Below, one piece after another: positions 1 to 64,000 of a stretch of 64,000 nt of DNA. Source of the DNA: Streptococcus mitis (GTDB lineage Bacteria > Bacillota > Bacilli > Lactobacillales > Streptococcaceae); contig MKYF01000001.1 in assembly GCA_001914195.1 (NCBI GenBank), positions 46,595 through 110,594 of the forward strand. Reading direction: 5' to 3'. The position numbers were made by a program, and so were the translations under genes. The notes under the pieces were generated by a model, which saw nothing but the letters and a program-made list of their open reading frames with translations, made no database searches and was not told the origin of the DNA. Numbering within the stretch: position 1 is the stretch's first letter; each line of letters starts with the position of its first letter.

Positions 1-212
1 TAAAAAATTGTTTAGTCAAGTTTGAGGTTACTTGCCATAACGCTTTTATTGCAGGTAGACCTTTAGAATATAACGATGGTAGAAACAATAAACTGGATGA
101 TGTCCGTTGGGAACTTGAATACTTAATTAGAGTTGATTTAGGAACTGTATAGTCTAGCATTTATTTCTAAGGGGTTGCCTTCTAAAAAAATAGGAAAATA
201 GGATTGTTTAAA

Positions 213-725
213 ATGAATTCAAATAAAGATGATAGGTGGTCCAAACAATTAGGTGATTTTGGGGAGTCACTTGTAATGTACTTGCTTGGAAATTTAAAAG
301 AACAGAGAGTGGCACTAGTGGATCATGTTGGTGCAGACATCATTTCGACAGATAGACTTGAAAATGGACATAGATATGCTATATCTGTGAAAAGTAGATG
401 GTTTAAAACGGATGACCCATCTTTAGTGTTTGAAAAAGGAGATCAAGATAAGTTATCTGAATTTGCAAAAGAATTCAATATGATTCCTGTTGTAGCTCTT
501 GTAATGATAGATAAATCTGCTGATGTGATAGATGTATATATTATGAAATTGAATAATTTCAAAACTTTTGCTTCTGATCCAGATTTTCAAGGAATTACAT
601 TTCGAAGTGGGGACACGTTAGCTATAAGTAATGCTCAAAAAAATCAGAAAAATTTGCAGAGTAATCCTAGGATAGACCATTCTCGCTTTACAAGAAGTCA
701 ATTTGGTCATAAATTAGATATTTGA
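213..725 (+). CDS. Hypothetical protein, possible PD-(D/E)xK nuclease-like fold
   Basis: The ORF track 204..725 begins at TTG; the ATG is at 213, with an AG-rich RBS upstream. The motif G(E/D)xGE...VDHVGADIIS...AISVKS resembles a D...(D/E)xK nuclease core. No family was recognised confidently. Confidence 0.35.
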   Translation: MNSNKDDRWSKQLGDFGESLVMYLLGNLKEQRVALVDHVGADIISTDRLENGHRYAISVKSRWFKTDDPSLVFEKGDQDKLSEFAKEFNMIPVVALVMIDKSADVIDVYIMKLNNFKTFASDPDFQGITFRSGDTLAISNAQKNQKNLQSNPRIDHSRFTRSQFGHKLDI

Positions 726-783
726 CAAGTGATTAAAGTAATTTTAATCAAAAGTGAACAGATAAAAGAAAGGAAAAGAAAAC

Positions 784-2079
784 ATGATTGATAGATACTC
801 TCGCCCCGAAATGGCGAATATTTGGAGTGAAGAAAATAAATACCGTGCTTGGCTTGAGGTGGAAATCTTGGCTGACGAGGCATGGGCTGAGTTGGGGGAA
901 ATCCCTAAGGAAGATGTGGCTTTAATTCGCGAGAAGGCGGACTTTGACATCGACCGTATTTTGGAAATTGAGCAGGAGACGCGCCACGATGTGGTGGCTT
1001 TCACGCGTGCGGTTTCTGAGACTCTTGGTGAAGAGCGCAAGTGGGTCCACTATGGTTTGACCTCTACCGACGTGGTGGATACTGCCTATGGTTACCTTTA
1101 CAAACAAGCCAACGACATCATCCGTCGTGATCTTGAAAACTTCACCAACATCATTGCTGATAAGGCCAAGGAGCACAAGTTCACTATCATGATGGGGCGT
1201 ACCCACGGTGTGCACGCTGAGCCGACAACCTTTGGTCTTAAATTGGCGACTTGGTACAGCGAAATGAAGCGCAATATTGAGCGTTTTGAGCATGCGGCTG
1301 CTGGTGTAGAAGCTGGTAAAATATCTGGTGCGGTTGGTAACTTTGCCAACATCCCACCGTTTGTAGAACAATATGTCTGCGATAAGCTGGGTATCCGTGC
1401 TCAAGAAATCTCTACACAGGTCCTTCCTCGTGACCTTCACGCTGAGTACTTTGCAGTTCTTGCCAGCATCGCGACTTCAATCGAACGCATGGCGACTGAG
1501 ATTCGTGGTTTGCAAAAATCAGAACAACGCGAAGTGGAAGAATTCTTTGCCAAAGGGCAAAAAGGGTCTTCAGCAATGCCTCACAAACGCAATCCTATCG
1601 GTTCTGAGAACATGACAGGTCTTGCGCGTGTTATCCGTGGTCATATGATTACAGCTTATGAAAACGTCGCTCTTTGGCACGAACGTGACATCTCTCACTC
1701 ATCAGCTGAGCGTATCATCACACCTGATACGACCATCTTGATTGACTACATGCTTAACCGTTTTGGAAATATTGTCAAGAATTTGACAGTCTTCCCAGAA
1801 AACATGATTCGCAACATGAACTCGACATTTGGTTTGATTTTCAGCCAACGTGCTATGTTGACCTTGATTGAAAAAGGGATGACCCGTGAGCAAGCCTATG
1901 ACTTGGTACAACCAAAAACTGCCCATTCATGGGACAATCAAGTCGACTTTAAACCACTTCTAGAAGCAGATCCAGAAGTGACCTCACGCCTCACTCAAGA
2001 AGAAATCGATGAAATCTTTAACCCAGTTTATTACACTAAACGAGTGGATGATATCTTTGAACGTCTTGGTTTAGGATAA
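784..2079 (+). CDS. purB: Adenylosuccinate lyase
   Basis: 431 aa. The N-terminus [24 protein letters not shown] and the conserved lyase class I signature region are typical of PurB. The length is right. Confidence 0.95.
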
Positions 2080-2090
2080 TTAAAATAAAA

Positions 2091-2140
2091 TCGAAGTTCT
2101 ATTACTCTATTCACTGGAGTAGAAGAACTTCGGTTTTTCT
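2091..2140 (+). terminator. Rho-independent terminator downstream of purB
   Basis: A 9-bp stem (cgaagttct ... agaacttcg) is followed by a T-run (ggtttttctt). Confidence 0.6.
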
Positions 2141-2291
2141 TGTTTATTAAAGCTCTTTTGCTAAAAAGATTCCCAATATTTTAGTAAAATTTCAACTAAT
2201 TTAATCGATCTTCATTGACATATAGAAAATACAGTTTTGATGGGATATAATAATCATAGAAAAAAGCCCAAGCAAGGCTCAGGCTTTCTTC

Positions 2292-3008
2292 TTAGTGATC
2301 ACGGTCACATGAAATGAATTTGATTTTGTAGTAATCCGCTCGTTTATAAGTTTCGCTGTAAGCGAGAACCTGACCAGTAGACTCTAATTTAGTAGTCTTG
2401 GTTTGTAAAACGCTAGGGAATTGTTCATCGACTCCGAGGACTGAAGCCGCATGTTCTGGAGTTGGAAATGCTATTTCATTGATTTCTTCAAAATGTTCAT
2501 CATTCATGTGGATGTGATAATCCAATTTGAAACGGTTATAGATAGAGCTATAATATTCAAGATTTGGATAATTTGCGTTGATGTATTGTTCTGGAATATA
2601 AGATGTATGATAGATGTATACGACATCATTTGTTTCGCGTACACGTTCAATCTTGTAGTAGAATTGGTTACCGCGTAGTCCAAGTTTTTCTAGGTAGCTT
2701 AGTTTGTTTCCACGCTCAATAGAAAGGACGGTCACTTTATCATCTTTAGTTTCAAAAACTTCTACATCAGAAAACTCTACGAGTTTGTGTTTGCGTGCGC
2801 GTGAAACGAATGTACCCTTTCCTTGTTGGCGGACAATATAGCCATCTTTGGCAAGGTCGTTTAAGGCGCGGACAACTGTGATAGAACTTACATCATACAT
2901 AGCGATCAATTCAGCTTCAGTGTAAAATTTATCTCCACTAGCGAATTGGCCAGAAATGATTTTGTTCTTTAATTCATCTTTTATATATTGATACTTTGGA
3001 ATTGCCAT
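2292..3008 (-). CDS. GntR/HutC-family transcriptional regulator (winged HTH plus UTRA domain), divergent from the bgaC-PTS operon
   Basis: The N-terminal HTH YTEAELIAMYDVSSITVVRALNDLAKDGYIVRQQGKGTFV is typical of the GntR/HutC subfamily. The likely start is ATG at 3008 (MAIPKYQY...), with a GAGGTG RBS 5 nt upstream. The ORF track extends to 3050. Confidence 0.8.
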   Translation of the reverse strand: MAIPKYQYIKDELKNKIISGQFASGDKFYTEAELIAMYDVSSITVVRALNDLAKDGYIVRQQGKGTFVSRARKHKLVEFSDVEVFETKDDKVTVLSIERGNKLSYLEKLGLRGNQFYYKIERVRETNDVVYIYHTSYIPEQYINANYPNLEYYSSIYNRFKLDYHIHMNDEHFEEINEIAFPTPEHAASVLGVDEQFPSVLQTKTTKLESTGQVLAYSETYKRADYYKIKFISCDRDH

Positions 3009-3246
3009 AATTTCACCTCGATTTTCCTTCTCCGTTAAAGATTTTACCATAAAACCGGAAAGAATAGTAGTCTTTTGAATAAAAAAATTAGAATAATAGG
3101 CTATAAGGTTAATTTACATAAAAAATAGGAGGTTTTATACATTTTTATACATGCCACCTGTTTGAAGCTATATGTCTGTAAATTTTATATCTTTATAAGT
3201 TTTTGTGTAAAAGTTGGGGAAAAATGAAAAAAATTGTGAAAAGCTA

Positions 3247-3275
3247 TTGACAAATGTAGTGTATTGAGTTATATT
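3247..3275 (+). promoter_or_regulatory. Sigma-70-type promoter of bgaC operon (TTGACA-17-TATATT)
   Basis: TTGACA at 3247-3252, a 17-nt spacer, and TATATT at 3270-3275. This lies 34 nt upstream of the bgaC ATG. Confidence 0.45.
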
Positions 3276-3289
3276 CAATATATCAACAA

Positions 3290-3304
3290 ATGAAAGCGTA
3301 AACT
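3290..3304 (+). promoter_or_regulatory. Candidate catabolite-responsive element (cre, CcpA site) between promoter and bgaC start
   Basis: The sequence aTGaAAgCGtaaaCt fits the cre consensus WTGNAANCGNWNNCW at every constrained position. Confidence 0.5.
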
Positions 3305-3308
3305 TAAA

Positions 3309-5114
3309 ATGTCAAAAAGTAAGAATATGACACGATTTGAGATACGAGATGATTTCTATCTCGATGGAAAATCATTTAAGATTTTATCTGGCGCCATTCA
3401 TTATTTTAGGATTCCTCCAGAAGATTGGTATCATTCACTCTACAACTTGAAGGCTCTTGGTTTTAATACAGTGGAGACTTATGTGGCTTGGAATTTACAC
3501 GAGCCTCGTGAGGGTGAGTTTCACTTTGAAGGAGCTCTGGATTTGGAGCGGTTTCTACAGGCAGCACAAGATTTGGGTCTCTACGCTATCGTTCGTCCTT
3601 CACCCTTCATCTGTGCGGAGTGGGAATTCGGTGGTTTACCAGCTTGGCTCTTAACCAAAGACATGAGGATTCGTTCCTCAGATCCTGCTTATATTGAAGC
3701 TGTCGGTCACTACTATGACCAGCTCTTGTCACGATTGGTTCCACATTTGTTGGACAATGGTGGAAACATCCTTATGATGCAGGTTGAAAATGAATATGGT
3801 TCTTATGGCGAAGATAAGGCTTACCTGAGAGCCATTCGGCAGTTGATGGAAGAGCGTGGCATAACCTGTCCTCTCTTTACATCAGATGGTCCATGGCGAG
3901 CTACTCTGAAAGCTGGAACCTTAATCGAAGATGACCTCTTTGTAACAGGAAACTTTGGTTCTAAGGCACCTTACAACTTTTCACAGATGCAGGAATTCTT
4001 TGATGAACATGGCAAGAAATGGCCACTCATGTGTATGGAGTTCTGGGATGGCTGGTTCAATCGTTGGAAAGAACCGATTATCACACGGGATCCAAAAGAA
4101 TTGGCAGATGCAGTTCGAGAAGTTTTGGAGCAAGGCTCTATCAATCTTTACATGTTCCACGGTGGTACAAACTTTGGATTCATGAATGGTTGCTCGGCTC
4201 GAGGAACTTTGGACCTGCCACAAGTTACGTCTTATGATTACGATGCGCTTCTGGATGAAGAAGGAAATCCAACTGCCAAATACTTGGCAGTCAAGAAGAT
4301 GATGGCAACACATTTTCCAGAGTATCCGCAGTTGGAACCACTCTACAAAGAGAGTATGGAGTTGGATGCTATTCCACTAGTTGAAAAAGTTTCCTTGTTT
4401 GAAACCTTGGATAGTCTGTCAAGTCCTGTAGAAAGCCTCTATCCTAAAAAGATGGAGGAGTTGGGACAAAGCTATGGCTATCTACTCTATCGAACAGAAA
4501 CAAACTGGGATGCAGAAGAAGAAAGACTTCGTATCATTGATGGTCGAGATAGGGCTCAGCTTTATGTCGATGGTCAATGGGTCAAAACCCAATATCAGAC
4601 AGAGATTGGGGAAGATATTTTCTATCAAGGCGAAAAGAAAGCGTTATCTAGATTGGATATCTTGGTAGAAAATATGGGGCGTGTCAACTATGGACATAAG
4701 TTCTTAGCGGACACGCAACGTAAGGGAATTCGGACAGGGGTTTGTAAGGATTTGCACTTCTTACTAAACTGGGAACACTATCCACTCCCACTAGACAATC
4801 CTGAGAAAATTGATTTTTCAAAAGGATGGACTCAAGGACAACCAGCCTTTTACGCTTATGATTTTACAATCGAAGAGCCAAAAGATACTTACCTAGACTT
4901 GTCTGAGTTTGGTAAGGGAGTTGCCTTTGTAAACGGGCAGAATCTAGGACGTTTTTGGAACGTCGGCCCAACCCTCTCGCTCTATATCCCTCATAGCTAT
5001 CTCAAGGAAGGTGCCAATCGTATCATCATCTTTGAAACAGAGGGCCAATATAAAGAAGAGATTCATTTAACTCGTAAACCTACACTAAAACACATAAAGG
5101 GGGAAAACTTATGA
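3309..5114 (+). CDS. bgaC: Beta-galactosidase, glycoside hydrolase family 35
   Basis: 601 aa. The N-terminal region FKILSGAIHYFRIPPEDW...NTVETYVAWNLHEP...ENEYGSYG is the GH35 catalytic core (the ENEYG acid/base motif). The synteny with mannose-type PTS genes, agaS and galM matches the pneumococcal bgaC locus. Confidence 0.9.
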   Translation: MSKSKNMTRFEIRDDFYLDGKSFKILSGAIHYFRIPPEDWYHSLYNLKALGFNTVETYVAWNLHEPREGEFHFEGALDLERFLQAAQDLGLYAIVRPSPFICAEWEFGGLPAWLLTKDMRIRSSDPAYIEAVGHYYDQLLSRLVPHLLDNGGNILMMQVENEYGSYGEDKAYLRAIRQLMEERGITCPLFTSDGPWRATLKAGTLIEDDLFVTGNFGSKAPYNFSQMQEFFDEHGKKWPLMCMEFWDGWFNRWKEPIITRDPKELADAVREVLEQGSINLYMFHGGTNFGFMNGCSARGTLDLPQVTSYDYDALLDEEGNPTAKYLAVKKMMATHFPEYPQLEPLYKESMELDAIPLVEKVSLFETLDSLSSPVESLYPKKMEELGQSYGYLLYRTETNWDAEEERLRIIDGRDRAQLYVDGQWVKTQYQTEIGEDIFYQGEKKALSRLDILVENMGRVNYGHKFLADTQRKGIRTGVCKDLHFLLNWEHYPLPLDNPEKIDFSKGWTQGQPAFYAYDFTIEEPKDTYLDLSEFGKGVAFVNGQNLGRFWNVGPTLSLYIPHSYLKEGANRIIIFETEGQYKEEIHLTRKPTLKHIKGENL

Positions 5115-5587
5115 CAATTGTAGGATGCCGTATCGATGGACGTTTGATCCACGGACAAGTAGCCAATCTTTGGGCTGGAAAACTAAATGTTTCACGTATT
5201 ATGGTTGTAGATAACGAAGTTGTCAACAATGACGTTGAAAAGAGTGGTTTGAAACTCGCGACACCACCAGGTGTGAAATTGAGTATTTTGCCAATTGAAA
5301 AAGCGGCAGCCAATATTCTTGCTGGAAAATACGATAGCCAACGTCTCTTTATCGTGGCTCGCAAACCAGACCGTTTCCTTGGTTTGGTTGAAGCAGGTGT
5401 ACCAATTGAAACCCTTAATGTTGGGAATATGTCTCAAACACCAGAAACTCGCCCCATCACACGTTCTATCAACGTAGTAGACAAGGATGTGGAAGACTTC
5501 CACAAATTGGCAGAAAAAGGTGTTAAACTTACTGCTCAAATGGTTCCAAATGATCCAATTTCAGACTTTTTGAGCTTATTAAAATAG
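5111..5587 (+). CDS. PTS system mannose/galactosamine-family EIIB component
   Basis: 158 aa. CRIDGRLIHGQVANLWAGKLNVSRIMVVDNEV is the EIIB-Man phospho-histidine region. Confidence 0.85.
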   Translation: MTIVGCRIDGRLIHGQVANLWAGKLNVSRIMVVDNEVVNNDVEKSGLKLATPPGVKLSILPIEKAAANILAGKYDSQRLFIVARKPDRFLGLVEAGVPIETLNVGNMSQTPETRPITRSINVVDKDVEDFHKLAEKGVKLTAQMVPNDPISDFLSLLK

Positions 5588-5613
5588 GAAAAAATTTTTA
5601 GGAGGTCATTGTT

Positions 5614-6519
5614 ATGATACAATGGTGGCAAATTTTACTTCTCACTTTGTACTCAGCTTATCAAATCTGTGATGAGTTGACGATCGTTTCATCTGCAGGT
5701 TCCCCTGTATTTGCTGGTTTTATTACTGGTTTAATCATGGGAGATGTGACTACTGGTCTACTTATCGGTGGTAACTTGCAACTATTCGTTCTTGGGGTTG
5801 GTACCTTCGGTGGTGCTTCTCGTATCGACGCAACTTCTGGTGCGGTTCTTGCGACAGCCTTCTCTGTTTCACAAGGAATTGATACAGCACTTGCGATTAC
5901 AACAATCGCTGTGCCAGTAGCAACTCTCTTGACATACTTCGACGTTCTTGGACGTATGACAACTACTTTCTTTGCTCACCGTGTGGATGCTGCAATCGAA
6001 CGCTTTGACTATAAAGGTATTGAACGCAACTACCTACTTGGTGCGATTCCTTGGGCTCTATCTCGTGCCCTTCCAGTCTTCTTTGCGCTTGCTTTTGGTG
6101 GTGAATTTGTACAACACGTAGTAGATTTCGTTACAAAATACCAATGGGTTGCAGATGGTTTGACACTCGCAGGACGTATGCTTCCAGGTCTTGGATTTGC
6201 AATCTTGCTTCGTTACCTTCCAGTTAAACGTAACCTTCACTACCTTGCTATGGGATTTGGTTTGACAGCTATGTTGACTGTTCTTTACTCATATGTAACT
6301 GGTCTTGGTGGCGCTGTTGCTGGTATCGTAGGCACTCTACCGAAAGATGTTGCTGAAAAAATTGGTTTCGTGAACAACTTCAAAGGTTTGTCTATGATTG
6401 GTATCTCTATCGTAGGTATCTTCCTTGCAGTGCTTCACTTCAAAAATAGCCAAAAAGTAGCTGTAGCAGCACCTTCTACACCATCAGAAAGTGGGGAAAT
6501 CGAAGATGACGAATTCTAA
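5614..6519 (+). CDS. PTS system mannose-family EIIC component
   Basis: 301 aa. It is polytopic and glycine-rich, and sits in the canonical IIB-IIC-IID order. Confidence 0.85.
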   Translation: MIQWWQILLLTLYSAYQICDELTIVSSAGSPVFAGFITGLIMGDVTTGLLIGGNLQLFVLGVGTFGGASRIDATSGAVLATAFSVSQGIDTALAITTIAVPVATLLTYFDVLGRMTTTFFAHRVDAAIERFDYKGIERNYLLGAIPWALSRALPVFFALAFGGEFVQHVVDFVTKYQWVADGLTLAGRMLPGLGFAILLRYLPVKRNLHYLAMGFGLTAMLTVLYSYVTGLGGAVAGIVGTLPKDVAEKIGFVNNFKGLSMIGISIVGIFLAVLHFKNSQKVAVAAPSTPSESGEIEDDEF

Positions 6520-7327
6520 TTACAAACTTACAAAAGAAGATTTTAACCAAATCAATAAACGTAGCTTGTTTACTTTCCAATTGGGTTGGAACTACGAACG
6601 TATGCAAGCTTCTGGTTACCTTTACATGATTTTGCCTCAATTGCGTAAAATGTATGGGGATGGAACTCCTGAATTGAAAGAAATGATGAAAGTTCATACT
6701 CAATTCTTCAATACTTCACCATTCTTCCACACCATCATCGCTGGTTTTGATCTTGCCATGGAAGAAAAAGATGGTGTAGGTTCAAAAGATGCCGTTAATG
6801 GTATCAAGACAGGTTTGATGGGACCATTCGCTCCTCTTGGAGATACAATCTTTGGTTCACTTGTACCTGCTATCATGGGATCTATCGCAGCAACTATGGC
6901 TATCGGTGGTCAACCTTGGGGTATCTTTCTTTGGATTGCAGTTGCAGTAGCGTATGATATCTTCCGTTGGAAACAGTTGGAATTTGCCTACAAAGAAGGG
7001 GTTAACCTTATCAACAACATGCAAAGTACCTTGACAGCTTTGATTGACGCTGCATCTGTACTTGGTGTCTTCATGATGGGTGCTCTTGTAGCAACAATGA
7101 TCAACTTTGAAATTTCTTACAAATGGGCAATCGGTGAGAAGATGATTGACTTCCAAGACATCTTGAACCAAATCTTCCCACGCTTGCTTCCAGCAATCTT
7201 TACTGCCTTTATCTTCTGGTTGCTTGGTAAGAAAGGTATGAACTCTACTAAAGCTATCGGTATTATTATCGTACTTGCTTTGGCTCTTTCTGCCTTTGGT
7301 AAATTTGTACTTGGAATGGGCGCATAA
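6506..7327 (+). CDS. PTS system mannose-family EIID component
   Basis: The ORF track starts at 6491. The ATG at 6506 (MTNSNYKLTKEDFNQINKRS...) is the likely start, overlapping the IIC stop. This is an EIID-Man family membrane protein. Confidence 0.85.
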   Translation: MTNSNYKLTKEDFNQINKRSLFTFQLGWNYERMQASGYLYMILPQLRKMYGDGTPELKEMMKVHTQFFNTSPFFHTIIAGFDLAMEEKDGVGSKDAVNGIKTGLMGPFAPLGDTIFGSLVPAIMGSIAATMAIGGQPWGIFLWIAVAVAYDIFRWKQLEFAYKEGVNLINNMQSTLTALIDAASVLGVFMMGALVATMINFEISYKWAIGEKMIDFQDILNQIFPRLLPAIFTAFIFWLLGKKGMNSTKAIGIIIVLALALSAFGKFVLGMGA

Positions 7328-7330
7328 TTT

Positions 7331-7735
7331 ATGACGCAATCATTAATTTTGGTGAGTCATGGTCGCTTCTGTGAAGAACTTAAAGGTAGCACTGAAATGA
7401 TCATGGGCCCACAAGACAATATTTATACAGTAGCTCTTCTTCCAGAAGATGGGCCAGAAGAATTTACTGCAAAATTTGAAGCTGCTATTGAAGGATTAGA
7501 TGATTTCCTAGTCTTTGCGGATCTTCTCGGTGGAACACCATGTAACGTGGTCAGCCGTTTGATTATGGAAGGTCGTGACATTGAACTTTACGCAGGGATG
7601 AATCTTCCAATGGTGATTGAATTTATCAATGCGAGCCTTACAGGCGCAGATGCGGACTACAAGAGCCGTGCTGCAGAAAGCATTGTGAAAGTTAATGACC
7701 TGTTAGCGGGCTTCGATGATGACGAAGATGAATAA
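7331..7735 (+). CDS. PTS system mannose-family EIIA component
   Basis: 134 aa. MTQSLILVSHGRFCEEL is the EIIA-Man N-terminus with the phospho-His in the SHG motif. Confidence 0.8.
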   Translation: MTQSLILVSHGRFCEELKGSTEMIMGPQDNIYTVALLPEDGPEEFTAKFEAAIEGLDDFLVFADLLGGTPCNVVSRLIMEGRDIELYAGMNLPMVIEFINASLTGADADYKSRAAESIVKVNDLLAGFDDDEDE

Positions 7736-7887
7736 TACTCTTCGAAAATCTCTTTAAACCATACTAGCGTCGCCTTGCCGTAGGTATATGTTACTGACTT
7801 CGTCAGTCTTATCCTGCAACCTCAAAGCAGTGCTTTGAGCAACCTGCGGCTAGTTTCCTAGTTTGCTCTTTGATTTTCATTGAGTAT
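7736..7887 (+). repeat. BOX element (boxA-boxB-boxC)
   Basis: It starts with tactcttcgaaaatctcttt, has an internal box with ..cctcaaagcagtgctttgagc.., and ends with ttgctctttgattttcattgagtat. This is the same family as six other copies in the window. Confidence 0.85.
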
Positions 7888-7988
7888 ACGATGTGACAAC
7901 GTGAAAATCGTTAGAGCATTTTATATAGAATATACATGGGAATGGGGCTTACTCCCATTCCCATATTTAATAGAAAAAGAGGAACTCA

Positions 7989-9155
7989 ATGTTACATTAT
8001 ACAAAAGAAGACTTGATCGAATTGGGTGCAGAAATCACTACACGTGAAATCTACCAACAACCAGATGTATGGAAAGAAGCTTTTGAATCTTATCAAGCAA
8101 AACGTGAAGAAATTGCAGCTTTCCTACAAGGGATTGATGATAAACATGACTATATCAAGGTTATCTTGACAGGTGCTGGGACTTCTGCTTATGTGGGAGA
8201 TACCTTGGTACCTTACTTTAAGGAAGTCTACGACGAACGCAAATGGAATTTCAATGCTATTGCGACAACAGATATCGTTGCCAATCCAGAAACTTATTTG
8301 AAAAAAGATGTGGCAACTGTACTTGTATCTTTTGCTCGTAGTGGGAACTCGCCTGAAAGTGTGGCGACTGTTGATTTGGCAAAAGCCTTGGTGGATGAGC
8401 TTTATCAAGTGACGATTACTTGTGCGGCAGATGGTAAATTGGGTCTTCAAGCTCATGGAGATGACCGCAATCTCTTGCTTTTGCAACCAGCTGCTTCTAA
8501 TGATGCTGGCTTTGCTATGACTTCTAGCTTTACGTCTATGATGTTAACAGCTCTCTTGGTTTTTGATCCTACAGAATTTGCTGTGAAAGCTGAACGTTTT
8601 GAAGTTGTATCTAGTCTTGCCCGTAAAATTCTAGACAATGCAGAAGATGTCAAAGAGCTCGTTGACCTAGACTTTAACCGTGTCATTTATCTAGGCGCTG
8701 GTCCTTTCTTTGGACTTGCTCATGAAGCTCAGCTCAAGATTTTGGAATTAACAGCTGGCCAAGTGGCGACCATGTATGAAAGTCCAGTTGGCTTCCGTCA
8801 CGGTCCAAAATCACTGATCAACGAAGATACAGTTGTCTTGGTCTTTGGTACAACGACAAACTACACTCGTAAGTACGACTTGGACTTGGTTCGTGAAGTT
8901 GCTGGTGACCAGATTGCTCGACGTGTTGTGCTTTTGAGTGATCAAGCCTTTGGTCTTGAAAATGTCAAAGAAGTGGCCCTTGGTTGTGGTGGTGTATTGA
9001 ATGATATTTACCGTGTCTTCCCTTACATCGTTTATGCCCAACTCTTTGCCCTATTGACTTCACTCAAGGTAGAAAATAAACCAGATACACCGTCTCCTAC
9101 AGGTACAGTAAACCGTGTGGTACAAGGTGTTATCATCCACGAATATCAAAAGTAA
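7989..9155 (+). CDS. agaS: Tagatose/galactosamine-6-phosphate ketose-aldose isomerase, tandem SIS domains
   Basis: 388 aa. It has two sugar-isomerase domains (VILTGAGTSAYVG ... FARSGNSPES). It sits between the PTS genes and galM, as at the pneumococcal bgaC locus. Confidence 0.85.
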   Translation: MLHYTKEDLIELGAEITTREIYQQPDVWKEAFESYQAKREEIAAFLQGIDDKHDYIKVILTGAGTSAYVGDTLVPYFKEVYDERKWNFNAIATTDIVANPETYLKKDVATVLVSFARSGNSPESVATVDLAKALVDELYQVTITCAADGKLGLQAHGDDRNLLLLQPAASNDAGFAMTSSFTSMMLTALLVFDPTEFAVKAERFEVVSSLARKILDNAEDVKELVDLDFNRVIYLGAGPFFGLAHEAQLKILELTAGQVATMYESPVGFRHGPKSLINEDTVVLVFGTTTNYTRKYDLDLVREVAGDQIARRVVLLSDQAFGLENVKEVALGCGGVLNDIYRVFPYIVYAQLFALLTSLKVENKPDTPSPTGTVNRVVQGVIIHEYQK

Positions 9156-9351
9156 TACTCTTCGAAAATCTCTTTAAACCATACTAGTGTCGCCTTGCCG
9201 TAGGTATATGATACTGACTCTGTCAGTTCTATCCACAACCTCAAAACAGTGTTTTGAGCTGACTTCGTCAGTTCTATCTGCAACCTCAAAGCAGTGCTTT
9301 GAGCAGCCTGTGGCTAGCTTCCTAGTTTGCTCTTTGATTTTCATTGAGTAT
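9156..9351 (+). repeat. BOX element with two boxB copies
   Basis: It has boxA, two tandem boxB units, and boxC (ends ...ttgattttcattgagtat). Confidence 0.85.
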
Positions 9352-9467
9352 AAGGCAATGTTTATGAATTCTTGAAAGAGGATTTGTAAATTATCAGATA
9401 AACCATAGATTGTCAGTAGGCTTTCTATGGTTTGTTTGCTTGAGAGAAATAGTAAAAGGAGAACAGA

Positions 9468-10505
9468 ATGAAAGCATACACAGAGCGTGTATTTGGAAAT
9501 GTTGAGGGCAAGGATGTCTTGGTCTATCGTTTTGAGACGGACGGTGGCTACCAGCTTGAAGTCATGAATTATGGTGCGACTATCTTGCGCTATGTCACGC
9601 CTGACAAGGCTGGAAATTTTGCCAACGTTATCTTGGGGTTTGATGACTTTGATAGCTATGTAGGCAATAGCCCCAAGCATGGAGCGAGCGTAGGTCCTGT
9701 GGCAGGACGTATTGCAGGTGCGACATTTGAGCTCAATGGCAAGACTTATGACCTTGAAGTCAACAATGCTAGCAACTGTAATCACAGTGGTTCAACAGGT
9801 TGGGATTCGAGCTTGTTTGAACTAGTTGAAGTGAGCGACCATGGTCTGACCCTCTATACAGAGCGTACAGATGGGACAGGAGGATTTCCTGGAAATCTCA
9901 AGATTTGGATCAGTTATCACTTGGAAGAAACTGGTGCCTATGAAATCAGCTACAAGGTAACGACCGATCAGGATACGCTGGTTAATCCAACTAATCACAG
10001 CTACTTCAACTTGTCTGGTGATTTCACGCAGACGATTGACCGTCATGTCTTCCAGCTAAATACTGAGGGCATTTATCCAATCGCTCCCGACGGTGTTCCG
10101 GCCAAAACTCCAGATGCCAATCGTGACGTAGTAAAACACATCTACAATGGTGCCTTGTTGAAAGACATCTTTGCAGAAGAAGATGAGCAAATCCAGCTGG
10201 TATCTGGCTTGGATCATCCATTTGCTCTTCCTGTGGATCATGATAATGCTGGTTTCCTTTATGATCAAGACTCAGGTCGCTTCCTGCTCTTCAAGACAGA
10301 GGCTCCTTGCTTTGTGGTCTACACAGCAAACTTTGTGGATGAAAGTGTCATCATAGGAGGTCAGCCAATGCTACAGCACAATGGGATTGCTCTTGAAGCG
10401 CAAGCTTTACCAGATGCCATTCACAGTGACCTCAAAGACCAAGTCATTCTTAAAGCCGGTCAAACCTTCACTAGTAAGACACGTTATGAGCTTGTTGTGA
10501 AGTAA
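9468..10505 (+). CDS. galM: Aldose 1-epimerase (galactose mutarotase)
   Basis: 345 aa, mutarotase fold. It is the last gene of the bgaC-PTS-agaS-galM cluster. Confidence 0.85.
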   Translation: MKAYTERVFGNVEGKDVLVYRFETDGGYQLEVMNYGATILRYVTPDKAGNFANVILGFDDFDSYVGNSPKHGASVGPVAGRIAGATFELNGKTYDLEVNNASNCNHSGSTGWDSSLFELVEVSDHGLTLYTERTDGTGGFPGNLKIWISYHLEETGAYEISYKVTTDQDTLVNPTNHSYFNLSGDFTQTIDRHVFQLNTEGIYPIAPDGVPAKTPDANRDVVKHIYNGALLKDIFAEEDEQIQLVSGLDHPFALPVDHDNAGFLYDQDSGRFLLFKTEAPCFVVYTANFVDESVIIGGQPMLQHNGIALEAQALPDAIHSDLKDQVILKAGQTFTSKTRYELVVK

Positions 10506-10513
10506 AGAAAGCT

Positions 10514-10586
10514 GGGAAAAAGTCTTTAAATTTAGAAAAACACATATTGTCGGGTGCTGAAAGTTTGATAATATGTGTTTTATTAT
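10514..10586 (+). repeat. SPRITE-like terminator hairpin repeat (copy 1)
   Basis: The prefix gggaaaaagtctttaaat is followed by a near-perfect 15-bp stem, aaaacacatattgtc/gataatatgtgtttt, and then Ts. A paralogous copy is at 12148-12220. Confidence 0.5.
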
Positions 10587-10824
10587 GGAAAGATTTATAG
10601 TTCGTTGAATCAATAGCAGGACAAATAAGTTTATAAAATATTATGAAAAATCAGTTTGAATTTCTCAATCAACTTGTTCATATTCTATTTCAATCTACTA
10701 TACTTTCTCTTATCCTGAAATGATGTTATTACTCAGCATCTCTTGAGTTGTCTGACTTGACTTTCTTGATGGAAATTATATAACAGTTGTAACAAAAATA
10801 ACTACAACTAAAAAAGGACCATTT

Positions 10825-11679
10825 ATGACCTATGAATACAAGAGCCACATTTATTTGGCAGAGGCAGTTTTGAATGTAAAGGATTTGGCAAGTCAAACAG
10901 CCTTTTATCAGCAAGTTATTGGTTTAGAAATCTTATCTCAAACTGAGACAGAGTCCATTCTAGGACTTGGTGGAAAAGCCTTGGTACAGCTGATTCAAGC
11001 ACAAGAGAGCGGTGAAGTAAGGGGACATTATGGACTTTACCATCTGGCTATTCTTTTGCCGACACGAAAGGCTTGGGCGGATGTCTTGAAACACCTGACA
11101 GATTTACAGATTCCTCTTGTGGGCGGTGCAGACCATGGTTACAGTGAGGCCCTTTACTTGGAGGATTTAGAGGGAAATGGTATTGAACTCTATCGAGACA
11201 AGCCGGTTTCTACATGGGATATTCGAGAAGATGGACGCATTATCGGGGTGACTGAGGTTCTTGCGGCGCAGGATATCTATGAGTTGGGGGAAAGAGTAGA
11301 GCCTTTTATCCTAGCAGAAGGTACGAGAATGGGGCATATTCATCTTTCCGTCAAGGATAGTCGAAAGTCCAGCCAGTTTTATCAGAAGGTGTTAGAGCTA
11401 GAGGATAAATTCAATGTGCCTAGCGCTAGTTGGATTGCAGCTGGGGACTACCATCATCATTTAGCAGTCAATGAATGGGGAGGAAAAGGTCTGGATCCGC
11501 GTAAGCAAGGTTTGCCAGGTTTGGCCTATTATGTTATTGAAGTCGCACATAAAGAAGAACTGTTAACGATTGCGCAACGAGCACAAGAAGTTGATGCACC
11601 AATCAAGTGGCTGACATCAAGCCAGTTGGAAGTGACAGATCCAGACGGAATCGTGACCCGTGTTCGCTTAGATAGATAA
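10825..11679 (+). CDS. VOC/glyoxalase-family protein with two glyoxalase-like domains (ring-cleaving dioxygenase-like)
   Basis: 284 aa with duplicated beta-alpha-beta-beta-beta modules (HLAILLP..., HIHLSVKD...), typical of two-domain vicinal oxygen chelate proteins. Confidence 0.65.
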   Translation: MTYEYKSHIYLAEAVLNVKDLASQTAFYQQVIGLEILSQTETESILGLGGKALVQLIQAQESGEVRGHYGLYHLAILLPTRKAWADVLKHLTDLQIPLVGGADHGYSEALYLEDLEGNGIELYRDKPVSTWDIREDGRIIGVTEVLAAQDIYELGERVEPFILAEGTRMGHIHLSVKDSRKSSQFYQKVLELEDKFNVPSASWIAAGDYHHHLAVNEWGGKGLDPRKQGLPGLAYYVIEVAHKEELLTIAQRAQEVDAPIKWLTSSQLEVTDPDGIVTRVRLDR

Positions 11680-11772
11680 AACTAGGAATTTCTATCAAGT
11701 TATCAGCATAGGTAATTTGCCTTTTGAAAAGTCTTTGATAACAGAACTGCGTGAGCCGGATAGGCGAGAATT

Positions 11773-11801
11773 TTGACAAAGGAGCTGATTAGAGATATAA
11801 T
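11773..11801 (+). promoter_or_regulatory. Consensus promoter (TTGACA-17-TATAAT) of csoR-like gene
   Basis: ttgacaaaggagctgattagagatataat, 27 nt upstream of the 11829 start. Confidence 0.45.
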
Positions 11802-11828
11802 GAAGAAAAATCGAGCAAGGAAAAAGAA

Positions 11829-12086
11829 ATGACAAACTCAAAGTATATTACTCGTTTGAAACGTTCAGAGGGTCAGTTGCGTGGGATTCAAAAGATGATT
11901 GAAGAAGATCGTGACTGTGCTGATATTGTTACGCAACTAACAGCCGTGAAATCTAGTGTAGAGCGCGTGATTGAGATGATAATTACCGAAAACCTTACTG
12001 AATGCATCAACCAGCCGCTAGATGATCCTGAAGCTCAAAAGGAACGCCTAGAAAAGGCTATCCGATACTTGATTAAACGGAAATAA
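11829..12086 (+). CDS. CsoR/CstR-family (DUF156) metal/persulfide-sensing transcriptional repressor
   Basis: 85 aa, all-helical. The Cys and His ligand residues (C in RDCADIV, H/C in ENLTECI) sit at the positions of the CsoR/RcnR/CstR sensing site. The size is typical for the family. Confidence 0.7.
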   Translation: MTNSKYITRLKRSEGQLRGIQKMIEEDRDCADIVTQLTAVKSSVERVIEMIITENLTECINQPLDDPEAQKERLEKAIRYLIKRK

Positions 12087-12147
12087 AGAGATGAGAGTTG
12101 CAAAGATCTCTGCTATTAGAATAGTTGAATGTGAATCAAGAGAGGCT

Positions 12148-12220
12148 GGAAAAAGTCTTTCAAATAAGAAAAACGCATAGTATCAGGTGTTGAAAGCTTG
12201 ATACTATGCGTTTTGTTATG
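12148..12220 (+). repeat. SPRITE-like terminator hairpin repeat (copy 2)
   Basis: The prefix ggaaaaagtctttcaaat is followed by a perfect 15-bp stem, aaaacgcatagtatc/gatactatgcgtttt, and then Ts. It lies downstream of csoR-like. Confidence 0.5.
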
Positions 12221-12230
12221 TAGAGACTTA

Positions 12231-12333
12231 TACTCTTCGAAAATCTCTTCAAACCGCGTCAACGTCGCCTTGCCGTACTCAAGTATAGCCTGCGGCTAGT
12301 TTCCTAGTTTGCTCTTTGATTTTCATTGAGTAT
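12231..12333 (+). repeat. BOX element (boxA-boxC, no boxB)
   Basis: tactcttcgaaaatctcttcaaacc ... tttgattttcattgagtat. Confidence 0.8.
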
Positions 12334-12379
12334 TACTTCATTTTCTCCTGAAATTGAGTTTTTGCCCAGCTCCTTTTGA

Positions 12380-12676
12380 TTATTCTACTTGCCCTAGCCA
12401 AGCATTCATACCACCTTCTACATTGATAACGTTGAGGCCTTGGGCGCTGAGAAATTGACAGGCAGAGGCAGAACGCACTCCTCCTTGACAGATGATATGG
12501 TATTCATGGTCAGGATTGAGTTCTTTGTAGCCTTGTTCCAAGGTACTTAACGGAAGATTTTTGGCACCTGGTGCATGTCCTGCTTGGAATTCATGTACTT
12601 CACGGACATCGATAAGCTCTAGATTTTCATTTTGATATTTTTCATAAAAGTCAGCCATGCTGATATTAGTTTCCAT
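12380..12676 (-). CDS. Single-domain rhodanese (sulfurtransferase)
   Basis: 98 aa, with the active-site loop CQGGVRS. Confidence 0.8.
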   Translation of the reverse strand: METNISMADFYEKYQNENLELIDVREVHEFQAGHAPGAKNLPLSTLEQGYKELNPDHEYHIICQGGVRSASACQFLSAQGLNVINVEGGMNAWLGQVE

Positions 12677-14321
12677 ATTCTACTCCTTCTGGCTTAGCCG
12701 TTTTGTATAGTGAATAAGCGCCGTCAAGGTTTTGGACGGTAAATCCTGCTTGTTTGAGGATACGCTCTGCGATATAGCTGCGCAAACCACTGTGGCAGCT
12801 AACGATGTAGGCTTGGTTCTTGTCCAGTTCGTCCAAGCGTTCCCGTAGTTCGTTTAGGGGGATGTGGATGGTATCGACTTTGAGTCTACCACTTTGGAAT
12901 TCGCCACTTGTCCGTACATCAAGGAATTTCTTACCTTTAGCCAGTTCGTCTTCGAGCTGATACCATTGAATATTGTCGCTGAGACCTTCGATAAGGTTCA
13001 AGGCTGCGTAGCCCAGCATATTGACGGGATCCTTGGCAGAGCCAAATGGTGGCGCATAGGTGAACTCCAATTCTGGTAAGTCAAAGACGGAGAGATTTCC
13101 CTTGATAGCAGTTGCTAGGATATCGATTCGCTTGTCAACACCTTTCTTCCCAACTCCTTGGGCACCGTAGATTTTTCCAGTGGTTGGGTCAAAGAGGAGC
13201 TTCAAGGTCATATCAGTAGCACCTGGATAATAACTAGCGTGGTCTTTCCCACTGACATGGAGGGCCTTGTAAGGAAGTTGATTCATGCTAAGGATACGCT
13301 CGCTGAGACCAGTCGAAGCAGCTGTCATATCAAAGGCACGAACGATAGTAGTGCCGATACTGCCCTTGTTTGTACGTTCTAGTCCTGCGATGACGTCTGC
13401 CACTTGGCGTCCCTGACGATTGGCAGGAGAAGCGAGAGAGATGAGAGCGTCTTGGCCCGTAATCTCTTGCTTGACGACGATGGAATCCCCAACTGCAAAA
13501 ATATCTTTTTGACTGGCTTCGTAATGTTCATCTACAAGAATCCCACCTCTAAGTCCCAGTTCAATCCCCGCAGTTTTGGCCAGTCCGTTTTCAGGTTCAA
13601 CACCGACAGAAAGGATGGTGAGGTCAGAAGTGATCTTTTGACCGTTTTCGAGAACGATGACTTTTCCTTGCTCTTCAAATCGAGTCGCAGACTGAGAAGT
13701 GATAACGCGAACGCCGTTTTTAACCAATTCTTCCTGGACAAAGGCTGCCATTTCTTGATCTAATGATGGTAAAACATGGGGTGCTTTTTCAACAATAGTA
13801 ACTTGCAATCCACGTTTCGCCAGGTTTTCAGCCATTTCAAGTCCGATAAAGCCTGCACCGATAACGACAGCTTCTTTTGGATGATTGTCCAAGGCTGCCA
13901 TAATTTCATCGAGATCGGGAACGTTGCGAAGCGTGTAGGTATTTTTAGTTTCTGCCAAACCCTCAATGGCAGGAACAAATGGTTTAGCTCCTGGGGAGAG
14001 GATCAGCTTGTCGTAGCTTTCTATGAATTCCTGTCCATCGTGTCGCACCGTCACAGTGTGTTCTGCTGGGGAAATACTGATGACCTCGTGAAATGGTCGC
14101 ACGTCCAGATTAAAGCGTGCCTTGAGACTTTCAGGAGTTTGGACCAATAAACTATCACGGTTTGCAATTTCTCCTGAAACATAGTAAGGAAGTCCGCAGT
14201 TTGCAAAGGAAACAAAGGGACCTTTCTCAAAAATAGTGATTTCAGCGTCTTCCATGAGACGTCTGAGACGGGTTGCTGCTGACATTCCGCCTGCAACTCC
14301 CCCGACAATGATAATTTTCAT
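12666..14321 (-). CDS. CoA-disulfide reductase fused to a C-terminal rhodanese domain (CoA-persulfide reductase-like)
   Basis: 551 aa. The FAD/NAD(P) fold is GxGxxG (KIIIVGGVAGG). The CoADR active-site Cys is in SFANCGLPYYV. The C-terminal rhodanese has CHSGLRS. Confidence 0.85.
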   Translation of the reverse strand: MKIIIVGGVAGGMSAATRLRRLMEDAEITIFEKGPFVSFANCGLPYYVSGEIANRDSLLVQTPESLKARFNLDVRPFHEVISISPAEHTVTVRHDGQEFIESYDKLILSPGAKPFVPAIEGLAETKNTYTLRNVPDLDEIMAALDNHPKEAVVIGAGFIGLEMAENLAKRGLQVTIVEKAPHVLPSLDQEMAAFVQEELVKNGVRVITSQSATRFEEQGKVIVLENGQKITSDLTILSVGVEPENGLAKTAGIELGLRGGILVDEHYEASQKDIFAVGDSIVVKQEITGQDALISLASPANRQGRQVADVIAGLERTNKGSIGTTIVRAFDMTAASTGLSERILSMNQLPYKALHVSGKDHASYYPGATDMTLKLLFDPTTGKIYGAQGVGKKGVDKRIDILATAIKGNLSVFDLPELEFTYAPPFGSAKDPVNMLGYAALNLIEGLSDNIQWYQLEDELAKGKKFLDVRTSGEFQSGRLKVDTIHIPLNELRERLDELDKNQAYIVSCHSGLRSYIAERILKQAGFTVQNLDGAYSLYKTAKPEGVEYGN

Positions 14322-14341
14322 TGATTTTCTCCTTTATGCTT

Positions 14342-14647
14342 CTAGATGACTTTTCCTGTCCAAGCGCTCATACCGCCTCGGACATTGATGACATCATAGC
14401 CTTCTTTCTTTAGCTTTTTAGCAGCCATCTTACTACGCACACCAGAATGACAAATGACATAAAGTGTTTCTTTTGTTGTTGGTGTATAGGAACCAATTTC
14501 GGTCAGAGGAACATTCTTGGCATTTTTGATATGACCTCTACGAAATTCCATTGGCGTCCGAACATCTAGTAGCTGAATTGGTTCCTTGAGTTTAGCTTCT
14601 AACTCGCTGGTAGAAATACTGTCAATTTTTGTAAATAAGTGAAACAT
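14342..14647 (-). CDS. Single-domain rhodanese (sulfurtransferase), first gene of the operon
   Basis: The ORF track 14342..14659 uses TTG. The ATG is at 14647 (MFHLFTKID...), with a GGAGGTG RBS 4 nt upstream. The active site is CHSGVRS. Confidence 0.8.
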   Translation of the reverse strand: MFHLFTKIDSISTSELEAKLKEPIQLLDVRTPMEFRRGHIKNAKNVPLTEIGSYTPTTKETLYVICHSGVRSKMAAKKLKKEGYDVINVRGGMSAWTGKVI

Positions 14648-14658
14648 AGGCACCTCCA

Positions 14659-14681
14659 AATATACCCTTATGGGGTATATT
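14659..14681. promoter_or_regulatory. Perfect 9-bp inverted repeat (aatataccc-N5-gggtatatt), candidate CsoR/CstR-type operator overlapping the -10 of the rhodanese operon promoter
   Basis: The palindrome is AATATACCC TTATG GGGTATATT, immediately upstream of the RBS. On the minus strand, TTGACA-17-TTTAAT lies directly upstream and abuts it. It resembles ATACC-N-GGTAT-type CsoR-family operators. Confidence 0.55.
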
Positions 14682-14823
14682 AAACCATGAAGTCAAGCTT
14701 TTGTCAAGCAAGTTGTTTTGACTTGAGATGGGGAATGGTTTCGATAGTTTAGAAAGCAGCCTATTCTTGACCTTTCAAAGTCTTTTTGATATGATGGGCT
14801 CAAAGTAAGTGTGAGGTATAAAG

Positions 14824-15381
14824 ATGACCAGCGAATATCAGAAAATGATTGCAGGAGAGTTTTACCGTCCATCGGACCCAGAACTGAGAGCCTTGGTTCA
14901 GGTTTCTCGCCAAAAACAGGTCGCCTTTAACAAGGAAGAAGATCCCTTGAAAGGGACGGAAATTATCAAGACTTGGTTTGGGTCAACTGGGCAAAATCTC
15001 TATGTCAATCCATGACTGGTAGTCGATTATGGGGTCAATATCCATCTAGGGGAAAATTTTTATTCTAATTGGAACTTGACCATGCTGGATGTTTGTCCAA
15101 TTCGCATCGGGGACAATGCTATGATTGGCCCCAACTGTCAGTTCTTGACTCCACTCCATCCACTGGACCCGCAGGATCGTAATTCAGGTGTGGAATACGG
15201 CAAGCCTATTACCATCGGAGACAATTTCTGGGCTGGAGGTGGCGTCATTGTCCTTCCTGGAGTGACACTGGGCAATAACGTAGTGGCTGGAGCAGGGGCT
15301 GTGATCACCAAATCTTTCGGTGACAATGTTGTCCTAGCTGGTAATCCCGCGCGTGTGATTAAGGAGATACCTGTGAAATAG
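14824..15381 (+). pseudogene. Maltose/galactoside O-acetyltransferase (hexapeptide-repeat, Maa/LacA family) interrupted by an in-frame TGA
   Basis: ORFs 14824..15015 and 15076..15381 are in the same frame, separated by a single TGA at 15013-15015 (...[19 protein letters not shown]...). Together they give a full-length Mac-domain plus left-handed beta-helix acetyltransferase. Confidence 0.7.
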
Positions 15382-15505
15382 AAGTAAAAAGGAACAACGG
15401 GGGGAGTGTTCCTTTTTGTATTTTTTATCGTAGTCTTATAAATTTTTCTTTTTTAATTAGGAATTTCTGTGTATCTTATTCTGGGGAAGTAGATTTTGTT
15501 TTTAT

Positions 15506-16552
15506 TTATAACTCCTCAATCACCTTGCATAGAGCCTCTACATCTTCTTTTCGACTAGACCAAGAAGTAGCAAAACGTATGATGGTATGCTTATCATCGT
15601 ATTTTTCCCAGTAAGAGAAAATCACTTTTTGAGACAGTTTTGTCATCTGTTCATCATTCACAATACAAAAGACCTGATTTGTTGGATTTTCAAAATAAAG
15701 GGGGAGACCAGTATTTTTACAAGCTAGACGAATCCGGTTGGCGTAGGAAATCGCATCTTTGCCAATCGTTTGATAGAGATTGTCTTTAAACAATTCGTCA
15801 AATTGGATACCGAGAAGTCTTCCTTTAGCTAGAAGGGCACCATGTTGTTTGATAATGGTGGTCATGTGAGGAAGAAGTTGAGGATTTGGGATAACGACTG
15901 CTTCCCCGAGAAGAGCACCACATTTGGTACCTCCGATATAGAAAGCGTCGCATAAGCGAGCCAAATCAGCAAGATTAACATCATTTTCAGGGCAGGCAAG
16001 AGCGTAAGCAAGACGAGCACCATCTACGAAGAGTTTAACATTCTTTTCCTTACAAACTTGAGAAATAGCTTCTAATTCTGCTTTTGAATAAAGGGTTCCA
16101 AGCTCAGTTGGTTGAGAGAGATAGACCATTCCTGGCATGACCATATGCTCATGGTTTTTATCAGCCCAATAGTCTTCAATAGTTTCTTTGATTTGCTGGG
16201 CAGTCAATTTTCCATCTGTTCCCTCTAGTTCGAGTACCTTGTGCCCTCCAAATTCGATAGCACCAGCCTCATGAACGCTGATATGACCAGTTTTTGCAGC
16301 AATCACTCCTTGGTAAGATTGGAGGAGACTGTCAATCATGACTTGATTGGTTTGGGTTCCACCGACAAGAAAATGGACCGCTGCCTGCGGACAAGCGCAG
16401 GCTTTTCGTATGCTTTCAATAGCACTGGCACTAATCGAATCGCTCCCATATCCGCTCATTTCCATTTCGTTGGTTTCCATGATTCGTTGAAGAATCGCAG
16501 GGTGTGCTCCTTGAAGATAATCATTTGCAAAATTTAGGATTTTGTTTGTCAT
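15506..16552 (-). CDS. PLP-dependent low-specificity L-threonine aldolase (beta-eliminating lyase family)
   Basis: 348 aa. The ...GGTQTNQ..., ...DGARL... and GGTKCGAL regions (PLP-lysine in GGTKxG) are typical of LtaE-type aldolases. Confidence 0.7.
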   Translation of the reverse strand: MTNKILNFANDYLQGAHPAILQRIMETNEMEMSGYGSDSISASAIESIRKACACPQAAVHFLVGGTQTNQVMIDSLLQSYQGVIAAKTGHISVHEAGAIEFGGHKVLELEGTDGKLTAQQIKETIEDYWADKNHEHMVMPGMVYLSQPTELGTLYSKAELEAISQVCKEKNVKLFVDGARLAYALACPENDVNLADLARLCDAFYIGGTKCGALLGEAVVIPNPQLLPHMTTIIKQHGALLAKGRLLGIQFDELFKDNLYQTIGKDAISYANRIRLACKNTGLPLYFENPTNQVFCIVNDEQMTKLSQKVIFSYWEKYDDKHTIIRFATSWSSRKEDVEALCKVIEEL

Positions 16553-16670
16553 AAAAGACCTCTTTCTTAATTGATGTATTTATTGTACAAGAAATACATT
16601 CATTACACAAACGTCAAAAAATCATATCAACTATGATAGAATGGAATGGGTAAAAGAAAAGGAGTGAAAA

Positions 16671-17561
16671 ATGGACGCAAGTAAATGCCATGCGGTTCTA
16701 ATTGCTAGTGAAACAGGTTCTTTTTCAGCTGCAGCAGAACAACTCAACTATACTCAGTCAGGAATCACTAGAATGATTTCTAGCTTGGAAGAGGAATTAG
16801 AATTTTCTTTGTTTATCCGCAGTAAAAAAGGAGTTCGTTTAACTGAAAATGGGAAATTGATGTTGCCTTATTTCAGGGAAATCGTTGAATCTAGTCAGAC
16901 TGCGCAAGAGATGAGCGATGATATAAAAGGAGTCGTCCGTGGTTCTATCACGATTGCCTGCTACTTTAGTGTATCCTCTATGTGGATGCCTCGTCTTTTA
17001 AAAGTCTTTTCAGAAAGCTATCCCGATATACAGATTAAGTTGTTGGAGGGTGGAAATAAGGAAATAGCTAAGTGGTTGGCAGAAAAATCTGTCGATATCT
17101 GTTTATGTGCAGAACCTCAAGATAAGACGGATTATAGTTGGGAAGAACTCTATCGGGATCCACTTCTTGTTTGGCTTCCTAAAAATCATCCTAAGGCTAG
17201 ACAAGCTCAATACGAGATAAAGGATTTAGAGGCAGAGGATTTTATTCATACCTTACCAGCTCAAGATACAGATCAGGACAGACTAATTGAGCAAGAAGGG
17301 TTACATCTAAAAACACGTTTTACAACAAAAGATGGATTTACTACCTATCAGTTAGTAAAAGCAGGATTAGGAGTGAGTTTTAATCAGGCTATGATCGCAC
17401 AGGATTGGAAAGAAGATGTAGTCCAGTTGCCCCTAAACCCACCACGGTTTGTCTCACTCGGGCTTGCTTTGCCAAGACAGAGACCAACTTCTCCAGCAGT
17501 GCAACGATTTCTTAGATGTATGGAAGAGGAGCTTTCGGAATTGATAAAGACAACTCCTTGA
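16671..17561 (+). CDS. LysR-family transcriptional regulator
   Basis: 296 aa. It has an N-terminal HTH (LIASETGSFSAAAEQLNYTQSGITRMISSLEEEL) and a LysR substrate-binding domain. Confidence 0.8.
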   Translation: MDASKCHAVLIASETGSFSAAAEQLNYTQSGITRMISSLEEELEFSLFIRSKKGVRLTENGKLMLPYFREIVESSQTAQEMSDDIKGVVRGSITIACYFSVSSMWMPRLLKVFSESYPDIQIKLLEGGNKEIAKWLAEKSVDICLCAEPQDKTDYSWEELYRDPLLVWLPKNHPKARQAQYEIKDLEAEDFIHTLPAQDTDQDRLIEQEGLHLKTRFTTKDGFTTYQLVKAGLGVSFNQAMIAQDWKEDVVQLPLNPPRFVSLGLALPRQRPTSPAVQRFLRCMEEELSELIKTTP

Positions 17562-17610
17562 CACTCGGTCAGCTTTTGATACAATAGTACAAAATTAGAG
17601 GAGGTAGGCT

Positions 17611-18375
17611 ATGATTCAGAAACATGCGATTCCCATTTTAGAGTTTGATGATAATCCTCAGGCGGTTATCATGCCCGATCACGAGAAGCTGGATTTGCAC
17701 TTGCCCAAGAAGTGTGTCTATGCTTTTTTAGGTGAGGAGATTGATCGTTATGCGAGGGAAGTAGGGGCGGACTGTGTCGGTGAGTTCATTTCTGCCACCA
17801 AGACCTATCCGGTCTATGTTATCGACTACAAGGGTGAGGAAATTTGTCTGGCTCAGGCTCCTGTTGGTTCAGCTCCATCAGCCCAGTTTATGGATTGGTT
17901 GATTGGCTATGGTGTGGAGCAGATTATTTCCACTGGAACCTGTGGTGTGCTGGCTGATATAGAGGAAAACGCCTTTCTAGTCCCTGTTCGCGCTCTGCGA
18001 GATGAAGGAGCTAGTTATCACTATGTGGGACCTTCTCGTTATATGGAAATTCAGCCAGAGGCTATTGCTGCTATTGAGCAAGTGTTGGAGGCCATAGGGA
18101 TTCCCTATGAAGAAGTCATGACCTGGACGACAGACGGTTTTTACCGAGAAACGGCTGAAAAGGTGGCTTATCGCAAGGAAGAAGGCTGTGCTGTTGTGGA
18201 GATGGAGTGTTCTGCGCTTGCGGCAGTAGCCCAGCTGCGTGGGGTTCTCTGGGGTGAATTGTTGTTCACAGCTGATTCTCTAGCGGATTTGGACCAGTAC
18301 GACAGTCGTGACTGGGGTTCAGAGGCTTTCGAGAAGGCCTTGGAACTCTGCCTTGAGATTGCCTTTCAGATATAG
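17611..18375 (+). CDS. Nucleoside phosphorylase-family protein (PNP/UDP family 1 fold)
   Basis: 254 aa. ...ISTGTCGVL... and ...VVEMECSALAAVA... resemble purine/uridine phosphorylase and MTA-nucleosidase active-site segments. Confidence 0.55.
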   Translation: MIQKHAIPILEFDDNPQAVIMPDHEKLDLHLPKKCVYAFLGEEIDRYAREVGADCVGEFISATKTYPVYVIDYKGEEICLAQAPVGSAPSAQFMDWLIGYGVEQIISTGTCGVLADIEENAFLVPVRALRDEGASYHYVGPSRYMEIQPEAIAAIEQVLEAIGIPYEEVMTWTTDGFYRETAEKVAYRKEEGCAVVEMECSALAAVAQLRGVLWGELLFTADSLADLDQYDSRDWGSEAFEKALELCLEIAFQI

Positions 18376-18408
18376 CTACTCTCCTACTTTTTATGGTACA
18401 ATGGATGT

Positions 18409-19788
18409 ATGTTATTCAAATTATTTGTGAAAAAAATTGAAAGGGCCTTGGGTGGACTTTCGCCCGCTCGTCGAATTTTTCTGAGTTTCGCTGGAGTTAT
18501 TTTTATAGGCTCTCTTCTTTTGAGTTTGCCTTTTGTTCAGGCGAGTGGTTCGCAGGCCACTTATTTTGACCATCTTTTTACGACGGTGTCCATGGTCTGT
18601 GTGACTGGCCTTTTTACGCAACCAGTGGCTACGACCTATAATGTCTGGGGGCAGTTGATTTGTATGCTCTTGATACAGATTGGTGGTTTGGGGCTCATGA
18701 CTTTTATCGGGGTCTTTTATATTCAGGGGAAGCAAAAGCTTAGTCTTCGCAGTCGTGAAACCATTCAGGAGAGTTTTAGTTACGGGGAAACTCGGTCGCT
18801 GAAGGCCTTTATGCGGTCCATCTTTTTGACGACTTTTCTAGTGGAGGGCTTAGGTGCCTTTCTACTAAGTTTCCGTTTTATTCCTGAGTTCGGCTGGGGA
18901 CGAGGCATTTTTACTTCTATCTTTTTAGCTATTTCAGCCTTTTGTAATGCTGGTTTTGATAATTTCGGCAGTAGCAGTTTAGTGGATTTTCAGACGGATC
19001 CCTTGATCAATCTGGTCATTGCTGGCTTGATTATCACAGGTGGTCTTGGCTTTATGGTCTGGTTTGACTTGGCAACCCAGTTTGACAAGAAGAAAAAACG
19101 TAGACTGCGTTTCCACACCAAGTTGGTCCTCTTCTTGACTGCAGGAATTTTGCTGTTTGGGACAGTATCCACACTCTTTACGGAGTGGCACAATCCAGGA
19201 ACGATTGGCAATCTCAGTGTCCCAGAGAAAGTGCTGGTTAGCTTTTTCCAAACCGTTAGTATGAGAACGGCTGGCTTTGCTTCTATTGATTACACTCAAG
19301 CTCGGCCTGTGACCTTGTTTATCTATATCTTACAGATGTTTCTCGGAGGGGCGCCTGGAGGAACGGCTGGGGGGCTCAAGATTACGACTTTCTTTGTCTT
19401 GTTGGTCTTTGCGCGTAGTGAATTGCTGGGCTTGCCTCATGCCAATGTTGCCCAGAGAACCATTGAGGCTCGTACAGTCCAAAAATCCTTTAGTGTCTTC
19501 ATTATCTTTTTGATGACCTTCTTGTTGGGCTTGATGTTGTTGGGAATTACAGCAGAAGGAACACCGCGATTTATCTACCTCATGTTTGAGACCATTTCCG
19601 CCCTTGCGACAGTTGGGGTAACGGCAAATCTGACACCAGAATTGGGCAAGCTAGCCCTCAGCATTGTCATGGTGCTCATGTTTATCGGCCGTATCGGTCC
19701 CTTGACCTTGCTGGTTAGTCTAGCTGACTACCAGCCTGATAAGAAAGATTTGATTCAGTATATGAAAGCAGATATTAGTATTGGATAA
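18409..19788 (+). CDS. TrkH/KtrB-family potassium uptake membrane subunit
   Basis: 459 aa, polytopic. It has repeated selectivity-filter-like GGxG segments (GGLG, GGAPGG), and the NAD-binding partner gene is adjacent. Confidence 0.85.
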   Translation: MLFKLFVKKIERALGGLSPARRIFLSFAGVIFIGSLLLSLPFVQASGSQATYFDHLFTTVSMVCVTGLFTQPVATTYNVWGQLICMLLIQIGGLGLMTFIGVFYIQGKQKLSLRSRETIQESFSYGETRSLKAFMRSIFLTTFLVEGLGAFLLSFRFIPEFGWGRGIFTSIFLAISAFCNAGFDNFGSSSLVDFQTDPLINLVIAGLIITGGLGFMVWFDLATQFDKKKKRRLRFHTKLVLFLTAGILLFGTVSTLFTEWHNPGTIGNLSVPEKVLVSFFQTVSMRTAGFASIDYTQARPVTLFIYILQMFLGGAPGGTAGGLKITTFFVLLVFARSELLGLPHANVAQRTIEARTVQKSFSVFIIFLMTFLLGLMLLGITAEGTPRFIYLMFETISALATVGVTANLTPELGKLALSIVMVLMFIGRIGPLTLLVSLADYQPDKKDLIQYMKADISIG

Positions 19789-19798
19789 GAAAGGAAGA

Positions 19799-20467
19799 AT
19801 GATGTCAGATCGTACGATTGGAATTTTAGGCTTGGGGATTTTTGGGAGTAGTGTCCTGACAGCCCTAGCCAAGCAAGATATGAATATCATTGCCATTGAT
19901 GACCACGCCGAGCGCATCAATCAATTTGAGCCAGTTTTGGCGCGTGGAGTTGTGGGCGATATTACAGATGAGGAACTCCTCAGAACCGCAGGAATTGATA
20001 CCTGTGATACGGTTGTAGTGGCAACAGGGGAAAATCTAGAGTCGAGTGTGCTTGCAGTTATGCACTGTAAGAGTCTAGGTGTACCAAGGGTTATTGCCAA
20101 GGTCAAAAGCCAGACAGCCAAGAAGGTACTAGAAAAAATCGGTGCTGACTCGGTGATTTCACCTGAGTATGAAATGGGGCAGTCTCTAGCGCAGACCATT
20201 CTCTTTCATAACAATGTTGATGTCTTTCAGCTGGATAAAAATGTGTCTATTGTGGAGATGAAGATTCCTAGTGTCTGGGCTGGTCAAAGCCTGAGTCAGC
20301 TAGATTTACGTGGCAAATATAACCTCAATGTCCTAGGATTTCGTGAACAAGAAAATTCACCCTTGGATGTCCAGTTTGGCCCTAATGATCTCTTGAGGTC
20401 AGATGCCTATATCTTGGCGGTCATTAACAACCAGTATCTAGATGACTTGGCAGAATTAAATTCGTAA
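19799..20467 (+). CDS. TrkA/KtrA-family K+ uptake regulatory subunit (RCK N- and C-domains)
   Basis: The ATG is at 19799 (MMSDRTIGILGLGIFG, a Rossmann GxGxxG). The ORF track start 19781 is TTG. Confidence 0.85.
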   Translation: MMSDRTIGILGLGIFGSSVLTALAKQDMNIIAIDDHAERINQFEPVLARGVVGDITDEELLRTAGIDTCDTVVVATGENLESSVLAVMHCKSLGVPRVIAKVKSQTAKKVLEKIGADSVISPEYEMGQSLAQTILFHNNVDVFQLDKNVSIVEMKIPSVWAGQSLSQLDLRGKYNLNVLGFREQENSPLDVQFGPNDLLRSDAYILAVINNQYLDDLAELNS

Positions 20468-20493
20468 GGAGGGGAATCCCCTCTTTTTTGATG
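20468..20493 (+). terminator. Rho-independent terminator after ktrA
   Basis: The stem-loop gagggg-aat-cccctc is followed by T6. Confidence 0.55.
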
Positions 20494-20594
20494 TTCAAAA
20501 TAGCAAATAGAGATAGCAACCCTTGTATTCTAGTAAAAGTCCTTCAAAAATTGGACTTTATGGTAGAATAGAAAGAAGTGACAAGAGAGAGTAA

Positions 20595-20745
20595 TACTCT
20601 TCGAAAATCTCTTTAAACTACGTCAACGTCGCCTTGCCGTAGGTATAGGTAACTGACTTCGTCAGTATTATCTACAACCTCAAAGCAGTTCTTTGAGCAA
20701 CCTGCGGCTAGTTTCCTAGTTTGCTCTTTGATTTTCATTGAGTAT
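20595..20745 (+). repeat. BOX element (boxA-boxB-boxC)
   Basis: tactcttcgaaaatctctttaaac ... cctcaaagcagttctttgagc ... tttgattttcattgagtat. Confidence 0.85.
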
Positions 20746-20777
20746 AAGAAAAAATCAGTCCCCTAAAGGAGTAGATT

Positions 20778-21794
20778 ATGAAGTTATTGTCTATCGCCAT
20801 TCCTAGCTATAATGCTGCAGCCTATCTTCATTACTGTGTGGAGTCGCTAGTGATTGGTGGTGAGCAAGTTGAGATTTTGATTATCAATGATGGGTCTCGG
20901 GACCAAACTCAGGAAATCGCTGAGCGTTTAGCCAGCAAGTATCCTAACATCGTTAGAGCCATCTATCAGGAAAACAAAGGCCATGGCGGTGCGGTCAATC
21001 GCGGCTTAGCGGAGGCTTCTGGGCTCTATTTTAAAGTGGTTGATAGTGATGACTGGGTGGATCCTCGTGCTTATCTGAAAATTTTGGAGACCTTGCAGGA
21101 ACTTGAGAGCAAGGGTCAAGAGGTTGACGCCTTTGTGACTAATTTTGTCTATGAAAAGGAAGGCCAGTCTCGTAAGAAGAGTATGAGTTACGAGTCCGTC
21201 TTGCCTGTCCAGCAGATTTTTGGCTGGGACCAGGTCGGAAATTTCTCCAAAGGCCAGTATATCATGATGCATTCGCTGATTTACCGGACAGATTTGTTGC
21301 GAGCGAGCCAGTTCCAATTGCCTGAGCATACTTTTTATGTCGATAATCTCTTTGTCTTTACCCCCCTTCAGCAGGTCAAGACCATGTACTATCTGCCTGT
21401 CGATTTCTATCGTTATTTGATTGGGCGTGAGGACCAGTCTGTCAATGAGCAAGTGATGATTAAGCGCATTGACCAGCAACTCAAGGTTAATCGTCTTTTA
21501 GTAGACCAGCTTGATTTGTCCCAAGTTAGTCATCCCAAAATGAAAGAATACTTGCTGAATCATATTGAAATCACGACGGTGATTTCCAGTGCCTTGCTCA
21601 ACCGAGCAGGCACAGCAGAGCATCTTGCCAAAAAACGGGAGCTGTGGACCTATATTCAGCAGGAAAATCCAGAGGTTTTTCAGGCTATCCGCAAGACCAT
21701 GTTGAGCCGTTTGACCAAACATTCAGTCCTGCCAGCTCGCAAACTTTCCAATGTTGTCTATCAAATCACCAAGTCTGTTTATGGATTTAATTAA
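20778..21794 (+). CDS. Family 2 glycosyltransferase
   Basis: 338 aa. The N-terminal GT-A fold has LSIAIPSYNAAAYL ... INDGSRD ... VVDSDDW (a DxD motif). Confidence 0.75.
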   Translation: MKLLSIAIPSYNAAAYLHYCVESLVIGGEQVEILIINDGSRDQTQEIAERLASKYPNIVRAIYQENKGHGGAVNRGLAEASGLYFKVVDSDDWVDPRAYLKILETLQELESKGQEVDAFVTNFVYEKEGQSRKKSMSYESVLPVQQIFGWDQVGNFSKGQYIMMHSLIYRTDLLRASQFQLPEHTFYVDNLFVFTPLQQVKTMYYLPVDFYRYLIGREDQSVNEQVMIKRIDQQLKVNRLLVDQLDLSQVSHPKMKEYLLNHIEITTVISSALLNRAGTAEHLAKKRELWTYIQQENPEVFQAIRKTMLSRLTKHSVLPARKLSNVVYQITKSVYGFN

Positions 21795-21909
21795 TATAAG
21801 TATTTTATAAGAGGGATTTAAGAAAAATTTTAACTTTTTCTTAATCCTTTTTAATTTTAGGAGATTATACTAGAGTCATCAAATAAAGAAAAACTCTAAG
21901 GAGAATCCT

Positions 21910-24504
21910 ATGAAATTCAATCCAAATCAAAGATATACTCGTTGGTCTATTCGCCGTCTTAGTGTCGGTGTTGCCTCAGTTGTTGTAACCAGTGGTTTCT
22001 TTGTCCTAGTTGGTCAACCAAGTTCTGTACGTGCCGATGTGGTCAATCCGACCCCTGCTCAAGTTGTGCCAGATGCTACTTCGGTGAGTGAAAAGAGCGA
22101 CTTACCAGCAGAACTTCTCAAGAAAGCAGTCGATACAGCTCTTCCTTCAGAACAAGTAGACTCAACACCTAAAGCAAGCTTGGATACTACAAACTCTCCA
22201 GAAAAAGCAGCTACGGGTGCTAAAGACCAAGTGGTAGCGCCAAAAGAAGAAGTGCAAGCAAAACCAGAATCTAAGAAAGAAACAGAGGATGCGGTTAAAC
22301 CTGCGACAAATCCTGCGCCTACAGTTTCTGGACAAGACCGTGAAGCAAATGAAGCGCAACCAGCAACCACTCCAGCTGAAGTGCAAAAAGGTGTGGCCGA
22401 CAACACTAAAGACACAGTAGATGTCCCAGCTACATACTTGGATAAAGCCAACTTCCCAGGTCCATTCACAGCTGGCGTCAACCAAGTTATTCCATATGAA
22501 TTCTTCGCCGGTGACGGTATGTTGACTCGCCTTATCTTGAAAGCTTCTGACAAGGCTCCATGGTCAGACAACGGCTCAGCTAAAAATCCAGCTCTTCCAC
22601 CAGTAGAAAAATTGGGCAAAGGTCTCTACTTCTACGAAGTGGACTTGGCCGGCACCCAAGGTAAATCAGATAAAGAGCTTCTTGACCTCTTGAAACAAAA
22701 TGGCACTCAAAGTTATAAAGCTACCATCAAAGTTTACGGTGCGAAAGACGGCAAGGTAGACTTGAGCAACCTCGTAGCGACTAAGGATTTGGATGTCAAT
22801 TTGAATGGCTTAACCACTCCAGCTGAAGTGCAAAAAGGCGTGGCTGACAATACCAAAGACACAGTGGATGTTCTGGCTAGCTACCTTGATAAAGCCAACT
22901 TCCCAGGCCCATTCACAGCAGGTGTCAACCAAGTCATTCCGTATGAATTCTTCGCTGGAGATGGTATGTTGACTCGTCTGATTTTGAAAGCCTCAGACAA
23001 GGCTCCATGGTCAGACAATGGTTCAGCTAAAAATCCCGCCCTTCCACCAGTGGAAAAATTGGGCAAAGGCCTCTACTTCTACGAAGTAGACTTGGCCGGC
23101 ACTCAAGGAAAATCAGATAAAGAGCTTCTAGACCTTTTGAAACAAAATGGCACTCAAAGTTACAAGGCAACTATCAAGGTGTACGGTGCCAAAGATGGCA
23201 AGGCTGATTTGAGCAATCTCGTAGCGACTAAGGATTTGGATGTCAATTTGAATGGCTTGACTACTCCAGCTGAAGTGCAAAAAGGCGTAGCCGACAATAC
23301 TAAAGACACAGTGGATGTTTCAGCTACATACTTGGATAAAGCCAACTTCCCAGGTCCATTCACAGCCGGTGTCAACCAAGTCATCCCATATGAATTCTTC
23401 GCTGGTGACGGTATGTTGACTCGCCTTATCTTGAAAGCTTCTGACAAGGCTCCATGGTCAGATAACGGTTCGGCTAAAAATCCTGCTCTTCCACCAGTAG
23501 AGAAATTGGGCAAAGGCCTCTACTTCTATGAAGTGGACTTGGCAGGTACCCAAGGTAAATCTGATAAAGAGCTTCTAGACCTCTTGAAACAAAACGGCAC
23601 TCAAAGCTACAAGGCAACTATCAAGGTGTACGGTGCCAAAGATGGCAAGGCCGATTTGAGCAATCTCGTAGCGACTAAAAATTTGGATGTCAATTTGAAT
23701 GGCTTGACCACTCCAGCTGAAGTACAAAAAGGCGTAGCTGACAACACCAAAGATACAGTAGACGTCCCAGCTACTTACTTGGATAAAGCCAACTTCCCAG
23801 GTCCATTCACAGCCGGTGTCAACCAAGTCATTCCTTACGAATTCTTCGCCGGTGATGGTATGTTAACTCGCCTTATCTTGAAGGCCTCAGACAAGGCACC
23901 ATGGTCAGACAACGGTTCAGCCAAAAATCCAGCTCTCCCACCAGTAGAGAAATTGGGCAAAGGTCTCTACTTCTACGAAGTAGATTTGGCAGGTACTCAA
24001 GGAAAATCTGATAAAGAGTTACTTGACCTCTTAAAACAAAACGGCACTCAAAGCTATAAAGCTACTATCAAAGTGTACGGTGCTAAAGACGGCAAGGCCG
24101 ATTTGAGCAATCTCGTAGCGACAAAAGAATTGACAGTGAACTTGAATGGGTATAAGTCCCTCAATGAGATGAAATCTAAAATGCCGGCTGCTAGTCAGGA
24201 TAAGATGATGCCTAACAAAGAGCAGGACAAAACTATGAATACTAGCCAGCCAATGGCAACTCCAAGTATGAAGCAAGACCAAGTCGCAGCAACCTCAAGT
24301 AAAATGCCTGATGAAGGTAAGATGGCATCTACTAACAAGATGTCAAGTCCAATGATGGCTGATCAAATGAAAGATCAAAAAGACATGCTTCCATATACTG
24401 GTGAAGCCCAAACTTCAATGGCTACTATTGGTTTCTTTGGATTAGCCTTGGCCGGTCTGCTAGGTGGGCTCGGTTTGAAAGCTAAAAAAGATGAAAATGA
24501 CTAG
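21910..24504 (+). CDS. LPXTG cell-wall-anchored surface protein with YSIRK-type signal peptide and four SSURE-like ~149-aa tandem repeats
   Basis: 864 aa. The signal is ...RWSIRRLSVGVASV... (a YSIRK-G/S variant). There are four repeats (TTPAEVQKGVADNTKDTVDV...). The C-terminal sorting signal is LPYTGE plus a hydrophobic stretch plus KAKKDEND. It sits next to TCS08 and rpsD, as for the pneumococcal SSURE protein (fibronectin/plasminogen-binding, SP_0082-like). Confidence 0.8.
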   Translation: MKFNPNQRYTRWSIRRLSVGVASVVVTSGFFVLVGQPSSVRADVVNPTPAQVVPDATSVSEKSDLPAELLKKAVDTALPSEQVDSTPKASLDTTNSPEKAATGAKDQVVAPKEEVQAKPESKKETEDAVKPATNPAPTVSGQDREANEAQPATTPAEVQKGVADNTKDTVDVPATYLDKANFPGPFTAGVNQVIPYEFFAGDGMLTRLILKASDKAPWSDNGSAKNPALPPVEKLGKGLYFYEVDLAGTQGKSDKELLDLLKQNGTQSYKATIKVYGAKDGKVDLSNLVATKDLDVNLNGLTTPAEVQKGVADNTKDTVDVLASYLDKANFPGPFTAGVNQVIPYEFFAGDGMLTRLILKASDKAPWSDNGSAKNPALPPVEKLGKGLYFYEVDLAGTQGKSDKELLDLLKQNGTQSYKATIKVYGAKDGKADLSNLVATKDLDVNLNGLTTPAEVQKGVADNTKDTVDVSATYLDKANFPGPFTAGVNQVIPYEFFAGDGMLTRLILKASDKAPWSDNGSAKNPALPPVEKLGKGLYFYEVDLAGTQGKSDKELLDLLKQNGTQSYKATIKVYGAKDGKADLSNLVATKNLDVNLNGLTTPAEVQKGVADNTKDTVDVPATYLDKANFPGPFTAGVNQVIPYEFFAGDGMLTRLILKASDKAPWSDNGSAKNPALPPVEKLGKGLYFYEVDLAGTQGKSDKELLDLLKQNGTQSYKATIKVYGAKDGKADLSNLVATKELTVNLNGYKSLNEMKSKMPAASQDKMMPNKEQDKTMNTSQPMATPSMKQDQVAATSSKMPDEGKMASTNKMSSPMMADQMKDQKDMLPYTGEAQTSMATIGFFGLALAGLLGGLGLKAKKDEND
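22364..24151 (+). repeat. Four near-identical tandem repeats of 447 bp inside the SSURE surface-protein gene
   Basis: The repeat starts (actccagctgaagtgcaaaaagg) are at about 22364, 22811, 23258 and 23705. The antisense ORFs repeated at the same period confirm the periodicity. Confidence 0.85.
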
Positions 24505-24628
24505 TCTAGCTACAGACTTTCTATCTAGGATTTGAAAAATCCAGATATCGTTTAGAATGTTCGTAAAGTGATTAAAATAGTGTTATACTTGAATCGGTAT
24601 AGCACTGTTTTTATCAAAGGAGAGATAG

Positions 24629-25324
24629 ATGGGAAAGACAATTTTGCTCGTCGATGACGAGGTAGAAATCACAGATATTCATCAACGTTATCTAGTTCAG
24701 GCAGGTTATCAGGTCTTGGTGGCCCATGATGGAGTAGAGGCCTTAGAAATCTTCAAGCGAAAACCGATTGATTTGATTATTACAGATATCATGATGCCTC
24801 GGATGGATGGTTATGATTTGATTAGTGAGGTTCAATACTTATCACCAGAGCAGCCTTTCCTATTTATTACTGCTAAGACCAGTGAACAGGATAAAATTTA
24901 CGGCCTAAGTTTGGGGGCGGATGACTTTATTGCCAAGCCCTTTAGCCCTCGTGAGCTGGTTTTGCGCGTCCACAATATCTTGCGGCGCCTTCATCGTGGA
25001 GGTGAGACAGAAGTCGTCGGTCTCGGAGATTTACGGATGAATCACGCTAGTCATGAGGTTCAAGTCGGAGATGTGGCGCTTGATTTGACAGTTAAATCCT
25101 TCGAACTTCTATGGCTTCTAGCCAGCAATCCAGAGCGAGTTTTTTCTAAGACAGACCTCTATGAAAAGGTTTGGCAAGAAGACTATGTGGATGATACCAA
25201 TACCTTGAATGTTCATATTCATGCTCTTCGACAGGAGTTGGCTAAACATGCCAGTGCAGAAACGCCTACCATCAAAACTGTCTGGGGCTTGGGCTACAAA
25301 ATTGAGAAAGCACGAGGTAGTTAA
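24629..25324 (+). CDS. OmpR-family response regulator (TCS08-like)
   Basis: 231 aa. It has a receiver domain (LLVDDEVEITD ... DLIITDIMMPRMDG) and a winged-helix output domain. Confidence 0.85.
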   Translation: MGKTILLVDDEVEITDIHQRYLVQAGYQVLVAHDGVEALEIFKRKPIDLIITDIMMPRMDGYDLISEVQYLSPEQPFLFITAKTSEQDKIYGLSLGADDFIAKPFSPRELVLRVHNILRRLHRGGETEVVGLGDLRMNHASHEVQVGDVALDLTVKSFELLWLLASNPERVFSKTDLYEKVWQEDYVDDTNTLNVHIHALRQELAKHASAETPTIKTVWGLGYKIEKARGS

Positions 25325-26424
25325 TGAAATTAAAAAGTTATATTTTAGTGGGGTATATCATTTCAACACTCCTAACGATTATCGTGGTTTTTTGGGCCAT
25401 CCAGCGCATGTTAATTGAAGAAAGAGAGGTTTATTTCCTAGTGGGGATGACTCTCATGGCTAGTTTTATCGGTGCTGGGATTAGTCTCTTTCTCCTTTCG
25501 CCAGTCTTTACTTCATTGAGCAAACTTAAGGAACATGCCAAGCGGGTAGCAGACAAGGATTTTCCATCAAATCTGGAGGTTCAAGGACCTGTAGAATTTC
25601 AGCAATTAGGCCAAGCCTTCAATGAAATGTCCCATGATTTGCAGGCGACCTTTGATTCACTAGAAGAAAGCGAACGAGAAAAGGGCTTGATGATTGCCCA
25701 GTTGTCGCATGATATCAAGACCCCCATTACTTTGATCCAAGCGACGGTAGAAGGAATTTTGGATGGGGTTATCAAGGAAGGAGAACAGGACCATTATCTA
25801 GCAACCATTGGACGACAGACAGAAAGACTCAATAAATTGGTTGAGGAATTGAATTTTTTGACCCTAAATACAACTAGAAAACAGGTGGAAACTACCAGCA
25901 AAGACAGTATTTTTCTGGATCAGCTCTTGATTGAGTGCATGAGTGAATTTCAGTTCTTGATTGAGCAGGAGGAACGAGACGTCCACTTGCAGGTGATCCC
26001 AGAGTCTGCCCGGATTGAGGGAGATTATGCCAAACTTTCTCGCATCTTGGTGAATCTGGTCAATAACGCTTTTAAATACTCGGCTCCAGGAACCAAGCTG
26101 GAAGTGGTGGCTAAGCTGGAGAAGAACCAGCTTTCAATCAGTGTGATCGATGAGGGGCAGGGAATTGCCCCAGAGGACTTGGAGAATATTTTCAAACGCC
26201 TTTATCGTGTCGAAACTTCGCGTAACATGAAAACAGGTGGTCATGGCTTAGGACTTGCGATTGCGCGTGAATTGGCCCATCAATTGGGTGGGGAAATTAC
26301 AGTCAGCAGCCAGTACGGTCTAGGAAGCACCTTTACCCTCCTTCTCAATCTCTCTGGTCGTGAAAATAAAGCTTACCCCCCCTTTACAAATCCAGCTATT
26401 CATGGTAAAATGGATTTTGTGTGA
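25324..26424 (+). CDS. Sensor histidine kinase (HAMP, HisKA, HATPase_c), partner of the preceding regulator
   Basis: 366 aa. It has an N-terminal TM, the H-box LSHDIKTP, the N-box LVNNAFKYS, and G-boxes DEGQGI and GGHGLGL. Confidence 0.85.
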   Translation: MKLKSYILVGYIISTLLTIIVVFWAIQRMLIEEREVYFLVGMTLMASFIGAGISLFLLSPVFTSLSKLKEHAKRVADKDFPSNLEVQGPVEFQQLGQAFNEMSHDLQATFDSLEESEREKGLMIAQLSHDIKTPITLIQATVEGILDGVIKEGEQDHYLATIGRQTERLNKLVEELNFLTLNTTRKQVETTSKDSIFLDQLLIECMSEFQFLIEQEERDVHLQVIPESARIEGDYAKLSRILVNLVNNAFKYSAPGTKLEVVAKLEKNQLSISVIDEGQGIAPEDLENIFKRLYRVETSRNMKTGGHGLGLAIARELAHQLGGEITVSSQYGLGSTFTLLLNLSGRENKAYPPFTNPAIHGKMDFV

Positions 26425-26570
26425 AATATCAGCAGGAAAGCATGAAGCTCGTCAACAGGTGTCTTATGATAAGTAACCTTGGCTGTTTAGGCGAAGGGCA
26501 TCTGCACGAATCAGGGCTTTCTAAGTGACTATTTCCACCGAAATATTATTTATATCAGGAGGACATACAC

Positions 26571-27182
26571 ATGTCACGTTATACAGGACCATCTTGGAAA
26601 CAAGCTCGTCGCCTTGGCCTTTCACTTACAGGTACAGGTAAAGAATTGGCACGTCGTAACTACGTACCAGGACAACACGGACCAAACAACCGTTCTAAAT
26701 TGTCAGAATACGGTTTGCAATTGGCTGAAAAACAAAAACTTCGTTTCACTTACGGTGTAGGTGAAAAACAATTCCGTAACTTGTTCGTACAAGCTACAAA
26801 AATCAAAGGCGGAATCCTAGGTTTCAACTTCATGCTTCTTTTGGAACGTCGTTTGGATAACGTTGTTTACCGTCTTGGTCTTGCGACTACTCGTCGTCAA
26901 GCTCGTCAATTCGTAAACCACGGTCACATCCTTGTTGACGGAAAACGCGTTGATATCCCATCATACCGCGTAACTCCAGGTCAAGTGATCTCAGTTCGTG
27001 AAAAATCATTGAAAGTTCCAGCTATCCTTGAAGCAGTAGAAGCTACTCTTGGACGTCCAGCATTCGTATCATTCGACGCTGAAAAATTGGAAGGTTCATT
27101 GACTCGCTTGCCAGAACGCGACGAAATCAACCCAGAAATCAACGAAGCCCTTGTCGTTGAATTCTACAACAAAATGCTTTAA
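26571..27182 (+). CDS. rpsD: 30S ribosomal protein S4
   Basis: 203 aa. [31 protein letters not shown]... is canonical uS4. Confidence 0.95.
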
Positions 27183-27202
27183 TTTTAAGATATATCTTAC
27201 AG

Positions 27203-27230
27203 AAAGCCTACAACAGTGGGCTTTTTTCTT
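27203..27230 (+). terminator. Terminator after rpsD
   Basis: aaagcc-tacaacagtg-ggcttt followed by a T-run. Confidence 0.5.
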
Positions 27231-27277
27231 TGTCTTAAAAGGTTGATTTCTGGGTTTGTCATCATTTTTGTCATCAC

Positions 27278-27790
27278 TTATAACGAACTAACAGCTTTCT
27301 CATAAAATGAGACGGCTGTTTTTGCTTTTTCTTTGGAGAGATGACTGTAAGTGTCCATAGTCATAGCCAGTGTAGAATGACCTAGACGGTGTTGTAATTC
27401 TTTATATGGTATTCCAGAGTTTAGCAAGAGACTAGTGTGTGTCTAAAACCGTGGAATCCAATATTAGGTACACCAGCATGTTTGAAACCGAGTTTTTAGA
27501 CGTGTACTCAAGGTTTTGTTACTTGGGTAATTATGGATAAAGTCAGAGAATACAACTATTTCAGTTCGCCCTAACTTCCAAGCCTCTTGAATTTATCTAA
27601 GCTGGTGGGCTTTCAACATGGCAACAGTCGCTTGATCTATATCGATATCACGATAGCTTGCTTTTGATTTTGGGCTATTGATTTGCTCTAGGTGGTTTAG
27701 TGTCTTTGTAATGCTAATGGTTGCATTCTCTAGGTCAATATCGGACCAGCTAAGGGCTAGAGCTTCATTGATACGATAATCGATTTCTAT
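27278..27790 (-). pseudogene. Degraded tyrosine-recombinase (phage-type integrase) remnant
   Basis: The reverse-strand translation gives integrase catalytic-domain segments (EIDYRINEALALSWSDIDLENATISITKTLNH ... GIPYKELQHRLGHSTLAMTMDTYSHLSKEKAKTAVSFYEKAVSSL*). These are interrupted by stops and frame changes, so there is no intact ORF. Two 10-bp direct repeats, tttgtcatca (27255-27278), sit just downstream of its stop. Confidence 0.6.
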
Positions 27791-27997
27791 ATACCAAAAA
27801 TACCTATCGAGTAACTATAAAGTCAGCGCGAATCAAATACTTTCTCTTCTTTCTTGTGGCAAGTTGAATTAATAAAATAATTATGATATTCTTATTTCTA
27901 TAAGGAAAAAATTAAAATGATTATAAGATAGTTTATTTAGAAAATTATCCAAATTTTATTTCTAATTAATTTAGAAATCATTAACAAGGGGGATATT

Positions 27998-29722
27998 ATG
28001 GCTGAAAGAATAATACATCAAGCTGATCTTCATGAGATCGAGAACAACTTGCGCTCTATCCATGAAGGATTACAAACAATTAATGCTAGAGTTGATGTAG
28101 CAAACGAAAATCTTGAAATCGTGTACGATGAAATCGGTAGTTTAGCACAAGAATTTCATGAATTTGTGAATATCCAACAAAAAGCTAATAGACTAGGACG
28201 AGCTGAAACTCGACTGGTAAAAATCCGTCAAGAAATTGAGAAGAAATACGGACATTATGATATTGTTCGTCGTACTACCACAGGGATTTTACAAGCTGAT
28301 GATTTAGGAATTGTCAAAAAAGAAACAATCAGCACTGCTACAGAAGAACTAATGATATCAACTCCAGGTTACTGGCTTGCTCCATGCTTGGTTGCATTAG
28401 CGGCATGGATAAATGATCAACCCGAGTTAGCTGAAAAAGCAGTCAAGGAAGGGATTAAACGAAACGATGAAAAGACCTCCCTTTTCTTTGCCTTAATTTG
28501 TAGAAGAGCTAACAGAAAGAACGCATGCCTTAAGTGGACTCAACGTTATCTAGCTAATCAAGATGAAGAAAATCTTGACAGAAATTCTATTATTATCTTA
28601 GATGCTTTTGCGAGTGGACTCTTGGGAGCTGATACCGAAGGAGTCATCTCACGTCAAATGAATGAATGGCTCAGTCGACTTGAAGAAAAACCTGGTTTTA
28701 CTGAACGGCAAACAGAACAATGGTCCGAAGCCATTAACTTAAAAAGAAGTGAACTAGATGAAGATTTATACCCTAACCTAAGAAAATATAGTAATAGTTG
28801 GCCTGTCCTAGAGGATATTTTAGAAGGTGCTCATCTTCATGAACAAATGTTAAACTATTTAACTGATATTTTTGAGAGGAAAGGGTCTACAGAAAGCGTC
28901 AAAGAACAATTAGATGATATTCTAGACACACTTGTGACTGATTTTGATAACGAGGAATTAGCTCTTCGAAAACAAGAAAAATTCGAGCAGTTTGTGGTTG
29001 ACTTCGGAGGAGATGACAATCGTGCTCATCAAAACATGAGTATTGAAGTGACTGCGTTTGAAACCCATAAAGATTTCACCCAGTTGCTTACCGATGCAGC
29101 AATGAAACCCGAATCTTCTCACTCAAGTATATCTACCCAAAAATTTGCACTGGCTCTTTCTCGTGATTGGGTAACAAACGCTTATAATGATGTTACTGCA
29201 AAAAATCGTATGAAGATTCCTTACGAAATTGAAATTAATGTAGATACTTTTAACGATAAATCAATAGATGGCCAAAACGAAAGCGAGTTGGTTGAAAAAT
29301 TTAATTCTCAGATTGACTCTGAAAAAGAACAAACTTTGGCAAACTACTTCCCAAGTTTATTTGATAAATTCCTTTTGTATGGTGGTATAGCTATCGGAGT
29401 AATCGGTTTAATGATGATGATTTCTGGCAATGTTTTCTTAGGTTTAATAGCTATTATAGCAGGTATTTTTATGGTTCTTAAGCATAAATCTAATATTGAA
29501 AATATTGAAACAAGTCGCAAGAAAATTGAAGAACAGTACGAGGATAAGAGAGTTAATGGTGAACAAATTATAAGAGCTATTCTGGCTGAAATTGTAGACT
29601 TTAGAATTGAATTTGCAGAGAAAGATGCTGAAAGTACTAAAGTCCTTGATTTCCTCGAACAAATAAGACCTGAACAATATGTAAACAAGTTGGCATCATC
29701 CAATAGAAAGATTAAAATTTGA
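27998..29722 (+). CDS. Hypothetical 574-aa protein: N-terminal coiled-coil/helical-repeat region, C-terminal TM hairpin plus ~80-aa tail (first gene of candidate novel AAA+ system)
   Basis: It has a strong RBS (aaggggg-N6-ATG). Two adjacent hydrophobic helices lie near aa 455-495 (LLYGGIAIGVIGLMMMISGNVFLGLIAIIAGIFMVL). No recognisable catalytic motif was found. It is AT-rich. Confidence 0.55.
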   Translation: MAERIIHQADLHEIENNLRSIHEGLQTINARVDVANENLEIVYDEIGSLAQEFHEFVNIQQKANRLGRAETRLVKIRQEIEKKYGHYDIVRRTTTGILQADDLGIVKKETISTATEELMISTPGYWLAPCLVALAAWINDQPELAEKAVKEGIKRNDEKTSLFFALICRRANRKNACLKWTQRYLANQDEENLDRNSIIILDAFASGLLGADTEGVISRQMNEWLSRLEEKPGFTERQTEQWSEAINLKRSELDEDLYPNLRKYSNSWPVLEDILEGAHLHEQMLNYLTDIFERKGSTESVKEQLDDILDTLVTDFDNEELALRKQEKFEQFVVDFGGDDNRAHQNMSIEVTAFETHKDFTQLLTDAAMKPESSHSSISTQKFALALSRDWVTNAYNDVTAKNRMKIPYEIEINVDTFNDKSIDGQNESELVEKFNSQIDSEKEQTLANYFPSLFDKFLLYGGIAIGVIGLMMMISGNVFLGLIAIIAGIFMVLKHKSNIENIETSRKKIEEQYEDKRVNGEQIIRAILAEIVDFRIEFAEKDAESTKVLDFLEQIRPEQYVNKLASSNRKIKI

Positions 29723-29735
29723 GGAGGTAATTGAC

Positions 29736-29918
29736 ATGGATGAACAATATAAAGGCGATAGTAAGCTATCATCTAATAACACCACTCCATTTAAGAGCAT
29801 TAATACTGAAGAGGATTTTAGTGAAGAACCTATGAGCGTGTTTGCTGAGGGACTCCCTTCATGGGACATCGTGCCTCCACAATTGCTAGTCAGAAGGAAA
29901 CGGCAAAATAATGAATAA
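29736..29918 (+). CDS. Small acidic hypothetical protein (60 aa), second gene of cluster
   Basis: It has a strong RBS (gaggaggt, 8 nt upstream). Its stop overlaps the next start by 8 nt, which suggests translational coupling. Confidence 0.45.
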   Translation: MDEQYKGDSKLSSNNTTPFKSINTEEDFSEEPMSVFAEGLPSWDIVPPQLLVRRKRQNNE

Positions 29919-30375
29919 ACCACAAACATATGCAGAATGGGTAAATGTCTTAACTATTTTTAAAAACAAAGATGATGATGAAACAGTTTTAAAAATGATG
30001 AAATCTGGGACTATCGAATGGCAATACGGTGTGGCGGAACGTTTCTCTACAAAGTTAATTGACGCTGTTAATTACCGTATGAATGTAGCTTCAGATAAGT
30101 TTCAAAAAGATTTACTAAAATCCCAAGGATACGAGGGAGCTATCATTCAATCAATTCTTTCGTTGAGAAAAGAAATGGCGTTCTTAGCTGAAGCAATCAA
30201 TCTTCCTGCAATTCCAGATAAAGAGCGACAACACTACTTAAATCTCGTTATAGAACAAGCTAATAGTATGCAGAAATCTTTAGAAGAATCTGCAAAACAG
30301 GACCGAAGCGGGAAAATGTCAAGTATTATTAGAAATCATAAAATTAATTCTTTTTTAAATAAAGGTGAACAGTAA
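29911..30375 (+). CDS. Hypothetical 154-aa helical protein, third gene of cluster
   Basis: Its start overlaps the upstream gene, and the next gene starts 1 nt after its stop. No known domain was recognised. Confidence 0.5.
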   Translation: MNKPQTYAEWVNVLTIFKNKDDDETVLKMMKSGTIEWQYGVAERFSTKLIDAVNYRMNVASDKFQKDLLKSQGYEGAIIQSILSLRKEMAFLAEAINLPAIPDKERQHYLNLVIEQANSMQKSLEESAKQDRSGKMSSIIRNHKINSFLNKGEQ

Positions 30376-31953
30376 ATGAGCGATATAGTAAAAAGCAAAG
30401 AACTTCTTACAAGATATTCACTTGCAAGAATCCCTTTTATTGCTATCAATACCATTGAGCCAAGTAGAACATTAGATATGTTAAAGGCAATATCTGAAGA
30501 ATTACAACTTCCATTCAATGTACATACTCTCACCAAAGGTGTGTATGATCTTAGTTCTGGTAAGAATGTTAACGAAGATAAATCTGTTTATGGTGCAATA
30601 GATTACATGACGGACCAAATGCAAAAGAAACAATACCAAACTATCGTATTGACAGAGGTTCCGGATCTTAGTAATGAAAATAGCGATTCTAAACAAGTCT
30701 TAGCACTGGTCAATTTAGCCAATGAAACTGGAGGCGTTGTAATCGTTTTTACCAATACCTCTATTTGGAATCAACTTCAACGGCAAGGTATGACAGTAAA
30801 AATTGATTTACCTAACGAAGAGGAAATGTATTCGATAATTCAAGAATACATTGACGACTATCGAAATGATATCCAGATTGAATGGGACAACTCCGATATT
30901 CGAGAAGCTGCTGCAGCTCTCAATGGGGTAACTAGAATCGAGGCGGAGAACGTTATCGCTGCTTTGATTGCAAATAAGTGCATAAGAAAATCTGATTTAG
31001 ATGAGATAAGATTTGCAAAAGATCGCCTATTCTCTGATATCTCTGGTCTAGAAAAAATCGTTGTAGATGATTCTGTAAAGGATATCGGAGGGCTTGAAGG
31101 ATTAAGGAAGTGGCTTAATGAAAAGAAAGAACTGCTAACTCCCGAAAAGAAAGATATGTTACGTGAGAAAGGTTTGCAACCACCTAGAGGAATACTCCTA
31201 GTAGGTGTCCCTGGATGCGGAAAATCTTTATCTGCTAAATCAATTTCCGCTAACTGGAAACTTCCATTATATCGTTTAGATTTTGCAACGGTTCAAGGAA
31301 GTTATGTAGGTCAGTCTGAACAGCAACTCAAAGATGCTCTAACTACCGCTGAGAATGTATCTCCGTGTATTTTATGGATTGATGAAATAGAAAAAGGGCT
31401 ATCAGGAGCTACTGGTGGCGCTAATGATGGCGGTGTATCTACTCGTATGGTTGGTCAATTCTTATTCTGGATGCAAGAATGCAAAAAACAAGTTTTTGTA
31501 GTTGCAACAGCTAATGATGTGTCTATGCTTCCGTCAGAACTTCTCCGTAGAGGAAGATTTGATGAGTTATTCTTTGTTGATTTACCAACTGCAGATGAGC
31601 GCAAAGAAATACTTGCTTTGTATTTTAAAAAATACTTAAGTCTAGAATTTGAAGGAGATTTTGCTGATAATATCATTCAAATAAGTGATGGTTTCACCGG
31701 AGCGGACTTAGAATCGACAGTTAGAGATTTAGCTTACCGATCTATCGCTAATAGCAATTTTATTCTCAATGAAGAGAATATCATGACTGCTTTCAATAAC
31801 GTAGTCCCACTCTCTCAAACTAGCCCAGAAAAAATTGAGGCTATTAGAGATTGGGGGAAAGAAAGAGCTGTTCCTGCATCTGGAAAACCAATCGGTGGAG
31901 AGGGACTTGTTCATAAACAGAGTGGACCTAAAACAAGAAAAGTACTTGTTTAA
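30376..31953 (+). CDS. Two-domain classical-clade AAA+ ATPase (degenerate N-terminal AAA-like domain plus active C-terminal AAA domain)
   Basis: 525 aa. Walker A is GVPGCGKS, Walker B is ILWIDEIE, and the second region of homology is [19 protein letters not shown] (the arginine fingers RRGR). All are typical of FtsH/Cdc48/Vps4-type AAA. The N-terminal ~250 aa lack a P-loop. Confidence 0.8.
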
Positions 31954-31965
31954 TCAGTTCATTAT

Positions 31966-32005
31966 TTGGACACGGTAACTGTAATCTCAGTTTCGTGTCC
32001 ATTTT
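31966..32005 (+). terminator. Putative terminator after AAA+ gene
   Basis: The stem ggacacg ... cgtgtcc is followed by atttttat. The loop is rather long (19 nt). Confidence 0.4.
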
Positions 32006-32100
32006 TATAATTCACTAAAGGAAGATCTTTTTTGAGAGTATTATTAAAAGGAATCTTAAATTGCAAAATATAACTTATAACACAATTAGGAGAAAAATAG

Positions 32101-32583
32101 ATGCCTAAACCAATATTAAATTCATATCAATCCCAAAAACAAACACAAGCAAGCCATATCATGACTTCTAACTTAAAACAACCACAGATAGATAAGTTGA
32201 GTCTAGATAGGCTTCTAAGAAAATCACGGTCTAAAGAATATATGGATGCTATTCATCAGCTAGATGCAGGTGGACATGTTCATAATAAAAAAGAAGTAAA
32301 TGAAATTATTAATACAATTAAGTCGGAATTCCCAGATGTGGATATTAATGGAATTCTCCTAGGTTTTGTAGCAAAATGTTATTTAGGAGCACCTTACGAA
32401 GCGCACACCCTAGACTTGGTTGGAGAAATCATTGAGCATTATAAACGAGGAGAGCCATTACCTGGTGGACTCGATAAAGTCAAAAGCATTGCTTTACATG
32501 GAGGATATGATTTTATCGAAGTTTATACAGATTGTTGTCGAGCAATTAGCTCAAATGGTTCCGTATCAGTTATAAAAGATTAA
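32101..32583 (+). CDS. Hypothetical 160-aa protein (possible Cys/His hydrolase)
   Basis: It has its own RBS (aggag). It has a conserved-looking Cys (VAKCYLGAPYE) and His (IALHGGYDFIEVY) that could form a papain-like dyad. This is uncertain. Confidence 0.45.
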   Translation: MPKPILNSYQSQKQTQASHIMTSNLKQPQIDKLSLDRLLRKSRSKEYMDAIHQLDAGGHVHNKKEVNEIINTIKSEFPDVDINGILLGFVAKCYLGAPYEAHTLDLVGEIIEHYKRGEPLPGGLDKVKSIALHGGYDFIEVYTDCCRAISSNGSVSVIKD

Positions 32584-32792
32584 TTGTTCTTTACATTGAT
32601 ACAAGGGGAGATACAAGAGATAGTTCTTGCTTTTATATATGTAAGTGCTGAATACTAAGTATAATATAAGCTAGATGCCTCTGATACTTGTTGTTCAAAA
32701 GAGCTTTTTTATTTGGTTATTTATTTAATATAGTACAACAGTTTATTTTTTAGGAGGAAATACTTATGTCTCAAGTTTCAGATAATCAAATG

Positions 32793-33037
32793 ATGTTTAA
32801 GGTTTTAGGATCTGCTGTAAAAAATGCCAGACATTGGAAGACAATGTTCGTCAGGCTTGCCAATAGGAAGGTTTAGAGATCACGGTTGAACACGAAAGTG
32901 ATTTTGTAAAGATTTCTAGTCATGGTGTGATGTCTACACCTGCATTAGTTCTTAATGAAGATGTTGTATCTTCTGGGAAAGTATTGAAAGTTCAAGATGT
33001 GAAGAAAATCATTAGGGAAGTATCATATGTTGATTAA
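32793..33037 (+). pseudogene. Thioredoxin-fold 'redox-active disulfide protein 2'-like gene, inactivated by a 1-nt deletion and an in-frame TAG
   Basis: The N-terminal MMFKVLGS is in one frame. The rest (CKKCQTLEDNVRQACQ*EGLEITVEHESDFVKISSHGVMSTPALVLNEDVVSSGKVLKV...) is in the -1 frame, with a TAG replacing a residue. The CxxC and VMSTPALV motifs are diagnostic. Confidence 0.6.
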
Positions 33038-33119
33038 TTTAATGGTATTGAATAATAGGGGAGATTTTTATGAAAATTAACCACTCCCCCATTATAAAAT
33101 AACTAAAATAGGAGGATAT

Positions 33120-33527
33120 ATGAATCAAGTAACCATTTATCACAATCCAAATTGTGGAACGTCTAGGAATGTCCTAGCTATGATTCGAGCAGTAGGAATT
33201 GAACCACAAATTATCGAATATCTGAAAACACCACCGAAAGAAAAAGAATTATAACAGTTATTAGTGCAGAGGGGTATTAGTGCTAAAGAATTACAACGTA
33301 CCAATGTTCCAGAATTTGAAAAATATTATTTACAAGAAGCTAAATCGGAACACGATATTATAGACGCGATGATGATAGAACCAATTTTGATAAATCGTCT
33401 AATCGTCGTAACGGAAAAAGGAACGCTATTATGTAGACCATCAGAGAGAGTATTAGAAGTTTTACCTAAATCATTGGATAAAGATTTTGTAAAAGAAGAT
33501 GGTGAGATTGTTTGTAGTATCCGATAA
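33120..33527 (+). pseudogene. arsC: Arsenate reductase (glutaredoxin-coupled ArsC, Spx/ArsC family) with an in-frame TAA at codon 45
   Basis: MNQVTIYHNPNCGTSRNVLAMIR... (catalytic Cys in NPNCGTSRN) continues in the same frame after a TAA at 33252-33254 (...PPKEKEL*QLLVQRGISAKELQRTNV...LLCRPSERVLEVL). The full length matches R773-type ArsC. Confidence 0.7.
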
Positions 33528-33687
33528 ATAGAAAAAAGCTCTGCCATCGAAATGATAGCAGGGCTTAACTTCAATATCCAAATGATGTATTTATCTAAAA
33601 AAGTAGTGATTAGAATGATTTACCTTGCAATGTAGTGAAATTTAACAAAAAGAAAAAAACGCTTGAACTCGATTTTTATCATCGTTT

Positions 33688-34266
33688 TCAAATATCAAAA
33701 AAAGTTCTTAAAAATCTATTAACATTTGTATATGGATTTATATCAAAGTTATTTACAATGGAAGCCATATGATCACTATTTGATAGAGCTTGTGCGTATG
33801 ACCTAGAAATAACAGTTATTGTTTTTTCATCTGTTTTTATATATTTTTTAGATAAATGATGTTCTAACTTATCAATTAATTGTTTAGCATCTAAAGCTCT
33901 AGTCACTCTTTCATAATGTAACAATAGCCATAATTCAAAACATTTATTACAAAAAACGAGTTCAGAATTGTTTTCTTCACAAAGACTTTTTAAGGTAGTA
34001 AGTTTTTCAGATGAAGTATTATCTTTATCGATAACTAATACAATTTTGACAGGAGATGTTTCAAAGTTATGCCTTGTATAACACCTTTTTACATAATAAA
34101 ACAAATCCAATCCCTGCTTATTTACTTGCTTAGCAGAATAGCTTATTCCACCTTTAATACCAACAATAGATCTTAGAGCATCAAAATAAATTTTTTCTGT
34201 TTCCCCTTCTGTATAAAGTTTTATTTGAGGTGGATTTTTCCTCTCCTGACTTCTTCTTCTACCCAT
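33688..34266 (-). CDS. RloB-like (AbiLii) protein, TOPRIM-like
   Basis: 192 aa. The N-terminal motif KLYTEGETEKIYF matches the RloB signature (CEGxxTExxYF). It lies immediately downstream of an AAA_21-type ATPase. Confidence 0.7.
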   Translation of the reverse strand: MGRRRSQERKNPPQIKLYTEGETEKIYFDALRSIVGIKGGISYSAKQVNKQGLDLFYYVKRCYTRHNFETSPVKIVLVIDKDNTSSEKLTTLKSLCEENNSELVFCNKCFELWLLLHYERVTRALDAKQLIDKLEHHLSKKYIKTDEKTITVISRSYAQALSNSDHMASIVNNFDINPYTNVNRFLRTFFDI

Positions 34267-34270
34267 AGTA

Positions 34271-35467
34271 TTAATCCCCTTTAATAATTTCCTTTAATTT
34301 CCCAACAAGAATTTCAGGGACAGCACCAAATAAACCTTTATTGTATCTTTTTACATAAGAATAATCTTGTCTATTTACTTCGGATTTAAAATCGTAAACA
34401 GAATATAGTTCTGTTGCTCCATCAGCACTTCTGTCTGTGAAATAAATCTGTTCTTTTTTGAAGCCAGCATCCATTAGCTCTAATTCATGACTCGTTAAAA
34501 TTACTTGGTTCGAATTTTCATCTGAGTTAAATACATCAACAAGTGCTTTTGATAAACCTAGATGAAATGAATCGTCAAATTCATCTATAAAAATAGTACT
34601 ATTATTTAAAGTTAATAATATAGTTGATAACGCAATCATTTTTTTAGTACCATCAGACTCTTGACTAACTGATAAATCGAAAGTTTCTCCATCATGATCT
34701 CTATGTTTAATCTTTGTTTGAAACTCTGTGAAGCCAGCTGTAGATATAAATAGCTGTTTTATCTCATCTGGCATTGTAACATTAGATTGAAATTGAAGAA
34801 CTTCGAAATCTACAATATTGAAATCGGCAGCTTGTAAAAAATTAATTAATTTTTTCTTTCTTTTTTTATCTTTTTGTAACTTATAAAGATGATCGAAAAC
34901 AGGCGGAACCTCTCGAGAGATAAAAATTAAATTATTTCTAAACCAACGAAACACATTTAAGCAGTGATGATCATTAAATGCCTTTCCAGTGATTAAAAAT
35001 AAGCTATCCATTCGTGTTTTGTTCTTTAGCAATTCCAATTCTCTCGGTATAACCTCATAATTTCCTTTAATACGATGGAAATATGTCACAAACTCATTTC
35101 CCTCTTCTATTTCAAGATGCTCCTCAATTATTTCATCAGAGCAATAGGAAACTGAATATTTATATATAGTTTCTTCTATTAAGATTGTTATCTCGAAATT
35201 AATACTATCAGGATTATTAGCGTAAGTTGGAAATGGATTTTTTAGTTTATCATCTTTTAAAACTAAATTTTGAAACGTTCTGAGAGATTTCATTAAATTA
35301 CTTTTCCCTGAAGCATTTGGCCCAAAAATAATAGCACTCTTTAAAATTCTATGACCATTAAAAGATGCAAACTCATTATTTTTGCGAGTTTTCTTAACGG
35401 CTTCCATTGAGAAATATGCTTCATCTTTGTATGAGTAGCAATTATTAAATACAAACTCCAATAGCAT
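34271..35467 (-). CDS. AbiLi-like AAA_21-family ATPase (abortive-infection ATPase partner of RloB)
   Basis: The Walker A is AIIFGPNASGKSNLMKSL. The likely start is ATG at 35467 (MLLEFVF...), with an AAGGAGGT RBS 6 nt upstream. The ORF track extends to 35539 via GTG. The ATPase-then-RloB gene order matches AbiL. Confidence 0.7.
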   Translation of the reverse strand: MLLEFVFNNCYSYKDEAYFSMEAVKKTRKNNEFASFNGHRILKSAIIFGPNASGKSNLMKSLRTFQNLVLKDDKLKNPFPTYANNPDSINFEITILIEETIYKYSVSYCSDEIIEEHLEIEEGNEFVTYFHRIKGNYEVIPRELELLKNKTRMDSLFLITGKAFNDHHCLNVFRWFRNNLIFISREVPPVFDHLYKLQKDKKRKKKLINFLQAADFNIVDFEVLQFQSNVTMPDEIKQLFISTAGFTEFQTKIKHRDHDGETFDLSVSQESDGTKKMIALSTILLTLNNSTIFIDEFDDSFHLGLSKALVDVFNSDENSNQVILTSHELELMDAGFKKEQIYFTDRSADGATELYSVYDFKSEVNRQDYSYVKRYNKGLFGAVPEILVGKLKEIIKGD

Positions 35468-35650
35468 AACTGACCTCCTTGAAAACGAAAATTCGTATTC
35501 TATATTATAGATTATAACATTTTTTTTACATAAGTTCACGAAAATAGTTGTGTAAACGAAAACTATGTCTAAATACTAACATTTTAAAATTATTCTGAAA
35601 AATCATTTTCCCCAATTATCAAGTCAGGTGCCACAAAGTCATACCTCTGA

Positions 35651-36061
35651 TTAAGTGAGTATCTTTAAAGCTGTCTGAGCTAACTCAAACAGCTTTTTTG
35701 GCTTACGTCCCATTTTAGGTACTCTCCCTCTTGTTTTCTCAACAATAGTATACCCGTTTTTCTTGTATTGTGCTAGCCAGTTAAGAAGTATCGTACGACT
35801 TGGGAGACCGTATTCAAGAGAAACTCTATCTTGAGACCAGTTTTCATGTAGGACTTTATCAATCATTTCTTGTTTTAATTCAGGAGAATAGTAACGATTT
35901 TTTTCTTTTTTGACGAACTCTATTCCATAACGATCAATCAATTTAATCATGTACCTAATATTAGAATTATTTATCCCAAATTTATTTGAAAGCTTCTCTA
36001 AGCTATATCCTTGTTTTCTAAGTTCATAGATCTGAACTTTATCATCATAAGTTAATTTCAT
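35651..36061 (-). mobile_element. IS3-family transposase OrfA (HTH) remnant, with no orfB
   Basis: 136 aa. The HTH plus leucine-zipper N-terminal transposase part is typical of IS3/IS150 OrfA. There is no downstream orfB or frameshift window, so the element is truncated. Confidence 0.7.
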
Positions 36062-36219
36062 AATAAAAACACCCCATCGGCTAGATATTTTTGTCTAACT
36101 AATAGGGTGTAAGTCATGAAACGGAATGACCTATTACTTAACTTCTGTAAGGAGTAGACAGAGTTCTATATAACCCCTCAAAACCTTTATTTTAAAGGCT
36201 TTGTAATTTATTGAAGAAA

Positions 36220-36242
36220 AAATGTAGAGACAAATGTAGAGA
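36220..36242. repeat. Paired direct repeat aaatgtagaga-N1-aaatgtagaga just downstream of the integrase stop (candidate attL/arm site of the IME)
   Basis: The same paired 11-mer recurs at 46638-46660, about 10.4 kb away. Confidence 0.5.
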
Positions 36243-36245
36243 CGA

Positions 36246-37511
36246 TTAAGTAGATAGTTCAGCTATTTTATCTAAATAAATATCTACTGCCTCTAATTTC
36301 TTCTTCGGTGCTAACTCGGCGTATGTATCCATAGTTGTGTTGATAGATTTATGTCCCATACGAACTTGTAGTTCTTTCCAGTTTGCCCCAGCATTTAACA
36401 TCATTGAAGCATGAGTATGTCTGAAAATATGGAAACCATAATCAGGTAAACCAAGAGAAGTTAGTCGTTTTTTTAAAGTAGCACGTTCGTTTCTATCGCA
36501 CATATAATTTCCATAAATCGTTGGAAAGATTAACTTGGATTGAGGTAGACCTTGCTTTTTGAAATAGTTATTCATTTCTGTATAGAAATCCCTAAGGTCA
36601 GTGAGAGTAGAGTTTGGAACGGGAACCTGACGATTACCAGAATCGGTTTTTGCGGTTGGTTTACAAATCATACATCCTTTAGTACCAAGTTTCTTATTGG
36701 CGCTTTTCCACATCAATGTTTTATTTACAATAATTTCATTGTTTGTGAAATCCAAGTCATTTATTTCTAATGCTAGAAGTTCATTGATTCGCAATGCAGA
36801 AGCGAGTAAGGAATTGCAGATGGTAATAAATCGTCGATTAGCTCTGTTATTAGGCAGAGTTTTTAAGAATGATAACCATGTTTTTAATTCTTCATCATGC
36901 AAGACCATAGTTCTACGAGAAGCTAATTTAGGCTTTGGAGGGATTTTGATAGTTTTCACTGGGTTTTTAGTTAATCCAAAATGTGTGATGCCAAAATCGA
37001 AAATATCACTAAGTTTGTGAGTGACTGCTCCAAAGTCTTTTGCACTACCTTTTTCAGCACGCTTTTTCCCTGATTCAATCGATGTTCTAGCTTTTTGGGC
37101 GAGATTGTTAACCCATCTTTGAATGTCAGCAGATGTGATTTTTTCAGGAATGTAATCTCCGAATGCAGGGATGATGTAATTATATACGTATCCCTTCACT
37201 CTATTGATTGTATTATGAGAAGTAACCCAAACTTGATAATTATTGAACCATTCTTCTGCAAGTTCAGAAAAAGTGGATAATCGTTTATCTTCTTTCCTCG
37301 TTCCACCTGCTTTTTCAAAATTAACTCTAGCCGTTAGGATTTTACGGTCAAGTTGCCGTAGTGTTTTAGCTGTTATAGACGTTGTTACTTGTTTGCCTGT
37401 TTTTTCATCGATACCTAAGTAAAGGCCTCGTAAAATATAACTAACCTCTCCGTTTGAATTTGTTTTTTTGATAACCTTTTTGTTATTGTAAGTTATAGTT
37501 TCAGATGTCAT
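36246..37511 (-). CDS. int: Tyrosine-type site-specific integrase (phage integrase family)
   Basis: 421 aa. The C-terminal catalytic region ...HIFRHTHASMMLNAGANWKELQVRMGHKSINTTMDTYAEL... has the R..HxxR..Y signature. Confidence 0.9.
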   Translation of the reverse strand: MTSETITYNNKKVIKKTNSNGEVSYILRGLYLGIDEKTGKQVTTSITAKTLRQLDRKILTARVNFEKAGGTRKEDKRLSTFSELAEEWFNNYQVWVTSHNTINRVKGYVYNYIIPAFGDYIPEKITSADIQRWVNNLAQKARTSIESGKKRAEKGSAKDFGAVTHKLSDIFDFGITHFGLTKNPVKTIKIPPKPKLASRRTMVLHDEELKTWLSFLKTLPNNRANRRFITICNSLLASALRINELLALEINDLDFTNNEIIVNKTLMWKSANKKLGTKGCMICKPTAKTDSGNRQVPVPNSTLTDLRDFYTEMNNYFKKQGLPQSKLIFPTIYGNYMCDRNERATLKKRLTSLGLPDYGFHIFRHTHASMMLNAGANWKELQVRMGHKSINTTMDTYAELAPKKKLEAVDIYLDKIAELST

Positions 37512-37603
37512 AATGCCCTTTCATTATACGGATATAAAATAAAAAGGCTAAAATAGAACATTTTCTATACATAACAGACAGTTCTATTTTAGCATAATTC
37601 ATG

Positions 37604-37852
37604 TTATTTCTCTAAGAATTGGAGAACATTTTCAAGTTTATAGTAAACAGTTCTGGTTCCTTCTATAGGTGGTTCCAGTCGTTTTAGTCCTTTTTCTTCC
37701 CAAGATTTTAATGTATTCGGAGAAATTTGAAGGAGATTCAACAGATCTTTTTGGGTATATAGACCACAATAATTGAAGATGTGGGTTTCCTGTTGTAGGA
37801 TTTGTAAGAGATTTAGTAGTAGGTTTTTAATTTCAAATAGTTCTGAGTTCAT
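37604..37852 (-). CDS. xis: Excisionase/MerR-like HTH DNA-binding protein (Xis)
   Basis: 82 aa, immediately upstream of int. It has an HTH-like segment (DLLNLLQISPNTLKSWEEKGL), and the size and position are typical of Xis. Confidence 0.55.
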   Translation of the reverse strand: MNSELFEIKNLLLNLLQILQQETHIFNYCGLYTQKDLLNLLQISPNTLKSWEEKGLKRLEPPIEGTRTVYYKLENVLQFLEK

Positions 37853-37857
37853 TATTG

Positions 37858-39054
37858 TTATTCCTTTCTTTGAATAGTTGTTTCAAACTGTGTGAAGAAG
37901 CTATTAGCACGATGTATTGGTTGAGGTTCAAAGGGGTTCGTGAAAAAGTTGCTGACATCTTTTTCGTATTCCCGACTCTCATTGTTATAGTGTGTATAAA
38001 AGATATTATCCTTTTCAACCAGTATGGCTGTTTGTATTCGTCGTTCTAGCTGGTCGAAACTGTCAATTCGTTTACTGGTTTGAAAATTATCATACAACTC
38101 CTTTGGTGAGTAGGGGCTAGTTATGAATATTAGTTCAGCGGTTAATGCCTTATCTATATATCTAGAAGGTAAGAAAACATCGAAATTATAAGGGTCTAGA
38201 ATTTTCAAAAGGTCATCATATCGAAAGCTATCTGGTCGCAGTTCGTCAATAATGATAGTTTCCTGGTTTTGATAACTCTGAAAAGGGTCGCGACTTGAGC
38301 CTGTTACAAAATAAGAAGTATTTTTATTTTCTGCATAAGTCTTAGCCAGTCTTGTCTTACCAAGTCCAGACTCACCATAGATATAGACTACTTGCTTTGT
38401 CTTTTGTTCATACTTCATACGATTCAGGAATTCTCTCCCTAATCTTTCTTGCCTTTTTTCAGCAACAGCTTTAAGTCGCGTACTTGCTTTCGCATATTGA
38501 CTTCCCGTTAGCTCAGATTCAATCTCTTCTAGAGTTAATAAACCGTCATAAAGCATATCTAGATATTCTCGTATTAGTTCCCCTTCTTTTTTACTTTGGT
38601 TTCGCTCTACTTGTTTTCGAATATTTTCTAATTTTTTAGCAAAATCAAAGTTACTTATTACTTCCGAAATAGGGTACTGATATTTATTTTGAGCATCTTT
38701 AGTTTGGTGAACAAGATAACTAAAACCATTATTAGGATGCTTGAAGAATTCTAATCGTTCGATTTGAGCATCTTCACGTTTACCATTTCGTTCATTAATT
38801 TCCCAAGCTATGCTATGTGGGCTACGAGCATGTTTGAAATACATCATGAGATGAATATGGGGTTCTACAGTTTCTCCATCTTCATTAACATCTTTATCAT
38901 GTAAAATTCCTGCCCAGAGTAATGGCTCTAATAACTTAACGATTCTATCAATTTCTTTTTTCCAATCAGATAAAATAGCTAGTCGCATTTGTTGTGTATA
39001 CATGATTGCACGCTGTTTAGGGATTTTTTTATTTGTTTTTTTCTCTGAAGACAT
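37858..39054 (-). CDS. rep: Rep_2-family HUH rolling-circle initiator/relaxase fused to a C-terminal P-loop NTPase
   Basis: HDKD...PHIHLMMYF matches the pMV158 RepB-type metal-binding/HUH motifs. The C-terminal Walker A is YGESGLGKT. The likely start is ATG at 39054 (MSSEKK...), with an AAAGGAAA RBS. The ORF track extends to 39087 via GTG. Confidence 0.65.
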   Translation of the reverse strand: MSSEKKTNKKIPKQRAIMYTQQMRLAILSDWKKEIDRIVKLLEPLLWAGILHDKDVNEDGETVEPHIHLMMYFKHARSPHSIAWEINERNGKREDAQIERLEFFKHPNNGFSYLVHQTKDAQNKYQYPISEVISNFDFAKKLENIRKQVERNQSKKEGELIREYLDMLYDGLLTLEEIESELTGSQYAKASTRLKAVAEKRQERLGREFLNRMKYEQKTKQVVYIYGESGLGKTRLAKTYAENKNTSYFVTGSSRDPFQSYQNQETIIIDELRPDSFRYDDLLKILDPYNFDVFLPSRYIDKALTAELIFITSPYSPKELYDNFQTSKRIDSFDQLERRIQTAILVEKDNIFYTHYNNESREYEKDVSNFFTNPFEPQPIHRANSFFTQFETTIQRKE

Positions 39055-39080
39055 TTCAAGAATTTCCTTTCGTTTTGTTT

Positions 39081-39190
39081 TTGGCACATTGGCACAGTTT
39101 GAATGCGAGACAATGCCAAGACCAGTCTCGCAGTATTGTTAGTATTAAGGATATTTAGAGTAAGTAGTATCATTGGCACAGTTTTGTAAT
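39081..39190. promoter_or_regulatory. Origin-like region upstream of rep: three ttggcaca(g) iterons plus a perfect 8-bp-stem hairpin
   Basis: The iterons are at 39081-88, 39089-96 and 39173-80. The hairpin tgcgagac-N13-gtctcgca is at 39104-39132. This resembles the dso (bind and nic loci) of Rep_2 plasmids. Confidence 0.35.
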
Positions 39191-39196
39191 ATAAAA

Positions 39197-39247
39197 AAAT
39201 GGTGGAAGGACTTTTTGTCTTTGACAAAGTCCTTCCACCGATTTTAT
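39197..39247. terminator. Strong bidirectional terminator (11-bp perfect stem flanked by A-run and T-run)
   Basis: aaaaaaatggtggaaggactttttgtctttgacaaagtccttccaccgatttt. Confidence 0.6.
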
Positions 39248-39265
39248 AGTCTATTTGTTCATATT

Positions 39266-39829
39266 TTATTTCAATCTACTATGATTGTAAGAGCCTGTTG
39301 CTTGATACCAACGACCATCACTAGGCGCTATATTGGTAAAGAACAAGTCGGGTTCCATAGTGTGTAATTTTGTTTTAATAGCAGGGAATATTTCTTGTAC
39401 TTTCAAGAAACTTTCATGATTGTTTGGAACTTTCCACCGTAATATAGCCCCATCTTTTGTATAAATCATCGATAAGGTTAACAAAGAACGATTGGCCTTG
39501 TTGACGATTGATTTTTGAGTAGAAATCTGTTTATTTTGAGTATCGAGAATAGAATCGGACTCAAAATGGGCAAATTTTCTCAGTTCGTAGGTTGCTCGTA
39601 ATCCTTTGAGCATGTATTTTATATCACTTTTAAACCAGTGATAAAGGAAAAGAGAGAAAAGTAGGATTGAAAAAATTATCAAAGGATAGAAAAGAAAAAT
39701 AACATTTTGATAATTAATTTCAATGTTCAGATTCTGTTGAATCAAGATAAGTATAAATATAGGAAAACAGCTTACTACAGTTCCTATACATAAGATTTTG
39801 AATAGATTATACTTGTTTATCATAAGCAC
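39266..39829 (-). CDS. Hypothetical membrane protein (two N-terminal TM helices)
   Basis: 187 aa, AT-rich. Its start overlaps the ftsK-like stop. No known domain was recognised. Confidence 0.45.
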   Translation of the reverse strand: MLMINKYNLFKILCIGTVVSCFPIFILILIQQNLNIEINYQNVIFLFYPLIIFSILLFSLFLYHWFKSDIKYMLKGLRATYELRKFAHFESDSILDTQNKQISTQKSIVNKANRSLLTLSMIYTKDGAILRWKVPNNHESFLKVQEIFPAIKTKLHTMEPDLFFTNIAPSDGRWYQATGSYNHSRLK

Positions 39830-40929
39830 CTCTTGTTATAGTATGGGGTGAGGAGTGGCATGATGTTGCTGTCATGCTTTCCATCACTAAATTTGACAAT
39901 TCCTGTCCCTATTCCGCTAGGAACAACAATATTTTCAATATGAGCGTTTGGCAATAAAAACTGAGTGGTGTTAGTATTTATCTCTCCCAAAATAATAGAA
40001 CAGTTAATTTGTTCTCTAACTGCTAGATTTCCTCCAAATGCGGTAGCATCAAAACGTTGGGAAACTAGGATAAGTGAAACTTTAGTAGCTCTACCTAGGA
40101 GAGCCACAGTTCCTAATAGTTGTGCAAACGTATCTCGTGCTTGTTTTGAAGAACCCTGAACAAGAGCAAGTAGCTCATCTATGATAATGTATTTGCGTTT
40201 TAATGTAGCTTTTGGGTTTTCTAAAAGTATTTCTTGACGTTCGTAAATCTTATTGATAGCATCCCCCAGAATTTCATTTACTTCTGTGATAAAACTATTT
40301 AAGTTAGCCCCTCTTTTCGGAGACAGGACAGACAGATTTAATTCACGACCTAGAGAATAAATATCGGCACGTTTAGGGTCTACGGCTACAATATCGTCAG
40401 TTATTTTACGAATACACCTAATAAGGTATTCTAGGAAATAACTTTTTCCTGAACCAGATGAACCACTGATAGCTAAATGAACAACATCATTTAGATTGAT
40501 ACTAACTTGGTTTGACATGAGCGGAATCCTAATCTCACTAACTTCTTGATTTATAAAATGTTGGATATCAGGAATAGTTAGTCGAGTTGGAATACCATTT
40601 ACCCAAGGGAAGAAAAAACCTCTAGCAAGATTAGGGTCACCTGTCTTGTATGGGATGAAAATTGCATTACTTTGTAACATAAGCGTTTTATACGGGTAAA
40701 GGATGCCAGAACAGATATCTGCTATCTTAAAATAGAGGCTTTTATCTAAAACATAGGAAACAGGAAGATTGGGAATGAAAAACATTCCCTTATCTTCTGC
40801 CTCTAAAGAAATGGAGAAAGAGTTTGTAAAGCTCGTTTCTCCGTTGATATCTAGTGTATTGTTGAGATTACTTGTAATGAATTTAGCTAATTCATTTTCA
40901 GACATAGGCATTTTAATAGGGATAGTCAT
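39820..40929 (-). CDS. FtsK/SpoIIIE-family DNA translocase (coupling-protein-like, Tn916 Orf21/TcpA-type)
   Basis: 369 aa. Walker A is ISGSSGSGKS, Walker B is IIIDELLAL, and the family-typical motor domain is present. Confidence 0.8.
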   Translation of the reverse strand: MTIPIKMPMSENELAKFITSNLNNTLDINGETSFTNSFSISLEAEDKGMFFIPNLPVSYVLDKSLYFKIADICSGILYPYKTLMLQSNAIFIPYKTGDPNLARGFFFPWVNGIPTRLTIPDIQHFINQEVSEIRIPLMSNQVSINLNDVVHLAISGSSGSGKSYFLEYLIRCIRKITDDIVAVDPKRADIYSLGRELNLSVLSPKRGANLNSFITEVNEILGDAINKIYERQEILLENPKATLKRKYIIIDELLALVQGSSKQARDTFAQLLGTVALLGRATKVSLILVSQRFDATAFGGNLAVREQINCSIILGEINTNTTQFLLPNAHIENIVVPSGIGTGIVKFSDGKHDSNIMPLLTPYYNKRCL

Positions 40930-40939
40930 AAACTACCCC

Positions 40940-41263
40940 CTAAGCTTTGTGAATGCCTGTGGCACGGAAATACGCATTTGATTTAATCTGAATTGCTTCT
41001 AATTTATCAAATGCTATTTTCTCACCAATGTTAAATTCAGATAAATCTGGTTTGTCATCCGGAAGGAACTTCACTTTAAAAGGATTATGAGTATCCGTAG
41101 CAATCCAAATCTGATAACCAATAACTTTATCTGTCCGTTTATCGTTTTTATATTCATACTGTGTTTCTATTTGCAGTCCTACAATATAAGTTGATTCATT
41201 TCCAAGAAGTTTCTCAGCATTTTCTGAGCTATAATAGCTTGATGATTTGACTGTGAATGCCAT
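40940..41263 (-). CDS. Small hypothetical protein upstream of the FtsK-like gene (DUF961/Orf23-like position)
   Basis: 107 aa. The position is equivalent to Tn916 orf22/orf23. The family assignment is by context only. Confidence 0.35.
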   Translation of the reverse strand: MAFTVKSSSYYSSENAEKLLGNESTYIVGLQIETQYEYKNDKRTDKVIGYQIWIATDTHNPFKVKFLPDDKPDLSEFNIGEKIAFDKLEAIQIKSNAYFRATGIHKA

Positions 41264-41365
41264 ATTTTTGACCTTTCTTATTAAGGAGGAGAATAATTTT
41301 TATTCTACAGGAGTAATAGTTGTATTTAACAACTATATGTTGATTTATCTCATAGTGCCCATCTC

Positions 41366-41397
<32 letters not shown>

Positions 41398-41480
41398 GAA
41401 ATGCCACGCGTGGCTAAAGGGAGTTAAGGTCAAGTGATTTTATGTCATCAAAAATTAACAAAAATGTAACATAAAAACAC

Positions 41481-41510
41481 TTGACAGAGTGTTAATTTTT
41501 AGGTTATACT
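41481..41510 (+). promoter_or_regulatory. Near-consensus promoter TTGACA-17-TATACT driving a structured ~190-nt transcript
   Basis: ttgacagagtgttaatttttaggttatact. Confidence 0.5.
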
Positions 41511-41517
41511 CCCTTTA

Positions 41518-41709
41518 GGGAAATAAGATAAGAGATGGGCAAGAGATAAGAAAAAAATTTTTTTCATAAAGAAAAAGGGGAGTCGGGGCGTAGCCCCGTT
41601 GAGATAAGTTAGTTTCGGGTACCCGAAACTAACTAGAATGGGGCAGTGCATAAAAATTTATGCATTATTAAAAATGTAAACAGTTGAGCTTTTCTTGGCT
41701 GTTTTTTTG
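41518..41709 (+). ncRNA. Candidate structured small RNA, or sso/oriT-like region of the IME (several perfect hairpins ending in a terminator)
   Basis: The hairpins are cggggc-gta-gccccg, agttagtttcggg-tac-cccgaaactaact (13-bp perfect stem, 41607-41634), and tgcataaa-aa-tttatgca. The terminal acagttgagc...ggctgt is followed by a T7 run. There is no ORF. Confidence 0.35.
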
Positions 41710-41797
41710 TTTTCTAAAAGAAAAAATGAGAGTTTCTTCAACTTATAATTTATAGTAAAGTTCGGGAAAAATAAATTATAAAATCCTCGGAAATGGC

Positions 41798-41828
41798 TTG
41801 ACAAAAGCATTTCGGGGGGGGGTATAAT
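41798..41828 (+). promoter_or_regulatory. Promoter of CAP-domain surface protein gene with a G9 homopolymeric tract in a 19-nt spacer (candidate phase-variable switch)
   Basis: TTGACA (41798-803), then aaagcatttc plus GGGGGGGGG (41814-41822), then TATAAT (41823-28). The spacer is 19 nt. Losing 1-2 G would give the optimal 17-18 nt. Confidence 0.5.
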
Positions 41829-41917
41829 ATAGTAGGAATATTTTAAATGAGTCTATAAATCGAATGAGGAAGCGCTTGCTTCTTGGTTTTGTTAACGACT
41901 TTTATAAAGGAGACAAT

Positions 41918-44686
41918 ATGAATAAAAAAGATATTTTATTAAGCGCTGGCTTAACAACTATTCTTGTTGGGACTGGTGTTGCAAATACAACTGTCCAAGC
42001 AGAAGAGGTTGATTCTGGTCAACCCAAGCCTACGGTGAAGACGACTCCTGTTCATGTTACAGAACAAGACGTGAACACGGCAAAAGCTAATGTGAACAGC
42101 GCCCAAGCTGATGTCAACGCAAAACACGGCACAGTCGACCAAGCAAAAGCTGATAAAGTAAAAGCTGATGGCAAAATTGACTTAATCAATAAAGACATTG
42201 ACACTGCTAATAACGCAAACAAAATTATCAATGCTCAAAACGATATTATCACCAGCAAAACAGCAGACAAGACAAACGCAACAAATGATTTGAATGCCGC
42301 TAAAGATGGTGAACGTGATGCGCATACAGCACTAGACAATGCTAACACCGCAAAAACAGAGGCTGATAATGCTCGTGACGCTAAGAAAGCTGATGTTGAT
42401 ACGAAACAAGCAGACCTTGACGCAATCACAGATGCTAACGTGCGTAAAAATATCACAAACACAACTGATAAAATTTCAAACGTTGATAATGATTTGAACG
42501 CTAAAGGTGCACAAATCACAGCTACAGACACTAAAATTGCTGCTAAACAAGGGGAAATCGATAACTATAGAGTTAAAGTTATTTCAACAGATTTAAACCC
42601 TGATGAACGTAATCACACAGCTCATGATAATCTTGATGATTATGCGCATAACCACGGTCCGTATCGCAATAAACAAATGGAACCGGTTAATTTCCAAGGT
42701 GTTGACATCAAAGAAATTGATGCAACTAAAGACATGATTGATTTCACAGAGGCTTTAGCGGATTATAAGAAAGAACCGTTTGACCGTGTTACCAGAAAAT
42801 TAAAAGAACGCCCAGCATATCGCTACAAGGTAGATAACAAAGGTATTTCAGATGCATTTGTAAAATTAATTAACCAACTACGTGTTAATAACAACTTGAA
42901 GGGTGATATGGTGGTTGACGATGAGTACCTAGCATACGCGCAAAAACGTGCTGATGAAATGCAGAAAACAGGCCTATTGTCACACCGTACAAGTTTAACC
43001 GACAAACCTGGCTATATTGAAAGAGTTCAACCAGGGGAAAACGTTGAAAACATCCTTGGTGGTGCATATGGTCAACTTATTGACCGTGATGGCGAATATT
43101 TAATGTTCGACCACATTGTAACTAACGAAACATTAGCCTACGAAATGTTGTTGGGTTGGTATGATGACTACAATAACGTGCGAGGTTTAGATTATGGACA
43201 CCGTAAAAACCTATTGACACCAACAGGTGGTAAAATGGGTGTTGCTCTATCTACAATCAATGGTGTAGAAAAAACAACTTATTTCGGTTCATTCAATGCT
43301 AGCGCTTTCAAGGATTCTACTTATGAATGGGATGACGAATACAACGAATTCTTTCAGTTAAACCGAAGTCAGAGTGAGAAGGATTATTGGAACAATAACA
43401 GTAACTTCAAACAAGATGACCCAATGAACCCAACATTATACGGCAAAAAGATGAAGTTTATCGCGGATACTCATTATGTGTTTGTTAAACGTCAAATCAT
43501 CGATGACAGACCAAAAATGCAAGCAGAGTTAGATGCATTGAAAGAACAAAAAGCGACACAAGAGCGCGAACGTGATGCATTGGTTGCGAAGAAAGCTGAT
43601 TTGACTCAAGAGTTAGATGCTTTAAACAACCAATTGAATGATATTGCTACAGCGCGTACAAATGCGACAACAGCTCTAAATCAAGCAAAATCTGATTTAG
43701 CTACACTTACAGCGACCGCTCAAGACAAAGCAGATGCTGTTATTCAAAAACAAAAAGAGTTGGATAAAGCAACTGCTCGTGTAAACGATGTAACTGCACG
43801 TATCAACACAATTCAAAGTGAAATTGATGCGGCAACAAGCAAACGTGATAATGCTATGCGTGTCCACGCGCAATTACCACAATTACGTGCAAGTTTAACA
43901 CAGGCAGAAGCCGATAGAGCAAGTGTGGAACAACGCATCACAGTTGCAGAGCAAGACTTAGCGGATGCCAAAGCTCGTTTGACACAAGCACAAGCTGACC
44001 ACAAATACAAATCAGATATCTTTTCAATCGATAAGATGCTAAATCTATATACTAATGGTAACCGTGTCATTTCAGCAACACCGAAAGTTGCCCCAACAGT
44101 AGATGAATTACCAGAATTGGATATCACAGCTGACATCCCAAGTGATTTGACTACAAAACAAAATCCTGACGGTATTGGTGCGACACCAAAAGTAGCTCCA
44201 ACCGTAGACGAATTGCCAGAATTGGATATCACCGCTGACATTCCAAGTGATTTGACTACAAAACAAAATCCTGATGGTATTGGTGCAACACCAAAAGTTG
44301 CTCCAACTGTTGATGAATTACCAGAATTAGATCCAAGTGCTATCATTGATAAGCCAGCGGACAAGCCGGCAGATAAGTCAGCGGACAAGCCAGCAGATAA
44401 GCCAGCGGACAAGCCGGCAGATAAGTCAGCGGACAATCCAGCAGATAAGTCAGCGGACAATCCAGCAGATAAGCCAGCGGACAATCCAGCAGATAAGCCA
44501 GCGGACAATCCAGCGGATAAACCAACGGATAAAGTAACAGATAAACCGATGGACAAGTTGACAGGACAACAAGTTTTACCAAATACAGGAGAAAATCCTA
44601 GGGTAGCAAATTCAATTGTTACAGTTGGTTACGGATTATTAGCAATGATTGGTTTAGCAGGATTATTTGTTAAGAGGAAAAACTAA
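41918..44686 (+). CDS. LPXTG-anchored surface protein with N-terminal coiled-coil region, central CAP (SCP/PR-1-like) domain, second coiled-coil, 35-aa tandem repeats and PADK repeats
   Basis: The likely start is ATG at 41918 (signal peptide MNKKDILLSAGLTTILVGTGVANTTVQAEE), with an AAAGGAG RBS. The ORF track start 41864 is upstream. CAP-like motifs are GENVENILGG, LLGWYDDY and GHRKNLL. The sorting signal is LPNTGE plus a hydrophobic stretch plus KRKN. Confidence 0.75.
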   Translation: MNKKDILLSAGLTTILVGTGVANTTVQAEEVDSGQPKPTVKTTPVHVTEQDVNTAKANVNSAQADVNAKHGTVDQAKADKVKADGKIDLINKDIDTANNANKIINAQNDIITSKTADKTNATNDLNAAKDGERDAHTALDNANTAKTEADNARDAKKADVDTKQADLDAITDANVRKNITNTTDKISNVDNDLNAKGAQITATDTKIAAKQGEIDNYRVKVISTDLNPDERNHTAHDNLDDYAHNHGPYRNKQMEPVNFQGVDIKEIDATKDMIDFTEALADYKKEPFDRVTRKLKERPAYRYKVDNKGISDAFVKLINQLRVNNNLKGDMVVDDEYLAYAQKRADEMQKTGLLSHRTSLTDKPGYIERVQPGENVENILGGAYGQLIDRDGEYLMFDHIVTNETLAYEMLLGWYDDYNNVRGLDYGHRKNLLTPTGGKMGVALSTINGVEKTTYFGSFNASAFKDSTYEWDDEYNEFFQLNRSQSEKDYWNNNSNFKQDDPMNPTLYGKKMKFIADTHYVFVKRQIIDDRPKMQAELDALKEQKATQERERDALVAKKADLTQELDALNNQLNDIATARTNATTALNQAKSDLATLTATAQDKADAVIQKQKELDKATARVNDVTARINTIQSEIDAATSKRDNAMRVHAQLPQLRASLTQAEADRASVEQRITVAEQDLADAKARLTQAQADHKYKSDIFSIDKMLNLYTNGNRVISATPKVAPTVDELPELDITADIPSDLTTKQNPDGIGATPKVAPTVDELPELDITADIPSDLTTKQNPDGIGATPKVAPTVDELPELDPSAIIDKPADKPADKSADKPADKPADKPADKSADNPADKSADNPADKPADNPADKPADNPADKPTDKVTDKPMDKLTGQQVLPNTGENPRVANSIVTVGYGLLAMIGLAGLFVKRKN
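44075..44530 (+). repeat. Intragenic tandem repeats: 3 x 105 bp (ATPKVAPTVDELPELDITADIPSDLTTKQNPDGIG) followed by ~15 x 12-bp PADK/SADK/PADN repeats
   Basis: The periodicity is visible in the nucleotide sequence. The many antisense or low-complexity ORFs here are artefacts. Confidence 0.85.
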
Positions 44687-44734
44687 ATTAAGGGTGATTA
44701 AAGATAGGAAATTTGAAGTATGAACAAATGAAGT

Positions 44735-45433
44735 ATGAACAAATATAGTAGAGAACAATTGATGGAAATGTTTGGATATAGTTTCCAAGTTTTGAAAGCT
44801 GTATCTGATTTAAATAAAGCTATTTCAGCAGAACAAAATAAAGCATATAGTGGTATTATGGGGAACTATGGCAAGCTTAAAAAAGTATATAATTTAAGTG
44901 TATTAGGTTTTATAGCATTTTGCTTCTTGTTAGGAATTATTCAAGGAACTGTACTCTCGTTATTTGAGTATATTATATGGGGAGCGATTTCCTATGGGGT
45001 TTTTCAACTTCTGTTTTCCCCACTTGTTCTGATTGTAAAAGCTGTGTATAAGCACATTGCAAAAAAAGAATTTACAAATGCTGCTAATAATGATGCTTCT
45101 AATGCTTATCGCCAAAAAGGTATTGAGTTAATGAAAGATGAACAGTTTGTGGCATATAAAAGAGAAATTCCAGATTCTTACTTTAACATGAATGACCTTT
45201 ATTTACTTTATAGTTATTTAGAGACTTACAGAGCCGATAATTTTAAAGAGGCCGCCAATTTATTAGCAGAAGAGAAACATCGTGATAAGGTCGAGTATAG
45301 TCAAGAAGTTATGCAAAAGAGTTTGGCTTCTATTCAAGCAAATGCTACTTATCAATCTGTCATTCAAACAATTCATTTATTAGAGACTCAGAAATTACAT
45401 CGTACAGTGAAAATAGGAGTTTTTGGGGAATAA
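44735..45433 (+). CDS. Hypothetical membrane protein (IME cargo)
   Basis: 232 aa with two or three TM helices in the first half. It is AT-rich, and no family was recognised. Confidence 0.4.
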   Translation: MNKYSREQLMEMFGYSFQVLKAVSDLNKAISAEQNKAYSGIMGNYGKLKKVYNLSVLGFIAFCFLLGIIQGTVLSLFEYIIWGAISYGVFQLLFSPLVLIVKAVYKHIAKKEFTNAANNDASNAYRQKGIELMKDEQFVAYKREIPDSYFNMNDLYLLYSYLETYRADNFKEAANLLAEEKHRDKVEYSQEVMQKSLASIQANATYQSVIQTIHLLETQKLHRTVKIGVFGE

Positions 45434-45470
45434 AAAATGGGAGCTATCTAGTTATAACTAGGTAGTTTCT

Positions 45471-46046
45471 TTGGAAAGGTGTATAATGATGTTATTTTTT
45501 AGAAACGTAGTAAATTATGTAACAAAATACTCAGAATTAGAATATATCCTAGAGAATGATAAACTTGTGATAAAGAACTATTATAAACAAAGTGCAGGAG
45601 AACGAGAAACGTTTGAAGAATATGTTAGACAACGTGGCGTAAGAGTTTATCGTATACTTTCGTTCAAAAAAGTACCTCTAGAAAGGTTTAGTGAACTGAT
45701 TAGGAAAGTTAAAGACTATTGTAAACAGATAGATACTCCTCTTGAAGAAATTGATAATACAAAGTTCCCAGACTACAAGGATAAAAGTTATCGAGTGCCA
45801 GAAAGATTATATGGGATAGACTATTATAAAAATGGTAGTTTGTTGGTAAGTGGTAGAATGCAAGATGTAGCAGTTATCATGAGATTTAGGCCTAATCTTA
45901 GAGAATTTTTAAAGAGTGATAATCTAATAATTGAAGTGGAAGAACGGGACGGGAAACCAATTGGTGAAAGTGTAAAATCTATTTGGTCGCAAGGGTTTAC
46001 GACAATGACGAAAGAAATTGAATCAAATAGTGTATCCGAAGATTAG
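45471..46046 (+). CDS. Hypothetical protein (IME cargo)
   Basis: 191 aa. It has no recognisable motif and has an AT-rich codon composition. Confidence 0.4.
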   Translation: MERCIMMLFFRNVVNYVTKYSELEYILENDKLVIKNYYKQSAGERETFEEYVRQRGVRVYRILSFKKVPLERFSELIRKVKDYCKQIDTPLEEIDNTKFPDYKDKSYRVPERLYGIDYYKNGSLLVSGRMQDVAVIMRFRPNLREFLKSDNLIIEVEERDGKPIGESVKSIWSQGFTTMTKEIESNSVSED

Positions 46047-46086
46047 TTTGCTGTTTATATAAAAATAAATAGTACGAGGTGTTAGA

Positions 46087-46473
46087 ATGCAACTAATAAA
46101 TTATGAAGCATTTTTAAGTGCTAGAGATGCTCTAACTTTTGAAGAATGTCAAAACATTCATCAGACAATTCTAGACAATATTGGTAACGATGAGGAAATT
46201 TTAGAAGTATGGTCTGATTTTTTGCAAGCTAGTATAAGCTATGCTCATATTCGTAGCCAGTGGTTGCTTTGGGAACGTGAAGAGCGTCAACAAAAAGATG
46301 AAGGTAGAACATCAAAGCATGAGCGAGTAATATATTGTCTAAAGCTTCTTAGTCGTTATCTAGGGCAAGAAGGTGTGGACGTTTCATGGTTTGATTCTAT
46401 AGAGGATAACAGAAAGCAAATAGGAGATTTTGCTTGTTATATAGCTTATATCTACTCTATAAATGCTAGATAG
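46087..46473 (+). CDS. Hypothetical protein (IME cargo)
   Basis: 128 aa. It has an RBS (gaggtg), and no recognisable motif. Confidence 0.4.
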   Translation: MQLINYEAFLSARDALTFEECQNIHQTILDNIGNDEEILEVWSDFLQASISYAHIRSQWLLWEREERQQKDEGRTSKHERVIYCLKLLSRYLGQEGVDVSWFDSIEDNRKQIGDFACYIAYIYSINAR

Positions 46474-46477
46474 AAAA

Positions 46478-46503
46478 TGCAGGCTGATTAATGCCTGCAT
46501 TTT
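46478..46503. terminator. Perfect hairpin terminator (aaatgcaggc-tgattaat-gcctgcattt)
   Basis: A 10-bp perfect stem lies 4 nt after the stop of the 128-aa ORF. Confidence 0.55.
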
Positions 46504-46637
46504 GAACTTCAATTATTCATTCAAAAGATTTTACTATTTTCATGAATAAACTTGAAGTGAAAGAATAAAAAATGAAGAGCTACTCATCTGTGAAGTAGCT
46601 CTTCTCTTATATCCGTAATCTCTTTTTATTTATCTGA

Positions 46638-46660
46638 AAATGTAGAGAAAAATGTAGAGA
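46638..46660. repeat. Second copy of the paired direct repeat aaatgtagaga-N1-aaatgtagaga (candidate attR of the IME), ~95 bp downstream of rpmG
   Basis: It matches 36220-36242. Confidence 0.5.
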
Positions 46661-46754
46661 TTCGGCTGATTTGTATTGCAATACATTGAAATTTGAAATT
46701 TCAAGAATCGCTTAAAATCAGGTTTTCTCACGCCTACTGACGTGTAGTGAATCT

Positions 46755-46904
46755 CTATTTAACCTCTGTAAACACAACGTGTTTGCGAAGTTTTGGTGAG
46801 TATTTCTTCAATTGAAGACGGTCTGGAGTGTTACGTTTGTTTTTAGAAGTAAGGTACAAGCGTTCACCAGATTCTTTGTGTTCAAGTGTAATATTTACGC
46901 GCAT
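46755..46904 (-). CDS. rpmG: 50S ribosomal protein L33
   Basis: 49 aa ([49 protein letters not shown]). It is below the 60-aa cutoff of the ORF track and was found by manual translation. Confidence 0.85.
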
Positions 46905-46919
46905 GGTATCTCCCTTCTA

Positions 46920-47102
46920 TTATTCAGCTGATGCAGCTTTAGCGATTTTACGTCCTTTGTAGTATCCTTTAAGTGATATACGGTGAGAACGTGAGTAATC
47001 TCCAGTAGTTTCGTCAAAGTTTACAGATGGAGCTGTTACTTTGTAGTGTGTACGACGTTTGTTTTTCTTCGCTTTTGAAGTGCGACGTGCAGGTACTGCC
47101 AT
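46920..47102 (-). CDS. rpmF: 50S ribosomal protein L32
   Basis: 60 aa. [21 protein letters not shown]... is canonical bL32. Confidence 0.9.
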
Positions 47103-47332
47103 TTTGATTTCTCCTTTAGGTATTTATATTCGATTCAATCTACTGATTTTCATCAACCATACTAGGATAACACATTTTTTTTGTAAAGTAAAGTTACTTG
47201 ACAAAAAAAGATGAAAAAAATAGAAGCCATTCAATCTAATTAATCGAAATTTTCTGAAAATTCAAGAATTTTCTTCTGTTCATTGCTTTTAAAATGTGCT
47301 ATAATAGTAAAAACTGAAATGGGAGGGAACAA

Positions 47333-49036
47333 ATGACTGAATTAGATAAACGTCACCGCAGTAGCATTTATGACAGCATGGTTAAATCACCAAACCGTGC
47401 CATGCTTCGTGCGACTGGTATGACAGATAAGGACTTTGAAACACCGATTGTAGGGGTTATTTCGACTTGGGCGGAAAATACACCATGTAACATTCACTTG
47501 CATGATTTTGGGAAATTGGCTAAAGAAGGTGTCAAATCTGCAGGTGCTTGGCCTGTGCAATTTGGAACTATCACTGTGGCGGATGGGATTGCCATGGGAA
47601 CGCCTGGTATGCGCTTCTCCTTGACATCTCGTGATATCATCGCAGACTCTATCGAGGCGGCTATGGGTGGTCACAACGTCGATGCCTTCGTCGCTATTGG
47701 TGGCTGTGATAAGAACATGCCTGGTTCTATGATTGCCATTGCCAATATGGATATCCCAGCTATTTTCGCCTATGGTGGAACCATTGCACCGGGAAATCTT
47801 GATGGTAAAGATATCGACTTGGTTTCTGTTTTTGAGGGTATCGGAAAATGGAACCACGGTGATATGACAGCTGAGGACGTGAAACGTCTCGAATGTAATG
47901 CCTGCCCTGGACCTGGTGGCTGTGGTGGTATGTATACTGCTAATACCATGGCGACTGCTATCGAAGTTTTGGGTATGAGTTTGCCAGGTTCTTCATCTCA
48001 CCCAGCTGAATCAGCTGATAAGAAAGAAGACATCGAAGCAGCAGGACGTGCTGTTGTTAAGATGTTGGAACTTGGTCTCAAACCATCAGATATCTTGACT
48101 CGTGAAGCCTTTGAAGATGCTATCACTGTAACCATGGCTCTCGGTGGTTCTACAAATGCCACTCTTCACTTGCTTGCCATTGCCCATGCTGCCAATGTTG
48201 ACTTGTCTCTTGAGGACTTCAATACGATCCAAGAGCGTGTGCCTCACTTGGCCGACTTGAAACCATCTGGTCAGTATGTCTTCCAAGACCTCTACGAAGT
48301 CGGTGGTGTGCCTGCGGTTATGAGATATCTCTTGGCAAATGGTTTCCTTCACGGAGACCGTATTACATGTACTGGTAAGACTGTTGCTGAGAACTTAGCT
48401 GACTTTGCAGACCTCACTCCAGGTCAAAAAGTCATTATGCCACTTGAAAATCCAAAACGTGCAGATGGTCCGCTTATCATCTTGAACGGGAATCTTGCCC
48501 CTGATGGTGCGGTTGCCAAGGTATCAGGTGTTAAAGTGCGTCGTCACGTTGGTCCAGCTAAGGTCTTTGACTCAGAAGAAGATGCTATTCAGGCCGTTCT
48601 GACAGATGAAATCGTTGATGGCGATGTAGTCGTTGTTCGTTTCGTTGGACCTAAAGGTGGTCCTGGTATGCCTGAGATGCTGTCACTTTCATCAATGATC
48701 GTTGGTAAAGGTCAGGGAGATAAGGTGGCCCTCTTGACAGACGGCCGTTTCTCTGGTGGTACTTATGGTCTGGTTGTTGGACATATCGCTCCTGAAGCTC
48801 AGGATGGTGGCCCGATTGCCTACCTTCGTACAGGCGATATCGTTACGGTTGATCAAGATACTAAAGAAATTTCTATGGCCGTATCCGAAGAAGAACTTGA
48901 AAAACGTAAGGCAGAAACAACCTTGCCACCACTTTACAGTCGAGGTGTCCTCGGTAAATATGCCCATATCGTATCATCTGCTTCACGTGGAGCCGTGACA
49001 GACTTCTGGAATATGGACAAGTCAGGTAAAAAATAA
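47333..49036 (+). CDS. ilvD: Dihydroxy-acid dehydratase
   Basis: 567 aa. The [2Fe-2S]/[4Fe-4S] ligand region is [16 protein letters not shown]. It is full length. An extended -10 promoter (tgctataat) lies upstream. Confidence 0.95.
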
Positions 49037-49045
49037 ACTCAAAAA

Positions 49046-49075
49046 GCAAGCCAACTTCGGCTTGCTTCTTTTCAT
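49046..49075 (+). terminator. Terminator after ilvD
   Basis: gcaagcc-aacttc-ggcttgc followed by ttctttt. Confidence 0.55.
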
Positions 49076-49098
49076 CTCCAAAAGTGATTTGCCTGCCT

Positions 49099-49294
49099 AT
49101 ACTCAATAAAAATCAAAGAGCAAACTAGGAAGTTAGCCGCAGGTTGCTCAAAACAGTGTTTTGAGGTTGCAGATAGAACTGACGAAGTCAGCTCAAAACA
49201 GTGTTTTGAGGTCGCAGATAGAACTGACGAAGTCAGTAACATATATCTACGACAAGCCGACGCTGACGTGGTTTAAAGAGATTTTTGAAGAGTA
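49099..49294 (-). repeat. BOX element (reverse orientation, two boxB copies)
   Basis: atactcaataaaaatcaaagagcaa ... two copies of ctcaaaacagtgttttgagg ... aaagagatttttgaagagta. Confidence 0.85.
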
Positions 49295-49636
49295 TTAACG
49301 AGGTGGCAGTCCAAGGGCAATACGGCCGTAGCGACTGATTCGTGTAATTTTCCAGGCAGGCGACCAGGTAACTTCAACCTTGACATCTTCGATACCATCA
49401 ATTTGTTTCAGACCTGCAACGATTTCGATAGGCAAGCTTTCGGCACAATCGCAGGCAGTATCGGTGAAGGTCATGACAATCTTACAGAGGCCTGTTTCGT
49501 CTAAATTGATTTCATAAATCAGCCCTAGATTGTAAACATCCAATTCCACATCTGTATCAAAAACCTTCTCTAGTTTTTCGATAATTTGGTCTTGCAAGGC
49601 CAAAGCGCGGTCATTGATTTTGATATCCTCTCTCAT
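49295..49636 (-). CDS. DUF59/MIP18-family Fe-S cluster assembly protein (SufT/PaaD-like)
   Basis: 113 aa. ...VYNLGLIYEI...CKIVMTFTDTACDCAESLP... has the conserved Cys of the MIP18 family. Confidence 0.65.
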   Translation of the reverse strand: MREDIKINDRALALQDQIIEKLEKVFDTDVELDVYNLGLIYEINLDETGLCKIVMTFTDTACDCAESLPIEIVAGLKQIDGIEDVKVEVTWSPAWKITRISRYGRIALGLPPR

Positions 49637-49759
49637 TACAGTCCCTCCACGTGATAAATATCCTCTATTTTCTCATAATTCTGACAATTTGGCAAGTTTT
49701 TGATGAATTTTCTGAAAAATATGATAAAATGAAGAAAATACTGAATCAAGGGGAAGCCT

Positions 49760-50611
49760 ATGGAGCAGATTGGAAAAGTCTTTAGACAATTACGAGAGTC
49801 AAGAAATATCTCGTTGAGACAAGCAACTGGAGGACAATTTTCGCCGTCTATGTTATCTCGCTTTGAAACAGGTCAGAGTGAGCTTTCGGTGGAAAAGTTT
49901 CTATTTGCCCTAGAAAATATATCTGCCAGTGTGGAGGAAATCCTCTTTCTGGCGAGAGGTTTTCAGTATGATACAGATTCTGAGTTGAGAAAAGAAATCA
50001 TAGATGTCTTGGATCCAAAGAATATAGCTCCGCTTGAGGACTTGTATCGGAAGGAGTATCAAAAGCATGCCCATTCTCAAAACAAACAGAAACATATTTT
50101 AAATGCCATTATTATCAAGTCTTATATGAAGAGTATGGATGAAAGGGTAGAATTAACAGCAGAGGAAGGGAAAGTTCTTCATGATTATTTGTTTTCTACC
50201 GAGATTTGGGGAATCTATGAACTCAATTTTTTTTCAGTCAGTTCTCCCTTTTTATCAGTTCCTCTTTTTACCAGATATGTACGAGAAATGGTCCGCAAAT
50301 CTGATTTTCTAATGGAAATGTCTGGTAATCGAAATCTTTTTCATACCATGCTATTGAATGGTTTTTTAGTCAGCATTGAGTGTGAAGAATTTACCAATGC
50401 CTCTTATTTTAAACGTGTTATCGAAGAGCATTTCTACAATGAAAATGAAACCTATTTCCGAATTGTCCATTTGTGGGCTGAAGGTCTCTTTGATAGCAAG
50501 CAAGGCAGAGTCAAGGAAGGTCAGAAAAAGATGGAAGATGCTGTCCGTATTTTTGAGATGCTTGGCTGTAATAAATCTGCCGAATACTATAGAAAAACGA
50601 CCGATTGTTGA
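49760..50611 (+). CDS. Rgg/MutR/GadR-family transcriptional regulator (XRE HTH plus Rgg C-terminal domain)
   Basis: 283 aa. The N-terminal HTH is IGKVFRQLRESRNISLRQATGGQFSPSMLSRFETGQSELS, and the C-terminal helical-repeat domain is typical of Rgg. Confidence 0.75.
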   Translation: MEQIGKVFRQLRESRNISLRQATGGQFSPSMLSRFETGQSELSVEKFLFALENISASVEEILFLARGFQYDTDSELRKEIIDVLDPKNIAPLEDLYRKEYQKHAHSQNKQKHILNAIIIKSYMKSMDERVELTAEEGKVLHDYLFSTEIWGIYELNFFSVSSPFLSVPLFTRYVREMVRKSDFLMEMSGNRNLFHTMLLNGFLVSIECEEFTNASYFKRVIEEHFYNENETYFRIVHLWAEGLFDSKQGRVKEGQKKMEDAVRIFEMLGCNKSAEYYRKTTDC

Positions 50612-50788
50612 ATATCTGCAAACTAAGAAAATTATTTAAAATTTGAAGCGATAGAATTGTTGAGCTCTCACAGGTTATCAAAGAAGTTATATCGTTTTTT
50701 TGCTCATTTTGTTTGTTGCATATATTCAAAAGTTTTTCCTCTAGAATTTCTAAGTGCTATACTATAGTCATACTTCACATAAAACTTA

Positions 50789-50902
50789 TACTCTTCGAAA
50801 ATCAAATTCAAACCACGTCAGCTTCCATCTGCAACCTCAAAACACTGTTTTGAGCAACCTTCGGCTAGCTTCCTAGTTTGCTCTTTGATTTTCATTGAGT
50901 AT
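50789..50902 (+). repeat. BOX element (boxA-boxB-boxC, short)
   Basis: tactcttcgaaaatcaaattcaaacc ... tttgattttcattgagtat. Confidence 0.8.
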
Positions 50903-50925
50903 TTGAACAAGAAGGGAGATTATCT

Positions 50926-52173
50926 ATGAAACTATTGTTCAGAAATCAAGCTTATCGTCTCTTGACTTTGTCACGCTTCTTCAATGCTTTTGGTGCTTCA
51001 ATTTTTAATCTGGTCTTTATCGTCTATGCATCGACCCTGCCACAAGCCTCCTTTGCTGTTGCTATGGCGAATATTGTCATGATTCTTCCGACTCTCTTTA
51101 CAGTTTTTGTAGGGATTCGGGCAGATTACACGAGGGACAAGGTCAAATGGATGGTCTATAGCGGTTTGTTTCAGGCGGTTTTATTTTTTCTAGCAGCTTT
51201 AGTTGTCCAGCAAGCTAGTCTATTTGCCTTTTCTAGCCTGTGTTTAATCAATGTCATTAGTGATGTCATCAGTGATTTTGCAGGTGGCTTGCGCATGCCG
51301 CTTATTAAGGAAAAAGTAGCTGAAGATGATCTGATGGAGGCTTATTCTTTTTCCCAGTTCATCACCTATATTTCAGCTATTGGTGGTCAAGCTTTTGGAG
51401 TCTGGCTCTTAGGACTATCGGTTAACAATTTTTCCCTCGTTGCGGGAATCAATGCCTGTTTTTTCCTAGTATCAGCCGTTATCCTCTTTTTAGGAAAAAG
51501 CAAATTGAGCCTGTCAATGTCATCTGCTGATGGTGAAATTCTAAAAAATGAGAAGCTTCCGATTAAAGAGCAGTTCCTAACGATTTATCGAAATTTACGT
51601 CTCGTTTTTCTTAAAGGTGGGCAGAAAAACTTTGGTTTTATGCTCTGTGCTGTCTTGCTTATCAATGCCTTGGGTGGCGCTTTAGGAAGCATCTATAACA
51701 TCTTCTTTTTGAGCCATTCTCTTTTGGACTTTTCTTACACAGAGGCATTATTTATCAGTCAATTCTGTGCTTTGTTAGCAATCATCATCAGTAGCCTTAC
51801 GGGCAATGATTATTTTGGGAAGCAGTCCTTGCCTAGATTGATGATTTGGGTGACCGTAGGACTCAGTCTAGTTGGTCTAGCTAATTTATTCAATCAAGTC
51901 GTACTTGGTTTGCTATTCCTCTGTTCAACTCTGTATGTGTCTGGTAAAGTTCAACCAAAGATTAGTGCCATGCTCCTGAAAAATCTAGCTCCAGAGGTTC
52001 TAGCTCGTACCAGTAATTTTTTAGGTTTATTGTTCACCTTATCCATACCTGTGGGAACAGCTTGTTTTTCACTTGTTGCCGTATGGAATATACAGTTGAC
52101 TTGGATGCTATTTGTTGGTCTTTCCTTCCTGGCTATTCTTTTGACAGTTATTAATCTCAAAAATGATATCTAA
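50926..52173 (+). CDS. MFS-type transporter
   Basis: 415 aa, about 12 TM segments, with MFS-like topology. Confidence 0.65.
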   Translation: MKLLFRNQAYRLLTLSRFFNAFGASIFNLVFIVYASTLPQASFAVAMANIVMILPTLFTVFVGIRADYTRDKVKWMVYSGLFQAVLFFLAALVVQQASLFAFSSLCLINVISDVISDFAGGLRMPLIKEKVAEDDLMEAYSFSQFITYISAIGGQAFGVWLLGLSVNNFSLVAGINACFFLVSAVILFLGKSKLSLSMSSADGEILKNEKLPIKEQFLTIYRNLRLVFLKGGQKNFGFMLCAVLLINALGGALGSIYNIFFLSHSLLDFSYTEALFISQFCALLAIIISSLTGNDYFGKQSLPRLMIWVTVGLSLVGLANLFNQVVLGLLFLCSTLYVSGKVQPKISAMLLKNLAPEVLARTSNFLGLLFTLSIPVGTACFSLVAVWNIQLTWMLFVGLSFLAILLTVINLKNDI

Positions 52174-52250
52174 ATCCTAAATTTTTTCTCACTGTTTTAA
52201 TCCCTCTATTTATGGTAAAATAAGACTATTAAGTTTAAAGAGGATTCCCT

Positions 52251-53531
52251 ATGAAATTACAAAAACCAAAAGGAACGCAGGATATTTTACCTGCTGAGTC
52301 TGTCAAATGGCAGTATGTTGAGGGCTTTGCCCGTGAGATTTTCAAGCGCTATAACTACGCAGAAGTGCGCACGCCTATTTTTGAGCACTACGAGGTTATC
52401 AGCCGTTCTGTCGGAGATACAACGGATATCGTAACCAAGGAAATGTACGACTTCTATGACAAGGGTGACCGCCATATCACCCTCCGTCCAGAAGGAACTG
52501 CGCCAGTTGTCCGTTCCTATGTGGAAAATAAACTCTTCGCCCCAGAAGTGCAAAAGCCAAGCAAGTTCTACTATATGGGACCTATGTTCCGTTATGAGCG
52601 TCCACAGGCAGGGCGTTTGCGCCAGTTCCACCAGATTGGTGTTGAGTGTTTTGGCTCTAGCAATCCAGCTACCGATGTGGAAACCATCGCGATGGCAGCC
52701 CATTTCTTGAAAGAAATTGGCATCCAAGGTGTCAAACTACACCTCAATACGCTTGGAAATCCTGAGAGCCGTGCGGCTTATCGTCAAGCCTTGATTGACT
52801 ATTTGACACCGCTCAAGGAGACCTTGTCTAAGGATAGCCAGCGTCGCTTGGAGGAAAACCCTCTCCGTGTCTTGGACTCTAAGGAAAAAGAAGACAAGGT
52901 GGCAGTGGAGAATGCACCGTCTATCTTGGATTTCCTTGATGAAGAAAGCCAAGCTCATTTTGATGCGGTGCGTCAGATGTTGGAAAATCTTGGGGTAGAC
53001 TATATCATTGATACCAATATGGTGCGTGGTCTGGACTACTACAACCACACCATTTTCGAGTTTATCACTGAGATCGAGGGCAATGACTTGACCGTCTGTG
53101 CGGGTGGTCGTTACGATGGTTTGGTTGCCTACTTTGGTGCTCCTGAAACTGCTGGCTTTGGTTTTGGACTTGGTGTAGAGCGCCTGCTTCTCATTCTTGA
53201 AAAGCAAGGTGTGGCCCTCCCTATCGAAAATGCCCTAGATGTCTATATTGCAGTCTTGGGAGAAGGAGCAAATGTTAAGGCCTTGGAATTGGTACAGGCT
53301 CTTCGCCAACAAGGTTTCAAAGCAGAGCGTGATTACCTCAACCGTAAGCTCAAAGCTCAGTTCAAGTCAGCCGATGTCTTTGCGGCTAAGACCCTCATCA
53401 CTCTAGGTGAGAGCGAAGTCGAAAGCGGACAAGTGACGGTCAAGAACAACCAAACACGAGAAGAAGTGCAAGTATCACTTGATGCTATCAGCCAAAACTT
53501 CTCAGAAATCTTTGAAAAATTAGGCTTTTAA
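52251..53531 (+). CDS. hisS: Histidine--tRNA ligase
   Basis: 426 aa. The class II aaRS motifs ([16 protein letters not shown]; GGRYD) and the anticodon-binding C-domain are present. Confidence 0.95.
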
Positions 53532-53548
53532 TAGTAGATAAACTGGTC

Positions 53549-53580
53549 AGGATTTTACTCCTGACCTTTTTCTTTTGCAA
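53549..53580 (+). terminator. Terminator after hisS
   Basis: ggtcagga-ttttac-tcctgacc followed by a T-run. Confidence 0.6.
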
Positions 53581-53602
53581 AATGACAAAAATCATAAACT
53601 TT

Positions 53603-53644
53603 TTGACAAATATGCTTGTCAAAAAGAAAAAGATGTGTTACAAT
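53603..53644 (+). promoter_or_regulatory. Palindromic operator TTGACAA-N6-TTGTCAA overlapping the -35 of promoter TTGTCA-17-TACAAT
   Basis: The inverted repeat is at 53603-53622, the -35 is at 53616-21, and the -10 is at 53639-44. It is probably the autoregulatory site of the XRE regulator at 54005. Confidence 0.45.
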
Positions 53645-53680
53645 ATAATCAAGTTAAGAGAAAAGGAGCAGGGAACGATT

Positions 53681-53995
53681 ATGTGGGCATTAGGATTTGT
53701 ACCTCTTGTGATTATGTTTTATCTCTATCATACCCAAAGGGTCAAGAAATTAGAGAATAAAATCAAAAGAATTGAGCAAAAACAGAAAGGAAATAAAGAA
53801 ATGTCAAGATTATTAAAAGAATTGATTGGGAAAACACCGAAAATCTTTGGACAAGTTTTTGGAACAGATAACTGGGAAGTTGTAGATGTTGATGAGGAAT
53901 GGGTCAAGCTACGTCGTGTTGATAAAAAAGGAAAAGAAAAATTCAAACTACAACGCATTGAGGATATCCAAACCGTTGAATTTGACGGAAAGTAG
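53681..53995 (+). CDS. Small membrane protein with coiled-coil, KR-rich tail
   Basis: The ATG at 53681 (MWALGFVPLVIMFYLY...) has an AAGGAG RBS 9 nt upstream. The ORF track start 53582 is upstream of the promoter. Confidence 0.4.
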   Translation: MWALGFVPLVIMFYLYHTQRVKKLENKIKRIEQKQKGNKEMSRLLKELIGKTPKIFGQVFGTDNWEVVDVDEEWVKLRRVDKKGKEKFKLQRIEDIQTVEFDGK

Positions 53996-54004
53996 GTGTG
54001 TAAC

Positions 54005-54211
54005 ATGCAACTAAAAAATCGTCTAAAAGAGCTTCGGGCTCGCGATGGTCTCAATCAAACCGACCTAGCCAAGCTGGCAGGGGTTTCCAGACAGACCGTT
54101 AGCCTACTAGAACGGGATGAGTACACCCCATCCATTATCATTGCCCTGAAAATATCTCAGATTTTCAACGAAACAGTCGAATCGGTATTTCGTTTGGAGG
54201 AGGACGAGTGA
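54005..54211 (+). CDS. XRE-family HTH transcriptional regulator
   Basis: The ATG is at 54005 (MQLKNRLKELRARDGLNQTDLAKLAGVSRQTVSLLERDEY), which is the classic Cro/CI HTH. Confidence 0.7.
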   Translation: MQLKNRLKELRARDGLNQTDLAKLAGVSRQTVSLLERDEYTPSIIIALKISQIFNETVESVFRLEEDE

Positions 54212-54408
54212 TGAACAAGTATAAAGTGATCTATTATGTAGTTGCCATAGCTTTATTAGTCAGCGTATTTCTACTGATTGGGATAGACTTAGGTTGGTTT
54301 AGTCCCTATCAAAGTGACCAATTTATTTGGGCCTACTTTGCACTCATCCCAGTAATTGAATGGATTGAAAAGAAATCCAAAAATCTAGCAAGTGAAAAAG
54401 GAGAATGA
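54208..54408 (+). CDS. Small membrane protein (66 aa)
   Basis: It has two hydrophobic helices and is translationally coupled to its neighbours. Confidence 0.35.
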   Translation: MMNKYKVIYYVVAIALLVSVFLLIGIDLGWFSPYQSDQFIWAYFALIPVIEWIEKKSKNLASEKGE

Positions 54409-55151
54409 AAATGAAAAAGAAAAATAAAGGTGGATTGTTATTTTTAATGTCTGTTGTCTTTGGAGGTTTCTTGGGCGGTTTTGTAGGGATGTTTAAGGCT
54501 GCTACCGAATCCCACGAAATTATTTTAGATGTAAAAGTCTTGATACCATGGATATCAGCTATTTGTTTATTGATAGGTTTCATTAGCATTCTTTTGACTT
54601 TCAATTTCTTAAAGAAAAGCAGAAAATTTCACTCCTTGTATCAAGAGGAAATGGATGATGATCTGAATGAAACCTATTATGTGCAAATGAATCGTAATCT
54701 TGAGTTTGGAACTATTGCTTTTCATATTACAAGTGTAGCGATTTTATTGGCTCTCTTTATTTCAGGAAGTGAAGTGATTGTACTAGATAGAAGCAATCTA
54801 ATCTTACCTCTTTCTTTTTTGGGATTAGTGTTGATTTTTAATGCTCAAAAATATTTTTATAAGACTATTGCGATTGTTCGTCAGTTTGATTTGGCATTTT
54901 TCTCTACACCAAAGGATTATTTAGACTATGTCAATTCTTACGATGAGGGGGAGCGCCAGGCTAATTTGGAACAGAGTTTTCGAATTTTATTCCAATTAAA
55001 CCAATATGTCTTGCCAGGTCTCTACTTTTTGATTGCTCTCTTTTCCTTGCTGACAGGAGAGATTCAGTTACTAGCTTTCTTGCTGGTAGGAGTGATCCAT
55101 ATTTATATCGGTGTGATGCAGTTGCCTATGGTGAAACGTTATTTTAAATAA
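54405..55151 (+). CDS. Polytopic membrane protein (248 aa)
   Basis: It has about six TM helices. No family was recognised. Confidence 0.4.
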   Translation: MKMKKKNKGGLLFLMSVVFGGFLGGFVGMFKAATESHEIILDVKVLIPWISAICLLIGFISILLTFNFLKKSRKFHSLYQEEMDDDLNETYYVQMNRNLEFGTIAFHITSVAILLALFISGSEVIVLDRSNLILPLSFLGLVLIFNAQKYFYKTIAIVRQFDLAFFSTPKDYLDYVNSYDEGERQANLEQSFRILFQLNQYVLPGLYFLIALFSLLTGEIQLLAFLLVGVIHIYIGVMQLPMVKRYFK

Positions 55152-55161
55152 AGGAGTTTCT

Positions 55162-55986
55162 ATGATTCGTGTTGAAAATGTAAGCAAAAGTTTTGGGAGC
55201 AAAAAAGCTCTTCATCAGATTTCTTTTGAGATTAAGGAAGGTGAAATCTTTGGTTTTCTTGGCCCTTCTGGCTCAGGTAAAACAACTATGATCAATGTCT
55301 TAACAGGACAGTTGGCTGCAGATCAAGGTAAAACAGTTTTGTTAGGCAAGAATTCTCAAGATTTAACCTCAAATGATTTGGAACAAATCGGTATAGTTAG
55401 TGATGGCAGTGGTTTTTATGAAAAGATGAGTCTTTATAAAAATCTTCTCATCTATGCTAAGTTATATGGTCTCAAGTCAGATAGAGTAAATCAGGTGCTC
55501 CAACAGGTTGGATTGGCAGATGCTAAAGATATTATCGCAGAAAAACTATCTACAGGAATGAAACAACGAATGTTCTTGGCTCGTGCCCTTCTGAATGCTC
55601 CTAAGATTCTCTTTCTAGATGAGCCAACCAGTGGCTTAGACCCTACAACATCTAAGATGATTCATACCCTACTACAAGAATTAAAGCAGGCGGGGACAAC
55701 TATCTTTCTGACCACGCATGATATGCATGAAGCAACTCTGCTTTGTGATCGCTTATCTCTTTTAAATAAGGGAAACTTAATAGAGTATGGAAGTCCACAA
55801 GATATTATCCAGAAGTACCATGTGGATAAGAAAGTACGTGTAGCTTATAAAGATGGACGAGAACAGATAGTTCCATTTGAAGAATTACCACATTTAGACA
55901 CGACAGATTTGATGGTGGTTCACTCTTGTGAGCCAACTCTAGAAGAAATCTTTATCAGATTGACAGGAGAAAAGTTAGATGTTTAG
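55162..55986 (+). CDS. ABC transporter ATP-binding protein
   Basis: Walker A is GPSGSGKTT, the signature is LSTGMKQR, and Walker B is ILFLDEPTSGLD. Confidence 0.85.
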   Translation: MIRVENVSKSFGSKKALHQISFEIKEGEIFGFLGPSGSGKTTMINVLTGQLAADQGKTVLLGKNSQDLTSNDLEQIGIVSDGSGFYEKMSLYKNLLIYAKLYGLKSDRVNQVLQQVGLADAKDIIAEKLSTGMKQRMFLARALLNAPKILFLDEPTSGLDPTTSKMIHTLLQELKQAGTTIFLTTHDMHEATLLCDRLSLLNKGNLIEYGSPQDIIQKYHVDKKVRVAYKDGREQIVPFEELPHLDTTDLMVVHSCEPTLEEIFIRLTGEKLDV

Positions 55987-56677
55987 AAAATTAAATGCCC
56001 TACTATGGTTAAGAGTGCAAGTTCTTATTAGCAATTCAACTTTGTTAGCAACTTTATTGATGCCTTTTGGTATTGCTGTTTTATATAATGAATTTTTAAA
56101 TAAGAATGGACAATTGAGCCTATTTTTACTATCTGCTAGCTTGACGATGGTCTTGAGCATGGGAAGTGGTTATATGGTATCGATTATGATGGCAGAAGAT
56201 AAGGAAAAACGAAATCTTAAATCACTCATCCTAAGTGGTGTGACAGCAACAGAATATACTTTCAGTATGCTTGTTCTCCCTATTCTGATAATGTTACTTG
56301 CTATGATTGTACTTCCCATCTATCTTAAAGTAGATGTATCTGGTTATTTATTTGCCTACGTTATCTATTTGGTCTTAGCAACTATTAGTGTTATTTTTCT
56401 CAACCTTCTAATCGGTGCGGTATCAGATACTCAATCTAAAGCGCAAGTTTATAGTATCTTCCCTATGTTAATTGTCTCTTTTTTACCTATAATTGCTCTT
56501 CAAAATGATACGGCTCAAAAAGTGTTGGATTATTCGTTCATCGGTCCTATTGTAAATCTTTTAAATAAAAAAGGTGGGGAAATATCTTTTTCTAATATCG
56601 GCATGTTACTTGCCTGGGTACTTGTGTTAGGAATAGCAAACCTCTTTGTATTGAAAAACAGTTATAAAGCAAGATAG
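55979..56677 (+). CDS. ABC-2-type transporter permease
   Basis: 232 aa with six TM helices. It overlaps the ATPase gene. Confidence 0.6.
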   Translation: MFRKLNALLWLRVQVLISNSTLLATLLMPFGIAVLYNEFLNKNGQLSLFLLSASLTMVLSMGSGYMVSIMMAEDKEKRNLKSLILSGVTATEYTFSMLVLPILIMLLAMIVLPIYLKVDVSGYLFAYVIYLVLATISVIFLNLLIGAVSDTQSKAQVYSIFPMLIVSFLPIIALQNDTAQKVLDYSFIGPIVNLLNKKGGEISFSNIGMLLAWVLVLGIANLFVLKNSYKAR

Positions 56678-56686
56678 GAGACTTTT

Positions 56687-57328
56687 ATGAAATTACTTAA
56701 AAATTTTGGCTGGTTTCTTCTAGCTGTTCTATCCTTTTTCTTTGGCTATGGCTTCATTCAGGGGTTGGCGACTACTTCGCTTGCCTTAGGTGCTTCACCC
56801 TATGCTGTGACCTTGCTCTATGTGGCCTTGGCTGGAGTTTATGTGTACGGTATTTACAAATGGTATCAGCAAGGTCCTGTTCGTATTGAGAAGAGTGGCT
56901 TCAACCGATTTATTTGGGTTCCTGCCTTGGTTTGGTTCTTATCTCTGGTTGTCCAGTTTTTCTTGCCAAATGATCCTTCAGTAAATCAGCAAATAGCGAC
57001 AGACTTGACCTTGTCTCAACCACTCTTCTCCTTCTTTGCGGTCGTTATTTTTGCTCCTTTGACGGAAGAACTTATCTTTAGAGGGATGTTAGCACGCTAC
57101 CTCTTTCCTAAGCAGGACAATAGTAAACAAACTCTGATTTTTCTTCTGGTATCCAGTGTTCTGTTTACCTTGATTCATTTCCCAGGTGATGTGCAACAAT
57201 TTTTTGTCTATTTTAGCCTTGGTTTTAGTTTGGGCTTGGCTTATATTAGCAGAAAAGGTCTGGTCTACAGTATTTCTCTCCACGCTTTGAATAATTTAGT
57301 CGGCTTTTTGATGATTCTCATGCTATAA
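56687..57328 (+). CDS. CPBP-family intramembrane metalloprotease (CAAX protease/Abi-domain)
   Basis: The motifs are EELIFRG ... FTLIHF ... HALNN. Confidence 0.7.
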   Translation: MKLLKNFGWFLLAVLSFFFGYGFIQGLATTSLALGASPYAVTLLYVALAGVYVYGIYKWYQQGPVRIEKSGFNRFIWVPALVWFLSLVVQFFLPNDPSVNQQIATDLTLSQPLFSFFAVVIFAPLTEELIFRGMLARYLFPKQDNSKQTLIFLLVSSVLFTLIHFPGDVQQFFVYFSLGFSLGLAYISRKGLVYSISLHALNNLVGFLMILML

Positions 57329-57345
57329 TAGAGTCAGGAGGTCAC

Positions 57346-57576
57346 ATGAAACGAGTAATTTTATTAGCAGTGATTCAAGCAGTTGTTCTATTTTTCATCA
57401 TTGGGGGATTAGCTTATGCCTTCAAAGGTGATTTCTTCTATAGCCATCTCGCAGTGGTCTTTGCCCCTATTGCCGGTATCTGGCGTTTTGGGACAGCCTA
57501 CACAACGGAAATCGTCCTGCCTCGAAAGGCAGCCGAAATCGCTGAAAAGCGTAAAGCAGGCAAAAATTCAAAATAA
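57346..57576 (+). CDS. Small membrane protein (76 aa)
   Basis: It has an RBS (aggaggt) and two TM helices. Confidence 0.4.
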   Translation: MKRVILLAVIQAVVLFFIIGGLAYAFKGDFFYSHLAVVFAPIAGIWRFGTAYTTEIVLPRKAAEIAEKRKAGKNSK

Positions 57577-57710
57577 AAGAGTCCGATGAAGTTCATCGGA
57601 TTTTTGTATGGGCGTTAATTTTTAAAGACTGGCAAACTTTTCTGATGATTTTCATGAAGAGCCTGCGCTTTTATGGTAAAATAGTAACAGAATAAAAGAG
57701 GAGAGAAAAC

Positions 57711-59474
57711 ATGAAACGTAGTATGTATGCTGGTCGTGTTCGTGAGGAACACATCGGACAAGAAATGACCTTGAAAGGATGGGTAGGCCGTCGTCGTGAC
57801 CTTGGTGGTTTGATCTTTATCGACCTTCGTGACCGTGAAGGAATTATGCAGTTGGTTATCAATCCTGAAAAAGTCTCTGCAGAGGTCATGGCAACAGCTG
57901 AAAGCCTTCGTAGCGAATTTGTTATCGAGGTGACTGGACAGGTCGCTGCGCGTGAGCAAGTCAATGATAAGTTGCCAACTGGTGCAGTTGAGTTAAACGT
58001 GACAGCCTTGACAGTGTTGAATACAGCTAAGACAACCCCATTTGAGATTAAGGATGGCATTGAGGCAAATGACGATACACGTTTGCGTTACCGTTACCTT
58101 GACCTTCGTCGTCCAGAAATGTTGGAAAATCTCAAACTTCGTGCTAAGGTGACTCACTCTATCCGTAACTACTTGGATGAGTTGGAATTTATCGACGTAG
58201 AGACACCATTCCTTTCTAAGTCAACACCAGAAGGAGCGCGTGACTATTTGGTGCCATCTCGTGTTAATAAAGGGCATTTTTACGCGCTTCCTCAAAGTCC
58301 TCAAATCACTAAGCAATTGTTGATGAATGCTGGTTTTGACCGTTACTACCAAATTGTTAAATGTTTCCGTGACGAGGACTTGCGTGGTGACCGCCAGCCT
58401 GAGTTCACTCAGGTCGACTTGGAAACGTCTTTCCTTACTGAGCAAGAAATCCAAGATATCACAGAAGGATTGATTGCGCGCGTGATGAAGGAAACAAAAG
58501 GCATCGAAGTAACGCTTCCATTCCCTCGTATGAAGTATGACGATGCTATGGCTCTTTATGGTTCTGACAAACCTGATACCCGTTTTGACATGTTGCTTCA
58601 GGACTTGACAGAAGTGGTCAAAGGTGTTGATTTCAAAGTCTTCTCAGAAGCACCTGCTGTGAAAGCCATTGTGGTCAAAGGAGCTGCGGACAACTATTCA
58701 CGTAAAGACATCGACAAGATGACCGAAGTAGCCAAACAGTACGGTGCTAAAGGTCTTGCTTGGGTCAAGGTTGTTGATGGAGAATTAAACGGACCAGTTG
58801 CTAAGTTCTTGACTGGTATCCAAGCAGACTTGACAACAGCGCTTGCTCTTGAAGACAAGGACTTGGTTCTCTTTGTGGCAGATACGCTTGAGGTAGCAAA
58901 TGCAACACTTGGTGCCCTTCGTGGACGTATTGCCAAAGAGCTTGGTTTGATTGATAGCGATAAATTCAACTTCCTTTGGGTGGTTGACTGGCCAATGTTT
59001 GAATGGTCTGAAGAAGAAGGCCGCTACATGAGCGCCCACCATCCATTCACACTTCCACAGGAAGAGACTGCTCACGAATTAGAAGGTGATTTGGCTAAGG
59101 TTCGTGCCATTGCTTACGATATCGTCTTGAACGGTTATGAGCTTGGTGGTGGTAGCCTTCGTATCAACCAAAAAGACCTTCAAGAACGTATGTTCAAGGC
59201 TCTTGGTTTTTCAGCCGAAGAAGCAAATGACCAGTTTGGCTTCCTTCTTGAAGCCATGGACTATGGTTTCCCACCACACGGTGGTTTGGCTATCGGGCTT
59301 GACCGTTTTGTTATGTTGCTTGCTGGAGAAGAAAATATCCGTGAAGTTATTGCCTTTCCTAAGAACAACAAGGCAAGTGACCCAATGACACAAGCTCCTT
59401 CAACAGTAGCTCTCAAACAACTAGAGGAACTCAGCTTACAAGTAGAAGAAGATGAAACAAGCAAAACGAATTAA
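57711..59474 (+). CDS. aspS: Aspartate--tRNA ligase
   Basis: 587 aa. It has an OB-fold N-domain, the class II motifs ([18 protein letters not shown]; GGGSLRIN), and is full length. Confidence 0.95.
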
Positions 59475-60393
59475 GCGGTGGCGCTATTATCTGCGCCGCT
59501 TTGCTCATCAGATAAAAATTTTACGTGTCTTACAAAGCATCTCTCGCGAAAAATATGATGAGAAGATTTCGGCCTCTCTGGTCTATGGTTTTTTATCAGC
59601 AGTAGCGGTCAATTTCTTTTTCCAACCGGGGCATGTGTATTCGAGTGGTGCGACAGGTCTGGCACAGATTATCTCTGCCTTGAGTAATCACTGGTTTGGT
59701 TTTCATATCCCGATTTCGCTGACCTTCTACGCCATTAATTTTCCTTTGATGGTCTTGGCTTGGTATCAGATTGGCCATAAGTTCACCGTCTTTACCTTTA
59801 TCACGGTGTCTATGAGTTCTTTCTTTATCCAGTTTGTACCTGTGGCGACCTTGACTGAGGATCCTATTATCAATGCCCTTTTTGGGGGTGTTGTCATGGG
59901 CTTGGGGATTGGTTTTGCTCTTCGAAATAATATCTCCAGTGGTGGGACGGATATCGTCAGTTTGACTATTCGCAAGAAAACAGGTAAGAATGTCGGTAGT
60001 ATTTCTTTCTTGGTAAATGGGACTATCATGCTGATAGCTGGTTTGACCTTTGGATGGAAATACGCTCTCTATTCTATGATTACCATCTTTGTCTCTAGCC
60101 GTGTGACAGATGCGGTCTTTACCAAGCAAAAACGCATGCAGGCCATGATTGTGACCAATCATCCAGATAAAGTAATTGAGAAAATCCATAAAAAATTGCA
60201 CCGCGGAGCAACCATGATCCACGATGCAGAAGGAACCTATAATCACGAGAGAAAGGCAGTTTTAATTACTGTCATTACACGTGCAGAGTTTAATGAATTT
60301 AAACAGATTATGAAACAGGTGGACCCAGGCGCCTTTGTCTCTGTATCTGAGAATGTTCATATTCTGGGACGATTCGTTGAAACAGAAAATTAG
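59452..60393 (+). CDS. YitT-family membrane protein (DUF161 plus DUF2179)
   Basis: 313 aa. It has the duplicated DUF161 TM modules and a C-terminal soluble domain. It overlaps the aspS stop. Confidence 0.65.
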
Positions 60394-60397
60394 TGAC

Positions 60398-60432
60398 TAA
60401 AAAATCCAGCGCGAGCTGGTTTTTATTTTTCG
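60398..60432. terminator. Bidirectional terminator between convergent yitT and malR
   Basis: aaaaaatccagc-gcga-gctggttttttattttt. Confidence 0.55.
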
Positions 60433-61409
60433 ATAATTTTGTGGGCGATTAACTGACGGTAACAAATTTGTTTATTGCTCTTAGCGTCGTTGATAATCTG
60501 AAGAATCGTTTCAAATGATGTTCGACCAAGTTCTAGGCTATTAATATCGACATAGGCCGCCAAGTTGAGCTTGGGATTGACTGAGTCGAAGCTGAGAACA
60601 GGGACATCCAGCTGGTGCTTAGCGATGTAGTCACAGACCCCTTCAGCTAGGAGGCTATCAGTTGTGATGATAGCATCAATCATAGGATCATGTTTAAATA
60701 AACGCTTACTGAATTGATAACCTTTTTCTTCTAGAAATTCGTTCGCAAAATAGGTCAAGTTACTATCAAGAGGCAGTTGATACTGTTTGAGTGCTGACTC
60801 ATAGCCTGTTAAACGGTCTTGTGTTACGAAGAGTCTCTTAGTACCTCCAATAAAGGCAATTCGTTTGCAGCCTTTTTTGATGAAATATTCAGTCGCATCA
60901 AAGCCAGCTTGAACGTTGTCATTATCGACAAGTGGAATGAAGGGGGACAGAGATTTTCCGAGGATGAGGAAGGGGAACTGCTCATCAGCCACCAGTTTGA
61001 CTAAAGGATCTTCCTCTTCGGCATAAAGGAAAATTAAACCGTCTACACGTTTACCATAGACCATTTGTGAGATGGCAGTAAGACGCTCCTTCTCATCTTT
61101 CCCTGTTGCTATCTGAATGGCATAGTGGTTTTCAGATGCGACTTGAGAGATGCCACGTAGGACTGATGGAAAGAAAGGATTTTGATAGAAGGCATCTGAG
61201 TCGTCAGGAAGGACCAAGCCGATAACTTGGGTATAACTGCTTACCAAACTACGAGCGTTGAGGTTGGGGTGGTAATTGAGCTCCTTCATAGCCTTGCGAA
61301 CGCGTTTTTTAGTTTCGTCGCTAATGGTTGATTTATTTTGAATAACACGGGTTACGGTTGAAGGCGAAACACCAGCAGCCTTGGCCACGTCTTTAATCGT
61401 AACGGGCAT
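60423..61409 (-). CDS. malR: LacI-family transcriptional repressor (maltose operon regulator-like)
   Basis: 328 aa. The N-terminal HTH is VTIKDVAKAAGVSPSTVTRVIQN. It sits next to malA-malD-malC, as in pneumococcus. Confidence 0.7.
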   Translation of the reverse strand: MPVTIKDVAKAAGVSPSTVTRVIQNKSTISDETKKRVRKAMKELNYHPNLNARSLVSSYTQVIGLVLPDDSDAFYQNPFFPSVLRGISQVASENHYAIQIATGKDEKERLTAISQMVYGKRVDGLIFLYAEEEDPLVKLVADEQFPFLILGKSLSPFIPLVDNDNVQAGFDATEYFIKKGCKRIAFIGGTKRLFVTQDRLTGYESALKQYQLPLDSNLTYFANEFLEEKGYQFSKRLFKHDPMIDAIITTDSLLAEGVCDYIAKHQLDVPVLSFDSVNPKLNLAAYVDINSLELGRTSFETILQIINDAKSNKQICYRQLIAHKIIEK

Positions 61410-61418
61410 AAAAATCTC

Positions 61419-62219
61419 CTATTTATGGTAATCTGGATCACGGAAATGCGTTTTATAAAAGATAGTGACCAGATAAAGGACAAAAAGAATGTTTTGTACA
61501 GTGATGAGGTTTGACATATTTTGGCCAAACAATCCCAAAATAAGCGTAATCAGAGTCGGCAATCCTAAACAGTTCAAGATAAAATGGTAGCACTCTTTAA
61601 AGGTTTTAAATGAAAAGAGGCGTGATTTCTTAGTGATATAAAGGAGAAGACTAGCCCCTAGAGAGACGATAAAGAAATTCAAACCAAAGAGGAAGCTGGC
61701 ACCGAGAACTAGGAAGAGACTGATATAGACACGATTTTGTTGGTACCAGTCTTTAGAAATTGCTTGGGTCAAGCTATCTTTACTTTTGAAACTCTCAGTC
61801 TCAATCGCCCGGTAAGAGACACGGGTCAGTTCTTTACTTTCCTTGCTGATGACGAGCTCATTCGTATCGAAATGCAGTTGCAAGTCCTTAGGTAATTCCT
61901 TGCTTTGACTTGGACCGATCACAATAGAAGGCGCTTGACTAGTTGTTCCAGTATAAGTTAATTTGCCATCAACAATTCTAGCATGTTCAGAGAGATTCTG
62001 AACCACCTCATCTGTCAATGGTTCATAGACATTATCGATAAAGGTTTCTAGCGGATAAGTCTCCTGTGAGCTGTTTTGGATGGCAATAGGTACCATAGAT
62101 AAGCTGATAAGGAAGATACTGGTAAAGAGAAGTTGGAACCAGTTGAGTCCGAAACGTTTGGACAGGGGCTTACGAAATCCCCAAATACTTGAAAAATAGG
62201 AAAATGGATATGGAAGCAT
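61419..62219 (-). CDS. malA: Maltodextrose-utilisation membrane protein MalA-like
   Basis: 266 aa. It is a membrane protein between malR and the mal permeases. The assignment rests on synteny. Confidence 0.5.
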
Positions 62220-62339
62220 AGGTATCTTTCTAAAAGGTGTTTTCTATATGAGTATTATTATATAGAGAAATGCGCTTTATTTCAAGTCTAGGAGAAAAAT
62301 TGCTTGTTACAAGGATGTTATTTACAGTAACAATCGCTA

Positions 62340-62486
62340 ATACTCAATGAAAATCAAAGAGCAAACTAGGAAGCTAGCCGCAGGTTGCTCAAAGCATTGC
62401 TTTGAGGTTGTGGATAGAACTGACGAAGTCAGCTCAAAACACTGTTTTGAGGTTGCAGATGGAAGCTGACGTGGTTTGAAGAGTAT
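62340..62486 (-). repeat. BOX element (reverse orientation)
   Basis: tactcaatgaaaatcaaagagcaaactagg ... gaagagtat. Confidence 0.85.
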
Positions 62487-62513
62487 AAAATGAAAAAGGG
62501 TGGCGGGGATATA

Positions 62514-63357
62514 TTATCCCTTGTCGCCACCACTTGTAAGTCCTGAAACAAAGTTCTTTTGTAGGAAGAAGAAGAGAATACAGATTGGAAGGGCGATGAG
62601 GATAGCACCTGCTGAGAAGTAGGCGATCTTCATGTTTTTCACATTGCTAACGAAGGTTTGGAGACCTACGGCAACAGTAAAGTATTCTTTCTCACGAAGC
62701 AAGAAACTAGAGAGGATGTAGTCTCCAAAAGGTCCCATGAAGGCCCAGAGAGCTTGTACGGCAACCATTGGGCGAACAAGTGGAAGAACAATTTGCCAGA
62801 AGCGGCGGAAGTGTCCTGCACCGTCTAGTTTTGCAGATTCGTCTAGAGACATTGGCACTGTATCGAAGTAGCCCTTCATGAGCCAAGCATTCATTGGGAT
62901 ACCACCACCAACGTAGAGGAAGATGAGGAACCAGCTGTGGTTAAGGGCGTTCAACATAAGTGCCATAACGAAGAAGGCTGTCAAAGCGGCCATGGTTGGC
63001 ACCATTTGGATAATCAAGAAGAAGACCAAACTTTGTTTACGAGCCAAGAAGTTGTAACGGCTGTAGGCATAACCAGCAAGTACGATGATACTTGTTTGAA
63101 CAACCATGGTAATCAAGGCGATAATCAAAGTGTTGAGGTACCAAGTACCGTACAAGGTTTCAGTGAAGAGGCCTTTAAAGTTATCAAAATTGAGGTCGAT
63201 ATTAGTATCTAGTTTAAAGGCTGAGACGTTACCTGCTTTAAAGGCTGACATGATGGTAATCAAAAGTGGATAGATAATCACGATTGATAGGCCAATTAAG
63301 TAGAGGTAAGTAAGGGTTTGAGTCAGTCTACGTTTGAGTTTAATTGAGTTATTCATC
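62514..63357 (-). CDS. malD: Maltodextrin ABC transporter permease (MalG-type)
   Basis: The likely start is ATG at about 63357 ([10 protein letters not shown]...), with GGAGG 9 nt upstream. The ORF track extends to 63401 via TTG. It has the EAA-like ABC permease loop. Confidence 0.8.
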
Positions 63358-64000
63358 TTAGACATCCTCCATATCAAATGCGTGTAGTTTCTTGAATGCA
63401 ATCATAGAGATTGAGATGACAATGATAGAGATAATCAAGGTAACAGCTGCCGCCATTGAGTATTGAGGAGATGTACCTGTTGTCAAACGGTAAATCCATG
63501 AGATTAAGATATCGGTTGAACCAGCTCCACCACCGACACTACCAGGACCTCCACCATTGAAGAGGTACATGATAGAGAAGTTGTTAAAGTTGAAGGTGTA
63601 TTGGCTAATCAAAGTAGGTGCCGCAACAGCCAAGATCATTGGGAAAGTGATGTTGCGGAATTTTTGCCAAGCATTAGCACCGTCAATATAAGCTGCTTCG
63701 TAAAGGTCGTTAGGAATAGATTGCAAGATACCCAAGGTCAAAACGTAGATGTATGGGAATCCAAGCCAACCTTGCATCATAATCAAGGCAATCTTAGTCC
63801 AAGTTGGGTCTGTTTTCCAAGGGATAAGAGCCCCATCAAGGAAAGGAAGGAATTTAGCAAAGATCGGCAAGACTTGAGTGTTGATAGCTCCGACACTATC
63901 GTTAAACATGTTTGAGAATGTCAAGATAGTGATGAAGGCTGGGACAGCCCAAGGAAGAAGGAAAATAACACCAAAGATACGTTTTCCTTTGATAAATGGT
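63358..64000 (-). CDS. malC: Maltodextrin ABC transporter permease (MalF-type), 3' part only; the gene continues beyond the window end
   Basis: ABC permease C-terminal region (...[16 protein letters not shown]...). The start is not in the window. Confidence 0.8.

What the first reader, a model, noticed from the sequence alone, without database searches (positions are those of the whole stretch)
11829..14681. CsoR/CstR-like repressor paired with a rhodanese, CoADR-rhodanese, rhodanese operon carrying a perfect palindromic operator; regulator and target split by a BOX element
- **Operator and promoter:** the three-gene minus-strand operon is preceded by AATATACCC-TTATG-GGGTATATT (14659-14681). 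That is a 9-bp perfect inverted repeat of the ATACC...GGTAT type bound by CsoR-family repressors. It overlaps the -10 of a TTGACA-17-TTTAAT promoter.
- **Regulator:** the only CsoR-family gene nearby (11829-12086) is convergent, 250 nt beyond the operon end, with a BOX element and a SPRITE-like hairpin in between. It lacks the palindrome in its own promoter.
- **Function:** the CoADR-RHD fusion is the enzyme class shown to reduce CoA persulfide. That suggests a reactive-sulfur-species (persulfide) sensing and detoxification unit rather than a copper regulon.
Basis: partly seen in the sequence, partly recalled or inferred. Interest (0 to 1): 0.6.

Follow-up and report, generated by a model that had tools for sequence, protein, structure and literature searches.

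The report
Known streptococcal CstR persulfide-sensing operon

Summary
AATATACCC-TTATG-GGGTATATT sits at 14659-14681 and is unique in the window even at 3 mismatches. It overlaps the -10 of a TTGACA-17-(TGg)TTTAAT promoter that drives rhdB (14342-14647), coaP (12666-14321) and rhdA (12380-12676) on the minus strand.

The convergent 85-aa gene (11829-12086) is a CsoR-family protein with Cys30-Asn55-Cys59, the CstR sensing pattern. It has no histidine at the copper-ligand position. It matches the crystallised S. pneumoniae CstR at 80 of 84 aligned residues.

Fakhoury et al. (NAR 2021, PMC8643695) characterised this system in S. mitis SVGS_061. Their 34-nt operator oligo equals window 14651-14684 except at its first base. 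They measured Ktet of about 1.4e8 M-1, loss of binding after cysteine persulfide, and sulfide induction of rhdA, coaP and rhdB.

The BOX "split" is incidental: 7 of 10 loci encoding the identical CstR lack the BOX. The convergent layout with a shared SPRITE-like hairpin is the usual state, seen in 9 of those 10.

The palindrome arms are generic to CsoR-family operators across phyla, mostly beside copper-type C-H-C proteins. The operator alone does not show sulfur specificity; the protein residues and the target genes do.

The parts
11773..11801 (+). cstR promoter, TTGACA-17-TATAAT (12 of 12 consensus positions), with no CstR operator
   Evidence: Promoter scan. No palindrome or half-site nearby.
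11829..12086 (+). cstR: an 85-aa CsoR-family persulfide-sensing repressor with Cys30, Asn55 and Cys59
   Evidence: PF02583, E = 3e-25. 80 of 84 aligned residues identical to SpCstR structure 7MQ1. Only CsoR-family ORF in the window.
12130..12226 (.). SPRITE-like, AT-rich terminator element. Its 19-bp hairpin (12170-12214) has an A-tract on one side and a T-tract on the other, so it can terminate both convergent transcripts.
   Evidence: Fold: -27.8 kcal/mol, z = -6.3. An 80%-identical 98-nt copy lies at 10496-10593. The hairpin is present in 9 of 10 related loci, with a compensatory G/C swap in the stem. It fits the published SPRITE description (PMC3049150).
12229..12333 (.). BOX element (boxA-boxC, no boxB), 105 bp. 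It lies in the 3' UTR of the rhdB-coaP-rhdA transcript and is a strain-variable insertion.
   Evidence: The boxC end occurs 7 times in the window. Copies are aligned. The site is empty in 7 of 10 loci encoding the identical CstR.
12380..12676 (-). rhdA: a 98-aa single-domain rhodanese with active-site loop C63-QGGVR. Its start overlaps the coaP stop by 11 nt.
   Evidence: PF00581, E = 1.4e-18. Cysteine positions. Gene naming follows PMC8643695.
12666..14321 (-). coaP: a 551-aa CoA-persulfide reductase. It is a CoA-disulfide-reductase-type flavoprotein (Cys42) fused to a C-terminal rhodanese domain (Cys509).
   Evidence: Pfam Pyr_redox_2, Pyr_redox_dim and Rhodanese. TIGR03385 at 477.7 bits, below its 578.8 equivalog cut-off. 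898 bits to E. faecalis CoAPR 8A56.
14342..14647 (-). rhdB: a 101-aa single-domain rhodanese with active-site loop C66-HSGVR. It is the first gene of the operon.
   Evidence: PF00581, E = 2.9e-18. GGAGG at 14657-14653 precedes ATG 14647.
14659..14681 (.). cst operator: a perfect 9-5-9 palindrome, AATATACCC-N5-GGGTATATT, covering the end of the -10 and the expected transcription start
   Evidence: Unique in the window. One copy at the same position in all 10 loci with the identical CstR. Contained in the oligo used for published binding assays.
14679..14707 (-). Operon promoter: -35 TTGACA (14707-14702), 17-nt spacer ending in TGg, -10 TTTAAT (14684-14679)
   Evidence: Sequence. Phylogenetic footprint across 25 loci.

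Best explanation
This is the CstR-controlled "cst-like" persulfide response of mitis-group streptococci.

**Regulator.** cstR is transcribed from its own perfect sigma-70 promoter. That promoter has no operator, so cstR is probably not autoregulated (inferred).

**Repression.** Reduced CstR binds the single palindrome at 14659-14681; the published binding data were fitted with a two-tetramer model. The palindrome overlaps the -10 and the transcription start of the rhdB-coaP-rhdA promoter, so bound CstR should block RNA polymerase. The position is shown here; the occlusion is inferred.

**Induction.** Persulfides and other sulfane-sulfur donors react with Cys30. Di-, tri- or tetrasulfide bridges then form to Cys59 of the neighbouring subunit. 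DNA affinity falls by more than 200-fold and the operon is derepressed. This is published for the S. mitis protein and this operator.

**Response.** CoAPR uses its flavin and Cys42, together with the rhodanese Cys509, to reduce CoA persulfide to CoA and H2S. RhdA and RhdB move sulfane sulfur. These activities are published for the E. faecalis enzymes and inferred here from about 75% identity and conserved cysteines.

**Termination.** Both convergent transcripts end at a shared bidirectional SPRITE-like hairpin. In this strain a 105-bp BOX element has inserted between rhdA and that hairpin, so it is carried in the operon's 3' UTR. It is not part of the regulatory logic.
For: - **Operator and promoter.** Coordinates and uniqueness are confirmed. 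The promoter-operator block is nearly invariant in 25 loci while the flanks diverge.
- **CstR.** PF02583. Cys30, Asn55 and Cys59. 80 of 84 residues identical to SpCstR structures 7MQ1-7MQ3.
- **CoAPR.** 898 bits to 8A56, with Cys42 and Cys509 conserved.
- **Published experiments (PMC8643695).**
  - The S. mitis cst operator oligo TACCTCCAAATATACCCTTATGGGGTATATTAAA equals window 14651-14684 apart from its first base.
  - Ktet was 1.4e8 M-1 for SmCstR and 2.2e8 M-1 for C9A SpCstR.
  - Ktet fell below 6.3e5 M-1 after CysSSH, and the effect was reversed by TCEP.
  - rhdA, coaP and rhdB were induced by 0.2 mM Na2S.
- **Enzyme activities.** CoAPR specificity for CoASSH and thiosulfate sulfurtransferase activity of RhdA and RhdB are reported in PMC9405070.
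- **Conserved layout.** The same order, glyoxalase > cstR > < rhdA < coaP < rhdB, with one operator, occurs in all 10 loci carrying the identical CstR.
Against: - Nothing contradicts the explanation, but no experiment was done on this exact strain.
- I could not retrieve the SVGS_061 sequence (CP014326), so I could not confirm that its CstR is identical to this one.
- The -10 hexamer TTTAAT lacks the usual A at position 2. The promoter assignment therefore rests on the TGn extension and on conservation, not on a mapped 5' end.
- The cellular donors and acceptors of RhdA and RhdB are unknown even in E. faecalis.
- The palindrome arms are also used by copper-type CsoR proteins, so operator sequence alone would not exclude copper control.
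Confidence: 0.93

Rival explanations
1. It is a copper-responsive CsoR regulon. The 85-aa protein would bind Cu(I) and derepress the operon under copper stress.
For: The protein belongs to PF02583, and its best NCBIfam matches are copper and nickel repressors, all far below their cut-offs. The PDB entries for the near-identical protein still carry the legacy name "Copper-sensing transcriptional repressor csoR". The same palindrome arms lie next to C-H-C (copper-type) CsoR genes in 40 loci from other phyla.
Against: The Y-position histidine needed for Cu(I) ligation and allostery is Asn55. No copA or copZ lies nearby, and the targets are sulfurtransferases and a CoA-persulfide reductase. The literature states that Cu(I) binding does not release CstR from DNA; this is cited there for S. 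aureus CstR. It also shows that the S. mitis system responds to sulfide and CysSSH. From general knowledge, streptococci control copper through CopY.
Confidence: 0.02
2. The repressor is a general thiol-oxidant and electrophile sensor (tetrathionate, nitroxyl, peroxide, disulfides). Persulfide would be only one of several physiological inducers.
For: Tetrathionate also abolishes DNA binding of the streptococcal CstR, and the paper measures reactions with H2O2, GSSG and cystine. Nitroxyl induces CstR regulons in S. aureus and E. faecalis (titles and abstracts).
Against: The regulated enzymes are specific to sulfane-sulfur chemistry. The abstract of the 2021 paper frames CstR as a persulfide sensor that works without crosstalk from copper sensing. 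I did not read the per-oxidant kinetic data in detail, so I cannot say from them how selective the protein is.
Confidence: 0.04
3. The palindrome is a dispersed repeat or a structural element, such as a terminator or a mobile-element end, rather than a repressor site.
For: The neighbourhood is rich in repeats: 7 BOX elements in 64 kb and 2 SPRITE-like copies. The exact arms recur in at least 119 places in the genome collection.
Against: There is a single copy in the window and in each related locus. It always lies between the -10 and the ribosome-binding site of rhdB. Elsewhere, 65 of the 119 8-kb blocks carrying it also encode a CsoR-family protein, usually within 50 nt. Direct binding has been measured.
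Confidence: 0.01

Closest known systems
Streptococcus mitis SVGS_061 cstR (AXK38_00620) with rhdA-coaP-rhdB (AXK38_00625 to 00635), Fakhoury et al., NAR 2021
   Same: Same four genes, with the operator upstream of rhdB. The published 34-nt operator oligo matches window 14651-14684 at 33 of 34 positions, including the whole palindrome. Like this protein, the S. mitis CstR is about 95% identical to S. pneumoniae CstR.
   Different: This is probably a different strain; related S. mitis-type loci are 91-96% identical in DNA. I could not check whether SVGS_061 carries the BOX element at this site or whether its CstR sequence is identical.
Enterococcus faecalis CstR and its cst-like operon (RhdA, CoAPR, RhdB)
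   Same: Same enzyme set and the same regulator cluster (SSN cluster 10). The CoAPR here aligns over its full length with structure 8A56 (898 bits), and both cysteines are kept.
   Different: It is a different genus, and the CstR cysteines are numbered C31 and C62 there. I did not compare gene order or operator position in E. faecalis.
Streptococcus pneumoniae D39 SPD_0073 (SpCstR; PDB 7MQ1, 7MQ2, 7MQ3)
   Same: 80 of 84 aligned residues are identical, with the same Cys30, Asn55 and Cys59. SpCstR binds the S. mitis operator with equal affinity.
   Different: D39 has lost rhdA-coaP-rhdB through a precise deletion, so its CstR is an orphan. The window keeps the complete operon. The window protein has Arg9 where D39 has the non-conserved Cys9.
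Staphylococcus aureus CstR with cstA-cstB-sqr
   Same: Same family, the same two-cysteine persulfide chemistry, and a CsoR-type GC-centred palindromic operator.
   Different: It sits in a more distant sequence cluster. The target set differs: a multidomain sulfurtransferase, a persulfide dioxygenase and sulfide:quinone reductase, rather than CoAPR plus two small rhodaneses.
Copper-sensing CsoR (Mycobacterium tuberculosis and Bacillus subtilis type, x-C-H-C)
   Same: Same fold, and in many genomes exactly the same operator arms, AATATACCC...GGGTATATT.
   Different: CsoR has histidine at the Y position, regulates copA and copZ, and is usually autoregulated from an operator just upstream of its own gene. 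Here the residue is Asn55, the targets are sulfur enzymes, and the operator lies 2.6 kb from the regulator gene.

Membership tests
CstR (persulfide-sensing CsoR-family repressor) | CsoR/RcnR-family fold (Pfam PF02583) | tested here: met
   88.8 bits against a cut-off of 22.8, covering residues 3-79.
CstR (persulfide-sensing CsoR-family repressor) | x-C-x-C motif: Cys at the X and Z positions and no His at Y | tested here: met
   Cys30, Asn55 and Cys59; these are the only two cysteines. The motif definition comes from PMC8643695.
CstR (persulfide-sensing CsoR-family repressor) | Close sequence relationship to a biochemically validated CstR | tested here: met
   80 of 84 aligned residues identical to SpCstR 7MQ1 (E = 5e-47). 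Copper, nickel and formaldehyde sensors score E = 1e-12 or weaker.
CstR (persulfide-sensing CsoR-family repressor) | A cst operator in the promoter of linked sulfurtransferase or persulfide-metabolism genes | tested here: met
   The palindrome overlaps the -10 of the rhdB-coaP-rhdA promoter. It is conserved in 25 loci.
CstR (persulfide-sensing CsoR-family repressor) | Operator binding that is released by persulfide and not by Cu(I) | not testable with these tools
   Persulfide release is published for S. mitis CstR and C9A SpCstR on an oligo identical to the window operator. The passages read cite the Cu(I) result for S. aureus CstR. Neither was measured for this strain.
CoA-persulfide reductase (CoAPR, a CoADR-rhodanese fusion) | CoADR-type pyridine-nucleotide disulfide oxidoreductase domain with a single active-site Cys | tested here: met
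   Pyr_redox_2 and Pyr_redox_dim. Cys42 lies in the SFANCGLPYY motif and aligns with 8A56. It scores below the plain CoA-disulfide reductase equivalog cut-off (477.7 against 578.8). That model matches only residues 2-437 and does not cover the C-terminal rhodanese domain.
CoA-persulfide reductase (CoAPR, a CoADR-rhodanese fusion) | C-terminal rhodanese domain with a catalytic Cys | tested here: met
   PF00581 covers residues 455-540. Cys509 lies in the VSCHSGLRS loop and aligns with the E. faecalis rhodanese cysteine, C508 in that paper.
CoA-persulfide reductase (CoAPR, a CoADR-rhodanese fusion) | NAD(P)H-dependent reduction of CoASSH | not testable with these tools
   Inferred from 898 bits of full-length similarity to the characterised E. 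faecalis enzyme.
BOX element (pneumococcal interspersed repeat) | boxA and boxC terminal modules, present in many copies in the genome | tested here: met
   The boxC end occurs 7 times in the window at 0-1 mismatch. The aligned copies show boxA, 0-2 boxB modules, then boxC; this copy has no boxB.
BOX element (pneumococcal interspersed repeat) | Presence/absence polymorphism with an identifiable empty site | tested here: met
   The spacer is 188-191 bp in 7 of 10 loci and 293 bp here, a difference of 105 bp at ...ACT|TA.... Larger BOX elements (boxA-boxB-boxC) occupy the same site in L002 and, beside an IS200-like insertion, in L010.
SPRITE (pneumococcal terminator-like repeat) | A duplex of about 18 bp flanked by AAAA and TTTT, AT-rich, close to the 3' ends of convergent genes | tested here: met
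   A 19-bp stem with an A-tract and a T-tract, 35% GC, between convergent genes. The description is in PMC3049150.
SPRITE (pneumococcal terminator-like repeat) | Match to the SPRITE HMM or consensus, and multi-copy status | tested here: inconclusive
   The model and consensus were not available. One paralogous 98-nt copy (80% identity) lies at 10496-10593. No further copies occur in 64 kb.
Copper-sensing CsoR | His at the Y position (x-C-H-C), with copA or copZ as neighbours or targets | tested here: not met
   Asn55 occupies the Y position. No copper genes flank the locus.

The most novel reading that the evidence does not exclude
The BOX element inserted in the 3' UTR of rhdB-coaP-rhdA might change mRNA stability or termination efficiency at the shared bidirectional hairpin. 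It is present here and in some strains and absent in most. If it has this effect, read-through antisense to the non-autoregulated cstR would also change, giving strains different set-points for the persulfide response.
Probability: 0.1. Interest if true: 0.3.

Novelty: already known. Interest (0 to 1): 0.12.

Why it matters
The locus shows how oral and respiratory streptococci sense and clear reactive sulfur species. These species matter in H2S-rich periodontal biofilms and for tolerance to oxidants and antibiotics. The system, its operator and its inducer chemistry were already established in S. mitis and E. faecalis, and a structure exists for a 95%-identical protein.

This window therefore adds one more intact copy and some comparative detail:
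- The BOX insertion is incidental.
- cstR is not autoregulated, unlike most CsoR-family genes that carry the same operator arms.
- Some species have lost coaP.

None of this opens a new question.

Tried and rejected
1. **Second CstR sites.** I looked in the window and in the cstR promoter using a 3-mismatch search and relaxed ATACC...GGTAT scans. None were found.
2. **Rfam.** Only sub-threshold hits appeared: V_AS7 (60 bits against 90) antisense within coaP, and SpF22 (36.5 against 55) over the rhdA 3' end, with a weaker hit in rhdB. I considered that SpF22 might be a remnant of the operon deleted in pneumococcus. I rejected this because the match is only about 65% identical and also hits the paralogous rhdB, so it reflects rhodanese coding similarity.
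3. **Intrinsic-terminator scan.** It missed the 12170-12214 hairpin; direct folding recovered it.
4. **Background papers.** I tried to read Grossoehme 2011 for the S. aureus operator sequence, but it is not held. I also looked for supplements to the 2021 paper to obtain the S. mitis CstR sequence; none are held.
5. **Species assignment.** The window could only be narrowed to an S. mitis-type streptococcus. The best DNA identities are 95-96%, to loci from unnamed assemblies and to S. mitis OMI673.
6. **Searches not run.** I did not run the large protein searches or structure prediction, because a crystal structure of a 95%-identical protein already exists.
Full report
**1. The observation**

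The sequence AATATACCC-TTATG-GGGTATATT is at 14659-14681, exactly as reported. It is the only match in the 64-kb window even when 3 mismatches are allowed, against 0.01 expected from shuffles. Looser CsoR-type patterns find no other site.

Read on the minus strand, the upstream region has these parts:
- -35 TTGACA at 14707-14702.
- A 17-nt spacer ending in TGg.
- -10 TTTAAT at 14684-14679.
- The palindrome, which shares the last 3 nt of the -10.
- GGAGG at 14657-14653.
- ATG at 14647.

The TTG start at 14659 given by the ORF lister lies inside the operator and is unlikely to be the real start. The consensus promoter scan did not report this promoter because it demands A at -10 position 2. An alignment of 25 Streptococcus and Gemella loci supports the assignment. 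The block from about 10 nt upstream of the -35 through the start codon is almost invariant, while everything further upstream is unrelated between loci.

**2. The genes**

- **cstR, 11829-12086 (+).** It encodes an 85-aa PF02583 protein and is the only CsoR-family ORF in the window. Its two cysteines are Cys30 and Cys59, and the position that carries the Cu(I)-ligating histidine in CsoR is Asn55. It matches the crystallised S. pneumoniae CstR (7MQ1) at 80 of 84 aligned residues. Copper, nickel and formaldehyde sensors are far more distant.
- **coaP, 12666-14321 (-).** It encodes a 551-aa CoA-disulfide-reductase-type flavoprotein with a C-terminal rhodanese domain. It aligns end to end with E. 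faecalis CoA-persulfide reductase 8A56 at 898 bits. Cys42 and the rhodanese Cys509 are kept.
- **rhdB, 14342-14647, and rhdA, 12380-12676 (-).** Both are single-domain rhodaneses with CxxxxR active-site loops.
- **Coupling.** coaP and rhdA overlap by 11 nt, and rhdB and coaP are 20 nt apart, which fits one transcript.

**3. This system is already characterised**

Fakhoury et al. (NAR 2021, PMC8643695) studied S. mitis SVGS_061 cstR (AXK38_00620), rhdA (00625), coaP (00630) and rhdB (00635).
- Their binding substrate was 5'-TACCTCCAAATATACCCTTATGGGGTATATTAAA. This equals window 14651-14684 except at the first base.
- Ktet was 1.4e8 M-1 for S. mitis CstR and 2.2e8 M-1 for C9A S. pneumoniae CstR, using a two-tetramer model.
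- Ktet fell below 6.3e5 M-1 after cysteine persulfide and below 3e5 M-1 after tetrathionate. The loss was reversible with TCEP.
- All three target genes were induced by 0.2 mM Na2S.
- The paper notes that S. pneumoniae D39 has lost the operon by a precise deletion, leaving SPD_0073 as an orphan.

The E. faecalis work reports that CoAPR specifically reduces CoA persulfide and that RhdA and RhdB have thiosulfate sulfurtransferase activity (PMC9405070).

The exception is a copper titration of the streptococcal protein, which I did not find in the passages read.

**4. The gap between regulator and operon**

The exact 85-aa protein is very common in public assemblies; the index lists it in 11,079 blocks. 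All 10 loci inspected have the order glyoxalase > cstR > < rhdA < coaP < rhdB. Each has one exact operator at the same distance from rhdB.

The cstR-rhdA spacer varies between loci:

| Locus | Spacer length | Content |
|---|---|---|
| 7 of the 10 loci | 188-191 bp | no BOX |
| Window | 293 bp | 105-bp boxA-boxC element at 12229-12333 |
| L002 | 341 bp | boxA-boxB-boxC element at the same site |
| L010 | 1159 bp | IS200-like transposase gene plus a boxA-boxB-boxC BOX |
| L007 | 804 bp | DUF3642 gene |

The BOX identity is clear: its boxC end occurs 7 times in the window, and the copies align as boxA, 0-2 boxB modules, then boxC. The "split by a BOX element" is thus a strain polymorphism. BOX elements are known to be over-represented between convergent genes (PMC3049150).

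The hairpin at 12170-12214 has a 19-bp stem and folds at -27.8 kcal/mol (z = -6.3). It is flanked by an A-tract and a T-tract. It is present in 9 of the 10 loci (all but L007), with a compensatory G/C exchange in the stem. A 98-nt paralogous copy (80% identity) lies at 10496-10593, downstream of the aldose-epimerase gene. It fits the published description of SPRITE: an 18-bp duplex, AAAA/TTTT ends, AT-rich, and enriched between convergent genes. The SPRITE model itself was not available for a formal test.

On the operon strand, the BOX is transcribed before this hairpin is reached. On the cstR strand, the hairpin comes first.

**5. What the palindrome does and does not tell us**

By my own estimate, about 9 would be expected by chance. 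The hits come from many phyla.

In 65 of the 119 8-kb blocks a CsoR-family ORF is also present, usually within 50 nt of the palindrome. Classified by the X-Y-Z sensing residues, there are 40 C-H-C proteins (copper type). The 8 C-N-C proteins all come from Streptococcus or Gemella.

The arms are therefore the generic CsoR-family recognition sequence. They are not a repeat element, and they are not a marker of sulfur sensing. Specificity is read from the protein residues and the regulated genes.

The streptococcal case is unusual in one respect. The operator lies 0.8-2.8 kb from the regulator gene, and cstR has its own perfect TTGACA-17-TATAAT promoter without an operator. cstR is therefore probably not autoregulated.

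**6. Mechanism**

- **Shown by published work on the same system:** reduced CstR binds the operator, and persulfide modification of Cys30 and Cys59 releases it.
- **Shown here:** the operator overlaps the -10 and the expected start.
- **Inferred:** bound CstR occludes the promoter; cstR is expressed constitutively; CoAPR and the rhodaneses act as in E. faecalis; both transcripts end at the shared hairpin.

**7. Verdict**

The novelty class is "already known". Confidence in the explanation is 0.93 and interest is 0.12. The only reading with any novelty is that the BOX element in the 3' UTR tunes expression in a strain-specific way. Nothing here supports it beyond the element's position.

Noticed in passing
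window 14824-15381 (+): A maltose/galactoside O-acetyltransferase (Mac/hexapeptide) gene, divergent from rhdB, is interrupted by an in-frame TGA at 15013-15015. The intact 187-aa orthologue in L004 has Arg64 (CGA) at this position, so this is probably a nonsense pseudogene.
   Followed up: partly
window 7855-7887, 9319-9351, 12301-12333, 20713-20745, 49099-49131, 50870-50902, 62340-62372 (boxC ends): There are 7 BOX elements in 64 kb, about 0.11 per kb. [quoted passage not shown] They carry 0, 1 or 2 boxB modules.
   Followed up: partly
window 10496-10593: A second copy of the SPRITE-like terminator element (80% identity over 98 nt) overlaps the last 10 nt of the aldose 1-epimerase gene and extends downstream. 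The two copies bracket the glyoxalase and cstR genes.
   Followed up: partly
L042 6640-7670; L029 6220-7046: Some streptococcal genomes (uncultured Streptococcus UMGS867 and Streptococcus sp. KHUD_014) keep the operator, rhdB and rhdA but lack coaP. In KHUD_014, three unrelated genes also separate cstR from the operon.
   Followed up: partly
L010 6400-7330; L007 6367-6834: The same cstR-rhdA spacer holds an IS200-like transposase gene plus a BOX in one genome and a DUF3642 lipoprotein-like gene in another. The site appears to be an insertion hot spot between convergent genes.
   Followed up: no
L011-L129 (genome contigs pattern hits): The exact arms AATATACCC...GGGTATATT recur across many phyla, including Patescibacteria, Bacillota, Actinomycetota, Pseudomonadota, Chloroflexota and Bdellovibrionota. 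They usually lie within 50 nt of a CsoR-family gene, mostly of the C-H-C type. DNA recognition in the family seems largely fixed while the sensed ligand varies.
   Followed up: partly
L002, L003, L005, L007 (coaP region): coaP is called as two ORFs in 4 of the 10 loci. All four come from the BNJ* metagenome assemblies. This could be real frameshifts or assembly indel errors; I did not resolve which.
   Followed up: no
window 14134-14302 (+) and 12368-12477 (-): Two sub-threshold Rfam matches fall inside coding sequence: V_AS7 (60 bits against 90) and SpF22 (36.5 against 55). They most likely reflect conserved oxidoreductase and rhodanese coding similarity rather than RNA genes.
   Followed up: yes

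Follow-up and report, generated by a model that had tools for sequence, protein, structure and literature searches.

The interval between the ribosomal protein genes rpsD and rpmG in this Streptococcus mitis contig raises the question of which mobile elements built it and where each of them ends. It was examined within a window of 64,000 nucleotides (the whole stretch of DNA analysed; Table 1) and compared with related loci from other genomes, designated here by L numbers, in which Pfam Ribosomal_L33 matches the same gene, rpmG. The original prediction was a region of tandemly accreted elements, with a degraded island holding AT-rich cargo next to rpsD and an intact integrative mobilizable element (IME) next to rpmG. 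All of the sequence features it listed are present, a "DUF961-like" label aside, and its tandem-element interpretation was broadly right; the element boundaries it drew were wrong, as judged from junctions in genomes with the same integrase. The GC content is 0.29–0.40 within the interval versus 0.42–0.47 in the flanks, and the content differs widely among related strains (TelA; RelB/ParE; ISL3; an AAA+ cassette). The interval is very likely a composite island between two integration hotspots, comprising an intact IME and decayed older elements. The analysis shows which genes it holds, where its junctions lie, how its parts are distributed among genomes, and that its 12-mer repeats co-vary with integrase clade.

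Table 1. Features of the rpsD–rpmG interval, in window coordinates
Feature	Position	Strand	Basis or remark
rpsD (ribosomal protein S4), left anchor of the variable interval	26571..27182	+	Pfam Ribosomal_S4 and S4
TTTGTCATCA x2, 12-bp period, beside the integrase-remnant stop	27255..27276	.	only two copies in window
Tyrosine-integrase remnant, C-terminal ~166 aa only, frameshifted, with stops	27278..27775	-	tblastn
AAA+ cassette: 574 aa, 60 aa, 154 aa, 525-aa AAA ATPase, 160 aa	27998..32583	+	PF00004 AAA
Thioredoxin_3 pseudogene (frameshift and stop)	32767..33037	+	three-frame reading
arsC pseudogene, one in-frame stop	33121..33527	+	PF03960
Relic right (P) arm of older rpmG-type element	33586..33668	.	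one 12-mer-like copy and ~60 bp rpmG-downstream module
AbiL two-gene abortive-infection system: AbiLii 33688-34266, AbiLi 34271-35539	33688..35539	-	Pfam RloB and AAA_21
Truncated IS3-family element: orfA 35651-36061, terminal inverted repeat to 36116	35651..36116	-	HTH_28 and HTH_Tnp_1
17-nt stub of the older element's P arm (start of rpmG-downstream module)	36117..36133	.
Intact IME	36134..46771		10.6 kb; "3' rpmG opposite" kind
attL core: relic rpmG stop and last five codons (TTACTTAACTTCTGTAA)	36134..36150	.
P' arm of IME with 12-mer pair 36220-36242	36151..36245	.	pair 3 bp from int stop codon
Tyrosine integrase, 421 aa, intact	36246..37511	-
Excisionase-like MerR-type HTH protein, 82 aa	37604..37852	-	PF13411 at 5.5e-6
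Rep_2/HUH + SF3-type helicase protein, putative non-canonical relaxase (Rel_PF01719-PF00910 type)	37858..39087	-
Candidate oriT/origin region	39088..39250	.	ATTGGCACAGTTT x2, GCGAGAC/GTCTCGC hairpin, 23-nt inverted repeat
187-aa protein, two N-terminal transmembrane segments	39266..39829	-	hydropathy scan
FtsK/TcpA-like coupling-protein ATPase, 369 aa	39820..40929	-	PF01580 at 25.4 bits (cut-off 24); DUF87
107-aa ORF of conserved module	40940..41263	-	kept in all same-integrase loci
Cargo: 940-aa LPXTG surface protein	41864..44686	+	Pfam Gram_pos_anchor and CAP
Cargo: three ORFs (232 aa with transmembrane hairpin, 191 aa, 128 aa)	44735..46473	+
P arm of IME	46574..46754	.	terminator-like hairpin, 12-mer pair, 94-bp module
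attR core within rpmG 3' end (CTATTTAACCTCTGTAA)	46755..46771	.
rpmG (ribosomal protein L33), target gene, coding sequence preserved	46755..46904	-	translation

Remnants on the rpsD side

As predicted, a degraded tyrosine integrase follows rpsD, beside two copies of TTTGTCATCA that start at 27255 and 27267, the second ending 1 bp from the stop codon of the remnant. The remnant is 48–49% identical to residues 222–387 of intact rpsD-adjacent integrases (L002, L008) and only 30% identical to the integrase of the IME; it is also found in L021, L023, L029, L030, L032, L049, and L066. Intact 387-aa integrases occupy the same position and orientation in other S. mitis-group genomes, which bears out the proposal of an older element at the rpsD 3' end; in L002 and L008 the intact relatives are accompanied by primase (D5_N/VapE) and DUF1492 genes, as is usual in phage-like chromosomal islands. 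Judged by these similarities, the remnant is a dead rpsD-specific integrase of the phage-like chromosomal-island type. The conserved rpsD flank reaches 27259, and homology to the remnant-free loci L016, L017, and L019 breaks at 27259/27260, within the first TTTGTCATCA copy; the pair could represent integrase-binding repeats of a lost rpsD-type element.

The cargo assigned to a single degraded island (the AAA+ operon, trx-like and arsC pseudogenes, AbiL, and an orphan IS3 orfA) was found in full, but it does not form one unit: the region resolves into the rpsD-type integrase remnant, the AAA+ cassette, a decayed rpmG-type right end, and an IS3/AbiL insertion. The five-gene AAA+ cassette matches phrog_8638 at 1e-103 and was scored by PADLOC as IetA-like (4.7e-34), with no IetS partner. 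Copies are 94.5% identical in L066 and 98% identical in L018, where the cassette lies beside RelB/ParE without an integrase remnant; the same cassette is present in a Blautia chromosome (59–89% aa identity), away from any integrase. By these matches, the cassette is widespread.

The Thioredoxin_3 pseudogene, once repaired, matches PF13192 at 1.1e-21. The relic P arm, in which the 12-mer-like copy is AAAAAAGTAGTGA (33597–33609), can be aligned with the rpmG-downstream module of other strains; L075, L079, and L088-type elements have homologous integrase-distal ends, and L032 has the complete version. In reverse complement, the stub adjoining the IME reads TAGGTCATTCCGTTTCA; L067-type arms and the L048 attL flank have matching first bases after the rpmG stop. 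Between arm and stub lie the AbiL genes (PADLOC: AbiLii 3.3e-18, AbiLi 3.8e-74), a region matched among the fetched loci only by L100 and L101, in the same arrangement, and an IS3-family element that lacks orfB and within which L048 and L090 cease to be homologous to the window flank. Arm and stub together represent the decayed right end of an older element of the rpmG type, which the AbiL and IS3-orfA insertion has split. The left att site of this older element was not detected, and no third rpmG-core copy is present in 27183–36133.

The IME and its attachment sites

The 3' end of rpmG is a published IME hotspot at which tandem accretion is common (PMC5357655, PMC7563491), as the original prediction had held. 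The intact IME expected there was found with its core genes, encoding a tyrosine integrase, a MerR-like excisionase, a Rep_2-HUH + helicase "relaxase," and a TcpA/FtsK-like coupling protein, and with the membrane protein; neither VirB4 nor another type IV secretion gene was detected in it. The xis gene lies between the relaxase and integrase genes, as in the published compact IME module (PMC5357655). The putative relaxase carries PF01719 (5e-14) and PF00910 (6.1e-7), with an HUH motif at H77-I-H79 and Walker A at 238; Walker A of the FtsK/TcpA-like ATPase is GSSGSGKS. The candidate oriT or origin, whose 23-nt inverted repeat has arms at 39192–39214 and 39226–39248, is proposed solely from its place upstream of the relaxase gene. 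Family searches gave no match for the 187-aa protein, and the 107-aa ORF, previously labelled DUF961-like, gave no such Pfam match even at E ≤ 5 and no match in Pfam, NCBIfam, or PHROG. For the integrase, a predicted-structure model of moderate quality (mean pLDDT 68; below 50 in the C-terminal 58 residues) had lambda Int as its best fold match; its small N-terminal domain had no specific match in the fold search, and a Pfam search of the first 80 residues found no arm-binding domain. Besides its CAP domain, the LPXTG protein has a coiled coil and a tract of 12-nt repeats (44300–44587), and it resembles SEC10/PgrA surface-exclusion proteins at a sub-threshold score. The three-ORF cargo varies among IME copies, 44687–46073 being without an alignment of ≥150 nt in most related copies.

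For determination of the IME boundaries, comparison was made with 12 genomes whose integrase is 99–100% identical to that of the IME. Homology to the window begins in these loci at 36134 (36144/36145 in two of them), 86 bp to the left of the paired 11-mers, at a relic rpmG 3' end. In ten IME copies compared at the left junction, the element follows at least four different left flanks; every flank terminates in a copy of the rpmG stop and five codons, and to the left of that copy stands the rpmG-downstream sequence native to the strain. The window contains just two copies of TTAACYTCTGTAA. The attR 17-mer is constant in five of the six genomes carrying the IME, the attL 17-mer varies with the host, and only TTACAGA is common to both. 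Polymorphisms place the likely crossover in this shared 7-bp core, TCTGTAA at 36144–36150 (attL) and 46765–46771 (attR), which reads TTACAGA in the rpmG direction. At sites of the L001 and L019 type, which are free of 12-mers, window homology resumes at 46756. On this comparative evidence, recombination by the IME integrase takes place in the last codons of rpmG.

The 11-mer AAATGTAGAGA is present in exactly four copies in the window, in the two pairs originally noted (36220–36242 and 46638–46660); 94 bp (predicted as ~95 bp) separate the right pair from the rpmG stop, and the paired repeat extends to 36 nt at 83% identity. These pairs, treated as 12-mers in comparisons among elements, lie inside the IME, 69 bp (int side) and 94 bp (rpmG side) from the core, and all four copies share one orientation. 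In the P arm, which also has a hairpin at 46574–46604, the 94-bp module replaces the native rpmG downstream region, and its conservation follows the element and not the host. A tandem pair with a 12-bp period lies 0–7 bp past the integrase stop in nearly all of 84 integrase copies (79 loci), with a relic rpmG end at a clade-specific 84–109 bp in 57 of the 84, and in 27 other loci a 12-mer pair lies 93–97 bp beyond the rpmG stop. The rpmG-side and int-side pairs are of the same sequence type in 26 of 28 elements, and five such types track integrase clades, which have one common core and different 12-mers; between types, integrase identity is 61% in the N-domain versus 74% in the catalytic domain. 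Because both pairs are of one type and the type shifts with integrase clade, the 12-mers look like arm-type sites bound by the integrase N-terminal domain, and not like the crossover site.

It had been proposed instead that the paired 11-mers are direct repeats made by integration, an attB/attP identity segment delimiting the element at 36220 and 46660, which now appears very improbable. They are the most conspicuous direct repeat around the integrase-to-cargo block, and in "empty-looking" strains (L011–L018, L020), whose sites hold one to three similar 12-mers, homology breaks at 46637/46648. However, homology links the left flanks of these sites to integrase-distal element ends, so the sites carry leftover arms and are not untouched. 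Where the paired repeat had been expected as attB in element-free strains, sites without any 12-mer exist (L001, L019), and the attL flanks of L077, L088, L092, and L094 continue with L001-type 12-mer-free sequence. Together with the junctions in the 12 same-integrase genomes, which put the true ends ~90 bp outside the repeats, these 12-mer-free sites contradict the 11-mers as element ends or attB.

Alternative histories and proposed mechanism

S. mitis-group bacteria are naturally transformable, so part of the mosaic may stem from homologous replacement and not from site-specific accretion. Were this the main process, cassettes would have been swapped between strains via homologous recombination in the conserved flanks, and site-specific accretion would apply to the IME only. 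We consider this possible but doubtful. It would account for the very different content of the interval in related strains, for the different neighbours of the AAA+ cassette in L018 and its location away from any integrase in Blautia, and for the failure to find the older element's left att site; yet integrase remnants, relic arms, and relic rpmG cores are placed exactly at junctions, and the order fits the published pattern of decayed element, IME, and target gene (PMC7563491). A further reading takes the element for an integrated rolling-circle replicon or satellite, its HUH-helicase only replicating the excised circle and its FtsK-like ATPase serving segregation or packaging, not conjugation; this is decidedly unlikely. 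PF01719 and PF00910 are replication-initiator and helicase domains whose nearest solved relatives are viral replication-associated proteins, and the relaxase role of this family was proposed from gene association (PMC5357655). Against this, the tcpA, relaxase, xis, int order is as described for streptococcal IMEs, no capsid or packaging genes were found in the element, and near-identical copies are present in genomes that bear the labels S. mitis, S. oralis subsp. dentisani, and S. hohhotensis.

Under the favoured reading of a composite island, a lambda-Int-like tyrosine integrase would recombine the core in the last codons of rpmG, its N-terminal domain binding one 12-mer pair in each arm of the attachment site. 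The IME would bring its own last codons, stop codon, and ~94 bp of downstream sequence to rpmG, so that L33 is kept intact, and the old rpmG tail would be displaced to the far (integrase) end. We infer that the integrase binds the 12-mers and that the IME can be excised and mobilized. Excision would proceed via the MerR-like Xis, with a predicted attP junction in the excised circle of ...GTGAATCT-CTATTTAACCTCTGTAA-GGAGTAGACAG... and a predicted repaired site of ...GACCTA-TTACTTAAC(T/C)TCTGTAA-ACACAACG..., and transfer would employ the HUH-helicase "relaxase" and TcpA-like coupling protein on the mating pore of a co-resident conjugative element. The IME probably entered the rpmG-side att site of the older, now decayed rpmG-type element, whose cargo would have included the Thioredoxin_3 and arsC pseudogenes and whose arm the IS3/AbiL insertion would later have split.

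Relation to known systems

Lambda Int and Tn916 Int are heterobivalent tyrosine integrases with arm-type sites. Like them, the IME integrase has an extra N-terminal domain before its core-binding and catalytic domains, and short direct repeats are predicted in both attP arms, tens of bp from the core. Set against these systems are the single orientation of the putative 12-mer arm sites and the use of different 12-mers by clades that share a core.

In its target gene, int opposite rpmG, ~10-kb size, compact tcpA-relaxase-xis-int module, PF01719 + PF00910 relaxase, and lack of a T4SS, the IME resembles the "3' rpmG opposite" IMEs (integrase family Tyr_6; e.g. IME_SintC270_rpmG, IME class 4, Rel_PF01719-PF00910; Coluzzi et al. 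2017, PMC5357655), a likeness of target, architecture, and domains. It differs from the IME_SintC270_rpmG type in its LPXTG/CAP surface-protein cargo and in pairing a 409-aa class-4 relaxase with a 369-aa TcpA-like protein, which resembles the Rel_PF01719-PF00910_5/TcpA_12 pairing later reported in S. salivarius.

As in the S. salivarius CIME-IME-target-gene arrays at rpmG, rpsI, and fda (PMC7563491), the intact IME adjoins the target gene and the decayed element is the more distant of the two. Unlike in those arrays, no left att site could be detected for the older element here, and IS3/AbiL interrupts it, which makes it a remnant and not a CIME still mobilizable in cis; a second hotspot, rpsD, also borders the array. 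Gene-less att-bearing relics of ~130–220 bp (microCIMEs) have been described in S. salivarius (PMC7563491), and the 12-mer-plus-module relics may be of the same kind.

The rpsD 3' end is likewise a published island site (PMC4129442, PMC7487436). The remnant shares with SagCI and GBS PICI1 and PICI2 an integrase directly downstream of rpsD with its C-terminus towards rpsD, and differs in that only the C-terminal 43% of the integrase is left, with no island replication or regulation genes. Composite arrays at rpmG and islands at rpsD have already been published, and the IME belongs to a known type: the rpsD–rpmG patchwork is an ordinary one, made up of one intact 10.6-kb IME of a well-described streptococcal type and decayed remnants.

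Gene content of the interval between rpsD and rpmG

Domain searches recovered the genes that the original prediction had listed for this interval. The one label left unsupported was that of a 107-aa ORF as "DUF961-like", for which Pfam returned no match at E ≤ 5; at the same threshold, no arm-binding domain was detected on the N terminus of the integrase. GC content is 0.29–0.40 within the interval vs 0.42–0.47 outside it. A tRNA scan found no tRNA, so the element next to rpmG is not tRNA-targeting. Rfam (22 kb, E ≤ 1) gave sub-threshold matches only, such as frnS at 46475–46609 (35.9 bits, where gathering requires 60), and these were taken as chance.

Coordinates of features in and around the interval (window positions)
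Feature	Position	Strand	Remarks
rpsD	26571-27182		domain search
TTTGTCATCA, two copies	27255 and 27267		only copies in the window
rpsD-side integrase remnant	27278-27775		truncated, frameshifted
AAA+ operon, five genes	27998-32583		domain searches
Thioredoxin_3 pseudogene, arsC pseudogene			domain searches
Relic arm of older element	33586-33668		one 12-mer-like copy plus ~60 bp of rpmG-downstream module
AbiLii and AbiLi	33688-35539	minus	adjacent; domain searches
IS3-type orfA	35651-36061		domain search; without orfB
Stub after IS3 terminal repeat	36117-36133		17 nt; repeat ends at 36116
Core, attL	36134-36150		relic rpmG stop and last five codons
Repeat pair, int side	36220-36242		AAATGTAGAGA, two copies
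int	36246-37511		intact tyrosine integrase, 421 aa
Candidate oriT or replication origin	39088-39250		upstream of Rep/relaxase gene
LPXTG/CAP surface protein	41864-44686		940 aa; 12-nt repeat tract at 44300-44587
Repeat pair, rpmG side	46638-46660		AAATGTAGAGA, two copies
Core, attR	46755-46771		inside the rpmG 3′ end
rpmG	46755-46904	minus	
rpmF	46920-47102	minus	

For comparison, relatives were defined as contigs encoding exactly the S4 and IlvD proteins of the window. rpsD and rpmG are adjacent in several S. mitis-group genomes, with variable intervening content: a 268-aa protein and TelA (loci L016, L017, and L019), RelB/ParE and one gene (L013 and L020), ISL3 fragments (L001), or an AAA+ operon 98% identical to that of the window among other neighbours (L018). 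On the rpsD side, homology of these relatives to the window stops at 27259.

Crossover site and paired repeats of the element at rpmG

A scan of species-representative genomes with the window integrase returned 79 loci, 12 of which (labelled S. mitis, S. oralis subsp. dentisani, and S. hohhotensis) carry an integrase 99–100% identical to it. Homology with the window starts at 36134 in ten of the 12 and at 36144 or 36145 in two, about 86 bp to the left of the int-side repeat pair. In the ten copies inspected at sequence level, a copy of the rpmG stop and last five codons (TTACTTAAC(C/T)TCTGTAA and variants) lies immediately left of the junction, preceded by the strain's own rpmG-downstream sequence, giving at least four different left flanks. 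Within the window, TTAACYTCTGTAA occurs exactly twice, at 36138 and 46759. The rpmG-side 17-mer is constant in five of six genomes with the element, the int-side 17-mer varies by host, and the one stretch they always share is TTACAGA (plus strand, TCTGTAA). Taken together, the relic rpmG ends and the shared TTACAGA place the crossover within the last codons of rpmG. The integrative mobilizable element (IME) thus spans about 36134–46771, or 10.6 kb with one core copy counted. It replaced the rpmG tail synonymously, the L33 protein still ending in ...VFTEVK, and the junction of an excised circle is predicted to read GTGAATCT-CTATTTAACCTCTGTAA-GGAGTAGACAG. The arrangement of the window is also present in read set SRR3726344.

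The original prediction had instead taken the paired 11-mers as the limits of the element and proposed a search for the same pair as attB in element-free strains. The repeat itself was confirmed, with four copies in the 64-kb window forming two pairs; with flanking bases, it extends to 36 nt at 83% identity. As limits the pairs fail, because the 12 same-integrase loci continue about 86 bp beyond the left pair to the relic rpmG end. The pairs are better described as 12-mers (AAAATGTAGAGA; the variants GGTAGTGA, TGTAGTCA, and GGTTGCCA occur at other loci) and lie inside the IME. On the int side, 3 bp separate the pair from the integrase stop and 69 bp separate it from the core; on the rpmG side, the distance to the core is 94 bp. 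The proposal of attB is answered by sites that look empty. At L001 and L019, rpmG-side homology restarts at 46756, and the site consists of a plain terminator and no 12-mer. At nine other loci it restarts at 46608–46687, mostly at 46637 or 46648, and the restart point is marked by up to three tandem 12-mers (at least one) that are related in sequence. The left flanks of the 12-mer-bearing sites share homology with the ends of intact elements that lie away from the integrase, which identifies these sites as leftover right arms of earlier elements. Loci L011–L018 and L020 have no integrase and carry one, two, or three tandem 12-mers past rpmG (e.g. L017 near 9290–9330); these are of the TGTAGTCA, GGTAGTGA, or GGTTGCCA types, come with about 95 bp of element-arm sequence, and vary in copy number between strains. 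Such relics may be of the same kind as the gene-less "microCIMEs" of 130–220 bp in S. salivarius (PMC7563491), as judged from their description. For annotation, the limits of elements of this sort should be set at the relic rpmG codons and not at the 12-mer pairs, conspicuous as these are, and "element-free" sites with a 12-mer should be read as remains of earlier elements.

A shuffle test of the 11-mer allowing up to one mismatch gave 5 matches against 2.6 expected and was uninformative; the case for the repeats comes from conservation over the 79 loci, not from that test. In nearly all of the 84 integrase copies at these loci, a tandem pair with a 12-bp period lies 0–7 bp from the integrase stop. 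In 57 of the 84, a search for the rpmG-end pattern located a relic rpmG end 84–109 bp away, the distance depending on the clade, and wherever rpmG is in reach, a pair lies 93–97 bp past its stop. The rpmG-side pair is of the same type as the int-side pair in 26 of 28 elements, the two exceptions being L088, which is a tandem array, and L065, which has a single copy. Five 12-mer types (TCTCTACA, TCACTACC, TGACTACA, TGGCAACC, and CTCTACC) track the integrase clades, co-varying with the integrase and its N-terminal domain. From these patterns, the most likely role of the 12-mers is that of arm-type sites for binding of the integrase.

Clades that share the 7-bp rpmG core, each with its own arm 12-mer, might form mutually orthogonal recombination systems, a proposal we hold tentatively and with slightly more doubt than confidence. 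If true, it would explain how unrelated elements accumulate in tandem at one gene without mutual excision, and why one to three 12-mers are left over at most "empty" S. mitis-group sites. Tandem integrases of different 12-mer types, or an rpmG-side arm unlike the nearest integrase, were observed at L027, L035, L038, L071, L088, and L095/L070, natural arrays that could be used to test the independence of the types. The co-variation of 12-mer type and integrase clade likewise offers a ready set of natural variants for tests of arm-site specificity.

Older remnants and cargo

The original prediction also suggested that an older element had used the rpsD 3′ end, and this was borne out: intact integrases occupy the same place, in the same orientation, at L002 and L008, and the window remnant is 48% identical to them and 30% identical to the IME integrase. 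The L002 and L008 islands contain genes for a primase (D5_N/VapE) and for DUF1492. Published work has described phage-like chromosomal islands that occupy the 3′ end of rpsD; a member of that group would have a functional integrase and a primase/replication and regulatory module in about 15 kb. The window retains only a truncated, frameshifted integrase, a remnant of such an island and not a member of the group. Among close relatives, rpsD ends in either of two clearly distinct forms of its last codons and terminator, ...AAAATGCTTTAA... and ...AAAATGTTGTAA... (window 27170–27240 vs L002–L010, L013, and L020), one of which may be element-derived, as at rpmG.

Everything from this remnant up to the IME had been read as one degraded island, a part of the interpretation that did not stand. 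Remnant and AAA+ cassette are contiguous in S. halitosis (L066, 94.5% identity), and the cassette also occurs without the remnant at L018 and, as a whole, in a Blautia chromosome (59–89% amino acid identity). Copies of the cassette were seen at L018 (668–5430), L066 (12306–17592), and L102–L106 (8001–12886). It encodes an all-helical protein of 574 aa that has a transmembrane hairpin, a short protein whose C terminus bears the conserved peptide PxSVFAxGLPSWDxVPPQ, a 154-aa protein, a 525-aa AAA ATPase, and a 160-aa protein, for which no annotation beyond the AAA domain was found. The 574-aa protein has about 3000 "hypothetical" homologues and an AlphaFold model with a pLDDT of 44.5, too low for use in a structure search. 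The 525-aa protein is IetA-like (4.7e-34); Ietas pairs an IetA ATPase with an IetS serine protease, and no partner here matches IetS or any protease family, placing the cassette outside that system. The cassette may have a role in defence or stress as a module yet to be characterised.

A second decayed element belongs to the rpmG type. Its relic arm comes after the arsC pseudogene and a hairpin like an imperfect terminator, and is split in the window by AbiL and a truncated IS3. It is similar to the ends of the L075, L079, and L088 elements that lie away from the integrase; at L032 the same end is complete and joined straight to a relic rpmG core. The relic arm, the stub, and the attL core together indicate that the IME entered this older, since-decayed element at its rpmG-side att site. 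No second rpmG-core copy and no further 12-mers, which would mark its left att site, were found in 27183–36133. A CIME keeps both att sites and lacks recombination and mobilization genes; here only the right arm and core (33586–33668 and 36117–36150) remain, and the older element is a decayed remnant, not a CIME. AbiL was assigned with PADLOC from the adjacent genes for AbiLi (3.8e-74, AAA_21 ATPase) and AbiLii (3.3e-18, RloB), and two assemblies recovered by AbiLii look-up both have the window's arrangement. The same IS3-type orfA fragment also lies by the relic rpmG core in other strains with other integrase clades (window 35693–36109; L049 14263–14680; L090 11440–11854; L048 11370–11454), suggesting that IS insertion into an element arm is old or recurrent.

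Genes of the IME and comparison with known systems

Besides int, the IME encodes a MerR-like xis, a Rep_OBD and helicase protein that has both a Walker A and a HUH motif, a protein containing two transmembrane segments, an FtsK/TcpA-like ATPase, the 107-aa ORF, the surface protein, and three unknown ORFs. Copies 96–99% identical over 36134–41789 occur in 12 GTDB species-representative genomes with differing flanks, which bears indirectly on the excision and helper-dependent mobilization that would be expected of an IME. Integrase relatives at 65–74% identity come from genomes or proteins labelled S. suis, S. sanguinis, S. parasanguinis, S. anginosus, and Lactococcus, and rpmG adjoins them in the S. 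suis, S. sanguinis, S. parasanguinis, and Lactococcus loci. The candidate origin region contains ATTGGCACAGTTT twice, a GCGAGAC/GTCTCGC hairpin, and an inverted repeat of 23 nt whose arms are 87% complementary around a loop of 11 nt. The surface protein has a long coiled coil and weakly resembles SEC10/PgrA surface-exclusion proteins; its identity is only about 88% across copies of the IME that otherwise match at 96–99%.

IMEs are defined by their own integrase and a specific, att-bounded target, together with a relaxase, with or without a coupling protein, and no VirB4/T4SS (PMC7563491). The element has its own integrase and core copies in the rpmG 3′ end, its PF01719 plus PF00910 protein is the putative relaxase, and no VirB4/T4SS family scored above threshold in any of its ORFs. 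That protein falls in class 4 (Rel_PF01719-PF00910), with 52.9 bits for PF01719 (cut-off 24.6) and 30.3 bits for PF00910 (cut-off 21.5). The coupling protein fits TcpA, marginally, through a single PF01580 match (25.4 bits, cut-off 24), and its gene lies upstream of the putative relaxase gene with one ORF intervening. With int at the far end from rpmG and crossover in the last rpmG codons, the placement is that of Tyr_6, "rpmG opposite" (PMC5357655), a family for which amino acid identity above 40% to its named integrases would also be required.

The original prediction is right about the IME, about accretion, and about a remnant at rpsD, and wrong about the boundaries, the att site, and the single island. 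The locus adds to the cases in which elements of oral streptococci have accreted in tandem at genes for ribosomal proteins, its cargo being AbiL defence, a surface protein, and the AAA+ cassette; the sole mildly new point is clade-specific 12-mer arm sites with one common core. Coluzzi et al. 2017 (PMC5357655) described IMEs of family Tyr_6, located in the 3′ end of rpmG and carrying int "at the opposite end", PF01719 plus PF00910 relaxase candidates (IME class 4), TcpA coupling proteins, a compact tcpA–relaxase–xis–int module, sizes of about 10 kb, and frequent tandem accretion at rpmG. Lao et al. 2020 (PMC7563491) reported a PF01719-PF00910_5 relaxase with TcpA_12, "CIME-IME-target gene" as the commonest composite, and the most decayed element always farthest from the target gene. 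The structure of the window agrees with all of these features as described.

Follow-up and report, generated by a model that had tools for sequence, protein, structure and literature searches.

A mobile five-gene module built around a tandem AAA+ ATPase, with a possible role in protein remodelling at the membrane

Do the closely spaced genes that surround a two-module AAA+ ATPase in Streptococcus mitis form a system, and what might such a system do? The genes lie in the window, the whole 64,000-nucleotide stretch of DNA that was analysed (Table 1). A sequence-only reading had described four genes, A, B, C and D, that overlap or are spaced by 1 nt and are closed by a terminator in an AT-rich stretch. 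Their coordinates stand, as do the base composition (GC of 0.34–0.38 in the operon versus 0.41–0.46 in the flanking core) and the terminator, seen as a terminator-like or attenuator hairpin with a U-tract (−19.5 kcal/mol, z = −6.6) that was not picked up by a consensus scan. The junctions are tight at B/C, which overlap by 8 nt, and at C/D, where the stop of C is directly joined to the start of D (TAAATG), but the gap between A and B is 13 nt rather than 1 nt and includes GAGGAGG, a strong ribosome-binding site 5′ of B. The proposed unit is indeed a conserved multi-gene system, but one of five genes rather than four, because gene F co-occurs everywhere.

Table 1 Features of the module in the window
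Feature	Position	Strand	Length	Basis
Tyrosine integrase remnant, just after rpsD	27278–27427	−	49 aa	ORF read by eye
Gene A	27998–29722	+	574 aa	ORF list
Gene B	29736–29918	+	60 aa	ORF list
Gene C	29911–30375	+	154 aa	ORF list
Gene D	30376–31953	+	525 aa	ORF list
D, degenerate AAA module, no P-loop	residues 1–~230			hhalign
D, active classical AAA module	residues ~235–480			Walker A, pore loop, Walker B and RRGRFD present
Hairpin and U-tract in the D–F gap (terminator-like or attenuator)	31967–32007	+		folding energy
Gene F	32101–32583	+	160 aa	ORF list

The complete set of five is present in 66 of the 70 assessable loci from GTDB species-representative genomes, and all 71 loci in which A, C, D and F were detected have them in the order A<C<D<F. 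The GTDB range of the module takes in Streptococcus, Clostridia, Negativicutes, Erysipelotrichia, Sporolactobacillus and Bifidobacterium, and the gene order is unchanged in Fusobacterium. Proteobacterial copies, on Komagataeibacter and Comamonas plasmids, have the order F-A-B-C-D, and metagenomic loci read [F]-A-[A]-B-C-D-[A]. The five genes are kept together across phyla and despite changes in gene order, with F as a conserved fifth component. Were there no system, with adjacency arising by chance or from the shared ancestry of close strains, the near-identity of the Streptococcus copies to one another would be the one observation in its favour. Chance adjacency is contradicted by co-occurrence in at least four phyla, and this explanation is very improbable given that identity among module homologues drops to ~20% for A, that D in the metagenomic loci shares only 30–40% identity with the query, a set of distant ATPases, and that F has moved from its place after D to one before A. 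The module is mobile and horizontally transferred, with a patchy distribution; its sites include small plasmids and a stack of decayed integrative elements.

D had been read as a dead AAA domain followed by a live classical one of the unfoldase type, and both halves of that description are borne out. The C-terminal half has intact Walker A (GVPGCGKS, residues 277–284), pore-loop (SYVG, 309–312), Walker B (ILWIDEIE, 331–338) and RRGRFD (391–396) motifs, is matched by PF00004 over residues 273–402 (E = 3e-29) and continues into a C-terminal extension with a conserved motif at residues 491–502. The reading of the N-terminal half as a degenerate AAA module holds because it aligns with the family's own AAA module in hhalign (probability 92%, E = 5e-7, 162 columns) and the P-loop is absent. 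Full-length D is spanned by phrog_8638 (E = 1e-103), and its N-terminal module has homologues of ~500 aa in Actinoplanes (labelled ycf46), Clostridia and phages; the phage relatives consist of D alone, without the partner genes. Identity of D is 73–89% across non-Streptococcus loci (74% in Bifidobacterium), in line with mobility, and its conservation is unusually high for a conflict gene.

The partner proteins A, B, C and F had been left without a nameable family, and searches of Pfam, NCBIfam, PADLOC, PHROGs and PDB sequences returned zero matches for all four. A is predicted to be a large, all-helical cytoplasmic protein with a long N-terminal coiled-coil hairpin and one membrane hairpin. 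The C-terminal position of the latter, as first described, agrees with a single 45-residue hydrophobic stretch with a central SGN turn (residues 454–498, nt 29357–29491), within which a low-confidence AF2 model places two helices; overall, neither AF2 model, of A (pLDDT of 43) or of F (48), was usable. The deeply conserved core of A lies at about residues 85–215 (RR..G, YWL, LFFxL, W180 and G207/G210), and its C-terminal tail is conserved and basic. B, acidic as previously noted (computed pI of 4.66), consists of hardly more than a linker, disordered or variable, that carries a C-terminal peptide, SVFAEGLPSWDIVPPQLLVRRKR (residues 34–56, nt 29835–29903). This peptide is its only conserved part, and the pattern LPxW(D/S)xxPP...RRK is kept from Firmicutes to Proteobacteria; in clostridial B a zinc ribbon is added at the N terminus, along with a repetitive linker whose length varies. 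C is small and basic and is always found immediately upstream of D. In F, a conserved N-terminal tail (MPKPxL) leads through a Q-rich linker to a small alpha/beta domain; C93, E100, H102, H113, E140, Y142 and R147 are invariant. Judged from these comparisons, the module appears to belong to no described family or defence system.

We tentatively propose, at somewhat less than an even chance, that a mobile five-gene A-B-C-D-F module, complete in the window, acts as a membrane-tethered AAA+ protein-remodelling machine for effector handling. D would assemble as a hexamer and be recruited by A to the inner face of the membrane, where C and the B peptide could bind either A or the dead ring and serve as adaptors or regulators. 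Adaptor-plus-tether-peptide arrangements are known for other AAA+ unfoldases, and the docking proposed for C and B would be similar. The live ring of D might then thread a protein client by a disordered end, and in so doing activate, dismantle or export it. This client could be F in the minimal module and large acidic toxin-like proteins in expanded loci; F as client is a guess, since the minimal module has neither a HerA-like ATPase nor a toxin-like protein. The weakest step is the role itself, which we would place in microbe–microbe or mobile-element conflict rather than in housekeeping.

The expanded loci suggest a rival reading. About 14 of 65 loci encode a HerA/DUF87-like ATPase and, with it, a zinc-ribbon membrane protein directly upstream of A. 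Nearly the same loci encode, between D and F, acidic proteins of 400–1400 aa that have no signal peptide and a common coiled-coil core to which interchangeable C-terminal modules, HExxH or ParB-like, are attached; a matching small protein comes after each. Such loci could represent a new type VII-like export core, in which A would provide the membrane conduit, optionally with the multi-pass protein E, D would prepare the substrate and the HerA-like ATPase would be the translocation motor. We consider this improbable: most loci, including the minimal module of the window, are without the HerA-like ATPase and the toxin-like proteins, A has one hairpin only, no WXG100- or LXG-like substrate was found, and neither Pfam nor the PDB has a family that matches the C-terminal modules of those acidic proteins. 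Moreover, the small ‘immunity-like’ proteins may be chaperones rather than immunity proteins, because two of them have a common C-terminal motif (identified by eye).

The operon had also been placed in a defence island, which is correct for Streptococcus, where an integrase remnant, AbiL and a pile-up of decayed elements after rpsD surround it, but not elsewhere. The remnant resembles, by eye, the C-terminal end of a tyrosine recombinase and recurs 5′ of the operon in related Streptococcus contigs, one of which has a different left flank; it marks a decayed integrative element, with the operon among the surviving cargo. AbiLi and AbiLii follow the module (PADLOC, 3.8e-74 and 3.3e-18), a type I restriction-modification system lies near the operon in one related contig, and a 26-kb plasmid carries the module together with a toxin–antitoxin pair. 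Along with the patchy, transferred distribution and the fact that IetA (Ietas) is the nearest PADLOC profile to the AAA domain of D, these observations are consistent with anti-phage defence or abortive infection, in which A would be the membrane sensor of infection and D, by unfolding or activating an effector (F) or a phage protein, would bring phage growth to a halt. Several results make this unlikely. AbiL is missing from two sister contigs that retain the operon and hence is not linked to it; none of A, B, C and F has a PADLOC match; A occurs in only 1 of 2.9 million viral contigs; and the module has no recognizable nuclease, NADase, pore-former or protease effector. In other taxa, only a handful of defence-profile matches were found among 148 flanking proteins from about 60 loci, and the Blautia copy lies among ilv/leu genes.

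Flanks outside Streptococcus show no enrichment of defence genes, an observation that speaks against a conflict role. Zinc-ribbon membrane proteins (15 of the 148) and cell-wall enzymes (GH3, M48, amidase_3, M15 (Pfam: D-ala-D-ala dipeptidase) and SH3) dominate them, and VanZ-like genes adjoin the module in two unrelated contexts. The A protein of Blautia recurs unchanged in over 11,000 indexed blocks of a public assembly collection, which, with the housekeeping setting, fits physiology no less than conflict. By analogy with Vps4/ESCRT-III or PspA-adjacent tandem AAA proteins, A might be a membrane-bound scaffold that D assembles or disassembles in an envelope-stress or membrane-maintenance machine. 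Apart from these neighbours and the stable fixation in Blautia, this idea draws on the report of proteins with two classical AAA domains, one of them inactive, beside PspA or membrane-anchored Snf7 (TM-Snf7) (Ravi et al. 2024, PMC11237479). We nevertheless regard it as rather unlikely. A, C and F align with PspA/Vipp1 at an hhalign probability below 1% (with a profile of two sequences), and no PspA/Vipp1 gene occurs within 6–10 kb of about 150 loci, so that the ESCRT-III/PspA-type partners suggested by the sequence-only reading are not supported; a patchy, plasmid-borne and horizontally transferred module is also unlike a core envelope function.

Set against known systems, the preferred membrane-tethered remodelling machine shares parts with several. 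Its best PADLOC match, IetA (E = 5e-34), is limited to the generic AAA domain (D residues 256–494) and leaves the other components unmatched, in keeping with the claim of novelty, here relative to PADLOC v2. The NCBIfam IteA profile scores 90 bits on D against a cut-off of 510; IetA has neither a dead N-terminal AAA nor the partners A, B, C and F, and the module has no IetS-like protease. Likeness to type VII secretion, which works with an FtsK-like EssC/EccC motor, an EccA AAA+ chaperone and toxin–immunity cassettes, is confined to the expanded loci, with a P-loop translocase-type ATPase, an AAA+ ATPase, membrane proteins, and large proteins without signal peptides that have variable C-terminal modules and cognate small proteins. 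However, the extra ATPase is HerA/DUF87-like rather than EssC, WXG100/LXG proteins are absent and the window has none of the extras.

Vps4/CdvC with ESCRT-III resembles the module in its classical AAA, membrane-associated helical partner and short C-terminal proline-containing peptide, and Vps4/CdvC, like D, has a C-terminal extension after the lid. The LPxWxxxPP of B recalls, if loosely, MIM2-type motifs. Unlike Vps4, D has no MIT domain and reaches 77 bits with the CdvC profile (cut-off 650 bits), and neither A nor C resembles PspA/Vipp1 in hhalign. Cdc48, p97 and VAT have, as D does, two AAA modules per chain and an aromatic pore loop, and the active module of D is closest to VAT and p97 D2 (PDB, E = 2e-60; NCBIfam TIGR01243, E = 9e-34). 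D differs in having no double-psi-barrel N domain, a first AAA without a P-loop and a length of only 525 aa, and scores 117 bits with the Cdc48-type TIGR01243, for which the cut-off is 803. The tandem ‘Ycf46-like’ ATPases (a UniRef/JGI label), with which those reported next to PspA or TM-Snf7 can be grouped by architecture, have the same plan as D, with two modules, a dead N-terminal AAA and ~500 aa. In the subfamily of D, however, the fixed partners are A, B, C and F instead of PspA or Snf7.

The AAA+ ATPase D and its partners A, B, C and F are encoded together well beyond the window, and we read the five as one functional unit, F included, because their co-occurrence and order are kept across species, phyla and distant relatives. 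The sequence-only reading had described an operon of four genes; these do occur together across taxa, but the unit has five members, as F also belongs to it. A species-representative scan with the N-terminal module of D found 211 genomes, from which 80 loci were kept, in the Streptococcus mitis group, Lachnospiraceae, Oscillospiraceae and Acutalibacteraceae, and further in Phascolarctobacterium, Erysipelotrichaceae, Sporolactobacillus and Bifidobacterium. All five genes are present in 66 of the 70 loci with enough flanking DNA, and the order A<C<D<F holds in all loci where these four were detected (71 of 71); the five genes co-evolve. Outside Streptococcus, median identity to the window is 82% for D and only 61–68% for A, B, C and F. 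The order is A-B-C-D-F in Fusobacterium and F-A-B-C-D on plasmids of Komagataeibacter and Comamonas, where F is 40% identical to its window counterpart (E=1e-40). Distant relatives of D, used as queries in a metagenome scan, brought up ATPases 30–40% identical to themselves, and in these distant loci A, the B peptide and C lie directly upstream of the ATPase, often accompanied by F.

The ORF list and a junction check confirm that the first four genes of the module are tightly coupled in the window (see table). Junctions that had been described as overlapping or 1 nt apart proved to be an 8-nt overlap between B and C and a C stop codon that abuts the D start codon, whereas 1 nt was slightly off for A and B, which are separated by a 13-nt gap with a GAGGAGG ribosome-binding site. 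Where a terminator had been reported ahead of the 160-aa F, a strong hairpin followed by a U-tract lies between D and F (-19.5 kcal/mol, z=-6.6), though a consensus terminator scan missed it; in Streptococcus this hairpin may only modulate the expression of F. The operon region is AT-rich, as noted from the sequence (GC 0.34–0.38 vs 0.41–0.46 in the core genes to its left). No RNA elements were found in 26400–33700 with Rfam, and a promoter scan gave a result no better than that for shuffled sequence.

Features of the module locus and its neighbourhood in the window, with two phage-encoded relatives of D
Feature	Record	Positions	Strand	Remark
Gene A	window	27998-29722	+	574 aa ORF
Gene B	window	29736-29918	+	60 aa ORF
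Gene C	window	29911-30375	+	154 aa ORF
Gene D	window	30376-31953	+	525 aa ORF
Gene F	window	32101-32583	+	160 aa ORF
Integrase remnant	window	27278-27427		49-aa ORF after rpsD, resembling a tyrosine-integrase C terminus
ArsC/Spx-like fragments	window	33120-33527		two adjacent ORFs (44 aa and 87 aa), together like one gene
AbiLi/AbiLii (RloB-type)	window	33688-35539	-	PADLOC 3.8e-74 and 3.3e-18
IS fragment	window	35651-36061
Intact integrase	window	36246-37511
Rep	window	37858-39087
FtsK/DUF87-like gene	window	39820-40929
D relative (L184)	Rhizobium phage L338C	4920-6593
D relative (L185)	Pseudomonas phage PA_L9	4920-6644

Residues 273–402 of D match PF00004 (E=3e-29, 102.5 bits vs a 21.2-bit cut-off), which places the protein among the classical AAA+ ATPases, and the module recognized from the sequence is intact, including its pore-loop aromatic: Walker A GVPGCGKS (277–284), pore loop SYVG (309–312), Walker B ILWIDEIE (331–338) and the arginine-finger motif RRGRFD (391–396). 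A C-terminal extension carries a conserved R.WG..RA.PAS motif (491–502). Among solved structures, VAT and the p97 D2 ring come closest (PDB, E=2e-60; the alignment covers VAT D1/D2). On the family-level NCBIfam profiles CDC48, PAN, FtsH, IteA and CdvC, D scores far below every curated cut-off and therefore falls into none of these families. A search of 1.8 billion cluster representatives with just the N-terminal ~230 residues of D matched only 169 clusters, mostly fragments, with full-length members of ~490–530 aa; to one of them, from Actinoplanes, UniRef gives the name ‘AAA domain-containing protein ycf46’. This N-terminal module aligns by hhalign with the AAA module of its own family (92% probability, E=5e-7, 162 columns); the two stay in register from the post-P-loop helix up to and including the lid, and the P-loop itself is absent; on both counts the earlier view of this half as a degenerate, P-loop-less AAA domain was right. 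By its motifs D combines one putatively live pore-loop AAA ring module with one dead AAA module, and by this architecture, its length of about 500 aa and its C-terminal motif it fits the tandem family labelled ‘Ycf46-like’.

Among the five proteins only D matched anything in Pfam, NCBIfam, PADLOC v2 and PHROGs; these searches were empty for A, B, C and F, in line with the suspicion that the partners match no nameable family. Against all PDB sequences, family profiles of A, C and F reached no E-value under 0.009, the top matches being de novo helical bundles, and 51 homologues of A and 53 of F, each scanned individually against Pfam, returned only coiled-coil noise (COG3_N, Snapin, FlaC). AF2 models of F (pLDDT 48) and A (pLDDT 43), built from shallow alignments, were both unusable. 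A is predicted to be all-helical and, with one 45-residue hydrophobic hairpin (454–498), reads as a membrane-hairpin protein; we infer that its bulk is cytoplasmic, because it lacks a signal peptide and has basic residues after the second half of the hydrophobic stretch. Its conserved core spans residues 85–215 across homologues down to ~20% identity (RR..G, D102, E116, YWL, K159, LFFxL, R170, W180, G207/G210). A distant metagenomic subgroup of related loci (L103-L108, L110) has three A paralogues, two upstream of B-C-D and one downstream, which suggests that A proteins work as hetero-oligomers.

Both B and F have a conserved peptide at one terminus, borne on a flexible linker. In B, the conserved part is limited to a C-terminal peptide (SVFAEGLPSWDIVPPQLLVRRKR in the window, ..AFPEWDLLPATQFVRRR in Proteobacteria and ..KLPSWSLEPPYNFIK in distant metagenomic loci), and clostridial versions have an extra N-terminal zinc ribbon and a repetitive linker that varies greatly in length. 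F begins with an almost invariant MPKPxL, followed by a Q-rich linker and a small domain, and its invariant residues are C93, E100, H102, H113, E140, Y142 and R147. Short basic/hydrophobic tails, of a type kept in homologues, end A (..SNRKIKI, 29701–29719), B (..VRRKRQNNE, 29892–29915) and D (..TRKVLV, 31933–31950); a docking motif and lipid binding are both possibilities for them.

The module of the window sits in a stack of integrative elements, in the order rpsD, integrase remnant, A–F, ArsC-like fragments, AbiL, IS fragment, intact integrase and Rep/FtsK-like genes, and the rpsD 3′ end looks like an integration hotspot, with mobile elements stacked across window 26571–47000. A degenerate copy of rpsD 26978–27006 occurs at 41427–41455, and a 36-nt repeat at 36207–36242 and 46625–46660 may be an att scar. 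The ArsC/Spx-like ORF pair has the look of a pseudogene split by a frameshift; at this site, sister contigs show thioredoxin-like fragments. The window also encodes an SSURE-repeat protein of 864 aa (21910–24504), whose repeats are ~150 aa long and whose C-terminal tail resembles a membrane anchor, and a 940-aa protein (41864–44686) with 12-nt (4-aa) tandem repeats at 44300–44587 and two ~105-nt repeats.

The AbiL system reported beside the operon is a genuine AbiLi/AbiLii pair, and with the integrative elements it bears out a defence-island context in the window; outside Streptococcus that context fades. Among 148 flanking proteins from ~60 loci there, only a few matched defence profiles, the commonest Pfam family being a zinc ribbon of membrane proteins (15 of 148), followed by cell-wall enzymes and transposases. 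In Blautia the module lies among ilvN/ilvC, leuA and a VanZ-like gene, and an identical Blautia A protein is indexed in >11,000 blocks of a public assembly collection. AbiL occurs in some operon-carrying sister contigs and is missing from two related loci that keep A–F (L003 and L004) and from nearly all other taxa; an obligate linkage to the operon was rejected. The PADLOC v2.0.0 models matched no multi-component system, only the generic AAA domain of D. A role of the module against phages, to which the AbiL neighbour in the window would be suited and the sparse defence matches elsewhere would not, seems to us rather unlikely.

The GenBank record ‘Streptococcus satellite phage Javan368’ (MK448457.1, L091) also ends with A–F. 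Its last 5.4 kb (8844–14257) corresponds to window 27168–32583 at 93.8% identity, and because this shared segment includes a copy of the rpsD 3′ end, along with the integrase remnant and A–F, the operon seems to lie just outside the satellite. The record probably runs beyond the satellite attR into the neighbouring island, which makes the ‘phage’ label for A–F doubtful. The idea that these are phage genes was rejected, as on the viral side A turned up only in the Javan368 record and in 1 of 2.9 million viral contigs. Full-length relatives of D do occur in lytic phages, with no A, C or F nearby (see table); in L338C the gene comes after a peptidoglycan hydrolase and two small genes.

Two extra genes lie upstream of A in about 14 of 65 non-redundant loci, one for a protein of ~300 aa that starts with a zinc ribbon and has membrane helices at its C terminus, the other for an ~890-aa HerA/DUF87-like P-loop ATPase (Pfam 4.7e-8; PADLOC mad8/HerA). 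Nearly the same loci encode, between D and F, an extremely acidic protein of 400–1400 aa with repeated [FY][DE]DC motifs, a common coiled-coil core and swappable C-termini that bear HExxH or ParB-like signatures; extras in both positions mark L030, L036, L042, L044, L046, L050, L052, L054, L055, L084 and L085. The acidic proteins have no Pfam match, and their C-terminal modules none in Pfam or PDB. Small proteins that follow co-vary with the C-terminus of the acidic protein, an arrangement that resembles, by analogy, a polymorphic toxin cassette. Given a C-terminal motif common to two of the small proteins (judged by eye), these could be chaperones rather than immunity proteins. That the module is a dedicated protein-export pathway, for which such cargo could be the substrate, appears improbable.

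We hypothesize that hexamers of D would be docked at the membrane by A, that C and the B peptide would bind the dead ring or A and serve as adaptors or regulators, and that the live ring would thread a client from its disordered end. That client would be F in the minimal module (A-B-C-D-F without extras) and the giant acidic proteins in expanded loci. We rate the module as a membrane-associated AAA+ remodelling machine. For its biological purpose we tentatively favour conflict, quite a possible reading to which mobility, plasmid carriage and the toxin-like cargo point. Envelope maintenance could be argued from tandem ‘inactive AAA + AAA’ proteins, which adjoin PspA or TM-Snf7 in some bacteria (PMC11237479). 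However, ~1,800 neighbouring ORFs of D-subfamily loci include no PspA/Vipp1 match, searches for PspA/Vipp1 homologues found none in flanks of GTDB, metagenome and plasmid loci, and hhalign of A, C and F against PspA and Vipp1 gave <1% probability, a weak test with a PspA profile of two sequences only. The PspA/ESCRT-III idea is provisionally set aside on present evidence, and an envelope role is unlikely.

D-type ATPases are already known at the level of architecture; for the five-gene module and its four partner families we found no description in the profile libraries or literature searched. It is possible, if doubtful, that A-B-C-D-F forms the core of a new AAA+-powered, membrane-docked effector machinery, either an anti-phage or conflict system or an export route. 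Were this so, a HerA-like motor and polymorphic toxin-like cargo would be additions of the expanded versions, and the four partners would be new families, widespread among gut Firmicutes and spread over at least four phyla. Human oral and gut bacteria commonly carry the module, which occurs in >200 species-level genomes of several phyla; of its five proteins, four lack a family, a structure and a name. Solving it would give a function to the poorly understood Ycf46-like tandem AAA+ ATPases, would define four new protein families, and would test whether a membrane Cdc48-/Vps4-style unfoldase serves bacteria in defence, in toxin handling or in envelope repair. Experiments could start from a Walker B trap mutant of D or from the conserved peptides at the termini of B and F.

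Compared with known systems, D is set apart from Cdc48/p97/VAT by its score on TIGR01243 (116.9 bits vs a cut-off of 802.65) and by a P-loop-less AAA module, with no N domain, where those proteins have an N-terminal double-psi barrel. Vps4/CdvC would be expected to have a MIT domain, whereas residues 1–230 of D are AAA-like with no MIT match in Pfam, and D reaches 77.4 bits on the CdvC profile (cut-off 650). In the case of Ietas, which pairs IetA with a subtilase-like IetS, D scores 89.8 bits on NCBIfam IteA_antiphage against a 510-bit cut-off, below the IetA family level; the PADLOC IetA match is confined to the AAA domain of D, and no profile is hit by its four partners. PspA-associated tandem AAA operons (PMC11237479) have a PspA or TM-Snf7 gene adjacent to the ATPase, whereas no PspA/Vipp1 homologue was found beside D in the flanks searched. 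Type VII secretion combines an FtsK/SpoIIIE-type EssC/EccC ATPase with WXG100/LXG substrates, none of which is in the window operon, and the expanded loci carry a DUF87/HerA-like ATPase instead of EssC/EccC.

Follow-up and report, generated by a model that had tools for sequence, protein, structure and literature searches.

Promoter switches driven by simple-sequence repeats are textbook material in Neisseria, Haemophilus, Bordetella and mycoplasmas, with promoter-tract cases that include the poly-C runs of opc and fetA, the poly-A run of Mycoplasma hyorhinis vlp, and the TA repeats that lie within both of the two overlapping divergent fimbrial promoters of H. influenzae hifA/hifB. To our knowledge, such switches are barely documented in streptococci, and a search of the literature returned no repeat-driven promoter switch reported from the mitis group or for PrgA-like proteins. 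Among promoters studied by experiment, the closest to the one described here is that of meningococcal porA, in which a G tract lies between the −35 and −10 hexamers, with 11 G's giving high surface expression, 10 G's approximately 2-fold lower expression and 9 G's approximately 13-fold lower expression (PMC3639595). The nearest streptococcal analogue is the Spy1336/R28-Spy1337 intergenic T tract of S. pyogenes M28, where no transcript is seen with 9T and transcript levels are higher with 10T and 11T; its length alters how far apart two ATTTTT direct repeats stand, within a region that a divergent regulator gene shares (PMC7098570). On the protein side, the pCF10 surface-exclusion protein PrgA has a stalk of two helices that places its CAP-fold head ∼40 nm away from the wall (bioRxiv 10.1101/2020.06.18.156562).

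Here, we analyzed a 64,000-nt stretch of S. mitis DNA (the window), in which a run of G's sits inside the spacer of a promoter upstream of a wall-anchored surface protein gene. We consider it probable that this poly-G spacer is a slipped-strand hypermutable repeat that tunes transcription of a PrgA-like surface protein operon. Direct reading of the sequence and a script both agree with an earlier sequence-only reading that the two hexamers are perfect consensus matches, that they stand 19 nt apart, and that nine of the intervening nucleotides are consecutive G's. The whole promoter stretch reads ggcTTGACAaaagcatttcGGGGGGGGGTATAATatag, with a spacer (41804-41822) made up of AAAGCATTTC followed by G9. 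This is the sole run of eight or more G or C residues in the window (G+C 39.5%), and from base composition only 0.057 G/C runs of nine or more would be expected per 64 kb. Perfect TTGACA-N14–22-TATAAT pairs occur twice in the window versus ∼0.29 expected from base composition, while perfect promoters with a G9 run in a 19-nt spacer are expected ∼3e-7 times per window on the same basis. The second-longest G/C homopolymer of the window is a C7 at 26376-26382, close to the 3′ end of the ORF at 25324-26424.

Since our promoter scan accepts only spacers of 16–18 nt, the G-tract promoter is not itself reported by it. The scan found no better promoter between the upstream terminator (41678-41704) and the CAP-domain surface protein gene (CAP gene), and we infer that the TTGACA/TATAAT pair is the promoter in actual use. 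Two other candidates were rejected: alternative −35 elements placed for a 17-nt spacer at G9 or G10, for which the candidate hexamers match at no more than 2/6 positions, and read-through from an upstream promoter-like site at 41481-41510, since the terminator stands between that site and the gene. In addition, one related contig (L026) has the promoter and gene joined to unrelated upstream DNA exactly at this terminator. Because of that junction and of the intervening terminator, the G-tract promoter and its gene appear to form a self-contained cassette. The tract lies 96 nt upstream of the start codon, and downstream of the promoter the predicted 5′ leader contains a small hairpin, picked up by the scan for terminator-like structures and followed by GGUUUUGUU. 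The RNA fold in the leader reaches −17.7 kcal/mol (z = −2.0), and pairing in the hairpin is preserved in a second haplotype through a C-to-U change that gives a G-U pair. This hairpin could be an attenuator or a stability element. The features of the locus are collected in Table 1.

Table 1. Features of the G-tract promoter, its operon, the neighbouring sites and the surrounding element, in window coordinates
Feature	Position	Strand	Basis and remarks
Putative integrative mobilizable element, 10.4 kb, carrying the promoter and CAP gene	36207-46660		Pfam, direct repeats
Imperfect direct repeats, at both element ends	36207-36242 and 46625-46660		83% identical
Tyrosine integrase	36246-37511	-	Pfam
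Rep_OBD+helicase relaxase	37858-39087	-	Pfam
FtsK/TcpA-like protein	39820-40929	-	Pfam
Compound repeat (TA)7 T17, second hypervariable tract	(TA)7 41367-41380, T17 41381-41397		direct reading and script
Divergent promoter-like site TTGTCA-18 nt-TATAAT	41775-41804	-	promoter scan, 11/12 matches
−35 hexamer TTGACA	41798-41803	+	perfect consensus, direct reading and script; unchanged in 71/71 related loci (four variants)
Non-G spacer segment AAAGCATTTC, 10 nt	41804-41813	+	unchanged in 49/49 T1 loci
G9 homopolymer, hypervariable spacer segment	41814-41822	+	direct reading and script
−10 hexamer TATAAT	41823-41828	+	perfect consensus; same in 48/49 T1 loci
Predicted 5′ untranslated region	41835-41917	+	transcription start predicted at ∼41834-41836; holds hairpin 41867-41884 and RBS AAAGGAG 41909-41915
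PrgA-like surface protein gene, 922 aa	41918-44686	+	signal peptide, helix 49-215, CAP head ∼220-528, helix 531-708, repeats, LPNTG anchor
Predicted membrane protein, 232 aa, conserved partner of the CAP gene	44735-45433	+	homologue of the 228-aa gene at paralogous loci
Two ORFs, 191 aa and 128 aa	45471-46473	+	ORF list
rpmG, just outside the element	46755-46904	-	ORF list; rpmF ORF also found

To compare the tract among strains, as the sequence-only reading had proposed, genomes, metagenomes and viral contigs were scanned for the exact pattern, and contigs with genes for identical neighbouring proteins were looked up. After removal of three duplicates, this gave 49 independent S. mitis-group contigs with the promoter variant of the window (T1), including the isolates S. 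mitis SK564 and SK629 and S. hohhotensis IMAU99199; the viral-contig scan contributed one of these T1 loci and none of the T2 or T4 variants described below. One contig (L028) proved to be a chance match to the search pattern and was discarded, and the G8 call of isolate 17/34 (L020) was set aside as unreliable, since homopolymer errors are found throughout that assembly. The number of G's, which for the majority of loci was read from metagenome consensus contigs where long homopolymers may be miscalled by one base, had its mode at G9 (23 loci), followed by G10 (16), G8 (5), G11 (3), and G7 and G12 (one each). The single exception to the −10 hexamer within this set, L031, reads G12 followed by ATAAT. 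The tract is therefore not invariant but spans G7 to G12 between flanks that are almost the same: the 380 nt upstream and the 95-nt leader show a mean difference of ∼2% among T1 loci, approximately four times less than the 8.8% seen in the coding region.

Tract length also differs between loci that are otherwise nearly indistinguishable. Three groups of T1 loci with 0–1 substitutions over ∼1.8 kb each contain more than one length: G9 nine times and G10 twice in the first, G9 four times and G11 once in the second, and one G8, one G9 and two G10 in the third. A neighbour-joining tree built from 29 loci calls for no fewer than 10 changes in tract length, a figure that matches the mean of 10.4 needed when the labels are shuffled, and tract length therefore carries no phylogenetic signal. 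The phase-variation reading put forward from the sequence of the window gains support from these comparisons, in that the repeat lies inside a promoter spacer and its number is polymorphic among close strains with conserved flanks, in T1 as well as in the T2 and T4 variants.

It could be argued that these length differences are sequencing or assembly errors around a tract of constant true length. Long G runs are error-prone, many of the contigs have low coverage, and the 17/34 assembly has several homopolymer indels nearby. Against this, lengths differ within one project and one assembler among contigs encoding an identical protein (L011-L015; L042-L044; L091-L100), and the differences include steps of two and four bases (G9 versus G11; G10 versus G12 and G14). 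Elsewhere in this 1.8 kb, homopolymers of the same assemblies seldom vary outside 17/34, with those of 7–9 nt being nearly always constant. Three paralogues that have no G tract serve as a further comparison, with upstream regions that are identical in 10, 10 and 6 contigs save for one A7/A8 difference. Finally, the tract is found in assemblies from independent platforms and years, and we regard error as the whole cause of the variation as extremely improbable.

G/C runs of eight or more in 620 kb of related DNA all belong to the G-tract promoter or to a diverged relative of it. Four variants can be told apart by the non-G segment of the spacer. T1 has AAAGCATTTC (10 nt) plus G7–12 and a −10 of TATAAT, and is the type of the window, found at 49 loci on the rpmG element. 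T2, with AAGCCATTC (9 nt) plus G9–11 and TATAAT, is chromosomal and occurs at 11 loci with an amidohydrolase gene on one side and comG genes on the other. T3 is known from a single contig (one locus) and has AAAATTC (7 nt) plus G12 and TATAAT. T4 has AAGGCATTC (9 nt) plus G10, G12 or G14 and a −10 of TATACT, at 10 loci on another integrase-bearing element with all flanks identical; this group is identical over 1215 nt and still contains G10 eight times, G12 once and G14 once. Examples of sister promoters lie at L045:1629-1659, L081:2112-2142 and L091 ∼1420-1450. The T2–T4 promoters stand in front of a 228-aa gene, which is followed by a CAP gene ∼41% identical to that of the window. Since the 228-aa protein is a homologue of the 232-aa ORF (64% identity, E = 4e-99) that sits downstream of the CAP gene in the window, the promoter and the two genes form one module with a rearranged gene order.

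Although the surroundings of the four variants have diverged to a mean column identity of 77%, the promoters align gap-free from the −35 through the −10. Total spacer length at 70 loci was 17 nt once, 18 nt six times, 19 nt 39 times, 20 nt 19 times, 21 nt three times, and 22 and 23 nt once each, with one more contig (L102) adding another case at 21 nt; the mode is 19 nt in each of the four variants. The mean number of G's differs between T1 and the combined T2 and T4 loci (9.33 versus 10.38, Mann-Whitney p = 2.4e-5), whereas the total spacer does not (19.33 versus 19.38, p = 0.64). Judged from these sequences, the number of G's compensates for the length of the non-G segment such that the total is held near 19 nt. 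Because the total stays constant while the number of G's shifts, which neither neutral slippage nor artefacts would predict, selection appears to act on promoter geometry, namely the distance between the −35 and the −10.

The same data bear on the idea that the G run is mutationally unstable yet functionally neutral, its likeness to phase variation being incidental. The modal spacers of 19–20 nt are indeed poor by the textbook rule and the 17-nt spacer is nearly absent, as a tract without function would allow. However, neutrality should let the tract drift in length or acquire interruptions, and four variants have instead retained both hexamers and an unbroken G run despite the divergence around them and the rearranged gene order, in addition to sharing the same total spacer with different numbers of G's. 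We consider neutrality improbable. Homologues further afield have other promoters. A 36%-identical paralogue has TTGACA and TATAAT separated by 18 nt with no G run, and the 80%-identical paralogue, also with no G run, has an unrelated promoter and adjoins a divergent gene for a 308-aa HTH_3 regulator. Another paralogue, 49% identical, carries choline-binding repeats in place of the LPXTG anchor. In S. suis, the homologous module has an ordinary extended −10 promoter and no G run, and the switch therefore appears confined to the mitis group.

Under the mechanism we favour, the G run would act as a simple-sequence repeat highly prone to mutation, set in the spacer of a promoter read by the housekeeping sigma factor (sigma-A/sigma-70 type), driving the PrgA-like CAP-domain wall-anchored protein, its 232-aa partner and probably the two ORFs that follow. 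Slipped-strand mispairing at replication would add or remove G's, and each G gained or lost would change by one base pair how far apart the −35 and −10 stand and how they are rotated relative to each other, resetting transcription of the operon. A lineage would in this way keep yielding cells with differing amounts of the long-stalked surface protein, as phase or ‘volume’ variation. Expression would then depend on tract length, and length changes would be frequent and reversible within a culture. Mismatch repair is present in S. mitis and may keep switching far below the rates of classical contingency loci.

Which length corresponds to high expression is less clear-cut. The canonical optimum for a promoter spacer is 17–18 nt, and the sequence-only reading had accordingly treated G9 with its 19 nt as suboptimal, with 17–18 nt as the optimal state. 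The populations do not bear this out, since they sit at 19–20 nt, with 19 nt modal in all four variants and the 17-nt spacer that is optimal by the rule present at 1/71 loci. That 17–18 nt is the ON state is therefore doubtful: the canonical rule favours it, while the population data favour 19 nt. Taken at face value, the textbook rule would leave the gene low or off in most strains, which fits uneasily with stabilising selection on 19 nt. A helix containing a G run would be more compact and under-wound, and a 19-nt spacer of this kind may act like a shorter one. This leaves two readings: expression is kept low most of the time, a single step away from ON, or the G-rich 19-nt spacer is the working configuration.

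The region upstream of the promoter contains several further sites. The second slippery tract that had been noted ∼420 bp upstream, the compound repeat of Table 1, was located 417 nt from the G run. Among otherwise near-identical loci it ranges from (TA)5 to (TA)9 and from T2 to T48, with nearly each locus distinct, and is more variable than the G run. A weak promoter-like site on the minus strand (41361 to 41332) lies directly next to this repeat, which occupies the place where an UP element would be expected; the site would serve the genes for a 107-aa protein, TcpA and the relaxase. The promoter-like site at 41481-41510 mentioned above is strong (TTGACA-18-TATACT). Downstream of it come ∼195 nt with pronounced predicted secondary structure (RNA fold z = −4.8, 41481-41712 region), a stretch that holds a perfect 28-nt palindrome (41607-41634) and ends in the terminator at 41678-41704. 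Against the pCF10 Anti-Q RNA family (RF00388), this stretch scores 24.8 bits, short of the gathering score (45). Candidate roles for it are that of a small regulatory RNA running convergently with the leftward promoter (41775-41804), or that of an origin of transfer for the element. At gathering thresholds, Rfam returned nothing in the window, and permissive thresholds gave sub-threshold matches only.

The leftward site is of interest for the switch itself, since its −35 overlaps that of the G-tract promoter by five bases. It is conserved in T1 loci, with haplotype B reading TATAAA, and the two promoters could compete for RNA polymerase. This raises the question of whether the tract acts mainly by some route other than −35/−10 spacing, either through the balance of two back-to-back promoters that share a −35 region or as a regulator-binding or structural site. 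The strength of the divergent site (11/12 matches), its retention in T1 and the precedent of H. influenzae hif, where one repeat governs two divergent promoters (cited in PMC7098570 and PMC5084427), all speak for competition. On the other hand, the spacer of the divergent promoter does not include the G run, and by sequence reading T2 and T4 retain the G run with no comparably good divergent promoter. A regulator site would sit oddly with the finding that no regulator gene adjoins the promoter in the window, and the compensation of total spacer length points at −35/−10 geometry whichever form the argument takes. We find a main role apart from spacing unlikely, and competition between the promoters may instead be a possible added layer on control by spacing.

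The product of the downstream gene was identified from sequence as a CAP-domain surface protein in the earlier reading, and the Pfam search concurs, with PF00188 at 27.4 bits versus a cut-off of 21.1 and a match to Gram_pos_anchor that accords with the LPXTG motif. The likely start codon is ATG 41918 rather than the in-frame ATG 41864 that opens the mechanical ORF, since the former is preceded by a ribosome-binding site and begins a typical signal peptide, MNKKDILLSAGLTTILVGTGVANTTVQA. Gene callers of public assemblies report a 940-aa product from ATG 41864. In an AlphaFold2 model built on 18 homologues, the two long helices (pLDDT >90) flank a mixed alpha/beta head, and a disordered region of 35-aa and PADK repeats lies between the second helix and the anchor. 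The best Foldseek match among solved structures is full-length enterococcal PrgA (6z9l_A, E = 7e-10, 724/744 aligned, 16% identity), with the next matches being SMC-type coiled coils that are four to five orders of magnitude weaker. The protein thus shows the PrgA/Sec10 layout of a secreted, LPXTG-anchored protein with a two-helix stalk and a central CAP-fold head. At the level of sequence, TIGR04320 (SEC10/PgrA) reaches 35.3 bits versus a cut-off of 70, over residues 609-694 only, and neither phmmer nor a family-profile search of PDB sequences returned PrgA, the hits being coiled-coil noise. Because the structural match holds and sequence-level membership does not, we call the protein PrgA-like in architecture.

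Among homologues, the protein varies from ∼870 to 970 aa in length through its 35-aa and PADK-type repeats. Together with the fourfold greater divergence of the coding region relative to the promoter and leader, this suggests that the exposed protein evolves by diversifying or mosaic evolution behind a conserved switch. In three contigs (L039, L027 and L023), the CAP gene is split or has 1–2-nt deletions (in L039, into 607 aa and 389 aa), and these are either pseudogenes or assembly errors. The 232-aa gene is probably co-transcribed with the CAP gene, with the terminator scan finding no plus-strand terminator between the two. A perfect 15-nt tandem duplication (TGAAGTATGAACAAA ×2, 44714-44743) spans the start codon of this ORF. 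The 191-aa and 128-aa ORFs, which have no family match in Pfam, NCBIfam or PHROGs, possibly belong to the same operon, as no plus-strand terminator was found downstream of the CAP gene before ∼46574.

The promoter and its operon lie on a putative mobilizable element in which the integrase, relaxase, TcpA/FtsK-like protein and small ORFs are on the minus strand, the plus strand carrying the CAP gene and three ORFs. Coluzzi et al. (2017) described an ‘rpmG opposite’ class of streptococcal elements, with the integrase at the opposite end, a Rel_PF01719-PF00910 relaxase and TcpA (PMC5357655). The element in the window has a tyrosine integrase, a PF01719+PF00910 relaxase and a TcpA/FtsK-like protein, no type IV secretion genes, flanking direct repeats and rpmG at the end opposite the integrase, and by its gene content matches the streptococcal integrative mobilizable elements at rpmG (PMC5357655). 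It contains no gene for a PrgB-like adhesin and no other LPXTG gene. No tRNA genes were found in the window, and BLAST of the locus against plasmid and phage collections gave no match.

The kind of mechanism proposed here is already known; poly-G spacer promoters of the mitis group on mobilizable elements, their control of a PrgA-like protein and the compensating tracts appear to be undescribed in the literature searched. As a candidate the locus is clean, in that both hexamers are perfect and one element alone varies, and a natural allele series from G7 to G14 is present in public data. As far as sequence comparison can indicate, it offers a case in which total spacer length is held constant by selection while repeat number shifts. 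If our reading is right, commensal streptococci and their mobile elements would vary a major surface structure through contingency loci, which would matter for immune recognition, for aggregation and for the exchange of genes with S. pneumoniae, and 17 nt as the optimal spacer would be called into question where the spacer is a G run. A more far-reaching version, which we offer as speculation and rate as rather unlikely, is that the poly-G run is a selected rheostat and not an ON/OFF switch, its 19-nt set point kept by compensating G number in at least four promoter lineages. It would then stochastically vary a PrgA-like protein with a 25-nm stalk that hinders cell contact, such that a clone would hold cells both permissive and refractory to conjugative DNA, an element-encoded bet-hedging on horizontal gene transfer, and in the window copy the shared −35 would couple the switch reciprocally to transcription towards the mobilization genes.

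Set beside the described systems, the protein resembles E. faecalis PrgA (Sec10) in its signal peptide, two long stalk helices, central CAP head, LPXTG anchor and location on a transferable element. Unlike PrgA, with which it shares 16% identity, it has a stalk of ∼165 residues per helix versus ∼250, followed by a long disordered repeat region, and lacks a PrgB-like adhesin gene nearby; its close paralogues are chromosomal, and PrgA is pheromone-induced and not repeat-controlled. As in hif, a repeat lies in a promoter spacer and the promoters are divergent and overlapping, and the window also has a nearby (TA)n repeat and a divergent promoter sharing the −35. In contrast to hif, only one of the promoters contains the G run, and 417 nt separate it from the (TA)n T(n) tract.

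The M28 R28 tract comes from the same genus, and is likewise a polymorphic homopolymer upstream of an LPXTG surface-protein gene in natural populations. It differs in being poly-T and in not being described as a −35/−10 spacer, whereas the S. mitis tract is poly-G, lies in the spacer and has no adjacent regulator gene. Compared with porA of Neisseria meningitidis, the S. mitis locus belongs to a Gram-positive, low-GC host that lacks such runs elsewhere (in 620 kb of related DNA); both of its hexamers are perfect consensus, it resides on a mobilizable element, and its spacers in the S. mitis group span 17–23 nt with a mode of 19, versus 15–17 nt in porA. What the two have in common is the arrangement itself: a surface-protein gene, a G run inside the promoter spacer, and lengths of that run that differ from strain to strain.
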